Source of the DNA: an uncultured delta proteobacterium
GTDB lineage: Bacteria; Desulfobacterota; Binatia; UBA9968
Direction of reading: 5' to 3'
Assembly (NCBI GenBank): GCA_963804165.1
Contig: CAWDPO010000043.1
Location: 64,001-128,000 of the forward strand
Length of the DNA stretch: 64,000 nt
Shown here piece by piece: positions 1-64,000 of the stretch (within the stretch, counting starts at the first letter, position 1; every line of letters starts with the position of its first letter). The notes under the pieces were generated by a model that saw only the letters and a list, made by a program, of their open reading frames with translations, was not told where the DNA came from and ran no database searches. The position numbers and the translations under genes are program-made.

Positions 1-254
1 ATCTTTAACGATTTGCCCGACGCGTGATCTTTAACCGCTGTCAATTCACTCCGAGAGTCCGCCCCACAATCCACATTGCGAAACAATCTCGGCCGCTTTG
101 ATTTCGCCTCGGTCGATCGCATCCCTTTGGACTTACCGTTGAAACCATTTCTATTAGCCATCCAAGCCGTGCTCCCTTCAATCCTTGAAGCTTTTCGCTT
201 TCTCCTTCGCTCGATCATGCCAGGACTGCAGCTCTTGTTTCACGCAATGTGTAA

Positions 255-752
255 TCACACGTCCAGTTCGTAGCCGGCTCTCGCCAATGCTCGGCGCGCG
301 GCTTCCATGACAAACGGGCTATCGACGTGCGGCAAAACTCTTACTTCCGGTGCTTGTTGCAACCGCCGCAAAATCTCATCTACTTCGGATCTCGCCAGTT
401 CTTCACACGTTTCGTACGTGCCTCCTGGGTCTTCTTCGATCGGGTTATGGAGCTTGAGAATGGAGCGCAAGGCGGCGATCACCCGCGTCGTGGGCGTCGG
501 CACGAGTAACGCCACCAAAGCGCCGTGATCCAGCCGCAGTTTGGACGCGACGGGGAGCGGCTCGCCGCCGCGGATCCGCTGTGCCGCGGGCAGCAGGATC
601 TTTTCCTCCATGCCGATGTGCTTCAGCAAACCCGAGCGGAATTGAGCATAAGCCGAGATATCGATATTTCCCGGGTCGGATATGGCTCGCTCGAGCAAGG
701 CATCGAGGCGATCGTGATCGTCGGCAAGGTAACGGTGGATTATTCCGGGCAT
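255..752 (-). CDS. hemerythrin (HHE cation-binding) domain protein
   Basis: DHDRLD / HIGMEEKILLP / LDHG / HNPIEE: the H...HxxxEE...H...HxxxE pattern. Confidence 0.8.
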   Translation of the reverse strand: MPGIIHRYLADDHDRLDALLERAISDPGNIDISAYAQFRSGLLKHIGMEEKILLPAAQRIRGGEPLPVASKLRLDHGALVALLVPTPTTRVIAALRSILKLHNPIEEDPGGTYETCEELARSEVDEILRRLQQAPEVRVLPHVDSPFVMEAARRALARAGYELDV

Positions 753-991
753 AGAAAGCCTTTGCGATGCTAGCTATATTTCTCTTCTCGCCGCTGCTTC
801 TCCTAAAATCCCAGTCTCAGTTTGAGGTTCTCGCCGATCAATAACGCGTGGGATAGAGAACTTCCTTTTCTGTTTTTGCATGCAACATCGGCGTTTCTGC
901 AAAGCGGGCATGCTCCGGCTTTTTTCTCTATTTGCCACCGCGATTAACTTTTGAAGCGCAGTCTCTCACCTCTTCCCTTGGTGTCGAGCTT

Positions 992-1621
992 TCAATCTTT
1001 GTGCGCCGGCGTTCCTTGCGGCTCAGGATAGTGGCCTTCCGCAGGATTTTTGGCCGCCTCGTAATTTCTTTCGATATAGTGAATAAATTCGACATAAGCT
1101 TTTACATACCGTCGTCCCGCTTCGACGTCATCGCTCTGGAACGTTCTCTTAGCAATCACCTCTTTGAATCGGTCACCGACGCCGTCTTGCACCGCGTCGG
1201 TGAGGATTTTGGTCAAAGCTCTCGCCGAACCGGATTCCAGCGCCTTATCCGCAGCGGGAATAGCCGGCCCAAGATCACGGCCTGCCGGCTTCAGCCCCGT
1301 GTAGGATGCTCCTTCGCCGGCGCGATGGATTCGTATCAGCGTCTCAAAGAAGTAGGTCTCGGCAAGTTCCTTTGCTTGGGGATCGAGTCGGCGCACGGCT
1401 AGAGTCTTCTGAAAGGCCTTCTCAATCTCGGGCTCGTCGCGCTTCTGCACCCAGATCAACACGGGACTCAGGTTGCCTGAATCCAAAGCCTTCTGCGCCG
1501 CCTTCACCACCGGCCCATCCAAACCGTCGCAATGGGCAAAGCTTCTGTCGGATCCAACAAGATCTGCGGTCAATACACTTAAAGCAGCAAAGAACACGAT
1601 TACGATCTTTTTCGTTTTCAT
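992..1621 (-). CDS. secreted DUF6448-like protein with predicted mature N-terminus His-Cys-Asp
   Basis: Signal peptide ending SFA followed by HCDGLDGPVVKAA; FFETLIRIHRAGEGA motif; RBS GGAG. Confidence 0.75.
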   Translation of the reverse strand: MKTKKIVIVFFAALSVLTADLVGSDRSFAHCDGLDGPVVKAAQKALDSGNLSPVLIWVQKRDEPEIEKAFQKTLAVRRLDPQAKELAETYFFETLIRIHRAGEGASYTGLKPAGRDLGPAIPAADKALESGSARALTKILTDAVQDGVGDRFKEVIAKRTFQSDDVEAGRRYVKAYVEFIHYIERNYEAAKNPAEGHYPEPQGTPAHKD

Positions 1622-1762
1622 CTCCTACTCCTGCTTTCCCTCCAGAGCACGGGCTCTCTCAATTGACGCCGTCTCCGTCTGATTTGATAGACTGCTGCTC
1701 CAATCATCTTTCTTCTCTTCTGTTACGTCATTCGCACTCTCTGCTTCCGAGCGTTCCGTGTA

Positions 1763-2389
1763 CTAACGCGTCTTTAGATCTACGTTGAGCGCAAAGACCT
1801 CGCCATCGCGCACGATTTCAACACTGTCGCTTCTGACATCTAGGTTTGGATACCAAATCTCGACGCGCACCTTACCCAAGGGTACGTTTTTGATCTCATA
1901 ATTGCCCCGGCTATCAGTGGTAGAAAAAAAAGGGTGATCTTTCACGACAACGAAGGCTTCCATATTTGGGTGGGCGTTACACAGAATGCGAGAAACGCCG
2001 GCCTTGTCGAATTTTTTACTTCGAGTCTTCCCTGAAGCGTAAAGACCGAGATCGAAATCGTTCGCGCCGCCCTTGGAATACACATTGTGCCAAGACTTGT
2101 CGTTGTTTGGAAAATCAACGGTCTCACCGACCATAATCGCTACCACTGTCGGAACAAACTTAAGGTCGCGTTGATCGATGATTTTTTTCTGCGGCTTGGT
2201 GTGCGACATCTGGGTTTTTATCTGGTCCTTCGAAAGACCTTCTATCGAGACAACCGCATCCGTGGCCGGTTTGCCGCCGATGGTGATCGTGCCCTTAACA
2301 ATGCCCACGCCTGCCGCATCTGCGGCTAGAACCGCCGAAGGGCCGCCGAGAAGCACACCGACAATAATCCACAAAGTCAGCTTTTTCAT
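1763..2389 (-). CDS. secreted cupredoxin-like / carboxypeptidase-regulatory-like domain protein
   Basis: Signal peptide; DQRDLKFVP, FPNND..WHNVYS and CNAHPNM (Cys-x2-His-x2-Met) motifs. Confidence 0.75.
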   Translation of the reverse strand: MKKLTLWIIVGVLLGGPSAVLAADAAGVGIVKGTITIGGKPATDAVVSIEGLSKDQIKTQMSHTKPQKKIIDQRDLKFVPTVVAIMVGETVDFPNNDKSWHNVYSKGGANDFDLGLYASGKTRSKKFDKAGVSRILCNAHPNMEAFVVVKDHPFFSTTDSRGNYEIKNVPLGKVRVEIWYPNLDVRSDSVEIVRDGEVFALNVDLKTR

Positions 2390-3126
2390 TTTTTTACCCC
2401 CGATGACGGTGTGAAAGTGAAATCGACGCTTTGTGCCTTAGCCGGTTTTACTTCGATACGCTTCTCCTGAGTTCCTAGGCTCTCGTGCCAAATTTTCAAT
2501 TGATAGACCCCCGGTGGAACGTCAGTGATCTCGTATTCTCCATAGATGTCGGATACCGCGTGATAGGGATGCTCGGTAACCACGATGTATGCGGCCATCC
2601 AAGGATGGACTTCGCAGCGAATATTGACGATGCCAGCCGCAATCAGTGGTTTTCGGCTAACGCGCCCAGGATAAAGCCCAATATTGAACTGAGGCTGCTC
2701 GTTCGTGAAGAGAGCATGTGCGGTGTGGAGGATCGGATCGGAATTTTTGAAAAGTACGAACTGACCGATGCTCGCCGCTTGCACACGCGGGCCGAAACGA
2801 CACTTAACGTTATCCAACTCGTGGATAGTTTCCTTCTCCACCGCTTTCCCTTTGGCGATACCTTCTAGAGTTACAACCGCATAGCGCAGCCCGTGACCGG
2901 GGCCGACAATCAAACTCTCATTCGGCACATCCCTACAGATCTCCCTGTATTTTGTGATCTGCGGCGGCGTCAACTTCGGCAGCTGACCGTCCACTCTTAC
3001 GGTACCGCGAATCGTCGCTCCGTCTTTCACCGCGATTTCTTCATAGGCGTAAACCGAGATGGGAAAGGCCACCGACAGTAATGCCGCCAAACTCAAGCAG
3101 GCCAACTTTTTTAGTTTAATCTTCAT
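2386..3126 (-). CDS. secreted cupredoxin-like / carboxypeptidase-regulatory-like domain protein
   Basis: Signal peptide; NSDPILHTAH and CEVHPWM motifs; overlaps the next gene (ATGA); start taken at ATG 3126. Confidence 0.75.
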   Translation of the reverse strand: MKIKLKKLACLSLAALLSVAFPISVYAYEEIAVKDGATIRGTVRVDGQLPKLTPPQITKYREICRDVPNESLIVGPGHGLRYAVVTLEGIAKGKAVEKETIHELDNVKCRFGPRVQAASIGQFVLFKNSDPILHTAHALFTNEQPQFNIGLYPGRVSRKPLIAAGIVNIRCEVHPWMAAYIVVTEHPYHAVSDIYGEYEITDVPPGVYQLKIWHESLGTQEKRIEVKPAKAQSVDFTFTPSSGVKK

Positions 3127-3140
3127 GATGATTTCAATCA

Positions 3141-3155
3141 GCAATGCGTATGCCA
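3141..3155 (-). promoter_or_regulatory. sigma-54 (-24/-12) promoter
   Basis: TGGCATA-CGCA-TTGC on the minus strand, immediately upstream of 3126. Confidence 0.75.
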
Positions 3156-3287
3156 GATATACACCATCTTCTCGTGATCTCCTTTTTTGCGATGAGGCAC
3201 ACCCACGGGCTCTCGCAGTTGTAATGCGCGCAGACGAATGAAGCTAACCTATTAACTGCGCCGGCTTTCCTGTCTTTGCGCTCGCCG

Positions 3288-3809
3288 CTATTTTTCAGCC
3301 CCGCCAGCCCCGCTTTTTTTCCACACCACGCGGACGAACTTATTATTATGCCCCCACTTGTAAGCGACCTTTCCACCCCGTGCTTTCTTAATAGAGCGTC
3401 CCAACCGCTGCGCCAGCTTCTCGGTCGTGGTCTGGACCCGCCAGCCACTGTTCGCCGCATCCATGCGCATAATCCGCTCCAGCGGATTTTTCTCCCGCGC
3501 GCGCGACTCTTCGTTGCGCAAGATTCTCGCAATCTCTCCGCGGCTTTCCGCCTCAACGCCGCGCAGAGTCAGCTCACCGCCCGGAAACCTATCCTGAATC
3601 TTCCGGCACGCGGGACAGAAAACAAGATGGCTCTGTATTTGGCTGCTAAATTCACCGGGCGGCGTCAGAGTCCAATGGCGCCGATGGTGAAACGCGCCGC
3701 AGCCACTGCACTGTATGACGCCCTTCGGATCCAGTCGCGGCAGGTACATATCTCTTTCGACATGACCCTTCTTGTACAAGGTGTTGTATTTTTTTGGTGC
3801 TGCTCGCAT
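3288..3809 (-). CDS. BCAM0308-family protein (zinc ribbon, NMD3-like)
   Basis: CSGCGA...CPACRKIQDRFPGG...NPLERIM...TTTEKLAQRLG...VRVVW. Confidence 0.8.
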   Translation of the reverse strand: MRAAPKKYNTLYKKGHVERDMYLPRLDPKGVIQCSGCGAFHHRRHWTLTPPGEFSSQIQSHLVFCPACRKIQDRFPGGELTLRGVEAESRGEIARILRNEESRAREKNPLERIMRMDAANSGWRVQTTTEKLAQRLGRSIKKARGGKVAYKWGHNNKFVRVVWKKSGAGGAEK

Positions 3810-3826
3810 ATATACGCTCCTCGCTA

Positions 3827-4150
3827 TTAAGTTTTCGCCGTCAGCGTGTCCAACCAGGCGCCGAGCGGACCGCGGCCAATTTTTCTGACGATTGCCTCGA
3901 GCTCACCCGGATCCAACCAAATTCCACCGCATTGATGGCAGCGATCGAGCGCGAATCCCTCGAAGGTATAACCCTCCAGCTTGCCGGGACATTTGGGACA
4001 GCTACGCGGTGTTCCAACAGTCTCGACCTTACGAAGTTGACTGCGGAGTTTTTCCAAGACCTCCCGATCTCGCTCCGCAAAGTAAATGTCTTCTTTGGCT
4101 CTCTCGACAAGACGCATAGTATCGCCAAATCGATCCTTTTCATTTTCCAT
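3827..4150 (-). CDS. zf-TFIIB (zinc ribbon) domain protein
   Basis: CPKC...DRCHQCGGIWLDPGEL; RBS GGAGGT before ATG 4150. Confidence 0.8.
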   Translation of the reverse strand: MENEKDRFGDTMRLVERAKEDIYFAERDREVLEKLRSQLRKVETVGTPRSCPKCPGKLEGYTFEGFALDRCHQCGGIWLDPGELEAIVRKIGRGPLGAWLDTLTAKT

Positions 4151-4187
4151 ATATCTCACCTCCACGGCTTTCACCCAGTCAAAGAAC

Positions 4188-4202
4188 GCAGCTTTGATGC
4201 CA
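4188..4202 (-). promoter_or_regulatory. sigma-54 promoter
   Basis: TGGCATC-AAAG-CTGC on the minus strand. Confidence 0.7.
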
Positions 4203-4281
4203 GCAGGCGTACGATCTTATTTACTTTTTGTTGAATTGGGAGAGGAGGATACGCAGGAGAGCGGCGCTGGCATTACCTAAA

Positions 4282-4330
4282 ATTATCAAAATCGCTAAAG
4301 ATCGGCCGCTCGTTTCGTGCCTTTGCGAAA
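4282..4330. promoter_or_regulatory. putative enhancer (UAS) palindrome pair
   Basis: ATTATCA-AAAT-CGCTAAA (4282) and TTTCGTG-CCTT-TGCGAAA (4313), 31-bp offset, between divergent sigma-54 promoters. Confidence 0.55.
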
Positions 4331-4377
4331 TTAGCTCTGGTGACGGAGAGGCTCCGCAGCTTTTCGCGAAGCTCCAC

Positions 4378-4392
4378 GGGCATCTCTTTTGC
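4378..4392 (+). promoter_or_regulatory. sigma-54 promoter
   Basis: GGGCATC-TCTT-TTGC upstream of the cytochrome c gene. Confidence 0.65.
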
Positions 4393-4451
4393 GTTGCTGA
4401 TGATTCAGTTACTTTGCACTAATGGAATGCTTCGACTTGAAAAGGAGGGGG

Positions 4452-4859
4452 ATGAAGATGACGATCAGACTTTTTAGGTGGATCACCGCGGCAGTCGTGC
4501 TGTTTGCACCGATGATGCAATCTTTCGCGGACGAGAATGGCGGTAAAGAAATGTATTTGAAGTATTGCGCCTCCTGCCATGGGAGCCAAGGGAGGGGCGA
4601 CGGCCCGGTCAGTCGCGATTTGAAGGTCAAGGTTCCCGACTTGACGCTATTGCGAAGCAAGAACAAAGGCACTTACCCGCTGGATCGAGTGATGTCTTCG
4701 ATCGACGGCAGTCGCGTCGTGCGCGCGCACGGCGATCGTAACATGCCGGTGTGGGGCGAAGTGTTTAGGAAAGAACACGAAAAACAAAAATATACCGAGT
4801 TGACCTCACTTCTCAAAGCTAAGCTCATCGCCGAATATGTCGGCACATTGCAAAAATAG
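4452..4859 (+). CDS. periplasmic monoheme cytochrome c
   Basis: Signal peptide, CASCH heme motif, HG..MPVWG distal Met; RBS AAGGAGG. Confidence 0.9.
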   Translation: MKMTIRLFRWITAAVVLFAPMMQSFADENGGKEMYLKYCASCHGSQGRGDGPVSRDLKVKVPDLTLLRSKNKGTYPLDRVMSSIDGSRVVRAHGDRNMPVWGEVFRKEHEKQKYTELTSLLKAKLIAEYVGTLQK

Positions 4860-5044
4860 TTTGAAGTCTTTTGCGCTTTGGCTACGGCCCTCGGCTTCGC
4901 AATTTAGTCGGCGAACTCTTCACGATGTTTCATACGGCAGAAGTCTTTTTAATAACGTGACCAGCCCTTACCGAGACAAATATCCGCTCACGCCTAGGTA
5001 TAACGTGGCTGCTGTGGGTTTGGAGAAACTTTGAGAGCTCGGGT

Positions 5045-5863
5045 ATGAGCGAAATTTACGGTTTCGACACTTATTCACCCAAGGAAATCGCCGAACGCGT
5101 TGAGACTATTGGAGTAGCAAAGGCGCGGTTGCCGCTATTGTCGCAGATCATGTTGGGCGTTCTCGCGGGCGGCTTCATCGGCCTGGGGGCGCTTTGCTTC
5201 ACCCTCGTGACCAGCGACACCAGCCTCGGCTTTGCCGCCAGCCGGCTACTTGGCGGTCTGGCTTTCTCGCTGGGTTTGATCCTCGTGGTCGTGGCCGGCG
5301 CGGAGCTTTTTACTGGAAACAATCTTTTGGTAATGGCCTGGGCGAGCAAGCGAATCACCACCGGTGAGTTGTTAGAAAATTGGCTTGTTGTCTACCTGGC
5401 CGATTTCGCCGGCGCCATTGGCCTGGCCTGTCTCGTCTACTTCTCGGGCCATTGGGAAATGAACGACGGAGGGGTCGGTGCTAACATGGTGAAGATCGCT
5501 GCGGCCAAAGCCGCCATACCATTCTGGGAAGCCTTCTTTAAGGGAATACTTTGCAACATCCTAGTCTGTCTCGCGGTGTGGCTCGCGTTGGCCGGACGCA
5601 GTGTAATCGATAAGATCTTCGCGATTATTTTTCCCATCTCGGCATTCGTCGCCGCGGGCTTCGAACATAGCATCGCCAACATGTACTTCATCCCACTCGG
5701 CATTTTAGTCCAAGGACATTTCTCCGCTTCCGGCTCAGCAGCATTAAATTGGACGGGCCTCCTCACCAACCTCATCCCAGTGACGCTGGGGAATATGGTA
5801 GGTGGTGGCGTGATGGTCGCGGCTGTGTATTACCTCGTCTATCGTCATCACGCCGTCGATTGA
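5045..5863 (+). CDS. formate/nitrite transporter (FNT, FocA/NirC family)
   Basis: GAELFTGNN, KGILCNILVCLAVW, GFEHSIANM and LGNMVGG motifs. Confidence 0.95.
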   Translation: MSEIYGFDTYSPKEIAERVETIGVAKARLPLLSQIMLGVLAGGFIGLGALCFTLVTSDTSLGFAASRLLGGLAFSLGLILVVVAGAELFTGNNLLVMAWASKRITTGELLENWLVVYLADFAGAIGLACLVYFSGHWEMNDGGVGANMVKIAAAKAAIPFWEAFFKGILCNILVCLAVWLALAGRSVIDKIFAIIFPISAFVAAGFEHSIANMYFIPLGILVQGHFSASGSAALNWTGLLTNLIPVTLGNMVGGGVMVAAVYYLVYRHHAVD

Positions 5864-5895
5864 AAAATTTTTAGATAGCCCGCCTTGCCCGCTTA

Positions 5896-6366
5896 TCAAG
5901 CGGCTTTAGCCATCGTCCCAGCCCGCTCCCGCCGTGGAACTACCAAGACGGGGCACGGCGCACGTGCCACGACCTTTTCCGCAATGCTGCCCAAAATGAA
6001 GTGGTCGACGCCGGTCCGACCGTGAGTCGACATCACGATCAAATCGACGGCCTCGTCGGCCGCCTTCTCGACGATATTTTTGTGCGATGTGCCAAACTCA
6101 ACTGCGTAACGCACCTCGACCAAGTCGATGCAGTCGGCGAAATTATCGGCAACAAACTTTTCCAACAGCCGCCGGCTCTCTTCCAGCATGTCGTGATAAG
6201 CCGTGACTTTCGGCGGTTTGTCTTTCCACTCGCCACCGACTTCTATGGCGTGGTAAACGACAACTTCGGCGCTCGCATCGCGCGCCATCTCCAAGGCATA
6301 CCGAAGTCCAACCTTCGATATTTCGGAAAGGTCGGTCGGCGCCAATATCTTTTTGACTCTAGTCAT
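5896..6366 (-). CDS. universal stress protein (single domain)
   Basis: ILAPTDLS...MSTHGRTGVDHFILGSIAEKVV...PCPVLVV; RBS GGAGG. Confidence 0.95.
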   Translation of the reverse strand: MTRVKKILAPTDLSEISKVGLRYALEMARDASAEVVVYHAIEVGGEWKDKPPKVTAYHDMLEESRRLLEKFVADNFADCIDLVEVRYAVEFGTSHKNIVEKAADEAVDLIVMSTHGRTGVDHFILGSIAEKVVARAPCPVLVVPRRERAGTMAKAA

Positions 6367-6404
6367 AGGAACCTCCTTCGTTTTCGCTCTCGCTCCTGGG
6401 AGGT

Positions 6405-6908
6405 TCAAGTTTCCTTCAAGCTGTCCTTTAGAAACCCCAGGAGCTCTATGTGCTTTTCCGAATCTCGCATCATGGCATCCAGAAGAATTTTAAAGACGCC
6501 GTGGTAGTAACCGCTGCTCTCTTTCAGGAGCGTCTTGCATTCTTTTATGCCCTCTTTTTCAAGCTCGATAAATTCTTCAGTGCTTGCACGAAGCCGCCCG
6601 TTGAGCATGGCAAGGTCGGCCGTGCCCTCAAGGCTCCCTTCCGGCCTCGTCCAAGTGAGGCTGCCTTTCAGTGTGGCGATCATCGCGTGAATCACTGCAC
6701 GATGCTTCTCCTCATCGGAGATGACAAGCTGCAAGATAAACTTGGTGACCGGATTCGGTAACCCGCCCATGAGTGTCTTGTATTGTTCAATGGACTTTTC
6801 TTCCTTTGCTTCATGAGCTTCAAATTCATTGAGCAACCGCTCGATGGGAGATATTTCCGCCGATGCCTTCGTGCTGAACAGCCCTCCCATTCCATAGATC
6901 TCGTCCAT
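6405..6908 (-). CDS. ferritin-like (rubrerythrin-type four-helix) protein
   Basis: E...Y...SDEEKH and E...RDSEKH diiron-type ExxH repeats. Confidence 0.7.
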   Translation of the reverse strand: MDEIYGMGGLFSTKASAEISPIERLLNEFEAHEAKEEKSIEQYKTLMGGLPNPVTKFILQLVISDEEKHRAVIHAMIATLKGSLTWTRPEGSLEGTADLAMLNGRLRASTEEFIELEKEGIKECKTLLKESSGYYHGVFKILLDAMMRDSEKHIELLGFLKDSLKET

Positions 6909-6997
6909 AACGTCCCCCTTCCCTGCTTCGCTTAATTTCGTTTTGGCACACGAATCATTCTTCCCTGTTGAACCGGTTTCCTGTAACTGTCTCTAGC

Positions 6998-7012
6998 GCA
7001 AAACACATGCCA
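6998..7012 (-). promoter_or_regulatory. sigma-54 promoter
   Basis: TGGCATG-TGTT-TTGC on the minus strand. Confidence 0.8.
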
Positions 7013-7060
7013 TCAAAGAACGGAACAAATACTTGTGATTACACTCGCATTGAAAATTTT

Positions 7061-7108
7061 TCTCTTAGTTGTGAGAACTTTACTTGTTGGTTTCGCAGCT
7101 GTGCGAAT
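7061..7108. promoter_or_regulatory. putative enhancer (UAS) palindrome pair
   Basis: TCTCTTA-GTTG-TGAGAAC (7061) and TTTCGCA-GCTG-TGCGAAT (7091), 30-bp offset. Confidence 0.6.
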
Positions 7109-7216
7109 AAAAATTCGGCGAGGCGCTGCTTTCATTACGATAATTGCGCGCTTGAGCACCGGCACGAAAATCGCTCATGTGAACGATCGTCGGACTAGTC
7201 CGGCTGTTTTTTAGCA

Positions 7217-7231
7217 TGGCGCGCAAATTGG
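7217..7231 (+). promoter_or_regulatory. sigma-54 promoter (variant -12)
   Basis: TGGCGCG-CAAA-TTGG upstream of gap; GG instead of GC at -12. Confidence 0.5.
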
Positions 7232-7355
7232 GGACTCCAGGAGTAGTCGTATAGGCCCAATACGCTCAGTGGCCAAACATTATTATTTCACCAGAGCAGC
7301 TTCGCGATCGCTTTCAACCCGTAACGATCCGCGGCTGCAGTTGAAAGGATCTCTC

Positions 7356-8369
7356 ATGCCAACCAATCTCGCAATCAACGGCTTTGGCCGCATCGGCCGG
7401 CTCGTACTACGTACCCTAATGGCACGCTACAAAACAAATCTCACGGTGATCGCCATCAACGATATGGCCGACTTGAAAACCAATGCCCATTTGTTTCGCT
7501 ACGACTCCACCTACGGAATCTATCCGGGAACAATTGAAACGGGCGATGGTACAATGACTGTCGACGGACGAAAAATCAGCGTACTCAACCAGAAGGATCC
7601 CTCCCGTTTGCCCTGGAAAGAGTTGGGTGTCGACATTGTCATCGAAGCGACCGGCGTTTTTACCGACGCTGCCCAGGTGCGAGCCCATCTAAACGCCGGC
7701 GCGAAAAAAGCGATTGTTACCGCTCCCGCCACTCACGAAGACATTACCGTTGTGCTTGGCGTCAATGACACCGACTACAATCCGCGCAAGCACCATATCG
7801 TCTCCAATGCATCGTGCACGACCAACTGTCTGGCGCCGGTGGCTAAAGTGCTCCACGACAATTTCGGCATTGAGCGCGGTCTCATGACGACTATCCATGC
7901 CTACACCAACGATCAAAGGATTCTTGACTTGATGCATAAAGATCTCCGCCGAGCCCGGGCAGCTGCGATGAATATCGTGCCGACCAGCACCGGTGCCGCA
8001 AAGGCCATCGGCCTTGTCATGCCGGAGTTAAAAGGCAAGCTGCATGGCATCTCGCTGAGAGTACCGACATCAACGGTCTCCGTCGTCGACCTAGTAGTCG
8101 ATCTTAAACATTCGGCAACAATGGAGAATATCAATGAAGCCTTGAAGCAAGCGGCAGAAGGGCCAATGAAGGGCGTCCTTGTCTTTTGCAGCGAGCCGCT
8201 AGTATCCAGTGACTTTCGCGGCAATCCCGCTTCGTCGATTGTCGACGGTCTATCGACGGTAGTGCTTGATGGCAAGATGGCCAAGGTGCTGAGCTGGTAC
8301 GACAACGAGTGGGGTTACAGTTGCCGCGTCGCAGACCTCGCAATGTTGATAGCGGAAAAAGGATTCTAG
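7356..8369 (+). CDS. gap: type I glyceraldehyde-3-phosphate dehydrogenase
   Basis: [21 protein letters not shown] and WYDNEWGYS motifs. Confidence 0.98.
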
Positions 8370-8381
8370 GAGGAGCAAGCC

Positions 8382-8771
8382 ATGATAGCGAAGGATTTTA
8401 TGACCCGTGACATCATTACGGTTAGCCCGAGCACCAAAGTTAAGAATTTGGCCATGATCTTGATCAAGAATCAGATCAGCGGTGCCCCCGTCGCAAATAA
8501 AAACGGTAAAATCCTCGGCATCGTTTCGGAAGCGGATATCATTGCCAAAAGAGGCAAAGATGCAAAGGCGATCATGAGTAAAAAAGTAATAAGTATCCGG
8601 CAGGATGCATCCGTGGAAGAGATCGCCCAACTCATGGTGACCCACGCTATCAAACGGTTACCGGTCATGGAGGGCGGCAAGATTATCGGAATCGTCAGCC
8701 GCGCCGACATCGTCAACGCCATCGCGATGGGCGAGCACGTCGCGTGGTACACGCCAATTTACGACTTGTAG
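8382..8771 (+). CDS. CBS domain-pair protein
   Basis: ISGAPV...GIVSEADII and IKRLPV...GIVSRADIV. Confidence 0.93.
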   Translation: MIAKDFMTRDIITVSPSTKVKNLAMILIKNQISGAPVANKNGKILGIVSEADIIAKRGKDAKAIMSKKVISIRQDASVEEIAQLMVTHAIKRLPVMEGGKIIGIVSRADIVNAIAMGEHVAWYTPIYDL

Positions 8772-8944
8772 GATCTTTCTTACAGCGCGGCAGCATCGGC
8801 AAATCCAATTGCTTAGAATCTCATTAAAGGGATCACACGTGCGTTCTTCCGTAAGCGTTCGCGGAGAAGCCTAAGGAAAGCCGCCGCTATATGATCGCGA
8901 TTCAATTGCACCCTTCTATCTATCCCCGGAAATATTTGTGTTGA

Positions 8945-9394
8945 CTAATGATTACTTTTGGGCCTGATCGATAGTACCGGGCAGGTCGCACGTGCGACAA
9001 CTTTGGCCGTCACGCTGCCTAGCATGACTTGGTCAAGGCCCGTGCGCCCATGCGTAGACATGACGACGATGTCGGCGTTTTCCTCTTGGGCTTTTGTCAC
9101 GATCTTATTGTAAGGGACTCCCGCCTCGACCACTTCTGTGATCTTCACTTTGCCTATAAAATCGGCGAAGTTTTCTTTGACAAACCCGCGCAGACGTTCC
9201 TTTTGCTGCGGCACAAGCGCTCCGGCAGGATTCAAAGAATCATCTTTCCCGAACCAGTCACCGTCTTCGCTGATAACGTGATAAACAATTACCTCCGAAC
9301 CCTGCTCTAACCCGATCTCCAATGCATAGCGAACTGCCGGTCGTGATAGCTTGGAAAGATCCGTCGGCGCGAGAATTCTCTTTGGTTTGGTCAC
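8945..9394 (-). CDS. universal stress protein (single domain)
   Basis: ILAPTDLS...MSTHGRTGLDQVMLGSVT; GTG start with RBS GAGGAG. Confidence 0.93.
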   Translation of the reverse strand: MTKPKRILAPTDLSKLSRPAVRYALEIGLEQGSEVIVYHVISEDGDWFGKDDSLNPAGALVPQQKERLRGFVKENFADFIGKVKITEVVEAGVPYNKIVTKAQEENADIVVMSTHGRTGLDQVMLGSVTAKVVARATCPVLSIRPKSNH

Positions 9395-9442
9395 GACAAG
9401 CTCCTCTACTTTGAATCTCCCTAGACTTGGACGAAGAGAAGC

Positions 9443-9457
9443 GCAAAAAATATGCCT
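9443..9457 (-). promoter_or_regulatory. sigma-54 promoter
   Basis: AGGCATA-TTTT-TTGC on the minus strand. Confidence 0.7.
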
Positions 9458-9505
9458 TCATTCTCGCAGCGATTCTCGGTTTCCTTGTTCCCTTGGCTCG
9501 TTTTG

Positions 9506-9554
9506 TTTCGCACCTTTGAAAAAATTTGACCGAACTTTTCTCGTCCTTGGCAAT
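9506..9554. promoter_or_regulatory. putative enhancer (UAS) palindrome pair
   Basis: TTTCGCA-CCTT-TGAAAAA (9506) and TTTCTCG-TCCT-TGGCAAT (9537), 31-bp offset. Confidence 0.65.
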
Positions 9555-9602
9555 AAATCTTCTCAACCGATGAAACTCGCAGGCACATTTAAGCGTAATT
9601 CT

Positions 9603-9617
9603 TGGCACAGACAGTGC
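9603..9617 (+). promoter_or_regulatory. sigma-54 promoter
   Basis: TGGCACA-GACA-GTGC. Confidence 0.75.
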
Positions 9618-9687
9618 ACATACGACTTGTTAGAACTTTAGGACACGACCTATGAATTTCGTAGCATCTATCGGGAGGTACAGTTGG

Positions 9688-10098
9688 ATGAAAGTCGCCG
9701 ATGTCATGAGCAAAGAGCCCCTCACAATCGCAGCCACGGAAACGATCCGGCAGGCCGACGAGCTGATGTCGGAAAACAACATTCGCCAGATCCCGGTCGT
9801 CAACGGTCGAGACCTTGTCGGTATCATTACCGACCGAGACATTCGGTCGTTCCTCAGCGGTTCCTTGCTCGGCGATCCCGAAGCGAGGGAGGAAGCCCTT
9901 GGGACAACGGTCCGCGACGTCATGACCACCGTACCCATATTCGTTTCTCCGAATGACGATCTGGAGGAGGCGGCGGAATTGCTGATCGAGGAAAAGATCG
10001 GCGGAATCCCGGTCGTGGATGAAGTGGAAGGCTTGGTCGGCATCATCACTTACATCGATTTACTGCGCTGCTTTTTGAACCGAATACAGGAGGACTGA
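9688..10098 (+). CDS. CBS domain-pair protein
   Basis: IRQIPVV...GIITDRDI and IGGIPVV...GIITYIDLL; RBS GGAGG. Confidence 0.93.
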   Translation: MKVADVMSKEPLTIAATETIRQADELMSENNIRQIPVVNGRDLVGIITDRDIRSFLSGSLLGDPEAREEALGTTVRDVMTTVPIFVSPNDDLEEAAELLIEEKIGGIPVVDEVEGLVGIITYIDLLRCFLNRIQED

Positions 10099-10099
10099 C

Positions 10100-10522
10100 A
10101 TGAAAAACGGCAAAGAAGGTCTCGTCACAGAGATCATGATGGGTAGTCCGGTTACACTCAAACCGGAGGACACGCTCGATCTAGCCAACGACGTGATTTC
10201 GCTCGGGCGGATACGCCACATACCCGTCGTGGACGCCGGCCGGCTCGTGGGTTTGCTGAGCGAGCGGGACCTGCTGGGCGCTGCAGCGAGTCAGATCTTT
10301 GGCTTGAAGCAGAAAAGCAAGTCGGCGCTGCTAAAAACCGTGTTGATCAGAGACGTAATGAAAAAACGGGTGGCAACGGTCACGACCGATACGTCGATCA
10401 AGGAGGCCGCTCATCTGATGCGCGATAAAAAAATAGGCTGCCTGCCCGTCGTCAGCGGCAACGCCGTCGTCGGATTAGTGACGACGACGGACATTCTGAG
10501 ATATGTCGAGAGACTGGGGTGA
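10100..10522 (+). CDS. CBS domain-pair protein
   Basis: IRHIPVV...GLLSERDLL and IGCLPVV...GLVTTTDIL. Confidence 0.93.
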   Translation: MKNGKEGLVTEIMMGSPVTLKPEDTLDLANDVISLGRIRHIPVVDAGRLVGLLSERDLLGAAASQIFGLKQKSKSALLKTVLIRDVMKKRVATVTTDTSIKEAAHLMRDKKIGCLPVVSGNAVVGLVTTTDILRYVERLG

Positions 10523-10679
10523 TGAAATGCCAACTAGCCGGATCATCAACCTTGTTCATGGACCGACGAACAATCACGATCACTTGGAGGCCGGCGCGCA
10601 GATTCGGTCGGTTCCATAATCGTGCTGGGGAATTCAAAACCACAAACTAACTTCGCTAAGCGAAGACGACGGAGGGCAT

Positions 10680-10946
10680 ATGGGCGGATTTTTGGCCGAG
10701 AAACACGTGCTCACGAGAGAACGGGTGAAAGAAATTTTCCGCAACAAAGAATACTCCTATTACGAAGAAAAGGTGAACCTTATGGAGGTTAGAGACGACT
10801 CGTTGCTGTTGAAAATTTCCTTCCTGCTCGAATACAAAAATCACATGATCTCTATCGAAGAGAAAGAACCGATCGCTGTCCCGTTTAAAGATTTCAGAGT
10901 CGAAGACTGGGGCGATGGAGTTCAAAAAATCGCGGATATCGAATAG
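10680..10946 (+). CDS. hypothetical protein
   Basis: 88-aa ORF with RBS GGAGG and globular composition; no recognised motif. Confidence 0.6.
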   Translation: MGGFLAEKHVLTRERVKEIFRNKEYSYYEEKVNLMEVRDDSLLLKISFLLEYKNHMISIEEKEPIAVPFKDFRVEDWGDGVQKIADIE

Positions 10947-10972
10947 TCTTCCGTAATGGCTCAATCTTGCCT

Positions 10973-11254
10973 ATGTTATGTGATTCTCACAGAGACAGGC
11001 AACCTCCTGAATTTGCTAAGCTGCGGGACTGTCTCTCTGCAACCTGGGTCACCGCCGGCGTCCTTACGAAGCTGGCTAAGCATCTTGCTATACTTGCCAG
11101 TCTCACGATCCTAGGCGAATCCACGGGTCGAATCGCCGTCGGCCAACTCGCCATCTTCATTCTTATCGTCCTGGCCGCCTTCTCCCACACGCTCGGACGC
11201 ACGCTCCGGTTGCACTTGCGTAGGCAAACCGCCTTGAGCAAGAGCGTGCCATGA
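10973..11254 (+). CDS. small two-TM membrane protein coupled to the P-type ATPase
   Basis: Two hydrophobic segments; stop overlaps the ATPase start (ATGA); start uncertain. Confidence 0.45.
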   Translation: MLCDSHRDRQPPEFAKLRDCLSATWVTAGVLTKLAKHLAILASLTILGESTGRIAVGQLAIFILIVLAAFSHTLGRTLRLHLRRQTALSKSVP

Positions 11255-14200
11255 TCGCCGAGCGCCTTGAAGCAGCAAAGATTGTCTTCGGTCTTAAGGG
11301 AAATCTTTCTGAAGTCATCGATATCCTCTGCCGTCGCTCCAACCTGTCTGATCTCGCCGCCCGATTTCGCTCTCACAAACCGGACAAAGGAACCGAGCGC
11401 TACAGTTACCTCGGCGACGGCATCGCCGTGCCCCATCTGCGTATCGACAATTTGCCGGCCCCCGAGTTGATCCTCGGGCTTTCGCCTGAAGGTCTTACCT
11501 TCAACAATAATAAAATCCATGTTGTATTGCTCCTGGCTACGCCCGCGGACCAGCCGGCAGAGCACCTGCAACTCTTGCAGCGAGTCTGCTCGCTGCTGCC
11601 GGCGGTACGCGATGAGCTGCTGGCGCAACGCGATGCGGGCCGGGTGCTCCGACTCATTGCGCGTGCCGAGCAGCAATCCGCTTTGCCGACTTATCTGAAT
11701 CTCACTCAGGAACAGGTCGGTTTCGAGCTCGAAACCGACCTCGGCAATGGTTTATCCACTGCCGAAGCGAGCAGCCGCCTGGCGCACTACGGTCGCAATG
11801 TTTTGCAGCGCGTTCGCCACGAGTCCTGGCATCTCAAGCTATTGCGCAACTTGTTTAGCTTTTTCGCCGTGCTGCTCTGGATAGCCGCCTTGCTCTGCTT
11901 TGTTCCCGGTGTCGACTTACCCCAGCTCGGCATCGCAATTCTGGTGGTCATCCTGGTCAACGGGCTTTTCGCCTTCATGCAAGAATATAAATCGGACCGC
12001 GCCCTGGAAATGTTGCAGCAACTGATCGGTCAAAAGTGCCGTGTCATACGCGACGGAGCGTTGTCGGAGATCGACGCCGGGGAGCTCGTGCCTGGAGATC
12101 TCATCATGCTCGAAGAAGGCGACTTGGTGCCGGCCGATTCGCGCTTGCTCGAAGCCTTTGAAGTGGAAGTCGACAACTCATCGCTCACCGGCGAATCGAC
12201 GCCTGCGCGCCGCTACAAATCCGACCAGCCGGTTTTGATTTCCGGTAAATTCCTGTGGATCGAGCTGCCGAATATTGTCTTCGCCGGCACTTCGCTGCTG
12301 CGCGGCCGCGCCCGCGCGGTGGTTTTCGGCACGGGGATGAATTCAGAGGTCGGCAAGATCGCCAACCTCACGCAAGATATCCAAAGCGAGCCGAGCCCGC
12401 TGCAAAAACAATTGCGTGGCACGGTCTACGCGATCGCCGCCCTCGCCGGCGGCCTGGGCTTGGTATTTTTGTTTTTGGGCTGGCTCGTCGGCGGACTGAC
12501 GTTTCTCGAAGCTTTCGTGTTTTTCATCGGCCTTTTCGTCGCCAACGTGCCCGAAGGGCTGCTACCGACTGTCACGCTGTCACTCGCGATGGGCGTGCAG
12601 CGTATGGCCAAGCGCCACGCTCTGGTAAAAAGCCTGCCGTCGGTGGAAACCCTGGGATGTACGACCGTCATCTGCTGCGACAAGACCGGCACACTGACGC
12701 AGAATCTCATGATGGCCAACGAGGTCGCCGTGGACGGCAAGTTTGTCGAAATCACCGGGGTGGGTTACCGGCCGCGCGGCGAATTTCTCCAGGACGGCAA
12801 AGCGCTCTCCCTCGATGGAATCTCCCAATGGAGCACGCTGCGGCGCCTGCTCGACTGCGCGTTTATTTGTAATAACGCCAAGGTCGAACCAAGCGACGCC
12901 GATTACCGCGTGATCGGCGATCCCACTGAAGGCGCTCTGATTTGCCTAGCCGAAAAGGCCGGCGTGCGCGGCACGCATCAACGCTTGCATCTCAATCCTT
13001 TCGAGTCGATCCGCAAAAGAATGAGCGTGGTAGTGAAACCGTATCGCCAACTTGAACCGACCATTTACGTCAAAGGCGCTCCGGTGGAGACCCTGCAACA
13101 GTGCGATCGCATTCACTGGGGCGACGAGGTGCGTTCACTGACGGACTCGGATCGGCAAAGAATCCTTGCAGAAAATGACGCCATGGCCAATCGCGGCTTG
13201 CGCGTGCTCGCGTTCGCGTATCGCGACGGCGTGGAATTGAACGGCGCTCCCTACACGACGACGGATGTCGAGACGAGCCTGGTTTACCTAGGCTTGGTGG
13301 CGCTCTCCGATCCGGTGCGGCCCGAAGTGCCGGAAGCGATTCACGCCTGCCATACAGCGGGAATTCGCGTCATCATGGTGACCGGCGATTACGCGCTCAC
13401 GGCTGCCAGTATCGGCACACAAATCGGTCTCGGAGAGTCTGCTCCTATGCCGATTTTCACCGGCGCTCAGGTCGCCGAGATGGCCGATGAGCGGCTGGTA
13501 AAAATTCTTACCCAAGGTGAAACGATCTTTGCCCGCGTCGCGCCGGAGCATAAATTGCGCGTCGTATCTATCCTCAAACAAATGGGCGAGATCGTCGCAG
13601 TGACCGGCGACGGTGTCAATGACGCGCCGGCATTGAAGAAAGCCGATATCGGCATCGCCATGGGGTTACGCGGTAACGACGTCGCCAAAGAGGCTTCGCG
13701 CATGATTTTGACCGACGACAACTTCAGCTCCATCGTCGCCGCCATCGAAGAGGGCCGCGCCATTTTCGACAACATCAAACGCTTTGCCGCCTACGTCCTC
13801 AACAGCAACCCGCAGGAAATGTATCCGTACATTTTCTGGGTACTGTTCCCTGACATGCCGCTGGCGATGACGATCATGGGCGTGTTGGCGGTCGACGTCG
13901 GAACCGATCTGATTCCGGCGATGGGCTTGGGCATCGAGCCGCCGGAAGAAGGGATCATGGAGCGTCCGCCGCGGCGGCGCGACGAAAAGCTATTATCGAT
14001 TAATTTTGTCCTGCGCTCCTACTTCGTGCACGGAACACTGCTCGCCCTCAGCTGCTATGCGACTTACTATTATATGGGCTGGGTGCTTGGCACATGGCGT
14101 CCCGGCAAGAGTCTCAGCGCCATGCCGGCGAGTCCGTCCGGACTCCAATTCGCGGCAGCATCCGCTGCTTATTTGCAGACGCTCACCGCTTACTTTTTCC

Positions 14201-14769
14201 CGACGGTCACCACGCAGATCGCCAATGTGCTCTGCAAGCGCTCGTGGCGTAGCTCGCTCTTTTCAATTAACTTTTTGAACCCTGCGCGCCGCCAAGAAGC
14301 GCTGGAAGCGATTGCGACGTGGCGCCCGCCGCACTATACGGCGCGAGTGCGCATCGACTACCATGTGAAAGGGGCGACGGAATTTGACATGGCGCGCGCC
14401 TTTTTCGCGCTCGCGGGCGAGCTGATTGTCCTGCCGTTCCGATTCATTTGGCTGCTCTTGTTGCAATCGCTGACGCGCCTCGAGCGCCCGATCATCGTTC
14501 CGTGCACCACCTGGCTCGCGCGTTTTCTCGAACGCCACTACATTATCTTTAATTTCATCTCTAACCCGCTCATCGATCTTGGCATCTTGTTCGAGCTTGT
14601 GCTTTGCTATCTCTTCTTCTACACGTCGCTCGCCGATATCTACTACTTCGCGCCTGTACCGTGGCATGTCTATCTCTTCGCATTTCATGGGACGGTGGTG
14701 CTGTTCGCCTTCGAAGAGACAAAGAAATACTACCGGCGGAAAGGCTACAAATTAGAGTTTTTGGCATAG
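11251..14769 (+). CDS. P-type cation ATPase (P2C, Na+/K+-ATPase-like) with N-terminal PTS EIIA domain
   Basis: LGDGIAVPH (EIIA phospho-His motif); VDNSSLTGES, VANVPEGLLPTVT, CCDKTGTLT, TGDGVNDAPAL, NSNPQE and DVGTD motifs. Confidence 0.92.
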   Translation: MIAERLEAAKIVFGLKGNLSEVIDILCRRSNLSDLAARFRSHKPDKGTERYSYLGDGIAVPHLRIDNLPAPELILGLSPEGLTFNNNKIHVVLLLATPADQPAEHLQLLQRVCSLLPAVRDELLAQRDAGRVLRLIARAEQQSALPTYLNLTQEQVGFELETDLGNGLSTAEASSRLAHYGRNVLQRVRHESWHLKLLRNLFSFFAVLLWIAALLCFVPGVDLPQLGIAILVVILVNGLFAFMQEYKSDRALEMLQQLIGQKCRVIRDGALSEIDAGELVPGDLIMLEEGDLVPADSRLLEAFEVEVDNSSLTGESTPARRYKSDQPVLISGKFLWIELPNIVFAGTSLLRGRARAVVFGTGMNSEVGKIANLTQDIQSEPSPLQKQLRGTVYAIAALAGGLGLVFLFLGWLVGGLTFLEAFVFFIGLFVANVPEGLLPTVTLSLAMGVQRMAKRHALVKSLPSVETLGCTTVICCDKTGTLTQNLMMANEVAVDGKFVEITGVGYRPRGEFLQDGKALSLDGISQWSTLRRLLDCAFICNNAKVEPSDADYRVIGDPTEGALICLAEKAGVRGTHQRLHLNPFESIRKRMSVVVKPYRQLEPTIYVKGAPVETLQQCDRIHWGDEVRSLTDSDRQRILAENDAMANRGLRVLAFAYRDGVELNGAPYTTTDVETSLVYLGLVALSDPVRPEVPEAIHACHTAGIRVIMVTGDYALTAASIGTQIGLGESAPMPIFTGAQVAEMADERLVKILTQGETIFARVAPEHKLRVVSILKQMGEIVAVTGDGVNDAPALKKADIGIAMGLRGNDVAKEASRMILTDDNFSSIVAAIEEGRAIFDNIKRFAAYVLNSNPQEMYPYIFWVLFPDMPLAMTIMGVLAVDVGTDLIPAMGLGIEPPEEGIMERPPRRRDEKLLSINFVLRSYFVHGTLLALSCYATYYYMGWVLGTWRPGKSLSAMPASPSGLQFAAASAAYLQTLTAYFFPTVTTQIANVLCKRSWRSSLFSINFLNPARRQEALEAIATWRPPHYTARVRIDYHVKGATEFDMARAFFALAGELIVLPFRFIWLLLLQSLTRLERPIIVPCTTWLARFLERHYIIFNFISNPLIDLGILFELVLCYLFFYTSLADIYYFAPVPWHVYLFAFHGTVVLFAFEETKKYYRRKGYKLEFLA

Positions 14770-15269
14770 CCAAAATGGTCGGCTGGCAAACGCTGCCCAT
14801 CTGAGGTCAATTTTCGGCGGACGGGCACCCGCCTCTGAGCGTTATTTTCCTTTTCCACCGGCACGACCAACACGGGACACGCCGCCCCTCTCAGGATTTT
14901 ATCGGTGACGCTGCCGATCAGCATTCGGGACAGCCCACTGCGGCCATGGGATGACATAACGATCAGATCGACGTGTTCGCTATCCGCGCAGTCAAGGATC
15001 GCCCCGTACGCTTCGCCGGCATCGACCACTTTGTGAATTCTTAGACCGCCGCTGACATCGGCGAGTTTTTCAGCGACAAACTTATCAAGCCGCTCTCTGT
15101 GGCGCTCCATCTCCTGCTTGTTGATGGTATTGGTTTCATCCAATAACACGACATTGAAGATGATCAGCTCCGCGCCGACCTCTTTGGCCAGTTGACACGC
15201 GTAACGCACTCCTGCAGACGAGAGCTCGGAAAAGTCCGTCGGTGCGAGAAGTTTTTTTAATGTAGCCAT
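14745..15269 (-). CDS. universal stress protein (single domain)
   Basis: LLAPTDFS...MSSHGRSGLSRMLIGSVTDK. Confidence 0.92.
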   Translation of the reverse strand: MATLKKLLAPTDFSELSSAGVRYACQLAKEVGAELIIFNVVLLDETNTINKQEMERHRERLDKFVAEKLADVSGGLRIHKVVDAGEAYGAILDCADSEHVDLIVMSSHGRSGLSRMLIGSVTDKILRGAACPVLVVPVEKENNAQRRVPVRRKLTSDGQRLPADHFGYAKNSNL

Positions 15270-15325
15270 ACGGTTCTCCCTTCTGTGTTCGGCTAATAAA
15301 TAGATCTCGACGCTGGCAGTGAAGA

Positions 15326-15812
15326 TTACAGTTTATAGCCGATCTTGCGTAGCAGCTCTTTGCGCCAGACGATGCCCGCATCATCTTCGATGCCCTGGCT
15401 CTTGCCGCCGTCGATGACACCCAGGATGCCGCGGCCTAAGATCGGTTTCCGCGATCACGACTTCCACCGGATTCGCCGTGGCGCAGAAGATGCGGCAAAC
15501 CTCGGGAACCATTTTAATCGTATTCAGCACGTTAACGGGGAAAAAGCCGGCGCCGAGAAACACAATGAAGCTGTGGCCGGCGGAAAGAGCGAGCGCGTTG
15601 CGCTTGGCCAAATCAATCATCGATTCCTCTGTCCCCGTCCAGCGAACCAGCAGCGCGCCCGAGGCTTCGCAGAAGGCGAGACCGAATTTGATGCCAGGAA
15701 CACTTTGCACCAACGCTTCGTGAATATCCTCGACAGTCTTGATGAAGTGGCTTTGGCCCAGGATAAAATTAACGTCGCCGGGCTTGTCGATTTTCACCGT
15801 CGTGAGTTGCAT
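15326..15812 (-). CDS. adenosine-specific kinase / AMP-binding family (DUF355-like); one frameshift near 15440
   Basis: NFILGQSHFIKTVED...FGLAFCEASG...FCATANP; continues in another frame as GRGILGVIDG...RKELLRKIGYKL*. Confidence 0.85.
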
Positions 15813-15921
15813 CGCGTCGCTCCTTCCAAACATACCGCCCCGATTGCCAGTGCAGAATCGGCGGAAGAATTGTCATCACACGCAACCAATTCGAACTGAT
15901 AGCGAATGCGGCGGTGGTGTT

Positions 15922-16795
15922 TCAAGCCGCCCGGATCAGTAGCACGGGATCGCGCGAGTGTTGGATGACTTTTTCCGCGACGCTGCCCAACACCCAGCGT
16001 CCGATTCCCGACCGCCCGTGAGTTGACATAGCGATCAAATTGTTCGGCGTTCTCAGGGCGATGTCGATGATCTCCCCGGCGGCGTCACCTTGGATGGCGG
16101 TTCCGATAACCCGCTCGAATCGGTCGGCGCGCAGTCCCGCGACTTTGCCCTCCAGGTATATCTCCGCCTCTTTTTTGAGTTCCTCACGATACACAGTCGG
16201 GCCCTGGGCGATCACGCCGTCGGCGAGGAGGTACGCGTCGGTCGGCAACGTGTAAGTGCGCAGGAGGTGAATCTCGAGCTTCAATGCCTTCGCCAGCGCG
16301 CAAACGTGCGGCAGAGTCTTTTCTGCCAGGCCGGAACCATCTAACGGTACAAAGGCCGTGTCCAGCCTGACCGGCGCCGCGGAGTCGGCGCCTTCGCTGG
16401 GGCGAATCAACAGCAGCGGATTCGCCGCGGTTTGAATCACTTTGCTGGCAACGCTGCCGATCAGCCAACGGCGCGGCCCCGACAATCCGTGCGTCGCCAT
16501 GGCGATGAGACAGGAAGGGTCAGCGCTGGCACGATCGATGATCACTTCCGCCGGCTTGCCGACCTCGACTGCTGTGGCGACCGGTACAGAAGAGGAGCGA
16601 AAATATTTCGCCGCGGTTTCTTCCAGGTACTGATCGTCCGGCTGAGGCGGGCGAAAAGGGCGGCCGCGCGTCCGGATCCGTAATGCGCAATAATTCCACA
16701 GGGGCGCGATACGCCTCGGCAATCACCCGCGCGTAGGGAAGGACCTGCTCGGAAAAATTTGAGCCATCCAACGGCACCAGCATTTTTTTGTACAT
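15922..16795 (-). CDS. tandem (two-domain) universal stress protein; frameshifted near 16640-16700
   Basis: MYKKMLVPLDGS N-terminus and two THG..G....GSV motifs split across ORFs 16520..16813 and 15922..16722. Confidence 0.88.
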
Positions 16796-16826
16796 GCCCT
16801 TACTCCAAACCAAAACCAGCGGTTCG

Positions 16827-17732
16827 TCAACTGGGCGCCCGCAAGATCAGGACCGGGTCGCCCGAGTGGCGCACCACCGTCTCGGTGACGCTACCCAACA
16901 CCCAACGCTTCACTCCCGATCGTCCATGGGTGCAGATGGCGATGAGGCTGTCCGGTCTGCCGCGCGCATATTTGATGATTTCATCGGCGCTGAACCCTTC
17001 CTTGGATGCGCACGAAACTCTTTCCACGCCGGCTTTTCTTAAGACGTCAGCCTTCTCTTCCAAGTATTGGCTTACGTCGGTACCGATCGCGGCGCCTAAT
17101 TCATCTTGATTGACGGTATAGCTTCCGCCAGCGCCGTAAATGTCATAAGGAACGCCGTACGCGCGAAATAGAATCACCTCAAGGCCGAGTGTCTTGGCGA
17201 GCTCGACGACGGCCGGCAGCGCCTGCTCGGCCAAAGCAGAACCATCCAAGGGCACCACGATGGAGTTGAGAAGCGCTTGCCCGCCGGCACGCGACTCAGG
17301 CGCGGGCCGGACCAAGAGCAACGGATTGCTTGTGCCACGCAAGACCTTTTCCGCCACGCTCCCCAGCAACCAGCGATGGATACCGGAACGGCCATGCGTC
17401 GCCATCATGATTAACGTGCCTGGATCGGCCGCCGCCGCGTCAATGATGCTGTTCGCGGCACCTCCGTTTTCCAGTCTTGACTGGCAGCCATCCGGGAAAA
17501 CATTCTTGGCGACTCTTGCCAAATACTCGCCGCACCGGCGCGTCTCTTCATCGACCAAATTGTTCATGTAGAATCGCTCGATCGTCGCAAGACTGCGTGC
17601 GAGCTCCGCCGTGTCGACCACGGCAATCAATTCCACCGGGAGCTCTAATTGAGTGGACCAAGAGCGCGCGAGGGGCAACACGGCCTCGGCGGTTTTCGAT
17701 CCGTCCAACGGAATAAGAATCTTTTTATACAT
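16827..17732 (-). CDS. tandem universal stress protein
   Basis: Two PLDGS and two THGRSG...LGSV motifs; intact. Confidence 0.95.
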   Translation of the reverse strand: MYKKILIPLDGSKTAEAVLPLARSWSTQLELPVELIAVVDTAELARSLATIERFYMNNLVDEETRRCGEYLARVAKNVFPDGCQSRLENGGAANSIIDAAAADPGTLIMMATHGRSGIHRWLLGSVAEKVLRGTSNPLLLVRPAPESRAGGQALLNSIVVPLDGSALAEQALPAVVELAKTLGLEVILFRAYGVPYDIYGAGGSYTVNQDELGAAIGTDVSQYLEEKADVLRKAGVERVSCASKEGFSADEIIKYARGRPDSLIAICTHGRSGVKRWVLGSVTETVVRHSGDPVLILRAPS

Positions 17733-17759
17733 CCCGACCACCTCTCCCATCACCGTCGT

Positions 17760-18665
17760 TCACTCCGCCCGCACCACAAGCACCGGGTCGTCACAATGGC
17801 GCGCGACCTTTTCCGTCACACTGCCCAGCACCCACCGTTTCACACCCGAGTAACCGTGGGTCGTGATCGCGACAAGACTGTTTGGCTGGCTTCGGGTAAG
17901 AGCGATGATCTCCTCCGCGGCAGAACCCTCCAACAGCATGGATGAGACCTTTGCCAATCCTTTCCTCTTGAGTTCTTCGACCTTGCCATCCAAATACTTT
18001 CGGCCCGCATCTTTGAGCTGTGCCGCCAGACTCCTATAGTCCGGGGTGGAGTAGTCTTCAGTGCCGAAACAAGCGGATAGAGGAACGTGATAGGCATGAG
18101 CGAGGATGATCTTGAGCTGCAGCACTTTGGCGAGCTCTGTGACGTCGCGAAAGACAGTCTCAGCCAACGGAGAAGTGTCCAGCGGCACAATGACGGTATC
18201 GAATTTGACGGTGCCGTCGCTGCGTCCGCCTGCGCCGGCGCGGACGAGCAGCAAAGGATTCGTGCTGCCGCGAAGAACCTTCTCGGCCACGCTTCCGAGG
18301 AGCCACCGGCTCATGCCCGTCCGCCCATGAGTGCCCATCGCGACCAACATACTCTTGTCTTGGGCCGCCATGTCGATGATGGCCACTGCCGGGGTACCAA
18401 TCTCGACACGCCAAGCAGCGGCGTTTTCGGGGAACGTTGCGCTCACCCGCGCCAGGTAGGTTTCGCTCGCGCGTCTCCCGTCTTCGGTCAATTTACCGAC
18501 GTAACGTGGGTCATGGTTGAGACCTGAAACCGCAATAGCGGCGGGGTCAACAACGCCTAACAGCTCGACGGGCAGTTTGAGCCACCCTGCTAAGAAGCGC
18601 GCATAGGGCAGAACTTGTTCGGCTACTGTGGAGCCGTCCAACGGCACGAGGATTTTGCTGTACAT
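17760..18665 (-). CDS. tandem universal stress protein
   Basis: MYSKILVPLDGS; two USP domains; intact. Confidence 0.95.
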   Translation of the reverse strand: MYSKILVPLDGSTVAEQVLPYARFLAGWLKLPVELLGVVDPAAIAVSGLNHDPRYVGKLTEDGRRASETYLARVSATFPENAAAWRVEIGTPAVAIIDMAAQDKSMLVAMGTHGRTGMSRWLLGSVAEKVLRGSTNPLLLVRAGAGGRSDGTVKFDTVIVPLDTSPLAETVFRDVTELAKVLQLKIILAHAYHVPLSACFGTEDYSTPDYRSLAAQLKDAGRKYLDGKVEELKRKGLAKVSSMLLEGSAAEEIIALTRSQPNSLVAITTHGYSGVKRWVLGSVTEKVARHCDDPVLVVRAE

Positions 18666-18694
18666 GGCTCTTCGCTCCAAACGTGGCCGAATTG

Positions 18695-19608
18695 TCAACT
18701 GGGCGCGCGTAAAATCAAGACCGGATCGCCTGAATGGCGCACCACCGTTTCGGTCACGCTGCCCAACACCCAGCGCTTCACGCCCGAACGTCCATGGGTG
18801 CACATGGCGACGAGGTTGTCAGGACGTACGGCGCGCGAATGAAATAATCTCGTCTGGCCGAGACCCTCCTTGACGACCAAAGTTACTTTTTCCAGTCCGT
18901 GTTTTTTCAGCTCCGTGCCTTTTGTTTCGATATACTCAAGAGCCTCGGCTTTTAAGCGTCGCAAGAAAAGTCTCGAGCTGTGTCGCATCGTAAAACCCTT
19001 CGCCCGACGAATAGGCGCCGTAGGGAACTCCGTAGACGCGCAGAAGAATGACTTCCAGGTCGAGTTTCTTGGCGATCTCTTCCACGGATGGCAGAACGCT
19101 CTCCGCTAACTCGGAACCATCCAGTGGAATGACGATAGCCTTTAGTGCCGCCATGTCCCACGGCGGAGTTTCCTCCTTCGCCCGTACCAATAACAACGGA
19201 TTTGCTGCCGCTCGTAGAACTTTCTCCGCCACACTGCCGACCAACCAGCGGTTGAGCCCTGAGCGGCCGTGAGTCGCCATGGCGATCAGCGTTGACTTTT
19301 CCTTCGCCGCCGATTCGACAATCACCTCGGCGGCTTTCCCTTTTCCAACTCGATACTGCACGCATCCCGTAGGAAAATTCTTAGCGATGCCTTTTAAATA
19401 ATCGTCGTACCGTCGCGTCTCACCCTCGATCAATGTGTCGAGAAACAAACCCTTCGGCCGCGGAAACATTGCGGGTCATCTCCGCCACGTCCACCACCGC
19501 CAACAACTCGATGGGAACCTGCAGATTCCTAGCAAAACATCGAGCAAAGGGCAGGACATTTTCCGCGGTCTTGGAACCGTCCAGCGGCACGAGGATTTTT
19601 TTGTACAT
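18695..19608 (-). CDS. tandem universal stress protein; several frameshifts
   Basis: USP segments across ORFs 19420..19623, 18936..19469 and 18695..18988. Confidence 0.88.
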
Positions 19609-19634
19609 CACCATTACCTCCATTCGGGTCCAGA

Positions 19635-20541
19635 TCAGCCGGCCCGCAGCACCAAAACCGGATCGCTGCTGTGGCGCACGACGGTTTCGGTGATGCTACC
19701 GAGCACCCATCGTCGCACGCCCGATCGCCCGTGAGAACACATGGCGATCAAACCGTCCGACGTATTACGCGCCATAGCGATGATCTCATCGCCGGCGAAG
19801 CCTTCTTTGGTCGCGAAGGAGACCTTTCCCACGCCGAGCTTTTTGACCTCAGCGACCTTTTTTTCGAGGTATTCGTTCGCTTCGGCGCGCACGCCGGCGA
19901 TTAGGTTGTCGTAGTTGCCCGCATAGTAACCCTCGTCACCCGCATAGGTGTTGTAGGGAATATGGTAGGCGCGGAACAATACCACTTCGAGGTCGAGTTT
20001 TTTTGCCGTCTCAGCGACCATCGGCAGCACGCTCTCTGCCAACGGTCGAACCGTCCAGCGGGACAATGATGTTCTTGAACACCACCTCGGCCGCCGGTGA
20101 CGCTTCGTCCGCCACGCGCACCAACAGCAATGGATTCACGCTACCGCGCAGAACTTTCTCGGCAACGCTGCCTAACAAGAACCGGTTAAGCCCTGAGCGG
20201 CCGTGAGTCGCCATCGTAATCAGCAGTCCCTTGTCCGCCGCGGCTTTCTCGATAATGGCGTCTTCGGCACGGTCTTTCTCGACCGTGCACGTGACGTTTA
20301 CACCGGGAAATGTATTGGCTATCAGTCGCAGATAGGATGTGCTGTTACGCATCCCATCTTCGATCATGGTATCGAGAAACCGCGCTTTTTCTGCGGCCAT
20401 GTGCGTCGCCATTTCGGCGATGTCGATGACGGCCAGAAGCTCAACCGGTATCTTGAATTTGCCTGCGAAGTAACGAGCGTATGGCAGGACCTTTTCCGCC
20501 GTTTTGGACCCGTCCAACGGGATCAGAATCTTGCTATACAT
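19635..20541 (-). CDS. tandem universal stress protein; frameshift near 20045
   Basis: ORFs 20011..20541 and 19635..20066 join at PLDGS/LAESVLP. Confidence 0.9.
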
Positions 20542-20601
20542 ATTTGTCTCCTCGTCTCCTCAACGGTTGCCAATTGCCCTACACCCGTGCTTGCGTTGCG
20601 C

Positions 20602-21099
20602 CTACTCGACTTTCACCTTGACCTCTTTGGCCTTAGCCTCTTCGGTCTTAGGCATCCGGACTTCCAGCACGCCATTCTTAAATGTCGCTTTCACCTTGTC
20701 CGCATGAACGTCCTTGGGCAGTTCGAGGGTTCTGAAGAACGAACCATAGCTCCGTTCGGAACGATAGTAGTTCTCTTCCTTGGTCTCTTCCGCTTTTTTC
20801 TTTTCGCCCTTGATCGTCAGCGTGTGATCCGTGAGTTTCACTTCGATGTTGTCTTTATCCATGCCTGGGATTTCGGCTTTGACCACGATGTCGTCTTTCT
20901 CTTCGAACACATCGACGGCCGGGGCTCTCACATCCAGCTCGTCGGTTCGGAACAATCTCTCCGGCCACCAGGGTCTAACTCTTCGCCCGAAGAAATCCTC
21001 CATCATGCGATCCATATCCCGTTCCCACCGGGTTAGATCCATGAAGGGTCGCCACGGGGTGACCGCCTTAGTTTCTTTTTCTTTTGTTTTGTCCGCCAT
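20602..21099 (-). CDS. Hsp20/alpha-crystallin small heat shock protein
   Basis: PAVDVFE...AEIPGM...ERSYGSFFRTLELP...FKNGVLEV; RBS AAGGAGG. Confidence 0.97.
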   Translation of the reverse strand: MADKTKEKETKAVTPWRPFMDLTRWERDMDRMMEDFFGRRVRPWWPERLFRTDELDVRAPAVDVFEEKDDIVVKAEIPGMDKDNIEVKLTDHTLTIKGEKKKAEETKEENYYRSERSYGSFFRTLELPKDVHADKVKATFKNGVLEVRMPKTEEAKAKEVKVKVE

Positions 21100-21158
21100 A
21101 ACTAATCCCTCCTTTGTAATGGTTTATGGGGAGGACGTTTCCCCCTATACTTCAAAGC

Positions 21159-21173
21159 GCAATCGCTATGCCA
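21159..21173 (-). promoter_or_regulatory. sigma-54 promoter of the hsp20-USP operon
   Basis: TGGCATA-GCGA-TTGC on the minus strand. Confidence 0.85.
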
Positions 21174-21211
21174 GCGAACAGGCTCGATTTATCGCCACTA
21201 ACGCGCGATGT

Positions 21212-21260
21212 TTTCGCATTGTTGAAAATTTTCGGCGACAGGTCTCCCAAAGCTGCAACT
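21212..21260. promoter_or_regulatory. putative enhancer (UAS) palindrome pair
   Basis: TTTCGCA-TTGT-TGAAAAT (21212) and TCTCCCA-AAGC-TGCAACT (21243), 31-bp offset. Confidence 0.65.
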
Positions 21261-21317
21261 AAACGGTGAAGGCTGCGAGAAAAGCGTGATTGGAAGCGAG
21301 TCCAGTTAATCATTTCG

Positions 21318-21332
21318 TGGCATTAGTCTTGC
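21318..21332 (+). promoter_or_regulatory. sigma-54 promoter of the por operon
   Basis: TGGCATT-AGTC-TTGC. Confidence 0.85.
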
Positions 21333-21365
21333 GCTTTTGAGTCAATGATCTTCTAGGAAATTAGT

Positions 21366-22262
21366 ATGATCCAAGTTCGATTTCATGGCCGCGGCGGGCA
21401 AGGCGCAAAGATCGCCAGTCGGATACTGGGGCGAAGTGGCTTTTTGTCAGGAATGTTTGCCCAGGACTTCGCGGTGTTCGGCGCCGAAAGACGTGGCGCG
21501 CCGGTGATTTCCTTCACCCGTCTGAGCACGGCATCAATTGACGAGCGCGGCCCTATCGAACGACCTAATCTTATCGTGGTCATGGATGATACCCTTTTGA
21601 CGGAAGCTCCCGGCAAGTCTTTCATGGCGTCAATGATCGAACGCCGCTTTTGGTGAATGCCGATCCCGGTCATTTCGAAGCGAGCTTAGTAAAACTATCG
21701 TCAGCCAACTTGGTTTTGATCGATCTCACCGCAATCGCCCAAAAACTTATCGGCAATGCATTTATCAGTACCGCTGCCGCCGCTGTGGCCGCCAAATGTA
21801 TTCCGGCAATCCATCGGCGGACGCTGGAGGAAGCCGTCTCGACTGAGCTCGCCGAGTTCGGCCTGCCCGGCGAACTTATCGAAAAGAATCTCGCGGTCGC
21901 TCGGGACGCTTACCAGCAAACACCAGTCATTGGTCTAGCAGATTACCCGGCACCGACCATCGAGCTGCAATCTTCTCTGGTAACACCACCGTATTTGACC
22001 TCAAGCGAATTTGCCGGCCCAACCATACGCCATCGCGGCAGTGCTGCACTGCGCCAAACCGGCAACTGGCGCACACAGCGACCGGTGATCGACTTGGCAA
22101 AATGTAAACGTTGCTTCCTGCTGCTATCTCTATTGTCCGGAGGCAGCGATGACCTTGGACGCGGAGAATTTTCCGCACGTCGACTACGAGCACTGCAAGG
22201 GCTGCATAATTTGTTATGAAGAATGTCCAACCGACGCGATTGCGCGAAAAATCGAGGAATGA
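21366..22262 (+). CDS. pyruvate/2-oxoacid:ferredoxin oxidoreductase gamma+delta fusion; frameshifted
   Basis: VRFHGRGGQG and FGAERRGAPV (gamma); TGNWRTQRPVID..CKRC and CKGCIICYEECP ferredoxin motifs (delta); shifts near 21610 and 22120. Confidence 0.85.
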
Positions 22263-22322
22263 GGCGATGCAACGAGCACCGAAACATCGTACGATCGCGA
22301 TTCATCGTCATCGAGGTATGAC

Positions 22323-23552
22323 ATGACCCAAACTATGCTCACCGGCAACGCCGCGGCGGCTTGGGGCGCCAGGCTGGCCCGCGCGGATTATGTTCCATCG
22401 TTTCCGATCACGCCGCAGACGGAGATCATCGAGACCCTCGCGCGCTGGTGCCAAACCGGGGAGATGCCCGCCAAGCTGGTGATGATGGATTCCGAGCACT
22501 CGATGCTGGCTGCAGCTTTAGGTGCCGCCGCCGCAGGCGTACGCGTGTTCACCGCGACATCAAGCCAAGGATTGCTCTATGGCTTCGAAATGCTCTACGC
22601 CATTGCCGGTCTTCGCTTGCCCCTGGTTTTGGTTAACGTTTCGCGCGCGCTCGCGCACCCGATTACCTTAGAACCCGATCACAACGACGTGCTTTCTGCG
22701 CGCGACACCGGTTTCCTCCAGTTTCACTGCGAAACCAGCCAGGAAGTCCTCGACTCGATCTTGATGGCCTATCGTTTGGCCGAACATCACAAAGTTCTTC
22801 TGCCGGCCATCGTTAACCTCGATGGTTTTTATCTGTCGTTTACCCGGGAAACCGTAGACATTCCGACGCTCGAAGCCGTTAAGGAATTTCTGCCCAGCTT
22901 CACGCCGGCTTATCCGGCTCTTTCCGGAAAGGATTCGGTCGCTCTCGGCGCCAGCGTGCTCGATTCGAGCTTGTACACCTATTTCAAACATCAGATGCAC
23001 CACGCGACGGAGAACGCCCTGGCGACCTATCCTCAGATCGCCGGCGAGTTCGCCGAAAGATTCGGCCGACACTACAGCGCCATAGAGGAATTCATGCTCG
23101 ACGACGCTGACTATGTCATCGTCATGACCAATTCTTTTGCCTCAATGGGCAAAGCTGAAATCAGACGATTGCGCAACGCAGGAAAAAAAGTTGGCATGGC
23201 TCGCTTGCGCATGCTCCGGCCATTTCCGCACGATGATCTGCAGCACGTGTTACGCTGCCGGAAAGGTGTTGCTGTAGTCGATCAAAACATCTCGGTCGGT
23301 AAGGGCGGCATCCTATTCAATGAAATCGCCGGTGCACTCTACGGCCTGATCGATCGACCGCCGGTTTTGCTCTCGTTCATCGGTGGTCTCGGCGGCCGCC
23401 GTTTTCGTCCTGGCGAATTCGACGACATGCTCGAAAAGATGGAAAACCCTAGTGAAACCAGCCCCGAAATGGCGAGGCCGCATTTGCTGTTCACGGCTGC
23501 GGAATGCCGCGAGGTCGGTCGATTTTTCGCGATCGCGGGAAAAGAGCCGTAA
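22323..23552 (+). CDS. porA: pyruvate/2-oxoacid:ferredoxin oxidoreductase alpha subunit
   Basis: FPITPQTEI, SEHS, FTATSSQGL, DGFYLS and GLGGR motifs. Confidence 0.92.
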   Translation: MTQTMLTGNAAAAWGARLARADYVPSFPITPQTEIIETLARWCQTGEMPAKLVMMDSEHSMLAAALGAAAAGVRVFTATSSQGLLYGFEMLYAIAGLRLPLVLVNVSRALAHPITLEPDHNDVLSARDTGFLQFHCETSQEVLDSILMAYRLAEHHKVLLPAIVNLDGFYLSFTRETVDIPTLEAVKEFLPSFTPAYPALSGKDSVALGASVLDSSLYTYFKHQMHHATENALATYPQIAGEFAERFGRHYSAIEEFMLDDADYVIVMTNSFASMGKAEIRRLRNAGKKVGMARLRMLRPFPHDDLQHVLRCRKGVAVVDQNISVGKGGILFNEIAGALYGLIDRPPVLLSFIGGLGGRRFRPGEFDDMLEKMENPSETSPEMARPHLLFTAAECREVGRFFAIAGKEP

Positions 23553-23612
23553 TGAAGGATTTGTAGTAGGTGCGGGTTTCTAACTCGACCTACGACGACG
23601 AGAAAACATTTT

Positions 23613-24534
23613 ATGAAACGTGAAAAATATAAAAGTCTGCGCACGATCTCACACGAAGAGCCCCTCGGTCCCGGGGGTTCGCTATGCGCTGGATGCGGGG
23701 GGCAACTGAGCTTAAGGCTTTTTCATAAAGCCCTCGGCGAAAACGTGATCTTCGTCAATGCCGCGAGCTGCTCGACGCTGCTCGCGACTTACCCGTTTAC
23801 GCCACTCAGCTCATCGTGGATTTATACGGCAATGGCATGCGCCCCCGCGGGCGCGCAGGGCGTGCGTGATGCGCTCGATATTTTAAAAGCGAAAGGCACG
23901 TTGCCGACGGAACAAGACCGCAAAGTCGTGGTCCTCACCGGTGACGGCGCCGCGCAGGACATCGGTTTGCAATCGACGATGGCGGCGATCGATCGCGGCC
24001 TCGACTTTTATTATCTCTGCTACGACAACGAGTAGTCCTACGGCAACACCGGCTTTCAGACTTCCGCAAGCACGCCTGATGGTTTACGCACGTCGACCGC
24101 GCCAATCACACCGTCGTCGCCCCACGGCCGCTTACACGAAAGGCGCGACCTCTTCGAGATCTGGCGCGTGCAAAAGCCGCCTTATCTAGCAACGATCTCC
24201 GCAGCTTTTCCCTTAGATCTTTCGGAAAAAGTTTATCGCGCGTCTAAATTCACGGGACCGAAACTTTTCATCGCGCATTCGCCGTGCCCGCCGGGCTGGG
24301 GAGGTCGATCCGGAGTGGTCCGTGGAGATTGCGCGCCTAGCAGTCGAGACCGGCATCTGGCCGTTGAAGGAAGCAATCTACGGCGAAGTCTCGCACACGC
24401 AAATTCCGCGCAAGTTCGAGCCGGTGGAGAATTATTTAAAACGCCAGGGGCGTTTCCGTCATCTCTTCGAACCTAGAAGCAATGAAGAGACCATCGCGCA
24501 TATTCAAGCGACGGTCGATCGTTATTGGCAATGA
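23613..24534 (+). CDS. porB: pyruvate/2-oxoacid:ferredoxin oxidoreductase beta subunit; frameshifted
   Basis: CAGCG, GDG...DNE.YGNTG (TPP motif), SPCPPGW and AVETGIWPL; shifts near 24033 and 24300. Confidence 0.88.
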
Positions 24535-24596
24535 GCCATTAGGAATACGGATACCCGGGCGCAAGTAAGCGCTTCATAACGGAAGGAAAAATTGTC

Positions 24597-25153
24597 GTGG
24601 TAGCAACCAGCCATCTTATGCGGAGACAGACACCGTGTTGCGGGACAAGTCCAGAACCGATCGCAGAAGGACCAAAAGACCGGCTCGAAATCGACTTTCT
24701 TTATTTAGATCTCATTGAATGCAGCAGGTGTCAGGGAACGAACCAACAGCTTGAAGCGGCCTTACCGATAATCACCGCCGTTCTCGATGCGAGTGGTTTT
24801 GAATTAAAGATGCGTAAGATTCATGTGCAGAATTCGCAACAAGCGGCCGCCTTGGGATTCGCTGTTTTCCCCACTATCCGGGTCAACAACCGAGATATCC
24901 AGTTCAACTGGCGAGAAACGCCTTGCGATCCTTGTAGTAAGGGATGCACGAGCGAGGTTTTTTGCCGGGAATGGGAATATCGCGGCCGATGGTACACCGT
25001 TCCACCGAAAGAATTAATCATTCGTGGGCATCCTCCGTGAGGCTTACGGGCAAATTGAGCAAGCGCTTGCGGCGCCACCTGGAACAACGGATATCCCAGA
25101 ACAACTTGAAAAAATATTTTGCCAAACAACCATGTTGTGAAACTACGGGATGA
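24597..25153 (+). CDS. DUF2703-like Cys-rich thioredoxin-fold protein; frameshift near 25020
   Basis: IDFLYLDL..CSRCQGT, PTIRVNNRDI, CREWEYRG..Y..PP motifs; C-terminal NLKKYF in another frame. Confidence 0.7.
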
Positions 25154-25195
25154 CGCAAAGGATCTCGTCACGGAGCCAGCACCTGGGAGGAAATC

Positions 25196-26298
25196 ATGTC
25201 AAACATTTTTGATTTCGCCGACGACTTGGGCCCCATAAAGATCGTCCATATCTACGATCCGAAATCCGGGCTCAAAGCCATCGTCGCCATCGACAACGTG
25301 GCGCGCGGACCGTCTATCGGCGGCATCCGCATGGCGCCCGACGTGAGCGCCGAGGAAGCATTTCGCCTGGCGCGCGCTATGACCATGAAAAATTCCGCCG
25401 CCAATCTGCCCCACGGCGGCGGCAAGGCTGTGATCTTCGGCGACCCGAAGATGGATCTAACGCCAAGAAAGAACAGCTCATCCGCGCCTTCGCCCGCGCG
25501 ATCCGCGATCTGGTCGAATATATCCGGGGCCGGACATGGGCACCGACGAGCGCTGCATGGCTTGGATCAAAGATGAAATCGGCCGCGCCGTCGGCCTGCC
25601 GCCGGAAATCGGCGGCATCCCGCTCGACGAAATTGGCGCCACTGGTTTGGGGCTAGAGCCAGCGTCGAATGCCGCGATGAAATTTTGCAGCTTCGATCTC
25701 AAAGGCGCCCGCGTGGTCGTACAAGGCTTCGGCTCGGTGGGCAAACATGCGGCGCGCTTCCTCGACCAGAAAGGCACCGTTCTCGTCGCCGCCTGCGACT
25801 CCCATGGGACTATTTATAATCCCAAGGGCATCGATGTTGCGCGGCTGATTGCTTTAAAAGACGCAGGCAAGAAACGTCAGCGATTATCCGGAGGGAGAGA
25901 AACTCAGCGTCGACGCGGTGATCGACATCGACTGTGAAATCTGGATTCCCGCCGCCCGCCCGGACGTGATCCGTAAAGAAAATGTGCATCGTCTAAAAAC
26001 CAAGCTCGTTCCTCAAGGCGCGAACATCCCCTTCACGCCGGAGGCGGAAACGCATGCTGCACGAAAGAGGCGTCCTGGTGTTCCCGATTTTATCGCCAAC
26101 GCCGGCGGCGTCATCTGCGCCTCGGTGGAATACCACGGCGGCACGCAGTCGCAAGCACTGCACACGATCGAAGAAAAAATCCGCACCAACACCGAGGAAG
26201 TGCTGGCCAACGCCAAAAAGAGCGGCACGCTGCCGCGCCAGGCCGCGATTCAATTAGCCGAAGCGCGAGTGAAGAAAGCGATGACGCATCGCCGCTAG
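25196..26298 (+). CDS. Glu/Leu/Phe/Val dehydrogenase; several frameshifts
   Basis: GPSIGGIRM, LARAMTMKN, GGGKAVI, PDMGT, VQGFGSVG, GANIP and PDFIANAGGV motifs. Confidence 0.9.
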
Positions 26299-26366
26299 CG
26301 CTACGGCTCACGCGATGGGGATCTTTTATAGTAATTGGCACAAATATTTGGAAATGGAGAAGAAAC

Positions 26367-28605
26367 ATGAAACCACTAAGCAGACGCGAGTTCCTGAAGG
26401 CTGGAGCCATAGTCGGAGCAGGCATCCTTGTGCCATTACACTTGAAGGCCGGCACCGCGTGGGCATTTGCGCAGAGCGATGGTCTCAAAAAGTTCATTCA
26501 GCCGTTGCGCGGTAACGATGTCGTTTCGCTAGTGAATGATATCGGCGTGGCTGCACCGGATATTGCGCCCGCGCCCGTCACAGGCGTCACCCACTATACG
26601 ATCAATCTTGAACAGTTTACCGACAAATTGCACCCGCAACTCGCAAACGGGACAAAACTGTGGGGCTTTAAACCCCACGTAACTATCTAGCTGCCACCCC
26701 CGCATCACCAAAGCATCTCGGCGGTATCGTCGTAACGCAAAAGGGAGTGCCGATTCAGATCACGTTCGTGAACAAACTGCCGACTCCACATATCATTCCC
26801 GTAGATGCCACCATTATGGGCGCAGACCAGGCGCAGAACCGTGCAGCGGTTCACCTTCACGGCGGGTTCGTTCCCTGGATCAGCGATGGTGGCCCCTTCG
26901 ACTGGTTTGAGCCGGCCCCACCATTAGGTAGCGGGACCGTTGGTGAAAGTTTTCTGAATAATGTGGTCCTGAACCCAGGCGCCCCGCTCGGCCAGGCGGA
27001 GTATTACTATCCCAATGACCAAAGCGCGCGATTCGTGTGGTACCACGACCATGCATGGGGTATCACTCGCATCAACGCATACGCGGGCATTGCCTCTGGA
27101 TACATCATTCGCGACGCATTCGAAGCTGGCCTTGTCACGAACAACGGCCTGCCTGCCTTCATTGAGAACGGTGGCAACGAAATTCCGATCGTCATCCAGG
27201 ACAAGATCTTCGTCTCAACCACCACTGCCCGCACCGATCCCACTTGGTTCACCCTTCGGCCGAATGCGCAGGTAGGAGATCTATGGTACGCCCATGTGTA
27301 CGAACCCGCGTTGTACACACTCAGAGGCAACAAGAAAGGGCGCGGCTCCCTACCCCATCCCTCAGCCGTCCCTGAGTTCTTCGGCGACACTATGCTCGCC
27401 AATGGCACCGTGTATCCCGAGGCTACCGTGGAAGCGAGGAGATATCGGCTCCGTATTCTGAACGCCTGTAACGCCCGCTTCCTTAATCTGCAACTCTACG
27501 TCGACAATGGCAGCACGGATGGTATCACGCTGGACTTCGAAACGCTGACGCCGACGAACGAGGCCTACAACCCCTCGGCAATTACAGGCTTAGCGCCGTT
27601 TAGTTGCCTGCAGATTGGACAGAGGGCGGCTTCCTGCCGAAGCCTGTCAATGTTCCATTGAATGTCCCGGTCAGCCCCGTAACGCTTGCTGGCTCGCTGA
27701 TCCTTGGGCCGGCGGAGCGTGCTGATGTGATCATCGACTTCACCGGATATACGGGTCGAAAACTCATCCTTTACAATGACGCACCGGCCCCATTTCCGGA
27801 TGGGGAAGAGATCAAGGACTACTTCCCGGAAAACGAGGAAAACCCTGTTCAGCCAGTGCCAGGTTTCGGGCCCAACACTCGGCAGATCATGCGCTTCAAG
27901 GTGGTTGCAGCAACGGGTCTGGATCCGGTGCTGGGTATCTCAACCTCAACGGACTTCACGTCCGGGATTGATCCTTTGTTGGTTGCGCAAACTCCCGGCG
28001 TACCGACCCCTGTGCCTCTAAGCATCGGTGGCGTCCCGGTGACCGTTAGGAGACTGACTCTAAACGAGAGCTTCGATGACTTCGGCCGCCTCATTCAGTT
28101 GCAGGGCACCAACATACCTCTAGTAAATCGTGGCAAGGGATTCGGAAGGGCTTACACAGATCCTGTCACGGAGGTGATCAATCGAAACGCCATCGGAAGT
28201 CGTGGAAGATCGCCGACCTTACTGGCGATACGCATCCCATCCACTTTCACCTGGTGAACGTTCAGGATCCTCTCGCGCCAGCCGTTCAGGATCACGACCT
28301 ACAAGGGCACGCCCTCTTTTCTCCGACCGCCGGTCGCTCCTGATTTGAATGAACTGGGTTGGAAAGACAGCGTCAGAATGAATCCGGGAGAGGTGACCAG
28401 GGTGATTGCGCAGTTCAAGCTTCCTGACTGTGCCGATTCAGCCGTTCGCCGACCGACTCCGAGAAACGCGGCAAGTGTCAACCAGGCCTGAGGACTTGGT
28501 CTTACGCTATTGCCTGGGCAGAAAGCGCATGAGTACGTCTGGCACTGCCACATCCTGGAACACGAGGAGCATGATATGATGCGTCCGCTCGTCGTCGTTG
28601 CTTAG
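26367..28605 (+). CDS. Tat-exported multicopper oxidase (CotA/bilirubin oxidase-like); several frameshifts
   Basis: SRREFLK Tat motif; VHLHG, WYHDH, HPIHFHL and WHCHILEHEEHDMM copper motifs. Confidence 0.9.
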
Positions 28606-28770
28606 CTCCAAGTGACAAATGCGAGAGCCACGAGAGCGCGAACCAGTTGGGATCCATTTGAGGGCGGCGCCAGAGTCAAAGTAAACTAGCTGTCGCTCAA
28701 CTTAAGCTTGTTAATTTGGGCTTTTGAATCTTGTGAACGCAAAACTCGGCAAACGGAACTCTAGACTGTG

Positions 28771-29758
28771 TTAGCCGAGCATTGCCGTCGCAATCCGCAG
28801 ATAAATAACTACCGACAACAAATCTTGAATCACGGTTGCCAGCGGGCCGCTGCCGAACGCCGGATCAAGGCCGAGCCGGTTGAGCAGCCATGGCAGTGTA
28901 AGCGCAACGGCGCTCGCCGTCGTGCAGGCCGCTAAAATCGCCAGCGCCACTGCGCCGACCATGCTTGCATCGCCCCAGCGCCAGAGTCCAATCGGGAAAA
29001 AGACCGCCGCTAAAGTGACTCCAACCAGCAAACCGGTATAAACTTCACGCCGCACCACGCCCCCAATGGATACGCCTACGGACAGTCCTCGGATCACGAG
29101 CGCTTCGGTCTGCGTTCCGACCGCGTCGGCAAGATAGACAATACCGGGAATAAAGAACGCTAACATCACATTGGCCTGAAGTTGCTGCTCATAGGCGCCG
29201 ACGATATCGGCGGCCAGCAAAGCTCCCAATAGCCCCACCAACAGCCACGGCACGCGGTGCCAAAATCGCTTTACGACCGGCTCTTCGCTGGCTGTCCGTG
29301 CCATCGACGAGTCACGCAGGAAGCCGCCGAGCCGGGCCAAATCTTCGTCGTGCTCGTGGAGCAACACAGCAAGCAAACGGTCAGGCGTCAAAAAACCGAT
29401 AAACCGTCCTTCGCCATTAACCACCGCCAGCGCGCTTTCACCATGCTGCACCGCTTTCCAGGCGGCCTTTTCCTGGTCGACGCCGGGCCCTACGACAGGC
29501 GGGTCAGTATCCATGATCGCGCCGACTACAGCTTCGCGGCTGAGCGCTAAAAAGTTCCTCGACCCTGAGCACGCCGACGAGCTTGCCATCGGAGCACACG
29601 CCGATGTGCGTGGCGCTTGCGAAATGCACGCCCTCTAACGACTGTCGTAGTTCGCGCGCCGTCATTTGCGGCGAAGCCACGGGCACTAACCTACAGACAT
29701 GCTCCGACGCAGTTCCGGAAATAAATTCTGTAAGTGGAATCGATTCTCCGGGAATCAT
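28771..29758 (-). CDS. MgtE-family magnesium transporter (CBS + membrane domain); frameshift near 29540
   Basis: LAFFIPGIVYLADAVGTQT and LDPAFGSGPLATVIQD motifs; N-terminal CBS pair. Confidence 0.88.
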
Positions 29759-29764
29759 GAGGCC

Positions 29765-30016
29765 TCAGGATCTCCTGGTCTTGTCCGTCAAGTAGCCAAT
29801 ACAGCCATCCAGCGTAATCAGTTTGGCCACGTCGGCATCGGGAATCTCGACGTTTAGCTCTTTGTGCAATCCGATGACGAAGTTCAAAAAATCGACGGAA
29901 TCGATGTCGATCTGATCGCGCAGATCCTTTCCCGGATCGATGGAATCCAAATCCACTTCCGGAGCGACATTGCTCAGTGCCTGCTTCACGATTTCTCTGA
30001 TCTCAGCCTCACTCAT
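29765..30016 (-). CDS. acyl carrier protein
   Basis: DLRDQIDIDSVDFLNF (phosphopantetheine Ser) and VEIPDAD motifs. Confidence 0.9.
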   Translation of the reverse strand: MSEAEIREIVKQALSNVAPEVDLDSIDPGKDLRDQIDIDSVDFLNFVIGLHKELNVEIPDADVAKLITLDGCIGYLTDKTRRS

Positions 30017-30066
30017 TGTTGGTTTGCCTTCCATCCTCGATTCTCGATCCTCCATTCTCGAACTTT

Positions 30067-31277
30067 TCATAGCTTTTGCGGCTCCTGCAATAGACGATCG
30101 ATAGCGATCAAAAATCGACCGCCTCGGTGGCCGTCGCTGACGCGATGATCGGCCGCGAGCGTCGCATCGATCATCGGCCGCACGCCCACCATACCGTTCT
30201 CGGCAAACGGCCGCTCACTCATTTTGCCGAAGCCGACCAGTGCCACCTGCGGCGGATAGATCACGCCGAAAACGCTTTCGACTCCTTGTTCGCCCAAATT
30301 GGTAACAGTAATCGTGCCGTCCGACAGCTCCGAGCTGCGCAGATGACCGGTGCGCGCGCGATTGACCAGATCGAGCATATTCTCCATCAGTTCATCTAGA
30401 GTCTTCTTATCGACGTCGTGGATCGCCGGATTGATCAGTCCGCCTTGGCGCAACGAAATCGCCACGCCGATATGAATTCCCTCGCTGGCTTTGAATCCAT
30501 CGTCGATCCAGAAACCGTTGAGTTCCGGTGTGCGCGCAAAGCCAGCGCAACGGCGCGAAGCAGCAGCACCGAGTAAAGCAATCTTTTCGTCACGGATCTC
30601 TTGGTGTTCTCCGCGGCAAGCCAGTCTAAAGAGCGGCGCATGTCGATGGTCGTGGAGAGATAATAATGAGGAATCTCCCGCTTCGAGCGTGCCATAGCCG
30701 CAGCAATCACGCGGCGCATCGCTGCCAAATCCAAACCCTTCGGTGGAACAGGCGGCGCCGGTGTCGTCGGGGCTGTCGATGGTTTCACGGCCTCCGCCGC
30801 CCGTTCGACATCTGTGACTGTAATTGAGCCATCTACACCGGTGCCGCCAATGCCGGCCAAATCCACGCCGAGTTCCTGGGCGCGCTTTCTTGCCAGCGGT
30901 GAAACGCGCAGACGAGTAGCTTCATGCGCCAGCGGTGGCGCGACGGGAGCTTGCATCCTTGGCCTTTCTTCCTGCACCGGCGTTGCCGTCTCCGCTGCAA
31001 CGGCAACCGGCGATGGCGCGGCTTCTGCCTCAATCTTCTTGCCGTCGCCGTTCAATGTCGCTAGCGTCGTCCCGACCGGAACTTTTTGTCCGGGCTGGAC
31101 GATAAGCGATTCAATCACACCGTTTTCAAAAATTTCGACTTCGATAACGCCCTTTTCCGTTTCCACCAGCGCCACGACGTCGCCACGCTTGACGGTGTCG
31201 CCAGGTTTCACGCGCCATTCCACGATGGTGCCGAACTGCATGTCGGCGCCGAGCGAAGGCATGCGAAATTCAGTCAT
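30067..31277 (-). CDS. dihydrolipoamide acyltransferase (2-oxoacid dehydrogenase E2); frameshift near 30535
   Basis: Lipoyl domain VETEKG, E3-binding [13 protein letters not shown], catalytic ADHRVSDGH. Confidence 0.92.
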
Positions 31278-31511
31278 GGCCCATCACCACACGGCGTGCT
31301 GAGCCAGCAGATGTACGATATGGCGGAATCTTCGGCGCAATGATAAGCACTAAGCGGTTTCATTGTGTCAGCCTTCCTCTTCATCGAGAAGGACGGATTC
31401 AAGCTATCGCGCTTATGGCTTTGCGAAAGCGATCCAGGAAAAAGGAGAAAAGCATCCTTATGCTAGCGCGCACTCCGCGTCTGTCACGCGCGACTTTTAT
31501 TCGATAATAGC

Positions 31512-31526
31512 GCAACTATTGTGCCA
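31512..31526 (-). promoter_or_regulatory. sigma-54 promoter
   Basis: TGGCACA-ATAG-TTGC on the minus strand, upstream of E2-ACP-mgtE. Confidence 0.8.
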
Positions 31527-31631
31527 TTAACTGCTTGAGCAGGTCTTAGCTTTGTCTAAGGCCGATTCAAATATTTTGCGCTGATCGAAAGATCACAAGA
31601 TAAGATTTCGCTTGGACCCCTTTGTTGTGTC

Positions 31632-31680
31632 ATTCTTATCTATGCGAATAATAGCGTCATTTTCGTTCATTCCTGCGAGT
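31632..31680. promoter_or_regulatory. putative enhancer (UAS) palindrome pair
   Basis: ATTCTTA-TCTA-TGCGAAT (31632) and TCGTTCA-TTCC-TGCGAGT (31663), 31-bp offset. Confidence 0.6.
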
Positions 31681-31982
31681 AATTCGAGCGGGAACACGAA
31701 CTCGGAAACGTGGCGATTGCGGACAAATAGCTGCCGAATCTGTCATCAAGCGCCTGAGTTACGAGTCACGGGCGGGCAACTCAACGCGACCGCTTTAACG
31801 AAAGCGGAGAACCCGAGCGGATTGTTGTATTCGATGAAGCGAGGCAGAATTCAAGCATTGAGAAGAAAACCCCATCAAGAACTGCGAGATGCAGGTCCTC
31901 TCCGGAGCCCGTTCACGCCCCGGGTGGTAAGCCACCGGCTGAGAACACCCGCCCATGTCCCGCGACAGGAAGTGGGAAGCTC

Positions 31983-33434
31983 ATGAGCCGTCTGGGCGCG
32001 ATCCTGACCGCGTTGCTCGCTCTCTACGCACTCGTGACGGTTATATTCCTCGTCTCCGAGAATCGAAGACCGCAGTCGACCTTGGCATGGACGCTCGTTC
32101 TCTTCCTCATTCCTGGAATCGGGCTGCTGGCTTACGTCCTCTTCGGCAGAGACCGGAAGGCGTTCAGCAAACAGCACGATCTCCTGATGCAAGATCTCGA
32201 GGCAAATGCCCGTCACTTGTTGTCGCCTATTCTGTCCCGGCAGGATGCGGAGATGACGCGGCTGGAAAGCGTAGGTATCAACCACAAGAAAGTGATGATG
32301 CTGGTGCGACGAAACTCTGTTTCTGCCCTGACGACACGCAATCGTGTCGAGATACAGCAGGACGCGGCCAAGTTTTACCCAAGCCTCATCGACGACATAA
32401 AGGCCGCCCAGCACTCGATCCATCTCCAGTACTTCATCTGGGGCGTGGACGCATTTACCGACAGCTTGAAGCACATCCTGATCGAGAAGGCGCGAGCGGG
32501 TATCGAAGTTCGGCTGCTCTATGATCCGATCGGCTCCCAGGCCCATGTGGGCCGCCGCTATGTCAAACACATGCTCGCGGCAGGTATTCGAATAGCGCCC
32601 ACATCGCCGTTCTATCATTTGCATACGATCAGCTACCGCAATCACCGGAAGATCACTGTTGTCGACGGCGTGATCGGCTACACGGGCGGCATGAATATCG
32701 GCGAGGAGCAGCTCGATGGCGGAGATGGGTTCGACTCATGGCGCGACACTCAGGTCCGGCTGGTGGGCGAAAGCGCGGCGGTTCTACAAGCGGTTTTCAT
32801 GGTGGACTGGTACAACGCCATCGGCGAGAATTTATTCCACGCGCAATACTTTCCAAGTGACGCGATGGATCCTGCACAAGGTGACATCCCAGTGCAGCTC
32901 CTGACATCGGGACCCGATTCCCAGTGGGCGGCGATCAGACAGCTTTACGCTTTTATGATCGTTTCGGCACGGCGACACGTCTATATTCAGTCACCTTTTT
33001 TCATCCCCGACCCGACCCTCGCCGAAGCTCTGAGCGAGGCCGCACTGTCGGGAGTCGATGTCAGGATAATGGTGAGCGCGCGTCCGTCGGGCAACAGACT
33101 CCCCGATTGGGCAGGGAACACATTTATCGAAAACATCGTGAAGGCAGGCGTGCGGGTGTTCCTCTACGAGAAAGGCTATATGCACGCCAAGACGATCAGC
33201 ATCGACTCCGAAATCTGCTCGATCGGCTCGGCCAATATCGACATCCGCAGCTTCAGCATCAATTACGAGCTTAACGCGGTGTTCTATAGCGAGCGGATCG
33301 CCAAAGAGCTGGAGGACGACTTCGAGCACGACCTTCAATACTGCAGCGAATTCGACCCGGCGGCTTATCGGAAGCGCGGCACCGCGATTCGCTTTAGGGA
33401 TTCGCTGGCGAGAGTGCTCTCGCCCCTGCTGTGA
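31983..33434 (+). CDS. cls: cardiolipin synthase
   Basis: Two N-terminal TM helices; two HKD motifs (RNHRKITVVDG, MHAKTISID). Confidence 0.95.
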   Translation: MSRLGAILTALLALYALVTVIFLVSENRRPQSTLAWTLVLFLIPGIGLLAYVLFGRDRKAFSKQHDLLMQDLEANARHLLSPILSRQDAEMTRLESVGINHKKVMMLVRRNSVSALTTRNRVEIQQDAAKFYPSLIDDIKAAQHSIHLQYFIWGVDAFTDSLKHILIEKARAGIEVRLLYDPIGSQAHVGRRYVKHMLAAGIRIAPTSPFYHLHTISYRNHRKITVVDGVIGYTGGMNIGEEQLDGGDGFDSWRDTQVRLVGESAAVLQAVFMVDWYNAIGENLFHAQYFPSDAMDPAQGDIPVQLLTSGPDSQWAAIRQLYAFMIVSARRHVYIQSPFFIPDPTLAEALSEAALSGVDVRIMVSARPSGNRLPDWAGNTFIENIVKAGVRVFLYEKGYMHAKTISIDSEICSIGSANIDIRSFSINYELNAVFYSERIAKELEDDFEHDLQYCSEFDPAAYRKRGTAIRFRDSLARVLSPLL

Positions 33435-33482
33435 GGTTTGTTTTCATCCGCTTGCGAGAAGCATTACCGAATCTGCAGGCGA

Positions 33483-34385
33483 TCAAAACCGATCAAGCGA
33501 AGTATCCTGCCATGCCAGCGGGTCACCGACCGGTTCTAGGTGGGTAAACACGGTCGCACCAGGAATCGCGGCGCGGATATCGCGTTCCACTTGTTCCAGC
33601 AGATCATGTCCACGTTGCACAGTCCAATCGCCCGGCACCAGCACGTGAAACGAAATAAAGGATCGGCTAGCCGCGTGGCGAGTGCGTAATGCGTGATAGT
33701 GAATCCCATCGCGCTCGTATCGGTTAAGAAGCTCTATGATCGCTTGATGCTCTGCAGGAGGCAGCGCACTATCCAACAGACCAAGCACCGAGCTCCGCAG
33801 CAAGTTAGCTCCCGTCCAAAGAATATTGATCGCGACGATGATCGCAACGATGGGATCCAAGCGATTCCATCCGGTAAGAAATACGACGGCGATTCCGATG
33901 ACGACGCCTGCCGAAGTCCAGACGTCCGTCATTAAGTGACGAGCGTCGGCTTCGAGCGTGATCGAACGATACTTATCGGCGGCATGCAGCAATAGCCGGG
34001 CAACTACGAAGTTGACGATCGCCGCGAGAATCGACACAGCAAGTCCGATGCCGACCTGCTCCAAAGGCCGAGGCGTAATCAGCCGTGGGATAGCGGTCCA
34101 GACGATACTCGCTGCAGCGAGAAGAATGAGCGCTCCCTCGAGCCCGCTCGAGAAGTATTCGGCCTTGCTATAGCCGAACGCGTGCATTTCATCGGCGGGA
34201 CGCGCCGCAACCGCGAGCATGGCGAGCGCCATCAATGCCGCAACCAGATTGACGATCGATTCAAGCGCATCGGACAAAAGGCCCACGGATCCGGTGATGT
34301 AATACGCGGTCGTCTTCAAAACGATCGTGGCAAGCGCCGCGGCAATCGAAAGCCATGCAAATCGGGTGAGACTGGCTCGCTCCAT
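33483..34385 (-). CDS. cation diffusion facilitator (FieF-like) transporter
   Basis: [32 protein letters not shown] and THLEP motifs. Confidence 0.95.
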
Positions 34386-34729
34386 ATTGTTAGAACAAAG
34401 ATTGCTGAAATTACTCTCCGTCGCAAGACAAAGCGATGCGCGCTTGGCATTGGCGAAGCCTGACAATCAAGGTGCGTTTTGAGCTTGTCTCGTTTGCGCG
34501 AGCGACTCCCGCGGCCTTTCACGACCTGGATCCCGGCTGCTCCTGTACATTGCCCATTCGCGTGCGGCCGAGTCCCAGTAACAGGTAAACCATCAGCTTG
34601 TTGTGACAGGGTGCAGGTGCTAGTCGTCAACTATCAGCGTTACATGGATCTTTTGGCCTGCTGGATCCAGAGTCGATCGAGGAGGTGGACCATGGCGTCG
34701 AGCGACTCTGACGCGGTTCGCCACGTGGA

Positions 34730-35611
34730 TCAGGTTCGAATCATCAACACCGAGTTGTTCGCGTGACGGAGCACTTTCTCTGTGACACTTCCAAGTACCC
34801 AATGCTTGATAATCGAGCCGCTGTGGGGAGACATTGCAATCAGCGTGTTCGGTGTTCCTTTGCCCATTTCGATAATTGTTTCCGCAGCGTCTCCTTCGGT
34901 GACGGAAGAGAACACCTCTACCAGACCGCGACTCTTCAGTTCCGCCACCTTGTCATCCAGGTAATTCATGGCTTCCCATCTCAATTCTCCCTTGAGTTCA
35001 TCCAGATCGGGATGATAATCCTCGAAGCTGAAGATAATCTGTTTTAAGCTGTACGACCGTAAAAGCGTGACTTTCGCATGGAAAGCTTTTGCCAACTCGA
35101 CAACATACAATAGAACAGATTCGGCCTGGGTCGAGCCATCGAGAGGGACAATGATCGAATCCGGAGCCGCTTCACCCTCTGAACTGGTTTCCTCGTTCGC
35201 TCTCACCACAAGAACCGCGTTATGTGCTCCGCGCACTACTTTTTCGGTGACGCTCCCGAGCAGCCAGCGGCCAAGTCCAGAACGGCCATGAGTCGCCATC
35301 GTGATAAGCGTTCCCGCAGCAGCGTTCGCAATAATAGCGTCTTCGGCTTTACCTCTTTCCATGCTGTATTGGATGGCGCCTGTGGAGAAAGTCTTGGAAA
35401 TTTTCTTGAGATACTCCTCGGCATTTCTCGCGCCACTTTCTATGAGCGTATCGAGATCACCTGCTTTTTTCTTAGAAAAGTCAGCCGCGGTCTCGATGAC
35501 CGTTATGAGGGTTATTGGTATTTCCAGGGTTCGTCCTAGAGCACGAACGTGGGGCAGAACCTTTTCCGCGATAGCCGATCCGTCTAGCGGCACCAGTATG
35601 CGAGTAAACAT
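34730..35611 (-). CDS. tandem universal stress protein
   Basis: MFTRILVPLDGS; two USP domains. Confidence 0.93.
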   Translation of the reverse strand: MFTRILVPLDGSAIAEKVLPHVRALGRTLEIPITLITVIETAADFSKKKAGDLDTLIESGARNAEEYLKKISKTFSTGAIQYSMERGKAEDAIIANAAAGTLITMATHGRSGLGRWLLGSVTEKVVRGAHNAVLVVRANEETSSEGEAAPDSIIVPLDGSTQAESVLLYVVELAKAFHAKVTLLRSYSLKQIIFSFEDYHPDLDELKGELRWEAMNYLDDKVAELKSRGLVEVFSSVTEGDAAETIIEMGKGTPNTLIAMSPHSGSIIKHWVLGSVTEKVLRHANNSVLMIRT

Positions 35612-35651
35612 CGTTCCCTCGCATTCCGGTTGGACGCGATAATCACGGAAT

Positions 35652-36218
35652 TCACTCATGACCGGTCACCACCCGCCGCGCGGCAACAATGATACTTGCG
35701 ACCTGAGGAATCGCGGCGTCTTCCAGGTGCTTCGGATAAGAACACTTCGGCTTAGCGATATCTTCAAGGTTGATGCCGCCGAAGGACGGCTCCAACCACT
35801 TGCACGCCTGAATCAGCTCGTCAGGGTCTTTGGTCGCCAGACAAATTGGAAAGGCATCGACACCGCCCAAATACTTGAACAACACCGCCTTGCCTTCCAT
35901 CACCGGCAACGCTGCATGGGGGCCGATGTCGCCCAGGCCGAGCACCCGCGTGCCGTCGGAAACGACCGCGATGAAATTGGCTTTGTTCGTGTGCGCGAAC
36001 ACCTGTTCGGGATGTGCCGCAATATCGCGGCAGGGTGCCGCCACTCCCGGCGAGTACCAGATCGAAAAGTCTTCGTAAGTATGGATGGCACACTTCGGTG
36101 TGACTTCCAGTTTGCCGCGGTAGACGGGATGCAGCCGCAGCGCTTCTTCAGCGGGTTTCTGTGCCCGCGCCAGAAGCTCTGCGATGTTAGGTGCGGTCTT
36201 TCGTTCAGCCTCTTGCAT
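35652..36218 (-). pseudogene. truncated malic enzyme N-terminus fused to a PDH E1-beta C-terminal remnant
   Basis: [27 protein letters not shown] and FGGINLEDIAKPKC, then abruptly YPKHLEDAAIPQ...AARRVVTGHE; NAD-binding domain missing. Confidence 0.8.
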
Positions 36219-36259
36219 GGCGTGCTAGTCCTCGTGATTTGGCCCTAAGGTTCCTATGC

Positions 36260-36274
36260 GCAAGAAATAAGCCA
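36260..36274 (-). promoter_or_regulatory. sigma-54 promoter
   Basis: TGGCTTA-TTTC-TTGC on the minus strand. Confidence 0.8.
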
Positions 36275-36324
36275 GGGAACTCGATTTACAAATCGCCGTC
36301 TTAGCGGACTCCAACAGCTATATT

Positions 36325-36373
36325 TTTTCCACTACTGCGAACAAACGACTCGGGTTTTTCCACAATTGAAAAT
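36325..36373. promoter_or_regulatory. putative enhancer (UAS) palindrome pair
   Basis: TTTTCCA-CTAC-TGCGAAC (36325) and TTTTCCA-CAAT-TGAAAAT (36356), 31-bp offset. Confidence 0.7.
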
Positions 36374-36434
36374 ATTCTCTCCGAACCCATGGGTACTGAG
36401 GCTGGAACATGCCGTTTACCTTCCGGAACCTTGA

Positions 36435-36449
36435 CGGCACTGGAATTGC
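36435..36449 (+). promoter_or_regulatory. sigma-54 promoter
   Basis: CGGCACT-GGAA-TTGC. Confidence 0.8.
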
Positions 36450-36511
36450 TCAAGTTCTCTTACGGAAAAACATCATTTTTAATCCGGAGAGAATTTCAAG
36501 GAGGAATCGCC

Positions 36512-37027
36512 ATGAGAACCGGACCCACTCATCGTTACCCATTGACGCGCGGCGCACCCCGGTACAAAACCACCTACGACATCTTTGACGGCACGCTGCA
36601 AAAAACACAGATCTGGCTGAACGAGCTGATGACCGCGCTCGACTGGGAAAATCACCCGCAGAAAGCCTATCTCGCATTGCGCACGGTGTTGCACGCCCTG
36701 CGCGATCGGCTGACGGTCGAGGAAGCCGTGCAACTCGGCGCCCAGCTGCCGATGCTCGTGCGCGGTTTCTATTACGAAGGCTGGACGCTCAAAGGAAAAC
36801 CTCGCAAAGAACGGCACAAAGAGGATTTTCTCGCGCACATCAAAGATGCTTTTAAAGAGGACGTCACCGTTCGGCCGGAGAGCATTGCGCGCGCGGTTTT
36901 CAAAGTGTTAGCGCGTCACACCAGCGAAGGCGAAATCGACGACGTCAAGCATATTTTGCCGAAGACGCTGCATGAACTGTGGCCATCGAAGCGCGTTATG
37001 ACGTCTGCGAGCGCAAGAGAGCACTGA
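36512..37027 (+). CDS. DUF2267-family protein
   Basis: AYLALRTVLHALRDRL...AQLPMLVRGFYYEGW...GEIDDV...LP...LWP; RBS AAGGAGG. Confidence 0.9.
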   Translation: MRTGPTHRYPLTRGAPRYKTTYDIFDGTLQKTQIWLNELMTALDWENHPQKAYLALRTVLHALRDRLTVEEAVQLGAQLPMLVRGFYYEGWTLKGKPRKERHKEDFLAHIKDAFKEDVTVRPESIARAVFKVLARHTSEGEIDDVKHILPKTLHELWPSKRVMTSASAREH

Positions 37028-37081
37028 TTCAGGGAAAAGCACTGCTTGCGCGTGATAATCATTGGACGTCGGGTGGTACAT

Positions 37082-37363
37082 ATGGATCGACTATTCCTAC
37101 TGATTGCCGGGGTTGCGATCCTTGGTCTCTATTTTATGATTGCACCGGTTGCTATTAACACCTATCGTCGCTATCGCAAACGTAAGACAATCATCTGTCC
37201 CGATACCGGTCAGATAGTGGAACTGGACCTCAACGCAGTGCATGCCGGTCTCATGTCCGCTTTGGGAAAGCACTGCGTCCGAGTAAAATGGTGCAGCCTG
37301 TGGCCGCGCAAAAAAGGTTGCGCTCAAGAGTGCGTAAATGAGGACTGGTGGTCCCGAGATTGA
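37082..37363 (+). CDS. small membrane-anchored Cys-motif hypothetical protein
   Basis: N-terminal TM helix, then ICPDTG...CSLWP...CAQEC. Confidence 0.7.
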   Translation: MDRLFLLIAGVAILGLYFMIAPVAINTYRRYRKRKTIICPDTGQIVELDLNAVHAGLMSALGKHCVRVKWCSLWPRKKGCAQECVNEDWWSRD

Positions 37364-37670
37364 TGTGCACAGTCCGGGTCAATGGCAGCAATCGCAGATT
37401 AAACTGACGCTTCAACCGTTTCGGCGACGCCGGCCTTCCCGACTCATCGACATGACCCAGAATTAGCGCGCCGGTAACAAATAAGACGACTACCGAAATA
37501 AACTCCATGAATTGCCGACAGTTCGAGACCTGGCTCAGGCAGCGGCGACAGAGATTCAATAAGATACTTAACACCTGCGACAGAGCCGCGAGCAAGAGCG
37601 ATTTGAACTAGTTGAACGGTTTGAACGATTCGAGCTAACAAGTCTCAGAGATCATACCGGAGCCAAAGCT

Positions 37671-39257
37671 ATGGCTATCGAATCCCCCTCCCTACCGCCT
37701 CTGATTCAAACCATGCTGCGCACGAGCTTCTATCCGCACCGCACCGATTCGGTAGAGCTTCGACAGACCCATATTTCCTACGTGCTACTAGCGGGCGATT
37801 ACGTCTACAAAATTAAAAAACCGGTCCGTTTCTCTTTTCTCGACTACTCGACGTTGGAGAAACGTCACCATTTTTGCCACGAAGAAGTCCGCCTGAATCG
37901 GCGGCTTGCCCCGGCAGTTTACCTGGACGTGCTCGCCGTCGCGCGCGACAAAAAACGATTCAGCCTCGAGGTTTTTCCTGGACAAGAGAAGATTGTCGAA
38001 TACGCCGTAAAAATGCGCCGACTCCCAGAGGAATATTTCCTCGACCGACTGATCCAAGAAGGGAAAGCTCGGCAGCAACATTTCGATTCTATCGTGACCA
38101 AGCTGGCGGACTTTTACGCCGCGGCGGCATCCGATCGAGCCTCGCTCTACGGATCTGCGGAGGCGATTCGTGCAAATCTGGAAAAAAACTTGAAACAGAT
38201 GGAGCCATTCATTGGCGAAACCCTCACCTTGGACGAATTTGAACACATACGAGACTATCAGCTTAATTTTCTAACCGAAAACTGTGATCTATTGGATACG
38301 AGAGTTCGAGACGGTCGCGTGAGAGAAGGACATGGCGACCTCCGTGCCGAGCATATCTGCCTTGAGGAAGATCCTGTAATCTTCGACTGCATTGAGTTCA
38401 ACGAGGAATTTCGCTACTGCGATGCAGCCTCAGAAATTGCGTTTCTTTCGATGGATTTGGACTATCTCGGAGTCCCTATGCTCTCGGAGCATTTCGTTCA
38501 GTCCTTTCAGAACCGCACCAAAGATCTTGACCTTTTACGTCTTCTGTCCTTGTACAAAACTTATAGAGCGTGCGTTCGAGGCAAAGTGGAAACGCTAAAA
38601 AGCCGGGAATCCGAGGTGCCCGAGGAGGAACGCCAGGACGCCAAGAGCCGGGCGCGCCGTTACTTTCATCTGGCGCATCGCTACGCGAGCGGTCCCTTTC
38701 CTCCCGCCCTAATTATCGTCTGTGGCCTGGCCGGATCAGGAAAGTCTACTGTCGCTCGAACCGTCGGCGCGCGCACCGGATATCAGATCCTCAACTCCGA
38801 TGTGGTTCGCAAGCAACTGGCCGGCATTTCATTGACGACCCGTTCGATAGAGGATTACGGCAAAGGTCTGTACACCGACTCATTCAATACTCGCACTTAC
38901 GATTGCCTCCTGAAACAGGCCGAAGACTGCTTAAAATCTGGTAAAGGCGTGATTATCGATGCGACGTTTAAGACCTCGCAGCACCGGCGACAATTTATAG
39001 AGCTCGCATCGCGGCGGCACCTACCGGTCCTCTTTGTCGAGTGCCGTGCGAGCGAGGGAAAAACCCTTGAACGCTTGAAAGAACGCCAGCAACGGCCAGG
39101 CGAGGTCTCCGATGCTACGGTGGCGATCTATTTACGGCAGCGAGAGGAGTTTGTGCCATTGACCGAGATGCCCGAGTCGATCCGAATGATCGTAAATACC
39201 GAAGGCGATCCCGAAGAGGCCGCCGGCCAGGTAATGAATTTTCTCCGCAGGACGTAG
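37671..39257 (+). CDS. bifunctional aminoglycoside-phosphotransferase-like / P-loop kinase (Rv2004c-like)
   Basis: THIS..L...YKIKKPV, EGHGDLR, FDCIEFN; C-terminal GLAGSGKST and IIDATF. Confidence 0.92.
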   Translation: MAIESPSLPPLIQTMLRTSFYPHRTDSVELRQTHISYVLLAGDYVYKIKKPVRFSFLDYSTLEKRHHFCHEEVRLNRRLAPAVYLDVLAVARDKKRFSLEVFPGQEKIVEYAVKMRRLPEEYFLDRLIQEGKARQQHFDSIVTKLADFYAAAASDRASLYGSAEAIRANLEKNLKQMEPFIGETLTLDEFEHIRDYQLNFLTENCDLLDTRVRDGRVREGHGDLRAEHICLEEDPVIFDCIEFNEEFRYCDAASEIAFLSMDLDYLGVPMLSEHFVQSFQNRTKDLDLLRLLSLYKTYRACVRGKVETLKSRESEVPEEERQDAKSRARRYFHLAHRYASGPFPPALIIVCGLAGSGKSTVARTVGARTGYQILNSDVVRKQLAGISLTTRSIEDYGKGLYTDSFNTRTYDCLLKQAEDCLKSGKGVIIDATFKTSQHRRQFIELASRRHLPVLFVECRASEGKTLERLKERQQRPGEVSDATVAIYLRQREEFVPLTEMPESIRMIVNTEGDPEEAAGQVMNFLRRT

Positions 39258-39317
39258 TCAAGGCGCGCCCTGTCGACACCCGCGCGCTGGATTTGAACTG
39301 TGCCGCTAAGAAAGTAC

Positions 39318-39507
39318 TCGTGTGGTGTCTCAGAAGTTCGTTTCAAAAGTCCAAACGATGACAGGAGCTCAAGTCAAACTCAAATCCCCCTTAGTCCCCT
39401 TTTTCTCCAAAGGTAATCTCACTCCTCTTTGCCAAAGAGGGGCACGAGGAGATTTTCGGACAAACTGCCGCGGCAATAATACAGCGACCTTCTGGGCCAG
39501 GACACTA
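39318..39507. mobile_element. MITE-like non-coding element with internal palindromic repeat
   Basis: Imperfect 23-bp terminal inverted repeats (39318-39340 vs 39485-39507, 17/23 match); internal AAATCCCCCT...CTCTTTGCCAAAGAG...GGAGATTT hairpins. Confidence 0.5.
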
Positions 39508-39616
39508 TAGCCGCGATGCGAGGTATGACGCTCACGCGCAACAGGTGAGCTTCGACATTAACCGATATCAGCCGCGTTCTTTGCAGTTACCGGGAGACGG
39601 TACTGGTGGGAGCTAT

Positions 39617-39876
39617 TCACTTACGACGGAGCAGCAAACCAAAGAGCAGGCCGATGCTGGCAGCAATCGCCAATCCTGCCCAGGTATTTTCGCGTAACTG
39701 TGATTCCGTCCCAGCTAGAGTCTTTCTGCCGTCTTCTATCTTTTTTCCAGACGCTGACGCAGATCTCCAATGCGCTCGCTAGTCTGACTGGCCGTCGCTT
39801 TGACGAGATCTTCCACGTCTTCAATCAAAACTTTGAAATCTTCGGATAACTTTTTTGTCGTTACCTCGTTCATCAT
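39617..39876 (-). CDS. ElaB/YqjD (DUF883) family protein; 1-bp homopolymer frameshift near 39745
   Basis: LSEDFKVLIEDVEDLVKATA...; second frame LRENTWAGLAIAASIGLLFGLLLRRK*; RBS GAGGGG. Confidence 0.8.
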
Positions 39877-40038
39877 TACCCCCTCTATACGATCTTCATC
39901 CTACGACGAACACCCGGAACCGTGGCTTTAATCACAACCACTTACGGCAACATACTTTGACAAGGCACGTCAGTCCGGCTGATTGAAATGTTCCAGGGCA
40001 GCTAAGTAAGCTCGCTTACCGGTCACCGCAACCTGGCT

Positions 40039-40260
40039 CTAATGCCTTGTCCCTTCGTCAGACTCACCTAAATGAGAATCGCTCGAGCAGAATGATGACT
40101 CCCTAAGGTTTCGTCGGCGACGCAAATATGTATCCGTTGGCCAGTTCCAGTTAAAAACCGGCAGCTCATCATCATTGTAAGGCGCGCCATTAACTTTGCT
40201 TTGGCTAAATATGAGTTGCCAATAACTCATGCGATTTCGGCTGTTCTGTTTCGACTTCAT
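40039..40260 (-). CDS. small hypothetical protein
   Basis: RBS AAGGAGG and an upstream sigma-54 promoter at 40351-40365; no recognised motif. Confidence 0.45.
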   Translation of the reverse strand: MKSKQNSRNRMSYWQLIFSQSKVNGAPYNDDELPVFNWNWPTDTYLRRRRNLRESSFCSSDSHLGESDEGTRH

Positions 40261-40350
40261 GGGACATGCCTCCTTTACTTGTGCATTCCATCCGGAAAAT
40301 ACTCCCAGTCCGATACGTTAAGAATCGACGTTGCTAGAGCTTCTGTATTT

Positions 40351-40365
40351 GCAAAACATGTTCCA
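40351..40365 (-). promoter_or_regulatory. sigma-54 promoter
   Basis: TGGAACA-TGTT-TTGC on the minus strand. Confidence 0.7.
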
Positions 40366-40700
40366 CGTTCAGTCGTAAGCTCAGGCTGATGAGCAGAATT
40401 TTGAAGTTTAGATGTTGGGGAACGGCTGAATTAATACTGTGATTTCTAAAATGGCAGGTTCGGATCGGATACTGCTTCTTGCAGCACGATGTAAGGTCCA
40501 AATGTCGTCGCTCGGCTGTCCAAGATGCGCGGATGCAATGGCGAACTGTGGGGCCAGCCGGGAGAGTTTGGTTTGCTTTTTTTGATGAGTTCATCGCTAC
40601 CCATTTCCCGAGCCCTCTTCGATAGAGCACTAGCGCAACCTCTGAATCCTTCCCATGTAGAGTCACCTTTGCTGCCTCGCCGTCCAAAGATAGATCTAAA

Positions 40701-40954
40701 TCACTCTTTTTGAGCCAGCTTGGTGTCCACCCATTCGAGGTCGATCGACTGGATTGCCTCTTGTCTAAGTTCCGGATAAGTTTTTCCGAAGCTCGGGTGG
40801 AAGCGACCCATGTACGACTTGAGAATCTCAACTTCGATCGTCAGGGCATCGACGCTGCAGTCAGGTCCACCTTCAAATCTTTGGGCAACGATCCCGTCGC
40901 TTCGATTTCTCGCTGGAACAAGTGTAACTGCTGTTCGATTGCCGCATCGTCCAT
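40701..40954 (-). CDS. small helical hypothetical protein; probable frameshift near 40860
   Basis: RBS GGAGG before MDDAAIEQQLHLFQREIE..., continuing in the frame VDALTIEVEILK...IDLEWVDTKLAQKE*. Confidence 0.55.
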
Positions 40955-41017
40955 TTGAGTCCTCCAAGACTGAGTTTAGCGAATCATCAATGACCTGTTA
41001 CCTGCTGTCTCCAGGGC

Positions 41018-41032
41018 GCATACAACGTGCCA
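41018..41032 (-). promoter_or_regulatory. sigma-54 promoter
   Basis: TGGCACG-TTGT-ATGC on the minus strand. Confidence 0.75.
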
Positions 41033-41093
41033 CGCTGGACACATCTGAGCGTATCAAAGGAACGCTGGCGAAATTCACAGTTGGTCAGCAGCT

Positions 41094-41142
41094 TTTCGCG
41101 CGAACGGTAAAAACTGCGAGCGCGACTATCATTGCTGCGAAA
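41094..41142. promoter_or_regulatory. putative enhancer (UAS) palindrome pair
   Basis: TTTCGCG-CGAA-CGGTAAA (41094) and ACTATCA-TTGC-TGCGAAA (41125), 31-bp offset. Confidence 0.55.
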
Positions 41143-41260
41143 ACTAACCAGGGCCGTCGCCTTGATCTCTCCGTACGGTAGCCGTTGTGCACCATCCTCG
41201 CATATTCATTGAACTAGTTTATTCCCAAAACGCGCTCGAAAAGCGTTCTTTTCGAATCGC

Positions 41261-41275
41261 TGGCACAACGTTTGC
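41261..41275 (+). promoter_or_regulatory. sigma-54 promoter
   Basis: TGGCACA-ACGT-TTGC. Confidence 0.85.
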
Positions 41276-41329
41276 GCTTAATCATATGGACGACAACCGT
41301 AACAATGCGTTGAGTACCGGGAGGTTTTT

Positions 41330-41563
41330 ATGGCAAGCGAAACCGAACTTTTTTATCTTGTGTTGCTTACCCTGCTGACGCTGATCGTGCATTTGATTCT
41401 TTCGACAAAGAACCGCCGACACGCTAGGCATTCACACAGACAGAGTATCGTTAGGGACGGTTTTCACAGCATTTGGGCGCGATGCGACAATCCTTATCGA
41501 TTGGCCGGGTCGATTTTTTGGGGTTATAGGTTCGGCGTGAAATGGATCCGCTCCCACGTGTAA
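41330..41563 (+). CDS. single-TM microprotein, copy 1
   Basis: MASETELFYLVLLTLLTLIVHLILS; RBS GGAGG; paralog at 54542. Confidence 0.7.
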   Translation: MASETELFYLVLLTLLTLIVHLILSTKNRRHARHSHRQSIVRDGFHSIWARCDNPYRLAGSIFWGYRFGVKWIRSHV

Positions 41564-41873
41564 GTAGGGCGTCGGACCATTTCGCGTCGCCGCTAACTCG
41601 ATGAAGATATTCCAAATGTGGTAACGATTGGGTGCCCAAACGCTCCGCGGTTCCGAGAGATGCACCGCAACTGTGGTTGCTGCATAACCCACAACTTCAG
41701 CAAGGGGGGATACTCAAAGTAACAGCCCGCACGCTGCATTTATCGGTATGCTTGAATAAAAAGGCACGTGAAATGGTCACAAAAATCAAATAGTCGCTCT
41801 CAGTGTAGAGGGGCATGGTGTTTTGCGATAGCTCCGAAGAAAGATTGGCGTCTCAAACTAAGGCTCTAATGAA

Positions 41874-42548
41874 ATGCGGGTTCTCGTCGTCGAAGACGAC
41901 AAAAAAATAGCATCGTTTATGGTGAAGGGGCTTAAGGAAGCCGGGTTCGCCGTGGACCGCGCCGATAACGGGGAGGACGGACTGCACATGGCTCTCAGCG
42001 CTCCCTACGACGCGGCTGTGGTGGACATTATGCTACCAAGGCTTGACGGGTTGAGCCTTATCGAACGATTGCGGACGGAAAAGGTTCACACGCCGGTGCT
42101 GATCCTAAGCGCCAAGCGCTCGGTCGACGACCGCGTCAGAGGGCTTCAAACCGGCGGCGACGACTATCTGACTAAACCGTTTTCCTTTACCGAACTTCTA
42201 GCGCGCGTGCAGGCCCTAATCCGCCGGGCGAACCATGAGACTGAGTCAACGCGGCTTGAAGCGGGCGATCTCTCGATGGACTTGCTTCGGCGTGAGGTTT
42301 TACGCGCCGGAAGGGTTCTTGATCTGCAGCCGCGCGAATTTGCCTTGTTGGAGTATATGATGCGTAACGTCAGCCGAGTGGTATCGAAGACGATGATTAT
42401 CGAGCACGTCTGGGGATACGACTTCGATCCGTTGACCAACGTTGTCGACGTGCTGGTTTCCCGACTGCGTAGCAAGGTGGACCGTGACTTCGACAAAAAG
42501 CTGATTCATACCTATCGCGGAGCCGGTTATGCCCTTAAAATTTCCTAA
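41874..42548 (+). CDS. OmpR-family response regulator (CusR/CzcR-like)
   Basis: VLVVEDD, DIMLP, DDYLTKPF; winged helix NVVDVLVSRLRSK. Confidence 0.96.
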   Translation: MRVLVVEDDKKIASFMVKGLKEAGFAVDRADNGEDGLHMALSAPYDAAVVDIMLPRLDGLSLIERLRTEKVHTPVLILSAKRSVDDRVRGLQTGGDDYLTKPFSFTELLARVQALIRRANHETESTRLEAGDLSMDLLRREVLRAGRVLDLQPREFALLEYMMRNVSRVVSKTMIIEHVWGYDFDPLTNVVDVLVSRLRSKVDRDFDKKLIHTYRGAGYALKIS

Positions 42549-43923
42549 ACACTTTCATAAGAAACTCGGCGTCCGGCTCACACTCTGGTACTCGGGTCTC
42601 TTTATTTTGAGCTCTTTAACGTTCTCCATCGTTACTTACCTGTTCGTCTTTTCGACGGTGAGAGACAACCGGCACGCGATACAAGCTACGCTGTCACAGT
42701 ATCGGCCAAAAGTGGAGGAGGGTGGCCTAGAGGCGCTTGCCGCGTTGACGCGCCAACAGCGCAAACCGAGCCGGCACAGCTCGTTCTTCATTCGCCTTGT
42801 TGGACGGCATAAAGAGACGCTGTATTTGAGCAATCCGCAACTCTGGGAGAAATTCAACTTTGCTTCTCCTTCGAGCTCGGCTTTCGAAGAGCAATGGCAT
42901 TATTACACTTCCAAACGGGACGGTTCCTTGTTGGAAGTCACTTCGGCTCCTCTTTCAAACGGCAATGTCTTTCAGGTGGGTAAAAGTATTACGGATCGTG
43001 AGGAAGTGCTGGAGCGTGTTGGCGAGACTTTACTGGCGACCATGATTCCGATGATCGTGATCGGTTTGGTAGGCGGTGCGTTCCTGGCCTCTCGCGCCCT
43101 GCGGCCGATTCGCAATTTGAGCCTGGTCGCGCGCTCCATTGTCGACACTAGCCGATTCGACGCTCGAGTGCCGGATGATCAATCCCGAGGTGAGCTCAAT
43201 GATCTCGTCGTTTTGTTTAATCAGATGTTGTCAAAGATCGAAACCTTGATCGAAGGCATGAAGAGCGCTTTGGACAATGTCGCACATGATTTACGCACGC
43301 CCATCACGCGGGTGCGAATCGTGGCAGAGGAGGCGCTTGCCGGCGACGACGCTGCGCGGTGCGAGGCGCTTGCCGATTGCTTGGAAGAGACCGAACGACT
43401 GACGACGATGCTCGATACGCTGATGGATATTTCGGAAGCCGAGACCGGCGCAATGAAGCTGACGATGGAGAATGTCGATCTTTCCGCATTGATCGATGAA
43501 GTCGTAGAACTCTATGATTTTGTCGCTGAAGACAAGGGCGTTATGGTTTGCGTGAACTCAGCCCGCGGCTGCTATTTGCCGGCCGACCGATCGAGGTTAC
43601 GTCAGGTCATCGCCAATCTTGTCGACAATGCCATCAAGTATACCCCGCGCGGTGGACGTGTCGAAATTGAAAGTCTGCAAGAAGACCACCAAGCTGTGCT
43701 GCTCGTGCGGGATACCGGCGTCGGCATCCCGCCGGATGAAGTGACACGAATCTGGGATCGTCTCTACCGCGGCGACAAAAGCCGCTCGCAACGAGGGCTG
43801 GGTCTTGGATTAAGTCTTGTAAAGGCGGTCATTCAAGCTCACCATGGCCGGGTCGAAGTCTCCACCAATTCGAGCGGCGGCTCTCGCTTCTCGCTCTATC
43901 TGCCGCTATCGCCAGCGGTTTAA
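42529..43923 (+). CDS. membrane HAMP-domain sensor histidine kinase
   Basis: Two TMs; VAHDLRTP, NLVDNAIKY, DTGVGI and GLGLGL boxes. Confidence 0.96.
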   Translation: MPLKFPKHFHKKLGVRLTLWYSGLFILSSLTFSIVTYLFVFSTVRDNRHAIQATLSQYRPKVEEGGLEALAALTRQQRKPSRHSSFFIRLVGRHKETLYLSNPQLWEKFNFASPSSSAFEEQWHYYTSKRDGSLLEVTSAPLSNGNVFQVGKSITDREEVLERVGETLLATMIPMIVIGLVGGAFLASRALRPIRNLSLVARSIVDTSRFDARVPDDQSRGELNDLVVLFNQMLSKIETLIEGMKSALDNVAHDLRTPITRVRIVAEEALAGDDAARCEALADCLEETERLTTMLDTLMDISEAETGAMKLTMENVDLSALIDEVVELYDFVAEDKGVMVCVNSARGCYLPADRSRLRQVIANLVDNAIKYTPRGGRVEIESLQEDHQAVLLVRDTGVGIPPDEVTRIWDRLYRGDKSRSQRGLGLGLSLVKAVIQAHHGRVEVSTNSSGGSRFSLYLPLSPAV

Positions 43924-44036
43924 TCGTCAACCTTTCAAGAATGTAATCTCGCGGAAAGCTCCCAGCAACGCTTTTGCGTTACTTCGCGGCGGGTGCAGCG
44001 TAAGATTTTATCGATGCACCTTTCGGTCGCGGAGAT

Positions 44037-45857
44037 TTGTGTGTGAGAGGAGCGGACGAAACAAAAATAGCGTTTCGTTACGGGTCGAATGGCGCTGAGA
44101 CTCTTCTCTCGCGTGTTTGGAACCGGGGCGTTACTACCGTCTCAGTCCCCGATAACATCCCTAATCCGACGAGCTATTGGATCATCGGTTTAATTGTTTT
44201 TTGTCTGTGCGTCCTATTTTGCCACTTGGGAACCGCTGTCCTGTTCGAACCCGATGAGGGAAGAAACGCCGAAATCGCCAGAGAGATTCTATTACTCCAG
44301 GACTGGGTGACGCCGCACTACGACTTCATCCCGCGCCTCGACAAGCCGATCAGCTATTTTTGGCTGGTGGCTCTGTCGTTTCGCATCTTTGGTTCCTCGG
44401 AATGGTCAGCGCGCCTTCCGTCCGCCTTGGCGGCGTTCGCTTGTCTGTCCGTTACCTATGCCCTCGCTCGCGCGATGTTTGGCCGTTGGGCCGCGCTCTG
44501 GAGCGCTCTCGTCCTGCTGACCAGCATCGAGTTTTTTGCCCTTTCCCGCATCGTGATTTTGGACATGCTGCTCACGTTTTTCTTCTCGCTCGCACTCTGC
44601 GCTTTCTTCCTGGGACAGCGCGAAGTCGTAGCCGGCAAAAGCAAGCTCTATTTTTCACTAATGTATGTTGCGCTTGGCGCGGCGACTCTCGTCAAAGGGC
44701 CGATCGGTTTCCTTCTCCCAACAGCGGTAATTTTTTTCTATCTATTGCTTACAAAACGATGGGCGCTTTTAGGTAAACTAAATTTGCCTTTGGGGATAGC
44801 ACTCTTCGTGCTTACGGCCGCGCCCTGGTATCTGATGGCTGAATCCCGCAATCCGGGATATCTCCGTCATTTCTTCTGGGAAGAAAACCTCGCCCGTTTT
44901 GCAACCACGCGCTTCAACCGTAATCAGCCGTGGTATTTTTTTCTTTTGATTTTGTCCGCTGGATTTTTTCCCTGGACCGCGCTTTTGCCGGGGGCATTGG
45001 TCGACTTCCGCAAGCGTCAGTTCGACGACAAGCGATTGTTTCTTCTCTTATGGGCGGGGTTGCCGCTCATTTTTTTTTCGCTGTCATTATCCAAGTTGCC
45101 TCACTACATTCTGCCCATCTACCCGCCGTTGGCGATCATTGTTGGCGCAAGGGTTGCCGGCATGTTCGCAGACTCCACGCCAACTCTGCGATGGCTGCCG
45201 GTGTTTCCGGCAGTTGTATTTTTTATCTTGTTCTTTGTCATAACGATGGTAGCTCTCCGGCCTGATTTCTTGCCCGTTGATCTTCAGGCCTATGTTCACG
45301 CGGCTTTCCCGGAACCGCCCGTCTCCCTGGTTGCGGCTCTGATCGCCCTTTCGATACTCACTTTATTGGCGACGCGGTGGCGATATTTGCGACAACCAGT
45401 TGGCCTCTATTCAGTTACGGCTTTGAGCTTTACGCTGTTTGTCCTAGCATCCGCGCCGATTACCGCCGCGGTGGCGACGAATCGTTCTTCCGAGCAGCTG
45501 GCTCAAAAAGCGGCGCGCCTAGTCGGAGCGGAAGATCAGTTCGTTCTCTATGATGGTTATTTCTCCAGTCTGCCATTTTATCTCGATATCCAGAAACCAA
45601 TCTGGGTGGTTTGGTCGGGTAAAAAGAGCAGCGTCTTAGGTAGCGATTATGTGGCGCTGAAACGGCCCGAGCCTGCGCGGGGATACGGCAAGCTATTGTA
45701 CAGCTATGAAGAATTTGTGGAGCAGTGGAAAGCGTCGAATGATTCACTCGTCGTATTTGTAAGAAGCAGTAACCTGCCTCGGTTGGAGAAACTACTTGGA
45801 ACATCGGCAAAGATACTTATCCAGGTGGGCGACACTGCTCTGGTGAAAATCAAATGA
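44037..45857 (+). CDS. ArnT-like (GT-C, PMT_2) glycosyltransferase 1; start uncertain
   Basis: EPDEGRNAEIARE, DKP..YFW, RLPSA, KGPIG and SKLPHYILP motifs; many TMs. Confidence 0.92.
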   Translation: MCVRGADETKIAFRYGSNGAETLLSRVWNRGVTTVSVPDNIPNPTSYWIIGLIVFCLCVLFCHLGTAVLFEPDEGRNAEIAREILLLQDWVTPHYDFIPRLDKPISYFWLVALSFRIFGSSEWSARLPSALAAFACLSVTYALARAMFGRWAALWSALVLLTSIEFFALSRIVILDMLLTFFFSLALCAFFLGQREVVAGKSKLYFSLMYVALGAATLVKGPIGFLLPTAVIFFYLLLTKRWALLGKLNLPLGIALFVLTAAPWYLMAESRNPGYLRHFFWEENLARFATTRFNRNQPWYFFLLILSAGFFPWTALLPGALVDFRKRQFDDKRLFLLLWAGLPLIFFSLSLSKLPHYILPIYPPLAIIVGARVAGMFADSTPTLRWLPVFPAVVFFILFFVITMVALRPDFLPVDLQAYVHAAFPEPPVSLVAALIALSILTLLATRWRYLRQPVGLYSVTALSFTLFVLASAPITAAVATNRSSEQLAQKAARLVGAEDQFVLYDGYFSSLPFYLDIQKPIWVVWSGKKSSVLGSDYVALKRPEPARGYGKLLYSYEEFVEQWKASNDSLVVFVRSSNLPRLEKLLGTSAKILIQVGDTALVKIK

Positions 45858-45873
45858 GGCAAGCTCAAGCGCA

Positions 45874-47343
45874 ATGATGGCTCTAGATCGGTGCGACGGG
45901 CTGTTTTTCATGGTGATGTTCTTTGCACTGCTCGGGAGGCTTCTACTGTCCCCGCCCATCTGGCATCACGGCGAGGCGCGCGAAGGTCTCGTGGTGCAGG
46001 GCATTCTACGCAACCACGAATGGATCTTGCCGTTGCGCAACGGGGAGTTGCCATCGAAACCGCCGTTCTTCCACTGGCTGGCGGCGTTACCCGCGTTTGT
46101 CTTTGGACCAATCGATTTAATCGTTCGCCTGCCATCGGTCATGGGCGCCGTGATTATGGCGGCGGCGACTTTTTTTATGGGTGGAGAAATGGGCGGGCGG
46201 AGGACCGGGTGGCTCGCCGCCGGGGCGCTTTTGGGAATGCAAGAATTCTGGGTCTCAGGGACTCAGGCGCGCGTCGACATGGTCTTCGCTGCTTGTGTTG
46301 CGGTGGCCCTCGCCGGATTCTTTTTCTGGTATCGCGACGGTCACCGAGTCGCGCGCGCGGCTTGTTATATTGCTTCAGCCTGCGCGGTGCTCTCTAAAGG
46401 GCCGGTGGGAATAATTCTTCCCGCCGCGACGATTGTTGGCTTCCTGGCGGTGGAAGGACAGCTTCGATCTCTGTGGAGCCCCTGGTCTTGGCCGCTCATG
46501 GTAGTACTACTTCTGCTGGACCTCGGTTGGTACGCATTGGCCTATGACAGTGGGGGAAACGAATTTTTCAAACTACAGATAGCATTTGAGAATCTTGACA
46601 GATTTTTCGGTCATGGCCATTTTTCCACGGAAAACACGTCTCTCAATACATTGACTTGGTTGGCCAATCAGACGCTGCCTTGGAACCTGGTCTTGATCTG
46701 GTCCTTTATACGGCGGATACGGGGCACGCGCGAGGATTGGGCCGGCCATTTTCTTCACGCATGGTGGATTTCAATTTTCCTTGTTTTTCTGTTAGCCGCG
46801 CGTTCGGGGGCGGTTTATTTGCTTCCCCTGTATCCGGCTATCGCGCTGCTGGCGGCCAGAGCGATCAACGACGAAATTCCTGTTTTTGCGGAACGATCCC
46901 CTATTGAGCCTATTGAAAAGGCTCGGCTGCTTTGGTGGCGGCAGAGAAAAATCGTAAAACGAATTGGCATCGGCATCGCGATCTTTGATCTGACGCTCAT
47001 GTTGCTGGTCACGCCGACTTATTGGAGCAATCGGAACACGCGGAACGCCAGGCTCGCATTCATCGAAGATATCCGCACGATCGTTGCAACTCGCAAACAA
47101 CTTTTCTCTGCTCCCGAATTACAATACGAGACGATGGTGATCGCTTATCGATTGGGGCGGGAAATCATCCGCAAACCACTCATCTGTGCAGTCCGTGATG
47201 ACTATTTTTTTCTTCGATCTGGTTCGACGAATATTTTTAGAGTCGAAACACAAGTTCTCGCGTCGTCAAAAAGTGATGAAATCTCCCTTGTCACAGTGAT
47301 CTCCGAAACACCCGTTCGGCAGGACTTCGCATGCATCAGGTAA
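45874..47343 (+). CDS. ArnT-like glycosyltransferase 2
   Basis: GEARE, SKPPFFHW, RLPS, ARVDM, KGPVG and YLLPLYPA motifs. Confidence 0.9.
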   Translation: MMALDRCDGLFFMVMFFALLGRLLLSPPIWHHGEAREGLVVQGILRNHEWILPLRNGELPSKPPFFHWLAALPAFVFGPIDLIVRLPSVMGAVIMAAATFFMGGEMGGRRTGWLAAGALLGMQEFWVSGTQARVDMVFAACVAVALAGFFFWYRDGHRVARAACYIASACAVLSKGPVGIILPAATIVGFLAVEGQLRSLWSPWSWPLMVVLLLLDLGWYALAYDSGGNEFFKLQIAFENLDRFFGHGHFSTENTSLNTLTWLANQTLPWNLVLIWSFIRRIRGTREDWAGHFLHAWWISIFLVFLLAARSGAVYLLPLYPAIALLAARAINDEIPVFAERSPIEPIEKARLLWWRQRKIVKRIGIGIAIFDLTLMLLVTPTYWSNRNTRNARLAFIEDIRTIVATRKQLFSAPELQYETMVIAYRLGREIIRKPLICAVRDDYFFLRSGSTNIFRVETQVLASSKSDEISLVTVISETPVRQDFACIR

Positions 47344-49109
47344 TCGCCATTGCGGACGCTCACCGACGGAGACCGTTCATACGCAATCTCACGGATTCGA
47401 CTCGCGTGTTTTTGTTGTCGGAGACTGCGTCGATCTTCCACGTCATTTTTCTTCTTGCGTTGTGCGGGGCGCTTTATTTCCCCTACCTCAGCTCGAATCC
47501 TTTCTTTGACAAGGGCGAGCCGCGCGAGGCGCTGGCAGTGCAGGATATCGTTCAACGCGGCGAGTGGTTGGTGCCGCTCAAGCGCGCCACCGATATTCCA
47601 TCCAAACCGCCATTGTTTCACTGGTCAGCCGCAGTGGTTTCGCGGTTGACTGGTTCGCTGACGGAGGCGACCATCCGCTTTCCGTCTGCGCTCTATGCGA
47701 CGCTGGGTGTCTTGCTTCTTTTTGTTCTCGGCCAACGGATTTTCGACGTCAAAACCGCGCTGCTCGGCGCTGCGATTCTTGCGACTATGATGGTTTATCA
47801 GGACCAGGCCTTGAGCGCGCGGGTCGATATGGCTTTGTGTTTTTTCGTCACCGTGGAGTTGGCGCTTTTCTATTTGCTCTATCGTAGCTGTTTGACCGGC
47901 TCTCTTTGGCTCTACGCTTTTTACGTGCTCGTCGGTGTTGGGACTTTGGCCAAAGGGCCATTGGGTCTGGTGCTGCCGATATTAGTTTACGGTTCGTTCA
48001 CGCTTTTAGGGCGACGCTGGGACATCGTCAAGAAATTCTGTTTTCATCCGGGCGTTTTCTTGGCCTTGGTCCTCGCGTCGGGTTGGTACGTCATAGCGGT
48101 AACCCGCGGCGGTGAGGGTTTTTTCGATCGCCAGATTTTGCAGGAAAACCTGAGCCGCTTCGCCGGCGGCTCCGGACATAGCCATCCCATTTACTACTAT
48201 ATTCCCTATTTGTTATCGCAGAGCTTACCTTGGGGACTGTTTCTTCCTGTGCTGCTATGGGATGCATTCAGAACCGGATTCCGCTCGAATGAGGGAACGC
48301 TCTTTCTGAAGCTTTGGTTCTTGCTCATGTTCGTTTTCTTCTCTGTGTCCGCCGGCAAGCGTCCGGTTTATCTGTTGCCACTTTACCCTGCATTAGCGCT
48401 GCTCTTGGCGGCGTGGTTTTACGATGCTAGCGCGGCACGTGGCGCGCGACTCCTGATCTATCGTGCTATCGCGCTGTTTGCCGGCTTTAGCGGCGCGCTG
48501 CTGTTGGTCATCACCCTCGGGGCGCTATGGAGTCACGACCAGGGCTGGTTTTTCGCGCCCATCGCGCAACTGCTCAAACCGAAGGACCGGGCCAATCTGA
48601 TGGCAGTGAGAAATCAATTGGAGAATTTCGGCTGGGTTTTCACGGCGGTCGCTTTAATGGCATCCGCACTGTGGTTCTCGTTGGCCCGCTCCCTCTGGCG
48701 CGCGAGAATGCGTTCCGTCGCCTATCAGCTCGTGATGGTGTCGCTGCTGCACGGCTTTGTCATTTGGTCCGTGGTCATGCCGGTGATCGCCCAGGCGAAG
48801 AGCTATCGGGGCTTCATGACTCTGGTGAACCGAGAGGTTAGTTCGGCCGACAAACTCTATCTCTACGGTAGCTTCAACAGCGATCCAGTAGTGTTTTATC
48901 GCGGTGCCGTAATCAAGGAACTTCATCGACCCGCGGAGTCGGTCGCGGCCATGATTGGTAAAGGCGATGACTACCTGATCATGCCCCGCCAAAGGTGGGA
49001 GGAAATACAGCAGATGACCAGCACTTTATCTGCGCCTCTCTTACAGAGCGAGGGACGAGGCCCAGAGGGGGATGCCCCGCTGGTGTTAGTGAAAGCCGCC
49101 GTTACATAG
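47331..49109 (+). CDS. ArnT-like glycosyltransferase 3
   Basis: GEPRE, SKPPLFHW, RFPSA, ARVDM, KGPLG and KRPVYLLP motifs. Confidence 0.92.
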   Translation: MHQVIAIADAHRRRPFIRNLTDSTRVFLLSETASIFHVIFLLALCGALYFPYLSSNPFFDKGEPREALAVQDIVQRGEWLVPLKRATDIPSKPPLFHWSAAVVSRLTGSLTEATIRFPSALYATLGVLLLFVLGQRIFDVKTALLGAAILATMMVYQDQALSARVDMALCFFVTVELALFYLLYRSCLTGSLWLYAFYVLVGVGTLAKGPLGLVLPILVYGSFTLLGRRWDIVKKFCFHPGVFLALVLASGWYVIAVTRGGEGFFDRQILQENLSRFAGGSGHSHPIYYYIPYLLSQSLPWGLFLPVLLWDAFRTGFRSNEGTLFLKLWFLLMFVFFSVSAGKRPVYLLPLYPALALLLAAWFYDASAARGARLLIYRAIALFAGFSGALLLVITLGALWSHDQGWFFAPIAQLLKPKDRANLMAVRNQLENFGWVFTAVALMASALWFSLARSLWRARMRSVAYQLVMVSLLHGFVIWSVVMPVIAQAKSYRGFMTLVNREVSSADKLYLYGSFNSDPVVFYRGAVIKELHRPAESVAAMIGKGDDYLIMPRQRWEEIQQMTSTLSAPLLQSEGRGPEGDAPLVLVKAAVT

Positions 49110-49354
49110 CGAATTATCGCTCTTTGTGCGACGCAAGGGTGGGATTGGTGTCCATAGCACTTTTGGCACTTTCCACGGCAGGAAACACGCGAAGCATTTT
49201 GAAGTCGCCGCGTCCCGGACCGCGAACGAAGAACGAGGGACCGCCGCCATATAGAGTTGAGCGGCCAACCCTGCAACTGAAGTTGCGTGCATAAGCAATA
49301 TAGTTGCGATTCATGTTGGACAGCGGTCGGATCGTAATTGTCGTTTCGAGAGTA

Positions 49355-50117
49355 ATGGATCGTTCATTGGCAACTTCTGAATTTGTCTTCGCTGCCCGGC
49401 GTTTCCGCCGATACTTCCCGCTGCTCGCGGCCGTAATCATCATTGCCGCACTTAGACCAGGATCATGGCAAGACGAGTTTTTGAATAGTCTGACCACTTG
49501 GATCGGCATTGTATTCTGTGCCGTTGGGCAAGGATGGCGCTTATGGACATGGGGAAGCAATGCTAATGCGGGTAAACGCGCAGTTCGCAGTCGCGGACCC
49601 TATGCTCTGATGCGTCATCCGCTTTATGCCGGGAATTTTTTAATCATCGTGGGAGTCGCGGTGAGCTTCAACAATCCTTGGGCTTATCTACTCTTGCTAG
49701 TTCCGTTTGCATACCTTTATCATCTCATCACCAACTTTGATGAACGACGGATGAGCGAACGTCTTGGCGCTGACTATGAGTTCTATAGACGAGAAAATCT
49801 GTGGCGATTCGTGCCACAATTTAGAAAACTGAGGCGAGCAATGCATACAACAACGCCGTTCAATTTTCGGTACGCATGGCGCAAGGAATACAAACTCCAT
49901 CTGCGCCTGGTTGGCAGGTGTCTCATCGCTCGCTATATATCGTGACGCCATGACTTACGGCTGGAAGCAGGCATGGTATCGGAACCCGGTTTCGTTGGGG
50001 ATCACTGGGTTTTGTGGTGCCATTGCGATTCTACTGAATGTGTGGGACCGCATCGTTCGACAGAACGACCCCACGGGCAAGACATTAAAATTCCTGCGGA
50101 GGACAAATGAAAAATAG
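49355..50117 (+). CDS. isoprenylcysteine-carboxyl-methyltransferase family membrane protein (LmtA-like); frameshift near 49900
   Basis: GPYALMRHPLYAGN, EE-like FDERRM...Y..Y...WRFVP, RKEY; TM tail in the next frame. Confidence 0.75.
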
Positions 50118-50489
50118 GCATATGATTTTAGCGTTGACATGTGTTCCGCCCGCGTTCCAATGAATTTCTGACGCCGGCCGGACAACAATTTCATCAATTT
50201 CCCCAGCCGTCAATTCCTCTAGGCGCGAAACGATCTCGATTTATATCTTCGAAATCATCAGTAGGATGGCGAGATTCACCAGAGCTGCGTCGGCGGCGTT
50301 TTTTTCAGCCGACTCCGCCCGCACGAAGACCGCGTGAGTGCTGCGATCGCTGCACAAATTGGTCGACTTATAAATCTTGATTTGCCGTTCTTAGCTTGGA
50401 TTCCGTCGGTAGCAGTGAATCTGTCGACGACACAACCGAGCTCGAAGCGGACTTGCAATAACGTGAGCAGGGGTTAACTGACAGCCGAT

Positions 50490-51842
50490 TTAGTCATTAA
50501 TGCCAAGCTTTTCGAGCTTGCGGTATAGCGTCGACAGACTCAACCCGAGCAGCTCGGCTGCGCGTATTTTGTCGCCGCCGGTTTTTCCGATGGTGCGCTC
50601 GATATGAGCTTTCTCGTAAAGCTCAACCGCTCTGGTAAGATTGTCTTCAGCGCCGAATTCGTCAGTGCCGTTCTGCTGACCAGGTAAATCCGCCGGCTTG
50701 ATCCATTCACCATCGCCGAGAATCATCGCTCGCTCTAAAACGTTATCCAGCTCGCGGATGTTTCCCTTCCACGGAAGCGACATGAGGATCCGCATGGTCG
50801 CGCTGTCGACGCCTTTGTAATTTGTCTTCATCTCCGCATTATGCCGATGAATAAGATGCTCCACTAGCCCAGGGAGGTCATCGAGTCGCTTGCGTAGAGG
50901 TGGAATGTTGATCTCAAATACGTTTAGACGATAAAATAAATCCTCGCGGAAACGCCCCGCTTCGACTTCGCTCTTGAGATCGCGGTTGGACGCCGCGAGA
51001 ATACGTACATTCACCTTGACCGGGGTCGTGGCTCCCACCGGCAATACGGTTTTCTCTTCGAGCACGCGCAGAAGTTTGGGCTGCAAACTCAACGGCATCT
51101 CGCCGATTTCATCGAGGAAGATCGTGCCACCCCGCGCCCTTTGAAACAATCCTTCTTGAGAACCGACTGCCCCGGTAAAAGAGCCCTTCATATGGCCGAA
51201 GAGCTGGCTCTCCAATAAGTTGTCGGGGATCGCGCTGCAGTTGACGGGCAGAAACACATTATCTTTACCGAGACTGCCGGCGTGAATAGTTCGGGCCACA
51301 ACTTCTTTTCCCACACCACTCTCGCCACTGATGAGCACTGTGGTCGGCGTCGGCGCGACCTTCCTTACCATGTTAACGATTTCTTGCATCGCGGCGCTGC
51401 GTCCGAGCGGTCGATCCGGGCTGAAATAGCTATTAATTTCTCGGCGTAGTAACTGATTCTCCCACGCCAATTTTCTATGCTCCACCAATTGCTGAACCTT
51501 CCGAAGAACCTCAGCAAAGAGAAGCGGCTTGAGCAAGTAATCTTGCGCCCCCAAGCGGATCGCCTCAATGGCCGTCTCGACGGTGGCGTGGGCTGACATG
51601 ATCATCACCAAAGTTTGCGGTGAGACGTCACGCACATGCTTCATCACAGCGATTCCGTTTGCGCCGGGCATCATCAGATCCGTGAGAACTAAATCGAGAT
51701 CGAGCTTGTCGATCAGGGAAATCGCAGCCTTTCCGTCGGCCGCCTCGTGAACCTCATATCCTTCACCCCTTAAAAGCTCGACCAAGCTTTCGCGCGCACT
51801 TTCCTGATCTTCCGCGACTAATATGGACCCATTCGAATTCAT
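50490..51842 (-). CDS. sigma-54-dependent response regulator (NtrC/AtoC family: REC-AAA+-Fis HTH)
   Basis: ILVAED, DLMMP, GESGVGKE, GSFTGA, FLDEIGE, FREDLFYRL, WKGNIREL and AAELLGLSLSTLYRKL motifs. Confidence 0.97.
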   Translation of the reverse strand: MNSNGSILVAEDQESARESLVELLRGEGYEVHEAADGKAAISLIDKLDLDLVLTDLMMPGANGIAVMKHVRDVSPQTLVMIMSAHATVETAIEAIRLGAQDYLLKPLLFAEVLRKVQQLVEHRKLAWENQLLRREINSYFSPDRPLGRSAAMQEIVNMVRKVAPTPTTVLISGESGVGKEVVARTIHAGSLGKDNVFLPVNCSAIPDNLLESQLFGHMKGSFTGAVGSQEGLFQRARGGTIFLDEIGEMPLSLQPKLLRVLEEKTVLPVGATTPVKVNVRILAASNRDLKSEVEAGRFREDLFYRLNVFEINIPPLRKRLDDLPGLVEHLIHRHNAEMKTNYKGVDSATMRILMSLPWKGNIRELDNVLERAMILGDGEWIKPADLPGQQNGTDEFGAEDNLTRAVELYEKAHIERTIGKTGGDKIRAAELLGLSLSTLYRKLEKLGIND

Positions 51843-51854
51843 TTATGCGTACCT

Positions 51855-51952
51855 ATTCCCAAGAATGCGAAAAGGGATTATCGGCCTTGCCAAATGTGCA
51901 AATCCACAACCCAATTCTATAGAAAATCATTTCATTTTCTATCGTTGAGCAA
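51855..51952. promoter_or_regulatory. three UAS-type palindromes upstream of the sigma-54 activator gene
   Basis: ATTCCCA-AGAA-TGCGAAA (51855), CTTGCCA-AATG-TGCAAAT (51886, +31) and TTTTCTA-TCGT-TGAGCAA (51935). Confidence 0.65.
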
Positions 51953-51984
51953 TTATAAGGCCAGGAGCTAAGTTGTATTCCGAG

Positions 51985-54237
51985 CTAGTTCCGCGGAAGG
52001 GCAATCACAAAGTTGGTTCCTTTTCCATGCTCGCTGCTATAGCTAATTGATCCACCATGGGCCCTGACAATTTGCTGAACGATCGAGAGTCCGATCCCGG
52101 TGCCTTGCGGTTTGGTAGTAAAGAATGGCTCGAAAATATCTATGCCTGGAGGAATCCCCGTGCCGGTATCCGAAATTTCCAGAACGACTCTGTCGTCCGA
52201 AGTTGACCCTTTAATCGAGATTCTTCCACCCCCGGGCATCGCCTCCGCGGCATTCTTGGTGAGATTGAAGATTACCTGCTTCATTTTATCGATGTCGACG
52301 GTGACGGTGGGCAGGTTCGACGGAAAGGAACATTCTACTTGGATTCCCAACTCAGCATAGCGCGGCAACTCAATTTCGATCGCTTCTCCGACTAGAGCAG
52401 TGACACTCGTCCGTTGGAAATCGAACTTCTCCCGGCGGGACAGAGAACGGAACTGTTCGAGCAGCGTGCTCAGACGCGATACCTCGTTGTGCAGTCGGTT
52501 CACGGTCGATGTTATCTGGGTATCGAGCAGGTTCGACTGTTTACGGAGACGTTGCTCGAGAAGCTGGATTGTCAACGACATGCCGTTTAATGGGTTGGCG
52601 AGCTCATGGCCGATTTTGGCCGCGGTCGTTCCGATGGCAACCAGCCGTTCGTTCTCCACCAGTTGTGCTTGCAACCGCGCCTTTTCTGAAACGTCGCGAA
52701 TGAACGCGGCATATTGGACCTCCTTGTCTTCCGCGATCTTGGTCACTGACAACTCAATCGGAAACAGCTCGCCATTTTTCCGCTTGGCGGTCACCGTTCG
52801 TATGCGGCCGATGGCACGGGCTTCGCCCGTCTTTTCATAACGTTCGATATACCCGTCGTGCTCCGTTGCGTGAGGCTCGGCCATGAGCAAATTTACCTTT
52901 TGCCCTACGATCTCATTTCTCGTATAGCCAAATATTCGTTCCGCCGCCGGGTTGAATAGCACAACTCTTCCTTGACGGTCGATGGAGAGGACAGCGTCTT
53001 GGGTCGTTTCGATGAGACTCTGCAGCCACGCTTGGCCGCGTCTCACTTCGGAGATATCGCGGATGAAAGCGGCGTATTGAACTTCTTCGCCTTCACCCGT
53101 TGCAACTTTCGTAATTGAAAGCTCGATGGGAAAAGTCGCGCCGTTCTTGCGCCGGGCTTCCACGGTCCGGATACGGCCGATGGCGCGCGCCTCGCCGGTT
53201 CTTTCGTAACGTTCAATATAAGAATCGTGCTCAGCCGCATACGGCTCGGCTATCAAGACGTTCACTTTTTGTCCTTGGATTTCAGCCTTGCTGTAACCGA
53301 AGATCCGCTCCGCTCCCGGGTTGAACAGCACGATTCGCGCCTGTCGATCAATCGAAACCACCGCATCCTGGGTAGTCTCGATTAGACGCTCGATCCAGTT
53401 TGTTTTGCGTCGAATGTCTGTTTCTGCTTCCTTCTGCGATGACACGTCGCGAAAAACCACGACCACGCCAATAATCGTGCCGTCGGATCTGATCGGCGCA
53501 GCGCTATAGATTACAGCAAAAAACGTCTTGTCTTTGCGAATAAACACATCCTCGTGATTCGATAGAAGCAACCCGCGCTGCAATACCTGCAGCCCTGAAC
53601 ATTCGGAGGCAGGAAAGGGCCTGCCGTCTGGATGTTGGTAATGTGTCATTTCGTGCATCTTCCGGCCAAGCAACTCGGCGCTCGACCAACCAAAGAGGCG
53701 CTCTGCGGCGGGATTGATGTAGGTTACCAAACCTTGGGCATCGACGGTGTAAAGCCCCTCGCCCATGTTGGCCATAACCGACTGATTGAATTCCAGCGCG
53801 CGGCGAAGCTCGGCCCTGCCCTCAAGCGCGGCCTGTTCGGCGAGTCTACGATCGTGGGTTTCGACCACGCCGCCGACGTATCCAAGGAAAGCGCCGTCGG
53901 CGCTATATTGCGGCACGCCGCGGTCGACTACCCAGCGATACTCGCCTGAACGATGACGCAGGCGGTACTCCATGACAAAAGGTTCGCGGCGGTCGAAAGC
54001 GAAGGTGTAACTGTCTAGGCAGCGCCGAAGATCGTCCGGATGCACGCCATCAGCCCAACCGTTGCCGAGCTCCTGCTCCATTGTGCGCCCGGTAAACTCC
54101 AGCCAACTTTTATTGAAATAATTGCAAAGCTTGTCGGTTGCGGATTGCCAAACGAGGACTGGTAGCGCGTCGGCCATAGCGCGATACCTTTCTTGACTCT
54201 CGCGGAGGACCTGCTCGGCTTCTTTTTCTATACTCAT
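51985..54237 (-). CDS. cytoplasmic four-PAS sensor histidine kinase with two FixL-type heme-PAS domains; start uncertain
   Basis: No TM; PAS3 and PAS4 contain EP...HD(S/G)YIERY..TGEARAIGRIR; H-box AKIGHELANPL, NAAEAM, DTGTGI, FFTTK..GTGIGL. Confidence 0.93.
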   Translation of the reverse strand: MSIEKEAEQVLRESQERYRAMADALPVLVWQSATDKLCNYFNKSWLEFTGRTMEQELGNGWADGVHPDDLRRCLDSYTFAFDRREPFVMEYRLRHRSGEYRWVVDRGVPQYSADGAFLGYVGGVVETHDRRLAEQAALEGRAELRRALEFNQSVMANMGEGLYTVDAQGLVTYINPAAERLFGWSSAELLGRKMHEMTHYQHPDGRPFPASECSGLQVLQRGLLLSNHEDVFIRKDKTFFAVIYSAAPIRSDGTIIGVVVVFRDVSSQKEAETDIRRKTNWIERLIETTQDAVVSIDRQARIVLFNPGAERIFGYSKAEIQGQKVNVLIAEPYAAEHDSYIERYERTGEARAIGRIRTVEARRKNGATFPIELSITKVATGEGEEVQYAAFIRDISEVRRGQAWLQSLIETTQDAVLSIDRQGRVVLFNPAAERIFGYTRNEIVGQKVNLLMAEPHATEHDGYIERYEKTGEARAIGRIRTVTAKRKNGELFPIELSVTKIAEDKEVQYAAFIRDVSEKARLQAQLVENERLVAIGTTAAKIGHELANPLNGMSLTIQLLEQRLRKQSNLLDTQITSTVNRLHNEVSRLSTLLEQFRSLSRREKFDFQRTSVTALVGEAIEIELPRYAELGIQVECSFPSNLPTVTVDIDKMKQVIFNLTKNAAEAMPGGGRISIKGSTSDDRVVLEISDTGTGIPPGIDIFEPFFTTKPQGTGIGLSIVQQIVRAHGGSISYSSEHGKGTNFVIALPRN

Positions 54238-54337
54238 GTCCCACACCACCAGTACACAGACACTGTTCTTCTCCTCAATTCGCGAAACGGGACCAAACAG
54301 ATTACTCGCAGTTTGGAGGCAGGAATTGGAGGATACC

Positions 54338-54376
54338 TTTCGTAGCTTTGGCGATCCATTTGCCAAATCTGAGAAA
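54338..54376. promoter_or_regulatory. putative enhancer (UAS) palindrome pair
   Basis: TTTCGTA-GCTT-TGGCGAT (54338) and TTTGCCA-AATC-TGAGAAA (54359), 21-bp offset. Confidence 0.5.
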
Positions 54377-54478
54377 CATTTTAGATCTTCTATTCCTACT
54401 AAGGAACGAATGTCAATCTAAGTCTTTGAGGTTACACGCAAAATGGGACTGGTGATATTCAGCAGCGTTTCATCTGTC

Positions 54479-54493
54479 TGGCACATGCTTTGC
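54479..54493 (+). promoter_or_regulatory. sigma-54 promoter
   Basis: TGGCACA-TGCT-TTGC. Confidence 0.85.
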
Positions 54494-54541
54494 GCAAAAA
54501 GAAGGAGAAAGCCATTAAGGCTAGGGCGACAAGAGGTATTT

Positions 54542-54655
54542 ATGGTAAGCGAAACCGAACTTTTCTATCTTGTGCTGCTGACGCTGCTGACGCTGATCAT
54601 GCATTTGATCCTTTCACGGAAGCACCGTCGGGATGACAAGCATTCTCACGCGTAG
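54542..54655 (+). CDS. single-TM microprotein, copy 2 (37 aa)
   Basis: MVSETELFYLVLLTLLTLIMHLILSRKHRRDDKHSHA*; RBS GAGG. Confidence 0.72.
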   Translation: MVSETELFYLVLLTLLTLIMHLILSRKHRRDDKHSHA

Positions 54656-54702
54656 CGCAGCATCGAAATAACGATTTCTAGCGCTGCGAACGGTTGGACG
54701 GA

Positions 54703-55830
54703 TCATACAGTGGATGAGCGGGTCTTGTTGCGATCCGCCACGCGACCGCGGCAAGACTTTACATCCGGTAAGGGGCAGTATCGTCGCAGAATCGGATCCA
54801 GGCAACTGTAGCGGTACGGAAAGCGATGCTGGTAAGCGGAGTGAACGACGCTTTGAAGCTCCGTAGTTGAAAGCTCGATATCGTTTCGGTGGTTCCATTC
54901 AAGTAGTTTTTGTTCTGTTTCATCTCTGGATAACCCCGTCAGGCGAAATTCCGAGGCAAGCCTGATTGCGCAATTATTTCGATAACCGGGCTCGATGTGA
55001 CTTTCCCAGATCTTGCGCACTCCCGCGCAAACGAAGTCGAGTTTAGACAAATCAGGCGGACGGGGAATGCGATAGACAAACGGCTTGCGCGTGAGCTTGG
55101 TCGTTTGGCGCCGAACTCGACTGAACAGTTCCGCCGCTTTCGGATTCGCGCTGATATCGACGCGCGAAACCAAGCCGGTCTCATCGGTTACCTTCAAAGG
55201 TCTCGCCGTGCGCGCGATCTCGCGAATCTGCTTGGGGTCTAACCTCTCAATTTCGCTCGGAGTCAGAATTATTTTATATAACTTGGACTTCTCGTGAATC
55301 GTGTTTGGCAATCGTAGCAAGCGAACTCGATCTTTGATCGAGAGATCGACGGTTTCGCGAACGCGTTCGGGCAGCTCATGCGCTAAATGGCGCCGAATAG
55401 AGTCGAAAATCATCGGCAGATGCTTCGAAGGCGCGATTCGACCGAAAAGCCGAGTATCCAGCAAGATATGAAACCCTTTGAGGCCGCTGAAATAAATCTG
55501 TAACGCCTGGGTACGTAGCGCCCACCGTTCGAGCAAAAAAGCACTCAAGCGCTTGGCTGCCTCCAGCGCCGGCGTTATCTCCACATGATCCAGGTCAATG
55601 GGTAAGAACGGGGCCCAGGCTTTGCCCTCAAAGCCGGCAATACTCGGCGCCCTGTCATCCTGAGCACTCATGTAAGTCAGGACTTCATCAGAGAAGAAAA
55701 AATAGGTGGCATAGCAGCCGTAGTAGTTAAATGATTTCGCCAGCGCCGGGACCTCCGTGATCGAAACAATATGGTTTCGAAAGCCCTTTTGATAGTGCGC
55801 CGCAAAATCCACGAAATGAAAGCGCCGCAT
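54703..55830 (-). CDS. archaeo-eukaryotic primase (AEP)-like protein with primase C-terminal domain
   Basis: PIDLD (motif I), YFSGLKGFH (motif II), DLSI...LLRLPNT (motif III); C-terminal GYRNN..IRLA...L.EWN; Cys cluster. Confidence 0.8.
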   Translation of the reverse strand: MRRFHFVDFAAHYQKGFRNHIVSITEVPALAKSFNYYGCYATYFFFSDEVLTYMSAQDDRAPSIAGFEGKAWAPFLPIDLDHVEITPALEAAKRLSAFLLERWALRTQALQIYFSGLKGFHILLDTRLFGRIAPSKHLPMIFDSIRRHLAHELPERVRETVDLSIKDRVRLLRLPNTIHEKSKLYKIILTPSEIERLDPKQIREIARTARPLKVTDETGLVSRVDISANPKAAELFSRVRRQTTKLTRKPFVYRIPRPPDLSKLDFVCAGVRKIWESHIEPGYRNNCAIRLASEFRLTGLSRDETEQKLLEWNHRNDIELSTTELQSVVHSAYQHRFPYRYSCLDPILRRYCPLPDVKSCRGRVADRNKTRSSTV

Positions 55831-56038
55831 AACTTGATTATAACGCCCGTCTTGCGCGACCTGAAACCATAGCCACCTCTCGGCACAATCTCGATTGCGT
55901 GATTCCGAAGAGCAAAACCCCGGCCGCTCGGACCGTAGTGCTCGACAGCGTGCTCGATCCAACACGGCGAAACTGCCTCAATCGAACCGTTCCCACCAGC
56001 GATGCAATCTCATGTGAACTCACGCGCAGTGTTGGCGT

Positions 56039-56087
56039 TTTCCTACCAGTGCAAAATCTAACTGCTGAATTTCTCATTAGTAAAAAC
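56039..56087. promoter_or_regulatory. putative enhancer (UAS) palindrome pair
   Basis: TTTCCTA-CCAG-TGCAAAA (56039) and TTTCTCA-TTAG-TAAAAAC (56070), 31-bp offset. Confidence 0.6.
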
Positions 56088-56148
56088 AATTGTCGAGGCG
56101 GTGGTAGTGCGCAATTGTTTCTAGAGCATTTTTCTTGTTCTGCGCCAA

Positions 56149-56163
56149 TGGCACAACTCGTGC
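56149..56163 (+). promoter_or_regulatory. sigma-54 promoter
   Basis: TGGCACA-ACTC-GTGC. Confidence 0.75.
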
Positions 56164-56258
56164 TCCTTCTTTCTCACGAGAAAGGTTTGACGCCTGACGA
56201 ATGGTGCAGCAGCCATTCGCGGGTACTATTAAGCCATAGAGGAGCAGAAGCCATCAGC

Positions 56259-56432
56259 ATGCCTACTTACGAATTTCTTTGTGAAAAATGCCACAAAATG
56301 TTTGATGTCGTCTGGTCGCTCGCGGAATACGACAAACGAATCAAAGAAAAGCACAAATGTCCGTCATGCGGCAGCACAAGAGTCGTCAAAACCCTCTCTA
56401 TGGTTCAGGTAAAAACATCAAAAAAGAGCTAA
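56259..56432 (+). CDS. FmdB-family zinc ribbon protein
   Basis: MPTYEFLCEKC...CPSCGS...TSKKS. Confidence 0.9.
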   Translation: MPTYEFLCEKCHKMFDVVWSLAEYDKRIKEKHKCPSCGSTRVVKTLSMVQVKTSKKS

Positions 56433-56466
56433 AGACTCCTGACGTTCGGCTTGGAAGGCCTACTCT

Positions 56467-56898
56467 ATGAATACCGGCGCCGCCACAATCAGACCGGAGA
56501 CAACCGTCGGCGAAGTAAGGACCATAGATCTGGTCACGCTAAAGCTCGACGATACCCTGCGCCTCGCCGACGATTTGATGAATCTTACCCAAGTGCATCA
56601 CTTCCCGGTTTTGGATGGAGACTCAGTGGCAGGGGTAATTAATCAGAACGACCTGCTGCACGCTTCAATGGTCTCGTTAGTGCGCCATCGTCAAGACGCT
56701 GTTCGTGACGCCTTAGGTGAGGTCAAGGTCAAAGCCGTGATGAAGCCGGCAACAATGGTTTCGTCCGACATGTCGATCAATGAGGCGGCTAGGATCATGG
56801 TGGAGCGCGAGCTTGAGTGTTTGCTCGTTTTAGAAGGAGAAAAACTGGCCGGGCTCGTAAGCCGCACGGATCTCCTGAGAGAATTGGCCAAGCAATGA
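56467..56898 (+). CDS. CBS domain-pair protein
   Basis: VHHFPVL...GVINQNDLL and GLVSRTDLL. Confidence 0.9.
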   Translation: MNTGAATIRPETTVGEVRTIDLVTLKLDDTLRLADDLMNLTQVHHFPVLDGDSVAGVINQNDLLHASMVSLVRHRQDAVRDALGEVKVKAVMKPATMVSSDMSINEAARIMVERELECLLVLEGEKLAGLVSRTDLLRELAKQ

Positions 56899-56941
56899 TT
56901 GTCGCCACCGCTCGGCTAAAGCGAAAGTCAAGGAGGGAACT

Positions 56942-57562
56942 ATGCTCGTGAGTTACCGTATGACCAAGGAACCTATCACTGTCGAGCCGGATGATTTGTT
57001 GAGCCGCGCGGCGCATGAGATGAAGGCGGGCGGCTTTCGCCGGCTCCCGGTGGTGAGCAACGGGAAGCTCGTGGGTATCGTCACGGACCGAGACTTGCGA
57101 GAGCACCGTGGTCATTTGGAACACACCAAGATCAATGGCGCGATGTCCGAAAAGCTGTTCACGGTTAGTCCTGAAATCACTCTGGAAGAGGCCGCGCAAG
57201 TCATGTTGGAACAGCAAATCGGCGGTCTGCCGGTGGTTCACGAAGGGCGACTCGTCGGCATCATCACGGCCAGCGACGTGATGCGAGCTTTTCTTGACGT
57301 CATGGGAGCTTCGAATGGCGGCAGTACGCGCATCGACTTCGTCCTCGAAGGCGAAGAGCACGGGCTTAACGAGGCCTCGCGCGTCGTCGCGCGCGAGCGT
57401 GGCGAAGTCTTAGGAGTCGGCACCTATCGCGACAAAGTGGGTAATAATCCGATTTGTTACCTGCGCTTGATCTCGGGGAACGCCGATAAGATCGCCAAAG
57501 CGCTCCGCGCTAGCGGTTTCGATGTTTTGGGCGTGCACAGAATTGGCGGTGAGGCGAAGTGA
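56942..57562 (+). CDS. CBS pair + ACT-like domain protein (AcuB-like)
   Basis: FRRLPVV...GIVTDRDL and IGGLPVV...GIITASDV; C-terminal ACT-like beta/alpha segment. Confidence 0.9.
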   Translation: MLVSYRMTKEPITVEPDDLLSRAAHEMKAGGFRRLPVVSNGKLVGIVTDRDLREHRGHLEHTKINGAMSEKLFTVSPEITLEEAAQVMLEQQIGGLPVVHEGRLVGIITASDVMRAFLDVMGASNGGSTRIDFVLEGEEHGLNEASRVVARERGEVLGVGTYRDKVGNNPICYLRLISGNADKIAKALRASGFDVLGVHRIGGEAK

Positions 57563-57588
57563 TATTCTCGTGAAGGAGGATCTGTCTT

Positions 57589-58017
57589 ATGTCATTGCAA
57601 AATTTCTGTCGCAAACCTTTGGTTAAAGTTTCGCCGGATACGAACATAACCAAGGCCTGCCGCCTTATGGCAAAGAACAAAGTCGGTTGCTTGGTCGCTG
57701 AGAAAGACGGCGAGCTCTGCGGGATTATCACTGACCGCGACATCGCGCTGCGGGTGGCTGGCGCACGGAAAGATCCGCAGGAAACATTGGTCAAAGACGT
57801 TATGACGCCGGATCCAATTCGTATTTCCGCGGATAAAGATTTACCCCAGCTCATGGCTCTCATGCACGCCCATCACGTGCGGCGCATGCCGATCGTGAAC
57901 GGCTTCAGTACGACGCTGGGAATCGTCACGTTCGACGATCTGATCGCTCAGGTGGGTAACCAGATGTCGGAGATGGGCAAGACGATAGCCGAGGAATTTT
58001 TTCAAGGGAACGCTTAA
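57589..58017 (+). CDS. CBS domain-pair protein (Hrp1/Rv2626c-like)
   Basis: VGCLV...GIITDRDIALR and VRRMPIV...GIVTFDDL. Confidence 0.92.
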   Translation: MSLQNFCRKPLVKVSPDTNITKACRLMAKNKVGCLVAEKDGELCGIITDRDIALRVAGARKDPQETLVKDVMTPDPIRISADKDLPQLMALMHAHHVRRMPIVNGFSTTLGIVTFDDLIAQVGNQMSEMGKTIAEEFFQGNA

Positions 58018-58032
58018 GAAAGGAGAATAGCC

Positions 58033-58530
58033 ATGAGCGATATCACCGAAGCCCTGCACGAAGAACATCAGGCCCTCTTGCCTCACATCGATGAGTTGCG
58101 CGTGATTGCCGATCGGTTCGATGAAATCCCGCCACATGACGTTCGGTACAACCTGGACCGCGTTTACGAATTTCTCACCGAGCACTTGATACCTCATGCG
58201 GAAGCTGAAGAGGACGCGCTTTACCCGGCGGTTGCGAAGATTCTCGGCTCCCCTCAGGCGACCGCGACGATGAGCCGCGATCATATCGAAGTGAGCCGGT
58301 TGACGGAACAACTGGGGTGGCTGCGCTCTGAAGCAACAATCTTCGACGTAGAGCAAATGAAGAATTTGCGCCGGGTATTGTACGGTCTCCATGCACTGCT
58401 CAGAGTTCATTTCGCCAAGGAAGAAGAGATCTACTTGCCGCTGTTGGAGAACCATTTGAGTAATGGCGAGGCGCAACGCTTGTTCCACAAGATGGCGCAA
58501 TCGGCCCAGCACGGTCATCTCGTCCGCTGA
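58033..58530 (+). CDS. hemerythrin (HHE) domain protein
   Basis: EEH...PHAEAEEDALYP...DH...HFAKEEEIYLP. Confidence 0.9.
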   Translation: MSDITEALHEEHQALLPHIDELRVIADRFDEIPPHDVRYNLDRVYEFLTEHLIPHAEAEEDALYPAVAKILGSPQATATMSRDHIEVSRLTEQLGWLRSEATIFDVEQMKNLRRVLYGLHALLRVHFAKEEEIYLPLLENHLSNGEAQRLFHKMAQSAQHGHLVR

Positions 58531-58633
58531 CCGCGAATTATCGATTCAGCTAGTCGTGCCGACCTTTTATGATTGACGCTCACCTCGCCACTGGCTTCCA
58601 CACTCTCGGAGGTGCCGCTCGGAACGGCTCGTT

Positions 58634-59125
58634 TCATGCAGCATCGGTCGACTGAGGATCGCTACGGGCTAGCATGTCACGAATTTGAGCCCGATGCTTT
58701 TTGCTGTCGCTTTCAATGCCTTCGAAAAGCTCCGCGATGTCAGGAAACTCGCGACCGAGCACCGGCAGATCGTCTTTCAACTCTCCGGCGCAGCGTTGCT
58801 CTTCTTCGAGATCCGTTCGCAGATAAAATCAGCTGTTGGGTTCTTTGGCAACGTGGATCGGAATAACGTTAGGGAGCTTTTCTCCTAGATCTCTTATTTT
58901 CGCGCCAATCATTTCAGCGTGTCTTTCCTCTTCTCCGGCCAGGCCGAGAAGCATATCGCGAAACTGAGGATAACGCATTCTTTCGGCATGCTGACGGTAG
59001 CGCATACCGTGCTGCTTTTCTCTGAGATAGCGATGGCGCAACACGTTCAGCATGGCCGCACGCGATTCCTCTTTAGAGCCAAACAGCCTTGCCCACCAAT
59101 CCGACGGTTTCACTCGGAGCGCCAT
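58634..59125 (-). pseudogene. ferritin-like protein with an in-frame TGA at 58829-58831
   Basis: Paralog of 59883..60374; the frame continues after NS* as FYLRTDLEEEQRCAGEL...DSKKH...MLARSD; the paralog has Trp at that position. Confidence 0.78.
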
Positions 59126-59169
59126 AGCGTCCTCCTTTCTGAAGGACCAATCTCTATGTACATAAAAAC

Positions 59170-59184
59170 GCAAAGTTCAAGCCA
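59170..59184 (-). promoter_or_regulatory. sigma-54 promoter
   Basis: TGGCTTG-AACT-TTGC on the minus strand. Confidence 0.75.
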
Positions 59185-59243
59185 GCGATTAACCGCTCTG
59201 GATTCACGAATAGCGGTCCAAAGCGCGCCAAATCGGATAAGCC

Positions 59244-59292
59244 ATTGTCATTGTGAAGAATCGACCCAAGGAAGATTCGCAGGAATGCAATT
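59244..59292. promoter_or_regulatory. putative enhancer (UAS) palindrome pair
   Basis: ATTGTCA-TTGT-GAAGAAT (59244) and ATTCGCA-GGAA-TGCAATT (59275), 31-bp offset. Confidence 0.55.
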
Positions 59293-59315
59293 TGCCGGGT
59301 GCGACGTGGCTGAAT

Positions 59316-59759
59316 TTAGGGGCTGACTTGCCGGTTGCCGTGGCAGTAAACACAGGCTCCAGTGACAGATCCGGCGAGCAGAAAGTTCGGCGGATCATGG
59401 CGAATCGAATCGCCGGCGATTTTGATATCACGCAGAAAATCCGAACGATTCTCATCGATCAGCGGATGGTTGGACGGCCAACCGGTTCGATTGAGTTCTC
59501 TCCCCGCTCGCTCCATGGCGTCGAGGTGCTCGAGAATTTCTTCACGATGCGACTCCGGTGTCACAGATGATATCATCAACCGGTTAAGTTCTCGTGAGTG
59601 GTAAGCCAACTGCCACATGGTCGAGCGCAGTTGCTCGGAAGTAATGTAATGGAATCCCGGCGGATAGGTATATTGACGCAGCCAACCCGCGAAATTTGCG
59701 CATCCCATCGCCGACAACCAGAGCAAAACAGCAACAAGTGAAAGAATCTGGCTATTCAT
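59316..59759 (-). CDS. lipoprotein c-type cytochrome with C-terminal heme motif (cytochrome c'-like topology)
   Basis: Lipobox AMGC; helical body; CVYCH near the C-terminus. Confidence 0.8.
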   Translation of the reverse strand: MNSQILSLVAVLLWLSAMGCANFAGWLRQYTYPPGFHYITSEQLRSTMWQLAYHSRELNRLMISSVTPESHREEILEHLDAMERAGRELNRTGWPSNHPLIDENRSDFLRDIKIAGDSIRHDPPNFLLAGSVTGACVYCHGNRQVSP

Positions 59760-59882
59760 ATTGCGGTCACGGCAACCACCACCCGCATCGCAAGGATTGC
59801 GCGATATCTGCGCCGTAAACCACAAGCATAGCCTTGCAGCAAAAACCAACGCCGCCGTTATCCGCGCTCACAATCCCTAGTC

Positions 59883-60374
59883 TTAGGTGAGCGATCCCGC
59901 GAACGCATCGCTGCGCATGAGCATCTCGCGGATTTCGTTACCATGTTTCTTTTCGTCTTTGGAAATTCGCTCCAGCAACATCGCAACGTCGGGATAGTCC
60001 GTTGCCACCGCCCATATCTGCTCCATCAACTCGCCGGCGCAATGATCTTCCTCGTTTAGATCTTTCAGCAGATGTTGCCAGCTACATTGGTCCATTGATG
60101 TTCGCTTCCCTGTTACGTCGGGCAACTTACCTCCTAGGTCGATTATTTTTTTAGCTATCAACCCGGCGTGCTCCGTTTCCTCCGCGGCGATGTGGAGCAA
60201 CTTTTCGCGAAACTGCGGATAATGCATCTCCCCCGCGTGCTGATTAAACTTTTCGGCGTGCACGATTTCGTCCATATATCGCGTGCGCAGAATGTCCAGA
60301 GCCGTGCGCCGCGCTTCGTCGCCAATGCCCAAAAAACTTCGCCACCAATGAGATAGTTCAGCTCTCATACCCAA
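59883..60374 (-). CDS. ferritin-like protein
   Basis: E...HA..M.YPQFR..L..IAAEETEH...DLNEE...KDEKKH. Confidence 0.82.
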   Translation of the reverse strand: MGMRAELSHWWRSFLGIGDEARRTALDILRTRYMDEIVHAEKFNQHAGEMHYPQFREKLLHIAAEETEHAGLIAKKIIDLGGKLPDVTGKRTSMDQCSWQHLLKDLNEEDHCAGELMEQIWAVATDYPDVAMLLERISKDEKKHGNEIREMLMRSDAFAGSLT

Positions 60375-60429
60375 AGCCTCCTTCCCAGTAAGTTAAACAA
60401 AGTATTTCACGCTACCAGCATTAGTGCAT

Positions 60430-60444
60430 GCATTATCCGCACCA
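60430..60444 (-). promoter_or_regulatory. sigma-54 promoter (weaker match)
   Basis: TGGTGCG-GATA-ATGC on the minus strand. Confidence 0.5.
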
Positions 60445-60751
60445 CGCCGTCGGACGGTCAGTGAAATATCAAAGAGCGCTTTTCGGATTTGGAGAATGAC
60501 CAGCAAGTTTACCCCACTCCAAGGTCAAATAGAGAGCAAATATTGGTCGCTTTATCGCTTCACTGGCTTCGGTCCGCAGGATTGCGAAGAATCCCCTGCC
60601 CATCCTCGCAAAGACGCGAACAGTTTTTACTCGATCACGGAACCATTCCACTTCTTTTGGCGCCGCCCCGTCTTGGACGACGTAGCCTCGATTTATCGGT
60701 CTTGATCTCGCGCGAATTCGAACTCCCACGAAAGCATCGGTACGGCAAATT

Positions 60752-61315
60752 TTAGTTCCCGATCTGACCGACTCCTTGTCCTACACCGCCCCTAAATATG
60801 GTTCCGAACAAGTCGCTTTTGTAGGTTCTGGTCGACTCCGCCTGATAGAAATTGTCAGGCTTACTCGGCGAATTGATCAGCTTTCCTTCATAAAAGACGA
60901 CATACCTGATGAACTCCGGGCCGGTTTTCGTGGTGACCACAGAAACGGGGGAATCGAAAATTAATCGACTCTCAATATCGCGGAACCTTATTTCGATAAT
61001 TCGATGTTTGCCAAGGTGACCCCGGAATTGTTCGAGTTCTTGGGGAGTCCCGATCAACTGGGTGGCGCCGTACAAAATTCTTTGTTTTTCTTCAGCCGTC
61101 ACAACTTCGCGCACGCCTGGTGTCGTTCGCTTGATCTCGAGCAGTTCAAACACTTCGTCGACTTCCATGCCAGTTTTCAGCAATTCGAGCTTGGCTATTA
61201 AGTCCTCTGGGGTTTGCGCAACATCTTTAGGAATAATCGTCGTTCGCGAAACCGGTATCCCACATCCAGCAAACAAAATAAAAAACGAGAACAACATCCC
61301 CGCCAATCTCATCAT
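60752..61315 (-). CDS. hypothetical lipoprotein; start uncertain
   Basis: Hydrophobic signal ending LFAGC; LKTGMEVDEV..LL (SmpA/OmlA-like segment). Confidence 0.65.
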   Translation of the reverse strand: MMRLAGMLFSFFILFAGCGIPVSRTTIIPKDVAQTPEDLIAKLELLKTGMEVDEVFELLEIKRTTPGVREVVTAEEKQRILYGATQLIGTPQELEQFRGHLGKHRIIEIRFRDIESRLIFDSPVSVVTTKTGPEFIRYVVFYEGKLINSPSKPDNFYQAESTRTYKSDLFGTIFRGGVGQGVGQIGN

Positions 61316-61802
61316 GCGCCTCGCCAAGAAGTTTGAATCACCGGCAGTTCTCAAATCGTCGCTCACAACGACCTTCGGTAGCTTCTTTTTGTATAAAACC
61401 AATTGAGCAACCGACGTGTCATTCAGTTTCCTTTATCGCTGCATGACCTAAGCCGTGACACTAAACTGGCGAGGAGTGCCGGTTATAGAGAATGCTGTCG
61501 TTTGTGCGCAGAGCTGCTTCACTTTCATGAAGCAAATTCTCCGTTTCCCCCCTCTGGGGCCTAGCCACTCCTTCGCTAAATTGGCAGGTTCGACTGCATC
61601 GGAAGGTCTTCTCCTCTACCGCGGTGGTTTATCTCCGGATTTTTTAAACTTGCGAATCCATCCCACCCCTTATTGCCAAGAATAAAAATTCTAAGAACAT
61701 AAACGTCATAAAATCGCGCAATTCCAAACATCACAAACTTTGCACCGAAATTGCTTTCTATACATAACCAGGGGCGAAAACTTACCGAGGAGGAGGTCGA
61801 AA

Positions 61803-62030
61803 ATGAAAAAATTAATGTTGGTGTTAATGATCACGATGGGTCTCAGCCAATGGGGCTGCGAGTTCATCGGGGGAGCGGCGGTAGGAGCCGGCGCGACAGG
61901 CGCAGGGTACGAATATAACGCCTATCGCCAGATGCAAAAGCTGGAGGAGGATTTCAAAGCTGAGAGAATATCGCGTCGAGAATACGAAGAGCGCAAGAAA
62001 CAGATAGAAGCAGGATCAATCATCTATTAA
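61803..62030 (+). CDS. small lipoprotein with glycine-rich segment and SHOCT-like tail
   Basis: MKKLML...WGC, GGAAVGAGATGAG, ISRREYEERK; RBS GGAGG. Confidence 0.75.
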   Translation: MKKLMLVLMITMGLSQWGCEFIGGAAVGAGATGAGYEYNAYRQMQKLEEDFKAERISRREYEERKKQIEAGSIIY

Positions 62031-62133
62031 CCGTGGCAGGGGTTCGTTGCTCGCGTATTCGTTATTTGTGGATTCGTTATTCGAACCCACAAGTAACCAA
62101 GAATGAGTAACTCTAAATCAAAAGGAGGTATTT

Positions 62134-62445
62134 ATGTTACGGGCATTTAAAAGGTTAACATTGGCGGTGGCATTTCTACTCTCGATAGCCGGCTGCCAAG
62201 CAATGACCGGTGAAACCGCCGGGCAGAACATCGATGATGGCACCCTTACGACCTATGTGAAGACCCAACTCGCAGGAGAGCGGCTTAACACCCTGTCACG
62301 GGTGGGAGTCGAGACCAACAATGGGGTGGTTTATCTAACCGGCGAAGTCGAGACCGCCGCGGAGAAGTCGCGCGCTGGAACGGTTGCCGGGCAGGTAAAG
62401 GGCGTCAAACGGGTCGTCAATAACCTGCAAGTGATCAAGCGTTAG
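62134..62445 (+). CDS. BON-domain lipoprotein (OsmY-like)
   Basis: IAGC lipobox; DDGTLTTYVK...VETNNGVVYLTG...VKGVKRVVNNL. Confidence 0.93.
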   Translation: MLRAFKRLTLAVAFLLSIAGCQAMTGETAGQNIDDGTLTTYVKTQLAGERLNTLSRVGVETNNGVVYLTGEVETAAEKSRAGTVAGQVKGVKRVVNNLQVIKR

Positions 62446-62479
62446 AGACAAACTGAGCTTAATCAAAGAGGGTAAACGC

Positions 62480-62767
62480 ATGAGAACCAAGGGCGAGTCC
62501 AATTTCCCCTGCTTGCTTATCGGTCTGGGCCTGGGGGCCATCGGTGGGCTGATGGCTGCGCTGCTCACGCGCAAAGAAACGCGGGAATTGCTGCGCGCGC
62601 GCAGTTCCGAGGCGCTCGACTACCTAAGTCAGCGGGGGAAGAGACTGCGCGAGACCAGCGAAGGAATCGTCGAAAAAGGAAAGCAACTTATGGGTTGTCG
62701 CTGCTGCTCGGTTGACGCGGCTACGCAAGTCCACCACGAAGAGCGGCGAGAAACATTGGGTGAATAG
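62480..62767 (+). CDS. YtxH-like general stress protein
   Basis: LIGLGLGAIGGLMAALL...ETRELL followed by a coiled tail. Confidence 0.7.
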   Translation: MRTKGESNFPCLLIGLGLGAIGGLMAALLTRKETRELLRARSSEALDYLSQRGKRLRETSEGIVEKGKQLMGCRCCSVDAATQVHHEERRETLGE

Positions 62768-62809
62768 GAGATTCGAGATGGTGGGCTTATAGCCGGAGAG
62801 GAGTTGAAC

Positions 62810-62959
62810 ATGCTTTGGACTGTAATTGTGATTCTCTTGATCATGTGGGCACTAGGACTGGTCACTTCGTACACGATGGGTGGCTTCGTCCATATCCTAT
62901 TGGTCATTGCCCTGATAGTTCTCGTGGTCAATCTGATTCAGGGGCGAAGAGTCTGGTAG
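62810..62959 (+). CDS. lmo0937-family small membrane protein (49 aa)
   Basis: MLWTVIVILLIMWALGLVTSYTMGGFVHILLVIALIVLVVNLIQGRRVW*; RBS GAGGAG; below the ORF-track cutoff. Confidence 0.88.
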   Translation: MLWTVIVILLIMWALGLVTSYTMGGFVHILLVIALIVLVVNLIQGRRVW

Positions 62960-62992
62960 CCATTTGAGCGTTAGGAAAAGAGAGGAACTTGT

Positions 62993-63220
62993 ATGCGCAT
63001 CAATCCGATAACGCTGGTGGGGATCGCTCTCATCCTTCTCGGGGTCGTGGCTTTTGCTTACCAGGGCATCACCTACACAAGCCGTGAGAAGGTTATCGAC
63101 ATCGGCCCCTTCCAAGCCACCGCCGAGACCCAAAAGACCATCCCGCTTTCACCGGTCTTGGGCGGCTTGGCGCTTGTAGGCGGGATCGTGTTGGTGATGG
63201 TCGGAGCCAAAAAGTCATAG
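62993..63220 (+). CDS. DUF3185-like two-TM small membrane protein
   Basis: GIALILLG...YTSREKVIDIGP......KTIPLSPVLGGLALVGG. Confidence 0.8.
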   Translation: MRINPITLVGIALILLGVVAFAYQGITYTSREKVIDIGPFQATAETQKTIPLSPVLGGLALVGGIVLVMVGAKKS

Positions 63221-63294
63221 GTCGATCTGGGGTTCAAGGTCGTGCTTGCAATGAGACTTGGATGATTCTGCGATGAGTTGCACAGGAGGTGATC

Positions 63295-63378
63295 ATGATG
63301 ACGAACTTGCTTTGGACTGTAGCGATCGCAATCGTCGTCATTTGGCTGGCAGTCCAGCTCATAAGGGGACGAATCTAA
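63295..63378 (+). CDS. 27-aa single-TM peptide, resembling an internally deleted lmo0937-type gene
   Basis: RBS AGGAGGT; MMTNLLWTVAIAIVVIWLAVQLIRGRI*. Confidence 0.5.
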   Translation: MMTNLLWTVAIAIVVIWLAVQLIRGRI

Positions 63379-63499
63379 AGAGAAAGATCTAAGGGTACTT
63401 CAGCCGCCGCGGTTGGTCGCGTGAATGAGCAACGACCGAACGAATCCTTAGACAGTAGACAAGGATGTAATCGTTGTGGGCGTCGAAAAATACACGTCC

Positions 63500-64000
63500 A
63501 TGAAACAGCAGGCTCTTCGAGCTGACCCGTTCAAGGAACGATTGCGTGAGTCATTGCAGCGGGAGACCCTAAATTCTCGCGCCGTCAAGATTGCGAGACA
63601 CGCCAATGTGTACACCTGTGGCGATCAAGACGAGATGGTCTACTTCATTGAGAGCGGGCAGATCAAACTGCTCATGCTCTCGTCTGAAGGTAAAGAGTGC
63701 TTGCTTGCCATCCACAGCAAGGGAGATATTTTCGGTGAGTTATGTCTGTCCGGGTCAGGGTCACGTCGGGAAACCGCCACTGCGATGGAAGAAACGATTT
63801 TAAAAAAAATACCCGGCAGCCAGTTCCTGGCGCGTTTGAGCCGCGACTCGTTGCTTGAGGGGTTTGTTAGATACCTGGCCATGCGCGTCGCCGAGCAACA
63901 GCAAGTGATCGCGAATCTGGTCACGGTGGACAGCGAGCAGCGACTGGGCAAGACGCTGTTGCAGTTGGCGCACACGCTGGGCAAGAGAGGCCAACAGAGC
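63500..64000 (+). CDS. Crp/Fnr-family transcriptional regulator, truncated by the window end
   Basis: VYTCGD...VYFIESGQIKL...GKE...GDIFGELCL...R.ETA.A...SEQRLGKTLL (cNMP-binding fold and C-helix). Confidence 0.9.
   Translation, partial: MKQQALRADPFKERLRESLQRETLNSRAVKIARHANVYTCGDQDEMVYFIESGQIKLLMLSSEGKECLLAIHSKGDIFGELCLSGSGSRRETATAMEETILKKIPGSQFLARLSRDSLLEGFVRYLAMRVAEQQQVIANLVTVDSEQRLGKTLLQLAHTLGKRGQQS

Follow-up and report, generated by a model that had tools for sequence, protein, structure and literature searches.

In Myxococcus xanthus, the haem-dependent kinase cascade NmpRSTU ends in an NtrC-like activator, and the sigma-54 promoters that it drives belong to CBS, USP, P-type ATPase/cbb3 and hemN-hemerythrin genes (PMC11841059). 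For one of them, induction under hypoxia was demonstrated, and NmpR binds pairs of GCGCA-N5-TGCGC sites with a spacing of 14-15 nt (PMC11841059). The Burkholderia lxa locus has cargo in common with the locus presented here and carries an Anr/Fnr-like TGA-N6-TCA motif (PMC3721108).

The present locus belongs to an uncultured soil bacterium with a Binatia-type genome, the assembly of which is 81% complete. We analysed 64,000 nt of its 436-kb contig C43; this whole stretch is called the window and sites are numbered by window position. Gene context was taken from our own calls with a crude gene caller, and operons were read from strand and spacing. The original prediction had proposed a self-contained hypoxia/dormancy regulon under sigma-54 and had placed FixLJ outside sigma-54 control. 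This latter statement is incomplete, since Sinorhizobium FixJ also turns on nifA, and NifA is a sigma-54 activator.

Sigma-54 promoters in the window

With at most one mismatch, the sequence TGGCAC-N5-TTGC is matched 17 times in the window, compared with a mean of 4.83 (sd 2.13, largest 11) in dinucleotide shuffles, none of which (0/100) reached 17. The same search yielded 561 matches in the genome (4.8 per 64 kb), and the window ranks within the top 3 when all 633 windows are compared. The signal is diluted once two mismatches are allowed: 85 matches were found in the window vs a shuffle mean of 65, and 85 was reached in 1 of 100 shuffles. A matrix was also derived from 146 genomic sites that are intergenic and oriented towards a gene; at a threshold of 12 bits it gave 527 sites in the genome (4.5 per 64 kb) and 21 in the window, which ranks first of the 633 windows. 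The original observation was upheld. Other regions share this richness: sigma-54 sites are also dense on contig C40 (about 24-225 kb) and on parts of C23, C1 and C24.

Nineteen sigma-54 sites had been listed and described as intergenic and correctly oriented. Sixteen of them score 12.5-22.3 bits with the matrix, whereas 7217, 40351 (TGGAAC, 8.6 bits) and 60430 are not credible promoters. The crude gene caller leaves 18 of the 19 outside any gene; the exception, 36435, is situated 46 nt within an ORF whose first start codon was probably placed too early. A gene start is found downstream of 17 of the 19 by the same calls, 40351 and 60430 being the exceptions. In 12 of 18 sites listed the -12 element is followed by TTGCGC or TTGCGT, an extension that was not part of the search. 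The window contains at least 16 sigma-54 promoters, and the first 170 kb of C43 about 27.

A shared palindromic enhancer

The sigma-54 promoters share one candidate enhancer, the palindrome TTCGCA-N4-TGCGAA, which the original prediction had not seen. This motif emerged de novo when expectation-maximisation was applied to 13 upstream regions. It is usually doubled, with 31 bp from centre to centre, and frequently lies between divergent promoters, so that one enhancer serves both. A palindrome matrix made from 30 sites of relatives only, applied to the range -20 to -140, placed a site at an empirical p of at most 0.02 at 16 of the 19 listed promoters; because divergent partners have sites in common, these 16 promoters correspond to 10 distinct best sites. 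No palindrome was detected at the weak listed sites 40351 and 60430 or at the unlisted matrix hits 58469 and 61403.

Allowing two mismatches, 122 intergenic palindromes were counted genome-wide, 23 of them on C43 and 21 of these at 12-156 kb. A palindrome is located 20-250 nt upstream of 21 of the 561 sigma-54 sites (13 of the 21 on C43), and 5 were found in the downstream control for the same sites. In this genome the combination of promoter and palindrome is almost confined to C43, 35-156 kb. Consequently, the gene cluster runs past both window ends; it measures about 120 kb, with the window at its core.

The palindromes are phased relative to the -24 GG about every 10.3 bp, i.e. they lie on a fixed helix face, and the spacing between palindrome centre and GG tends to be about 38.5, 48.5, 58, 69, 79, 90, 100, 110 or 120 nt. 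Pooling this genome, four relatives and L001 (59 pairs) gave a Rayleigh R of 0.62 at a period of 10.0; the 19 pairs of the own cluster gave R 0.60 (p about 0.001), and the 12 pairs elsewhere in the genome were not significant (R 0.13-0.39). Neighbouring palindromes up to 80 bp apart are separated by exactly 31 bp in 30 of 56 cases and by 30-32 bp in 40 of 56. Of the 25 tandem pairs in the genome, C43 carries 18 and the window 9; most have sigma-54 sites alongside.

The promoters are also conserved in relatives. A comparison of the Hsp20 upstream region at 8 loci (7 genomes) shows that the two divergent promoters and two palindromes are kept, whereas the remaining sequence has diverged. Around the activator orthologue, four relatives and L001 contain 8-21 sigma-54 sites per 64 kb, many of which carry the palindrome at equal phased distances. 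Since the enhancer is shared, phased and tandem, a coherent sigma-54 regulon is present, and this part of the original prediction stands.

Promoter regions and their genes

The divergent promoters 4188-4202 (minus strand, 12.5 bits) and 4378-4392 (plus strand, 13.2 bits) enclose a tandem palindrome at 4281-4331; the first points towards a Zn-ribbon protein and the BCAM0308-family protein at 3288-3809 (111.5 bits vs a cut-off of 100, NCBIfam), the second towards cytochrome c and a formate/nitrite transporter. Promoter 6998-7012 (minus) faces a gene for a 167-aa protein followed by a USP gene. Divergent from it, GAPDH and CBS protein genes are preceded on the plus strand by a weak site at 7217 (3.7 bits, GG in place of the -12 GC) or alternatively at 7160 (9.8 bits). 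The perfect palindrome TTCGCAGCTGTGCGAA at 7092-7107 is part of the tandem pair 7060-7109. Next, the tandem palindrome 9505-9555 separates promoter 9443-9457 (minus, 15.2 bits; towards a USP) from 9603-9617 (plus, 13.8 bits), behind which two CBS genes, two small ORFs and the P-type ATPase gene 11251-14769 are found.

A tandem palindrome at 21211-21261 lies between promoter 21159-21173 (minus, 21.6 bits; towards Hsp20) and promoter 21318-21332 (plus, 19.4 bits; towards pyruvate:ferredoxin oxidoreductase). Behind the former is a nine-gene same-strand run (14745-21099, minus), a probable operon judging from strand and spacing, encoding Hsp20, four single USPs, three tandem-USP proteins and one adenosine-specific-kinase-like protein (Pfam). 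Likewise, 36324-36374 is a tandem palindrome between 36260-36274 (minus, 16.8 bits; malic-enzyme fragment, tandem USP, cation-efflux protein) and 36435-36449 (plus, 14.5 bits; DUF2267 protein, then a 528-aa AAA_33 protein), and 41093-41143 one between 41018-41032 (minus, 13.5 bits; towards an 88-aa ORF) and 41261-41275 (plus, 21.6 bits; towards a small hydrophobic-peptide ORF from 41330). A paralogue of this peptide ORF, with 37 codons (54542-54655), follows promoter 54479-54493 (plus, 22.3 bits, perfect consensus), whose palindrome has an empirical p of 0.000 (0/5,000 random segments as high); both peptide ORFs had been missed in the first pass.

The tandem palindrome 56038-56088 precedes promoter 56149-56163 (plus, 16.3 bits), which leads into an FmdB-type Zn-ribbon ORF (56259-56432) and three CBS genes (region 56038-58017). 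A single palindrome was found about 115 nt upstream of promoter 31512-31526 (minus, 20.9 bits, perfect consensus; empirical p 0.019), which precedes a frameshifted 2-oxoacid dehydrogenase E2 gene by 235 nt. Promoter 59170-59184 (minus, 14.1 bits), before a rubrerythrin-like ORF, has a palindrome about 100 nt upstream (empirical p 0.014). The ferritin-like gene 59883-60374 has a tandem palindrome upstream (60571-60622); site 60430 was rejected as its promoter (-3 bits). Promoter 3141-3155 (minus, 20.8 bits) is strong, and the genes behind it encode CarboxypepD_reg, cupredoxin, DUF6448 and hemerythrin proteins. The search for a palindrome at this promoter was negative (empirical p 0.28), and it may therefore answer to another activator.

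The cargo behind the promoters comprises genes of stress response, energy sparing and anaerobic metabolism. The predicted USPs, CBS proteins, Hsp20, P-type ATPase and BCAM0308 protein were confirmed, mainly by Pfam, with many USPs in the window besides GAPDH, pyruvate:ferredoxin oxidoreductase and the formate/nitrite transporter. Outside the window the promoters precede, among others, genes for glycogen phosphorylase, a quinol-type NO reductase, a ribosome hibernation factor and another Hsp20. Many cluster genes contain frameshifts (assembly error or decay). The single rpoN gene of the genome is on a contig other than C43; for this reason, and because the cluster extends beyond both window ends, a self-contained regulon is not supported.

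The activator and the haem-PAS kinase

As predicted, the window encodes one sigma-54 activator (50490-51842, minus) with REC, Sigma54_activat and HTH_8 domains (Pfam), the latter a Fis-type HTH. Its best NCBIfam matches are AtoC, NtrC and ZraR, all below their cut-offs. The AAA+ sigma-54 interaction domain has GSFTGA and not the canonical GAFTGA, which counts against the regulatory scheme proposed below. The control region (51856-51963, minus) consists of a promoter, TGGCCT-N5-ATTGC (51949-51963, 14.5 bits), followed by two leader palindromes just before the ATG (51887-51902 and 51856-51871, centres 31 bp apart). Promoter and both palindromes are kept in 14 loci of the genus (14 genomes). As the palindromes are downstream of the activator's own promoter, they could equally mean auto-repression. 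The local NtrC-type protein is the best candidate regulator because it is encoded by the sole activator gene on C43 and has the double palindrome in its own leader.

The neighbouring histidine kinase gene (51985-54366, minus; 793-aa ORF, likely true start 54237) encodes PAS_3, PAS_4, two tandem FixL-type haem-PAS, HisKA and HATPase domains (Pfam). No membrane segment was seen and the protein is read as soluble, in agreement with the original prediction. By alignment, the two predicted haem-PAS domains (about residues 320-440 and 445-570) retain the haem and O2 residues. The second matches the haem domains of Bradyrhizobium and Sinorhizobium FixL with E values of 4e-28 to 3e-27 (PDB sequence search), keeping the proximal His and two Arg equivalents, which we take to be FixL His200, Arg206 and Arg220; the first has the same His and Arg motif and aligns to the second with 74% identity. 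The form EHDxYIxRY occurs nowhere else in the genome. The NCBIfam FixL score is 381.5 bits, below the cut-off of 850. This score and the presence of two further PAS domains at the N-terminus count against the proposed scheme.

Proposed control of the regulon

The promoters, the enhancer with its phasing and pairing, the confinement to the cluster, the conservation and the domain make-up of the regulators were established by computation. Together they make it probable that this sigma-54 cluster with its tandem-palindrome enhancer is run by the haem kinase and the NtrC-type activator for persistence at low O2. Control by the neighbouring pair appears well supported. The activator presumably binds the palindrome, and the kinase is presumably its partner. 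In favour of the local activator, the two genes are adjacent in L001 too, and orthologues at 80% identity or more were detected in 15 of 24 same-genus genomes. Homology and gene content suggest O2 as the signal and dormancy or low-oxygen persistence as the output, the part of the original prediction that goes beyond a coherent regulon. As in FixL, the soluble kinase would be inhibited with O2 bound and autophosphorylate with the haem unliganded; NO or CO may also act on it. It would phosphorylate the adjacent activator, which would assemble on the tandem palindromes, contact the sigma-54 holoenzyme via DNA looping and open the promoters, including its own through the two leader palindromes.

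We consider it rather unlikely that promoters and palindrome are real and the wiring is different, i.e. that another activator binds the palindrome or that the kinase reports a signal other than O2. The genome contains 28 full-length activator genes and one split gene. A paralogue on C40, 59% identical, has a similar C-terminal helix-turn-helix including the recognition helix; alternatively, the activator could be missing from the 81%-complete assembly. The TGCGAA-gap-promoter combination gave 10 hits in the 9 same-genus genomes in which no orthologue at 80% identity or more was detected (1.1 each) against 52 hits in 16 genomes with one (3.25 each), related genomes not being independent. Against the paralogue, promoter and palindrome are nearly absent around it, only 1 of the 21 strict pairs is on C40, and a de novo search on 40 C40 promoters returned a different, weaker motif; the double palindrome kept in 14 leaders of the local activator speaks against any other activator. 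As for the signal, candidates other than O2 are NO, CO, the redox state or a ligand bound by the two N-terminal PAS domains. FixL-type haems bind NO and CO too, the kinase has the extra PAS domains, and NO reductase, the nitrite-type transporter and hemerythrins are among the cluster products, whereas the retained equivalents of the O2-contacting Arg residues favour O2.

It is improbable that the palindrome is bound by a regulator other than a sigma-54 activator, such as a Crp/Fnr-family protein modulating the promoters, with activators using other, unrecognised sites. A 4-bp centre between palindromic arms is typical of Fnr/FixK boxes, and a 277-aa cNMP-binding/HTH protein of this family is encoded from 63476, continuing past the right end of the window. 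The motif of the cargo-sharing lxa locus is likewise Anr/Fnr-like (PMC3721108). However, it is well established that Crp/Fnr proteins cannot activate sigma-54. Moreover, the arrangement seen here, with paired sites separated by three helical turns and strictly phased over 38-120 nt upstream of -24, is that of activator enhancers, and the palindrome marks the activator gene itself. In its GCA...TGC core and in the gap of 14-15 nt between sites, it matches the experimentally defined NmpR sites (PMC11841059).

That the sites are chance or compositional matches without a regulon is very improbable: the weak enrichment at two mismatches (85 vs 65) and three poor listed sites would fit this, but no shuffle reached the one-mismatch count, the window ranks first of 633, the sites lie in intergenic DNA in the right orientation, the promoters have a phased and paired enhancer in common, and the footprints are conserved across species.

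Comparison with known systems

The proposed wiring of a sigma-54 cluster to a haem kinase and an NtrC-type activator has a counterpart in the Myxococcus xanthus NmpRSTU system, so that the original statement that no description was known does not hold. Compared with NmpRSTU, the system on C43 is much larger and its sensor is predicted to be directly of the FixL type. Wiring of this type is thus already known in Myxococcus (PMC11841059), and what is new is the shared enhancer and the larger variant.

Sigma-54 promoters of the window

The genome assembly comprises 7.5 Mb in 46 contigs and is rated 81% complete, the window being positions 64001-128000 of contig C43; gene context was taken from a simple codon-bias gene caller and from Pfam and NCBIfam scans. 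With at most one mismatch, the consensus TGGCAC-N5-TTGC is found 17 times in the window versus 4.83 ± 2.13 times in dinucleotide shuffles. With up to two mismatches the excess is small (85 in the window, 65 in the shuffles). Genome-wide, 561 sites with at most one mismatch were counted (4.8 per 64 kb). Non-coding DNA, about 20% of the genome by crude gene calls, contains 247 of them, and 146 of these 247 are aimed at a gene start no more than 350 nt away. A sigma-54 matrix was made from these 146 intergenic, gene-oriented sites. It yields 527 matches of at least 12 bits in the genome and 21 in the window, which ranks first of 633. The sigma-54-rich island of the original prediction is thus borne out by the genome-wide matrix scan.

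Sixteen of the 19 promoters listed in that prediction score between 12.5 and 22.3 bits. The other three are not credible, namely 7217 (3.7 bits, lacking the -12 GC), 40351 (8.6 bits) and 60430 (-3 bits). One site absent from the list scores 14.5 bits and is situated 103 nt upstream of the activator gene. An extension TTGCGC or TTGCGT after the -12 element, which was not part of the search, is present in 12 of the 18 sites printed. Several of the listed sites are arranged as divergent pairs, each within one intergenic region (4188/4378, 6998/7217, 9443/9603, 21159/21318, 36260/36435 and 41018/41261). The sites 41261 and 54479 at first seemed to face nothing, but each is located upstream of a small ORF, and the two ORFs encode near-identical hydrophobic peptides. 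Downstream of 56149 we found an ORF for an FmdB-type zinc-ribbon protein and three CBS genes.

The two small ORFs (41330-41563 and 54542-54655) are paralogous, with a peptide of the form M-A/V-SETELFYLVLLTLLTLI..., and each stands behind one of the strongest sigma-54 promoters of the window. A family match was looked for and found for neither of them. Elsewhere in the window a stretch of 1.4 kb (39258-40700) is without a convincing gene; behind the weak site 40351 it contains a 46-aa ORF (39736-39876), which we take to resemble DUF883/ElaB-type proteins.

The genome has a single rpoN gene (one Sigma54_DBD match, on contig C38, E 5e-62). Activator genes number 28 at full length plus one that is split, and contig C43, which carries the window, holds one only. 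Sigma-54 sites are also dense on other contigs, C40 above all, and therefore the regulon is not defined by density alone.

A palindrome shared by the promoters

Expectation-maximisation on 13 upstream or inter-promoter regions gave the motif GTTTCGCA-N4-TGCGAAA, and a perfect copy of the palindrome TTCGCA-N4-TGCGAA is found at 7092-7107. The motif became clear by this method only, the enrichment of 6-8-mers giving modest signals (e.g. CTCGCAG, 7 versus 0.84 expected). Allowing two mismatches, the 16-mer occurs 419 times in the genome, 122 times in intergenic DNA. Contig C43 contains 23 of these 122 matches, of which 21 are located within 12-156 kb. A palindrome 20-250 nt upstream was found for 21 of the 561 sigma-54 sites; 13 of these combinations are on C43, and 12 of the 13 lie at 35-156 kb. 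The remaining eight are singletons on eight contigs, a number near the chance estimate of about 7 and the downstream control of 5.

For an independent test, a palindrome matrix was built from the sites of relatives only. With this matrix the palindrome was recovered at an empirical p ≤0.02 for 16 of the 19 listed promoters, divergent partners having their site in common; no site at this level was found for 3141, 40351 and 60430.

Measured from the centre of the palindrome to the -24 GG, the distances group at intervals of about 10.3 bp between 38.5 and 120 nt. Over 59 pairs drawn from this genome, L001 (a locus of a Candidatus Binatia MAG) and four relatives the Rayleigh R is 0.62, a pooled set in which orthologous pairs are not independent, so that its p overstates the phasing. 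The figure for the own genome is safer: the 19 pairs of its own cluster give R 0.60 with p ~0.001. The 12 promoter-palindrome pairs elsewhere in the genome show no phase.

Neighbouring palindromes (at least 9 bits, no more than 80 bp apart, in six regions) are separated by exactly 31 bp in 30 of 56 cases and by 30-32 bp in 40. The whole genome holds 25 such tandem pairs, 18 of them on C43 and nine in the window, and most have a flanking sigma-54 site on one or both sides. Three tandem palindromes outside the cluster (C5:26253, C43:399447 and C43:431081) consist of weaker sites and are situated upstream of a receiver-domain gene, of unknown genes and of a TctCBA transporter; they may be sites of other activators. 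An Rfam scan of the window at gathering thresholds gave no match.

Conservation of the target promoters

The region upstream of the Hsp20 gene was aligned for eight loci from seven genomes. Four partial or lower-identity loci, a second copy of 49% identity, the short locus L135 and a locus of the unpublished genome G005 were left out. Both divergent promoters, the proximal TTTTCA-N4-TGCGAA and the distal TCGCA-N4-TGCGA form conserved blocks amid diverged DNA. Around the activator, stretches of about 100 kb in four relatives (G014, G003, G015 and G019) and of 21 kb in L001 contain 8-21 sigma-54 sites per 64 kb, many of them with a palindrome at the same phased distances. Few orthologues of the first genes were detected within the stretches fetched (about 60 kb of the activator in the four relatives, 10 kb in L001), hence gene order is not conserved.

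Beyond the genus, three of 79 other activator loci (L046, L037 and L045, all from Acidobacteriota) have a FixL-like haem-PAS kinase beside an activator of about 40% identity. The His and Arg residues are kept in these kinases. USP genes and sigma-54-like sites are found nearby in all three, and L046 also has a P-type ATPase gene. Judged by eye, their upstream repeats look different, with a form GGGAA...TTCCC.

The activator and its leader

The gene at 50490-51842 was described as encoding an NtrC-type sigma-54 activator, and all three domains were matched by Pfam: REC (E 4e-28), AAA+ Sigma54_activat (3.5e-68) and a Fis-type HTH (HTH_8, 1.6e-11). The sigma-54-contact loop reads GSFTGA instead of GAFTGA, with F and T kept; a 59%-identical paralogue on C40 has GAFTGA. 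The protein corresponds to no named NCBIfam equivalog, the best being AtoC with 413 bits versus a cut-off of 714, and the NtrC, ZraR, NtrX and NorR models all stay below their cut-offs. The closest named record for the gene is the Candidatus Binatia MAG of L001 (80% identity).

At 14 loci a TGGCCT-N5-ATTGC promoter is kept between the kinase gene and the ATG of the activator. About 45 nt past it a pair of same-family palindromes, their centres separated by 30-31 bp, is likewise kept in all 14 loci, and the sequence around these elements has diverged (own coordinates 51856-51963). Judged from this anatomy, the leader is the strongest predicted link between activator and enhancer. As its palindromes are located downstream of the promoter, autoregulation may be of either sign.

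Orthologues of the activator with at least 80% identity are present in 15 of 24 same-genus genomes, including the unpublished G005. In 16 genomes from two other families of the order no orthologue was found, the best identity being no higher than 43%. In G015 and G014 the Hsp20 gene is 61-69 kb from the activator.

In many genomes of the genus (e.g. at G016:C231, G012:C100 and G021:C67) there is a gene for an activator of about 315-350 aa that lacks a receiver domain and matches residues 131-449 of the window's activator at 54-59% identity. At the threshold used, none was found in the assembly studied here.

A second, larger sigma-54-rich region lies at C40:24-225 kb and comprises 40 promoter-like sites and three activator genes, among them the paralogue (C40:200752-202122). 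When these 40 promoters were searched de novo, a weak TGTCGCAAAAxTxGGA-like motif emerged, but no clean palindrome. The activator at C40:19444-20604 is only 42% alike and frameshifted.

The haem-PAS kinase

The kinase gene (51985-54237, or to 54366) encodes a protein with four or five PAS domains, of which the two C-terminal ones form a tandem duplication and are 74% identical in a self-alignment. The second of them aligns with the solved haem domains of FixL (E 4e-28), and equivalents of the proximal His and two Arg are kept, which we take to be His200, Arg206 and Arg220 of FixL (the latter two from the FG loop and the G strand). In the self-alignment the first domain displays the same His and Arg motif. 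The form EHDxYIxRY occurs nowhere else in the genome. The soluble kinase with FixL-type PAS domains of the original prediction is in line with this sequence, which has two such domains with the haem-site residues and no membrane segment. As a full-length FixL equivalog the protein fails, with 381.5 bits versus the cut-off of 850 for NF041777. Kinase and activator are adjacent in L001 as well.

Extent and gene content of the cluster

Drawn from promoters, palindromes and gene content, the cluster extends from about 35 kb to 156 kb of C43. To the left of the window, promoter and palindrome precede a gene for a CBS/CoA-binding protein, a glycogen-phosphorylase-like gene, and a P-type ATPase gene followed by a quinol-type NO reductase. 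To the right they are found ahead of the genes for a ribosome hibernation factor and another Hsp20; promoter-like sites, here without a strict palindrome, also stand before an acyl-CoA-synthetase-like gene, after which come three USP genes.

By strand and spacing, the units in the window presumably include about 55 genes. The nine-gene run at 14745-21099 encodes Hsp20, seven USP-domain proteins and an adenosine-specific-kinase-like protein. Other units contain two CBS genes with a P-type ATPase, GAPDH with a CBS gene, pyruvate:ferredoxin oxidoreductase, cytochrome c with a formate/nitrite transporter, and a BCAM0308-family protein (3288-3809; NF040826, 111.5 bits versus a cut-off of 100). With this family above its cut-off and the Pfam classes matching, the cargo classes overlap with those of the DosR regulon and the lxa locus, as had been stated; the 528-aa AAA_33 protein is a putative Rv2004c-like member.

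In public sequencing runs no data set contained half or more of the words of 3000-10600. RNA-library contigs 90-99% alike from two sediment metatranscriptomes account for 27 and 24 of the 30 bins, the 167-aa ORF and the CBS genes among them; these contigs come from relatives, may include carried-over DNA, and hold no information on starts, strand or level.

Several further features were noticed. The region C43:43-63 kb encodes a quinol-type NO reductase, a cytochrome b/Rieske pair, an MtrB/PioB-type porin with multihaem cytochromes, NapC/NirT and hemerythrins; within it, cytochrome bc-type genes, MtrB/PioB porin-cytochrome genes and hemerythrins are found at 50-63 kb. It is an anaerobic or extracellular electron-transfer block beside the stress cluster. 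The gene at 11251-14769 encodes a 1172-aa P-type ATPase (type II, Ca/Na-K-like) with an N-terminal PTS EIIA-2 (PtsN-like) domain, an unusual fusion; PtsN is usually linked with rpoN operons. Genes split across adjacent frames or truncated lie at 21366-22219, 23613-24035, 25196-26298, 30067-31277, 35652-36218 and C43:44484-46951, and concern conserved enzymes: glutamate dehydrogenase, malic enzyme, an E2 acyltransferase, a P-type ATPase and subunits of pyruvate:ferredoxin oxidoreductase. Gene decay is one possible cause. A low-scoring 420-aa ORF with a PriCT_1 (primase C-terminal) domain (54703-55965), between the kinase gene and the CBS operon, may be a mobile-element remnant. Midway through the cluster, at 41874-49109, genes for an OmpR-type response regulator and a kinase precede three for PMT_2 (ArnT-like) glycosyltransferases, and a PEMT/ICMT-type methyltransferase gene comes next (49304-49945); this block (41874-49945) has no sigma-54 site of its own. 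Finally, a Crp/Fnr-family regulator of 277 aa, in which no Cys cluster is obvious at the N-terminus, is encoded at 63476-64000 and on to C43:128309, beside a tandem-USP gene, and could be a second tier of control.

Proposed mechanism and alternatives

The sigma-54 regulon is real, and it is better defined than could be seen when it was first proposed. The local activator is its probable regulator, and oxygen as signal and dormancy as output are plausible. Homology to FixL suggests the nature of the signal, and gene content points to the physiological role. As in FixL, the deoxy or otherwise unliganded kinase would phosphorylate the activator. Sequence anatomy and conservation suggest that the activator would then oligomerise on the tandem palindromes and remodel the sigma-54 holoenzyme at one or two flanking promoters; it would also feed back on its own gene.

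We considered three alternatives. The one that survives best is that the activator or the signal is other than proposed. Among 31 genomes, TGCGAA-N35-65-TGGCAY-N5-TTGC gave 74 matches versus 2 for the reversed control; genomes without a detected activator orthologue still have 0-3 matches, so this phyletic test does not settle which activator binds. On the other side, the C40 region with its three activator genes is without the TTCGCA-N4-TGCGAA enhancer, and no kinase resembling that of the window is found next to the paralogue. Second, the palindrome could be bound by a protein that is not an activator. What is seen here, however, is two dyad sites separated by three turns of the helix and keeping one face relative to the promoter, an arrangement known from NtrC-type enhancers. 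Last, chance occurrence of the sites is hardly tenable, the small excess at two mismatches notwithstanding, as none of 100 shuffles reached the 17 sites of the window.

We return to the local kinase and activator. Our full reading is a further, independently evolved wiring for low-oxygen persistence, in which one FixL-type double-haem kinase would act directly on an NtrC-type activator, and this in turn on about 30 sigma-54 promoters by way of a strictly phased double enhancer that divergent operons have in common, an architecture conserved across one Binatia genus and paralleled in the Acidobacteriota loci L046, L037 and L045. Taken as a whole, we put it forward tentatively, at a little less than an even chance.

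If true, uncultured bacteria that abound in soil would commonly keep dormancy under sigma-54 control, which is tight and leak-free. Both Binatia and Vicinamibacterales are plentiful in soil and have few cultured representatives or none, and the regulon would bear on how such lineages survive fluctuating oxygen. The regulon is testable: its promoter class is defined, so is its 16-bp enhancer, which obeys fixed spacing rules, and there is one candidate each for activator and haem sensor. Although the organism is uncultured, synthetic DNA would suffice to reconstitute the whole system in E. coli. With its strict helical phasing and its layout of one enhancer for two promoters, the system would also lend itself to studies of sigma-54 enhancer geometry in a clean natural setting.

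Comparison with known systems

In rhizobia, FixL-FixJ acts through FixK and, in Sinorhizobium, NifA, by which oxygen control reaches sigma-54 promoters. The kinase of the window shares with FixL the haem-PAS domain with proximal His and Arg residues (40-45% alike), and by analogy the logic of a soluble, cytoplasmic, O2-inhibited kinase is expected. Unlike FixL, it has two tandem haem-PAS and two other PAS domains; its adjacent partner is NtrC-type and not a NarL/LuxR-type FixJ, and the predicted output is stress and dormancy-type genes instead of nif/fix.

DosR is a NarL-type regulator of sigma-70-type promoters, and its sensors DosS and DosT use haem-GAF and not haem-PAS domains. Its regulon includes many USPs, the alpha-crystallin Hsp20, CBS proteins, a P-type ATPase and an S30AE/hibernation factor. 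By Pfam, USPs, alpha-crystallin, CBS protein, P-type ATPase and hibernation factor are likewise present here. Haem-based gas sensing, here predicted from sequence, and a likely role in survival without growth at low oxygen are further likenesses. Among the Pfam matches of the window's ORFs there is no GerE/LuxR-type HTH and no GAF kinase.

NtrY-NtrX of Brucella and Paracoccus also pairs a haem-PAS kinase with an NtrC-family regulator and is tied to low-oxygen and denitrification genes. NtrY is membrane-bound, unlike the kinase of the window, which is without a membrane segment, and NtrX is reported not to act through sigma-54; we know of no comparable enhancer-promoter regulon for this pair.

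The lxa locus of B. cenocepacia is a large cluster encoding USPs, alpha-crystallin, a BCAM0308-family protein and a cation ATPase; in place of sigma-54 promoters it has Crp/Anr-type regulators and an Anr/Fnr-like TGA-N6-TCA motif (PMC3721108). Here, too, a BCAM0308-family gene is clustered with USP, Hsp20 and ATPase genes.

The original prediction knew of no description of such a system; the concept has already been published as NmpRSTU of M. xanthus (PMC11841059). There, the globin-coupled, haem-dependent kinase NmpU acts through the hybrid kinase NmpS and NmpT on the NtrC-like NmpR, whose sites GCGCA-N5-TGCGC, mostly 14-15 nt apart, are found at sigma-54 promoters (PMC11841059). NmpR up-regulates its own operon, with a CBS protein gene as first gene, as well as genes for a USP, for a P-type ATPase together with cbb3 oxidase, and for hemN-hemerythrin; the regulon has 7 promoters and 23 genes, and hypoxia induction is shown for one target promoter (PMC11841059). 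Both systems have haem input to a kinase (here predicted), an NtrC-type activator and sigma-54 promoters; we liken them by protein type and imply no orthology. Both also have paired inverted repeats with a GCA...TGC core, the 31-bp centres here corresponding to a gap of 15 nt versus 14-15 nt for NmpR, and CBS, USP, P-type ATPase and hemerythrin genes among the targets, which here are predicted; action of the activator on its own gene is predicted here as well. Spacer and flanks differ between TTCGCA-N4-TGCGAA and the NmpR site. Unlike NmpRSTU, a single soluble kinase with two FixL-type haem-PAS domains stands beside the activator, and the architectures of NmpU, NmpS and NmpT are found nowhere within the window. 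About 27 promoter-like sites in one cluster of ~120 kb, many of them in divergent pairs, compare with the 7 promoters of NmpR. A full-text literature search returned no FixL-type kinase with a sigma-54 activator controlling USP or Hsp20 genes, and nothing on sigma-54 in Binatia.

Compared with NmpRSTU, the novelty thus lies in predicted sensing by a direct FixL-type double haem-PAS kinase (the window encodes no relay), in a different site, in scale and clustering, and in the lineage. The same cargo would be under a fourth kind of control, besides DosR in mycobacteria, Anr/Fnr-type regulators in Burkholderia and the NmpR cascade in Myxococcus, which would help in understanding how stress regulons get rewired.

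Follow-up and report, generated by a model that had tools for sequence, protein, structure and literature searches.

NtrC-family activators of enteric bacteria act at upstream activating sequences such as that of glnAp2, in which two palindromes about three helical turns apart lie ~80-140 bp upstream of a -24/-12 promoter. The NtrC site, TGCACC-N5-GGTGCA, differs from the motif described here. Enhancers shared between divergent sigma-54 promoters are known from Escherichia coli (zraP/zraSR and hyc/hyp), and an enhancer downstream of its promoter is known from Bacillus subtilis rocG. The mycobacterial DosR/DevR regulon is controlled by a haem kinase, and its genes encode a number of USPs, alpha-crystallin/Hsp20, a CBS protein and a ribosome hibernation factor. 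DosR is a LuxR-type regulator of sigma-70-type promoters with a different box, and its kinases use GAF-haem domains.

In Myxococcus xanthus, the NtrC-like regulator NmpR is reported to bind two palindromes separated by 14-15 nt and, in hypoxia, to activate genes for CBS, USP, hemerythrin and cbb3. The same study presents activation by the NtrC family as oligomerisation and DNA looping, and notes the USP link of the DosR/DevR regulon (PMC11841059).

Here, we analyzed paired palindromes in the window, that is, the whole 64,000-nucleotide stretch of DNA. They are probably the upstream activating sequences of a sigma-54 regulon that is bound by the local activator, takes its input from a haem-PAS kinase and has a dormancy or low-oxygen output. 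The proteins concerned and the promoter of the activator gene are as follows.

50490..51842, minus strand: response-regulator enhancer-binding protein with REC, sigma-54 AAA+ (GSFTGA loop) and Fis-type HTH domains (Pfam)
51949..51963, minus strand: sigma-54 promoter of the activator gene, TGGCCT-N5-ATTGC, with TGGC and TTGC invariant in 11 genomes
51985..54366, minus strand: histidine kinase with several PAS domains, of which two in tandem are FixL-like haem-PAS domains, at about residues 322-440 and 446-560 (Pfam, NCBIfam and PDB alignments)

As at glnAp2, paired palindromic sites for a dimeric Fis-type HTH stand about three helical turns apart. Unlike NtrC, however, the window protein falls under the NtrC, AtoC and ZraR cut-offs, the predicted regulon concerns stress and dormancy rather than nitrogen, and roughly half of the enhancers are shared by divergent promoter pairs. 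The system resembles that of NmpR in several respects: the response regulator is NtrC-like and the pathway is headed by a haem-dependent kinase, the two palindromes have a GCA...TGC core (separated by 14-15 nt there and by 13 nt here), and CBS-domain, USP and hemerythrin genes are targets together with the regulator's own operon, all predicted here. The NmpR consensus is GCGCA-N5-TGCGC, whereas that found here is TTTCBCA-N4-TGVGAAA; the NmpR sensor is a protoglobin kinase with a phosphorelay, whereas a single FixL-like haem-PAS kinase is found here; and about 36 promoters are predicted here, compared with 7 in the NmpR regulon. The DosR/DevR regulon is similar in its gene content and haem kinase control (the latter predicted here) but differs in that sigma-54 promoters, an NtrC-family activator and a haem-PAS kinase are used here. 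The layouts of zraP/zraSR, hyc/hyp and rocG are matched, but here both recur across one large regulon, and the rocG-type downstream layout is used for the activator's own gene. The mechanism would be a textbook one, and the interest is in the regulon and the unstudied lineage rather than in the principle.

The sequence-only reading had listed eleven paired loci of an 18-bp palindrome, TTTCGCA-N4-TGCGAAA. All 22 sites were found where it had placed them, and the letters agree. The loci and their predicted targets are given below, with matrix scores in parentheses where a site is weak or single.

4282..4330: palindrome pair flanked by the divergent sigma-54 promoters 4188-4202(-) and 4378-4392(+); targets Zn-ribbon protein and, opposite, cytochrome c and formate/nitrite transporter
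7061..7108: palindrome pair offset by 30 bp, flanked by promoters 6998-7012(-) and 7160-7174(+), the latter weaker; targets ferritin-like 167-aa protein with USP and, opposite, GAPDH
9506..9554: palindrome pair flanked by promoters 9443-9457(-) and 9603-9617(+); targets USP and, opposite, two CBS proteins
21212..21260: palindrome pair flanked by promoters 21159-21173(-) and 21318-21332(+); targets Hsp20 and, opposite, pyruvate:ferredoxin oxidoreductase subunits
31632..31680: good site 31632 (16.1) with weak partner 31663 (6.3), 130 bp from promoter 31512-31526(-); lipoyl/E2-type acyltransferase
36325..36373: palindrome pair flanked by promoters 36260-36274(-) and 36435-36449(+); targets malic enzyme with USP and, opposite, DUF2267 protein
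41094..41142: palindrome pair flanked by promoters 41018-41032(-) and 41261-41275(+); the plus side carries a small ORF followed by an OmpR-type two-component pair and three PMT_2 glycosyltransferases
51855..51903: paired palindromes 51855-51872 and 51886-51903, located between the activator's promoter and its ATG
54359..54376: single good palindrome (16.5) whose 21-bp partner 54338 is weak (7.9), ~100-110 bp upstream of the perfect sigma-54 promoter 54479-54493(+)
56039..56087: palindrome pair upstream of promoter 56149-56163(+); operon for a Zn-ribbon protein, three CBS proteins and hemerythrin
59244..59292: weak candidate pair (4.8 and 10.6), 84 bp from promoter 59170-59184(-); rubrerythrin-like protein

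Eight of the eleven loci are strong, with both sites good (4282/4313, 7061/7091, 9506/9537, 21212/21243, 36325/36356, 41094/41125, 51855/51886 and 56039/56070); 31663 and 54338 are poor partners, and 59244/59275 is weak. These per-locus scores are partly circular, since the position matrices scored the same sites on which they had been trained. The palindrome itself stood, as an inverted repeat whose half-site centres are 11 bp apart, which suits a dimeric HTH. The G at position 5 of the half-site did not stand: in the matrix built from 46 sites, any base but A occurs there at about equal frequency (G 0.35, C 0.31, T 0.30), and the improved consensus is TTTCBCA-N4-TGVGAAA. That single sites are degenerate was borne out, as the 22 sites carry 1 to 7 mismatches to the 14 bases specified in the original motif. 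Some sites picked by eye are poor, namely 59244 (7 mismatches), 31663 (6), and 4282, 9537, 21243, 36356, 51886, 56070, 7061 and 54338 (5 each). In a dinucleotide-shuffle test of the window, 14 matches with at most 3 mismatches were detected against 6.23 +/- 2.33 in 100 shuffles, none of which reached 14.

The protein at 50490..51842 has the Pfam domains REC, Sigma54_activat and HTH_8, and thus the REC-AAA+-HTH_8 architecture, and scores below every NCBIfam equivalog cut-off (AtoC 413 vs 714, NtrC 388.6 vs 558.6, ZraR 363.9 vs 760). Orthologues with 80-93% identity are present in 15 of 24 sister genomes, and the best matches outside the genus are at most 49% identical. Most palindrome sites cluster in a ~120-kb stretch of contig C43; this gene is the only PF00158 match on the contig and the sole activator gene inside the cluster. 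Since ~29 sigma-54 activators occur in the whole genome, the motif is assigned to this protein by the location of its gene and by the pair that this gene carries. The upstream region of that gene keeps the promoter and both palindromes at a fixed distance in 11 genomes, and the pair at 51855..51903 is predicted to be a downstream, autoregulatory enhancer. The palindromes, their three-turn pairing, the link to sigma-54 promoters, the presence of rpoN in the genome, the sole local activator and the conserved own-gene pair support, in silico, the proposal that the pairs are the docking site of the locally encoded NtrC-family activator, with 50490..51842 as the candidate binder. The direction of regulation, like the identity of the binder, is inferred.

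On this basis, dimers of the local activator would occupy both palindromes on one face of the helix. The bound dimers would form an active AAA+ ring, which would loop over the short, helically phased distance and open sigma-54 closed complexes. One enhancer would serve one promoter, or two divergent promoters jointly. The sigma-54 promoter of the activator gene and its downstream enhancer may provide feedback on the activator level. The likely input is the adjacent kinase, whose FixL-type haem-PAS pair would switch it on as oxygen falls, and the output would be the dormancy or low-oxygen programme.

We consider it rather unlikely that the enhancers are bound here by another sigma-54 activator (one of the ~28 others, or an unassembled receiver-less paralogue) with the local regulator as a mere target. 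The number of activators and an assembly that is 81% complete leave room for such a protein. Furthermore, a receiver-less paralogue of 314 aa in sister genomes is surrounded by the same motif pairs, one of which drives it; its place among the pairs was seen in all three loci scanned (G014, G012 and G021) and, by coordinates, in 6 of 6 genomes. The window carries an orthologue (66% identical) of the gene that comes first in this paralogue's operon, without the paralogue itself. However, tblastn did not find the paralogue in genome G000, where the best matches were the window activator and a 59% paralogue on contig C40, and the upstream region of the latter has a different palindrome and no high-scoring site. 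The recognition helices are nearly the same (SLSSLYRKI in the receiver-less paralogue, SLSTLYRKL in the window activator), and the conserved pair at the gene of the window activator also speaks against another binder. Since the helix is near-identical and the surrounding motif is the same, the motif is that of a small activator clade and not of a single protein, and in sister genomes dimers of the receiver-less paralogue probably occupy the palindromes likewise. Motif matches also occur in sister genomes without an orthologue above 80% identity (G012 10, G021 4, G007 3, G004 3 and G018 2); in G004, neither the response regulator nor the receiver-less type was found. Thus, the phyletic test does not single out the window activator, for which the evidence from its position and its own-gene pair argues.

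The claim that the pairs lie upstream of sigma-54 promoters was confirmed. At its one exception, the 51855 pair, it had missed a conserved sigma-54 promoter at 51963(-), downstream of which the pair lies. The distance from the pairs to outward-facing sigma-54 promoters is 53-151 bp, and many pairs have a divergent promoter on either side; most enhancers have this divergent placement, which the sequence-only reading had missed. An outward sigma-54 promoter is present within 300 bp of 23 of the 44 genome-wide composite matches, where ~1.3 would be expected. Conversely, a composite (score at least 16) lies upstream of 32 of 723 promoter-like matches, against 1 in displaced control windows. The distances from the pair centre to TGGCAC cluster near 53, 64, 74, 85, 95 and 105 bp. 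This helical phasing gives a Rayleigh R of ~0.5 at periods of 9.75-11.25 bp (permutation p = 0.00075), in a count whose promoters are not independent because divergent pairs share one enhancer. In total, about 24 enhancers and about 36 promoters are predicted in the regulon.

In 200-kb stretches of G014 and G015, whose activators are 82-84% identical, each of the nine 31-bp pairs has flanking sigma-54 promoters. In the Hsp20 upstream region (nine sequences from eight genomes), conservation is confined to five blocks, namely two promoters, two palindromes and a ribosome-binding site. The DNA between the conserved elements drifts across genomes, and spacers and flanks are unrelated between loci.

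That the palindromes bind a regulator outside the sigma-54 system, such as a repressor or a global Crp/Fnr-type factor, and merely co-occur with the promoters is very unlikely. The format of an 18-bp palindrome with an N4 centre is common to many dimeric regulators, and the position of the 51855 pair downstream of a promoter would also suit a repressor. However, sigma-54 promoters require a nearby activator, and there is no other conserved block between the divergent promoters; the three-turn pairing and the promoter phasing fit ring assembly and looping, and the motif is unlike the Fnr or Crp consensus.

The spacing of 31 bp had been called invariant and had been offered as the main evidence. 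With TTTCNCA-N4-TGNGAAA and at most 3 mismatches per site, 3325 sites were detected in the whole 7.5-Mb genome, and these form 17 pairs at offset 31, whereas any other offset between 8 and 80 yields 0-9 pairs (mostly 0-3, about 2); the other offsets serve as an AT-matched control within the same genome. Thirteen of the 17 pairs fall outside the window. When at most 5 mismatches were allowed over both sites, the 31-bp offset gave 14 pairs, while the mean per offset over offsets 20-60 was 0.75; with at most 6, the numbers were 23 against 1-9. Partners of 227 strong single sites, identified with a matrix trained on 31-bp seeds, lie at 31 bp (18), 30 bp (3), 32 bp (3) and 33 bp (2), and no further offset from 19 to 70 has more than two. 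Thus, the spacing stands out against AT-matched background, also on DNA beyond the window; strict invariance did not hold, and the distance is 31 +/- 1 bp, three whole helical turns. The observation of paired palindromes thus holds. Chance pairing in AT-rich intergenic DNA or copies of a repeated mobile element, suggested by the degenerate single sites and the weak loci, are refuted by the 10-20 fold lower frequency of other offsets in the same DNA, the absence of any match to the reversed pattern in 10 genomes, the conservation in sister genomes, the Hsp20 footprint and the unrelated, drifting spacers and flanks.

The adjacent kinase probably starts at the ATG at 54237, since the 43 N-terminal residues of the long ORF look unlike protein. 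Its domains are PAS, HisKA and HATPase_c only, with no globin domain in Pfam. The last two PAS domains align with the haem domains of FixL, which are the best PDB matches (E = 6e-29). In the alignment with 1dp6, 2cmn and 1y28, a His is kept, which we take to be the proximal haem ligand, and the window kinase has Arg where 2cmn_A and 1y28_A carry Ala substitutions compared with 1dp6_A, so that both presumed pocket Arg are kept. Unlike FixL, the kinase has two haem-PAS copies and further PAS domains, scores 381.5 against the FixL equivalog cut-off of 850 bits, and neighbours a sigma-54 activator, not a FixJ/LuxR-type regulator. From these conserved residues, we infer that it may sense oxygen. 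The haem kinase adjoins the activator in the window and in G014; in G015, a 200-kb range yielded no kinase orthologue of at least 55% identity. At 5 of the 11 activator loci in the alignment, the sequence upstream of the promoter appears not to align with the 3' end of the window kinase gene.

The predicted targets include universal stress proteins (USP), Hsp20, CBS, hemerythrin and rubrerythrin-like proteins, a ribosome hibernation factor, fermentative enzymes and cardiolipin synthase. By analogy, this set and the haem-PAS kinase suggest a low-oxygen or dormancy regulon like that of mycobacterial DosR or Myxococcus NmpR. A wider proposal is tentative, with somewhat less than even chances. In this uncultured Binatia-type soil genus, the dormancy or low-oxygen programme of ~36 promoters would run wholly on sigma-54; the double haem-PAS kinase would drive the activator on phased bidirectional enhancers with self-feedback, and the receiver-less activator, co-transcribed with two ferritin-like proteins, would read the same enhancers, so that two signals converge. 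If true, this would give the mycobacterial DosR regulon a counterpart that runs on sigma-54. The motif, enhancers, promoters and candidate sensor and activator provide a testable regulon map for a lineage without a cultured member, and the regulon suggests how these soil bacteria may survive oxygen loss. In addition, the three-turn pairs, phased promoter distances, bidirectional sharing and downstream autoregulatory enhancer form a natural data set on enhancer geometry. Metabolic targets are also predicted, namely pyruvate:ferredoxin oxidoreductase, GAPDH and malic enzyme, and pairs orthologous to that at the malic enzyme gene (36325..36373) were found in G014 and G015.

The palindromes had been proposed, by a sequence-only reading, to follow TTTCGCA-N4-TGCGAAA, to be degenerate and 18 bp long, to lie in pairs at a fixed 31-bp offset (with exceptions of 30 bp at 7061/7091 and 21 bp at 54338/54359) and to form the enhancer of the local sigma-54 activator. 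At all eleven listed pair loci the sequence letters were confirmed, and the fit of single sites to the motif was uneven (1 to 7 mismatches among 14 specified bases). Allowing up to 3 mismatches, 14 matches were detected in the window, against 6.23 ± 2.33 in dinucleotide-shuffled DNA; none of 100 shuffles reached 14.

The spacing was analyzed in the whole 7.5-Mb source genome (46 contigs; the window is C43:64001-128000). Other offsets in the same AT-rich intergenic background served as the control, which is a stronger test than shuffles. When each site was allowed up to 3 mismatches to TTTCNCA-N4-TGNGAAA, the 31-bp offset yielded 17 pairs, and the other offsets from 8 to 80 bp gave 0-9, in most cases 0-3. 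Of these 17, thirteen come from beyond the window, where the sequence-only reading had no view. When up to 5 mismatches were summed over both sites, the 31-bp offset had 14 pairs, and offsets of 20-60 bp averaged 0.75. The partners of 227 strong single sites were located at 31 bp (18 cases), 30 bp (3), 32 bp (3) and 33 bp (2); the remaining offsets between 19 and 70 bp had 2 or fewer each. Thus, the 31-bp spacing is real genome-wide, with a tolerance of 31 ± 1 bp rather than an invariant value. A chance origin of the pairs was considered and rejected, and an origin from repeats or mobile elements was rejected because the flanks are unrelated.

A single-site matrix built from the 23 best (seed) pairs gave the consensus TTTCBCA-N4-TGVGAAA. 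Base five of the half-site, originally read as G, can therefore be any base except A. A 61-bp composite matrix was also iterated, but at the low threshold used it came to follow the periodicity of coding sequence (1584 "hits") and was abandoned. When the loci were graded with the scoring matrix, which is partly circular for this use, two good sites were present at eight loci, one good site with a weak partner at 31632 and at 54359, and weak sites at 59244/59275. The proposed 21-bp pair 54338/54359 was unsupported as a pair. These two sites are overlapped by CTTTGGCGATCCATTTGCCAAAT (54345-54370), which on either strand resembles a weak sigma-54 promoter.

The genome encodes rpoN. TGGCAY-N5-TTGC matched 41 times in the window and 23.5 ± 4.6 times in shuffled DNA, and the good matches carry the extended TTGCGC. 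The predicted promoters flank the palindrome pairs and point outward, as follows.

Predicted sigma-54 promoters beside the palindrome pairs
4202(-) and 4378(+), divergent promoter pair
7012(-) and 7160(+), divergent promoter pair
9457(-) and 9603(+), divergent promoter pair
21173(-) and 21318(+), divergent promoter pair
36274(-) and 36435(+), divergent promoter pair
41032(-) and 41261(+), divergent promoter pair
31526(-), single promoter
54479(+), single promoter
56149(+), single promoter
59184(-), single promoter

Genome-wide, an outward-facing promoter was found within 300 bp of 23 of the 44 matches to the composite (two palindromes about 31 bp apart); about 1.3 were expected, given 755 promoter-like matches. 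Conversely, a composite scoring at least 16 lay upstream of 32 of 723 matrix-scored promoter-like matches, against 1 in displaced control windows. In total, about 24 enhancers and about 36 promoters are predicted, most of them at 35-156 kb of contig C43 and the rest at 399 and 431 kb of C43 and on contigs C40 and C5. The distances from the pair centre to the T of TGGCAC fall into classes near 53, 64, 74, 85, 95 and 105 bp. Helical phasing was detected at periods of 9.75-11.25 bp (Rayleigh R about 0.5; permutation p 0.00075, with the promoters counted being mutually non-independent). The mechanism is that of a textbook NtrC-type enhancer, for which shared bidirectional and downstream arrangements are known (zraP/zraSR, hyc/hyp and rocG). 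We infer binding by the activator, the direction of control and oxygen as the signal. Among the sequencing runs listed for the locus, none was of RNA, and the DNA runs covered only small parts of it.

Two promoters call for separate mention. Downstream of the perfect promoter TGGCACATGCTTTGC of the unit at 54479-54655(+), there is only a ribosome-binding site and, from 54543, a hydrophobic ORF of 37 codons, and the unit runs convergent to a PriCT_1 gene; it could yield a small membrane peptide, an antisense RNA or a small RNA. The sigma-54-like promoter TGGCATACGCATTGC (3141-3155(-)) precedes a CarboxypepD_reg-domain protein, has no such palindrome within 270 bp and may be the target of another activator.

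The product of 50490-51842(-), the candidate binder, possesses REC, Sigma54_activat, AAA_lid_14 and HTH_8 domains (Pfam) and a GSFTGA loop, and scores under every NCBIfam equivalog cut-off. Among about 29 PF00158 genes in the genome, it is the only one on contig C43, where the sites cluster. Orthologues with 80-93% identity were detected in 15 of 24 sister genomes searched (14 of 23 without the unpublished G005). For 11 genomes, the 200 bp preceding the activator gene were aligned (L011 was dropped for its short flank). In this alignment, a sigma-54 promoter (51963(-) in the window) is conserved, with TGGC and TTGC invariant, and both palindromes lie at a fixed distance between it and the start codon. 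Thus, the 51855 pair, initially taken as an exception lacking a promoter, is a predicted enhancer located downstream of the promoter that serves the activator gene itself.

Across 200 kb surrounding the orthologue in each of the sister genomes G014 and G015, the 31-bp pairs stood out again, and outward sigma-54 promoters were found 53-104 bp from 9 of 9 such pairs. In front of the Hsp20/POR and DUF2267 orthologues, the palindromes and their spacing are kept while the 13-bp spacers differ. The Hsp20 upstream regions were aligned from 9 sequences of 8 genomes, omitting L034 (unpublished genome), L040 (too short), L043 (55% paralogue) and L044, L045 and L047 (partial or paralogous). Conservation is limited to five blocks: the divergent promoter, the distal palindrome (cTCGCA-N4-TGCGAGA), the proximal palindrome (TTTTTCAA-N3-TGCGAAA), the Hsp20 promoter and the ribosome-binding site. 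The stretch between the palindromes contains one gap, of a single base. With palindromes that are paired, promoter-linked and conserved, also at the activator's gene, these sequence data support the proposed enhancer for the local sigma-54 activator.

The closest paralogue of the activator in the source genome (59% identical) is encoded on contig C40. Since it has its own sigma-54 promoter and a different upstream palindrome, TGTCCTG-N4-CAGGACA (C40:200450-200800), a separate specificity is suggested. It was rejected as the binder of the TTTCBCA sites because of that different palindrome.

With a trimmed composite pattern (up to 3 mismatches), the source genome gave 13 matches at 31 bp against 0-4 at neighbouring offsets. 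In sister genomes with an orthologue of the activator, 15 (G014), 11 (G015), 14 (G019), 7 (G003) and 4 (G008) matches were counted, and in those without it 10 (G012), 4 (G021), 3 (G007), 3 (G004) and 2 (G018); the reversed-pattern control gave 0 in all ten. Thus, motif and orthologue did not separate these ten genomes cleanly. In the orthologue-less genomes, the matches lie in clusters next to the gene of a receiver-less activator of 314 aa, which shares 55-57% identity with the window protein (by coordinates in 6 of 6 genomes checked, and confirmed by scanning three loci). The recognition helices read SLSSLYRKI in the receiver-less activator and SLSTLYRKL in the window protein. The order in the operon of the receiver-less activator is enhancer, sigma-54 promoter, a ferritin-like 168-aa protein, a 167-aa protein and the activator. 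The receiver-less gene was not found in the 81%-complete source assembly, where only the orthologue of the first operon gene is kept (6405-6908). Since an activator with a near-identical helix lies amid the same motif, the motif is that of a small clade of activators; in the source genome, no member of this clade other than the window protein has been assembled.

At L137:7182-9399 (G014), L138 and L139, the receiver-less activator is co-transcribed, under the same enhancer type, with two ferritin/rubrerythrin-like proteins of about 168 aa. By analogy with PspF, which is controlled by PspA, these proteins may control it in trans.

The kinase gene (51985-54366(-)) is next to the activator gene both in the window and in G014; within 200 kb in G015, no orthologue with at least 55% identity was detected. 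The window kinase has several PAS domains, HisKA and HATPase_c. The last two PAS domains are near-duplicates and match FixL haem domains (E = 6e-29). In the PDB alignment, the window kinase has Arg, like 1dp6_A, at the two positions where 2cmn_A and 1y28_A carry Ala. A His corresponding to the proximal haem ligand aligns as well. A PriCT_1 (primase C-terminal) gene (54703-55965(-)) adjoins the activator locus. As it is conserved there in G014 and G015 (61-65% identity), it is a fixed neighbour and not a stray mobile-element gene.

By Pfam domains, the genes directly behind the promoters encode several universal stress proteins (with more further along the operons), two Hsp20 and many CBS-domain proteins, DUF2267, hemerythrin and rubrerythrin/ferritin-like proteins, and the ribosome hibernation factor S30AE. 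Also present are GAPDH, pyruvate:ferredoxin oxidoreductase (POR), malic enzyme, a lipoyl-E2 protein, cytochrome c together with a formate/nitrite transporter, cardiolipin synthase (PLD), two nucleotidyl transferases, TctC, a YbaK-type editing domain, and an OmpR-type two-component pair with three PMT_2 glycosyltransferases behind it. This gene set has the composition of a low-oxygen or dormancy programme.

The gene content resembles the DosR regulon and the sensor resembles FixL; both of those systems work through LuxR-type regulators. The closest published system found is NmpRSTU of Myxococcus xanthus, in which a haem-dependent kinase drives an NtrC-like regulator that binds two GCGCA-N5-TGCGC sites 14-15 nt apart (PMC11841059). 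Under hypoxia, NmpR activates its own operons as well as CBS, USP, hemerythrin and cbb3 genes (PMC11841059). The present system differs in its N4 centre and TTTC flanks, in its FixL-type PAS sensor without a relay (protoglobin in NmpRSTU) and in regulon size (PMC11841059). Among the main texts of openly accessible papers, no work on sigma-54 in Binatia was found, one unrelated review was the only paper besides that on NmpR to combine FixL, NtrC and hypoxia, and no enhancer of this sequence was described among the top-ranked matches, judged by title and the opening lines of the abstract. The system is a well-defined new example of a known enhancer type.

Some genes of the regulon seem to be split or truncated: two overlapping ORFs share the POR gamma subunit (21366-22219), malic enzyme is represented by its N-terminus only (35652-36218), and the E2 catalytic domain is short (30435-31277). 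At least eight USP genes are present in the window, four of them in a row at 15922-19469(-), three being tandem-USP. A PTS_EIIA_2 domain is fused to the N-terminus of a 1172-aa P-type cation ATPase (11251-14769(+)), which is unusual in view of the link of EIIA(Ntr) to sigma-54 systems.
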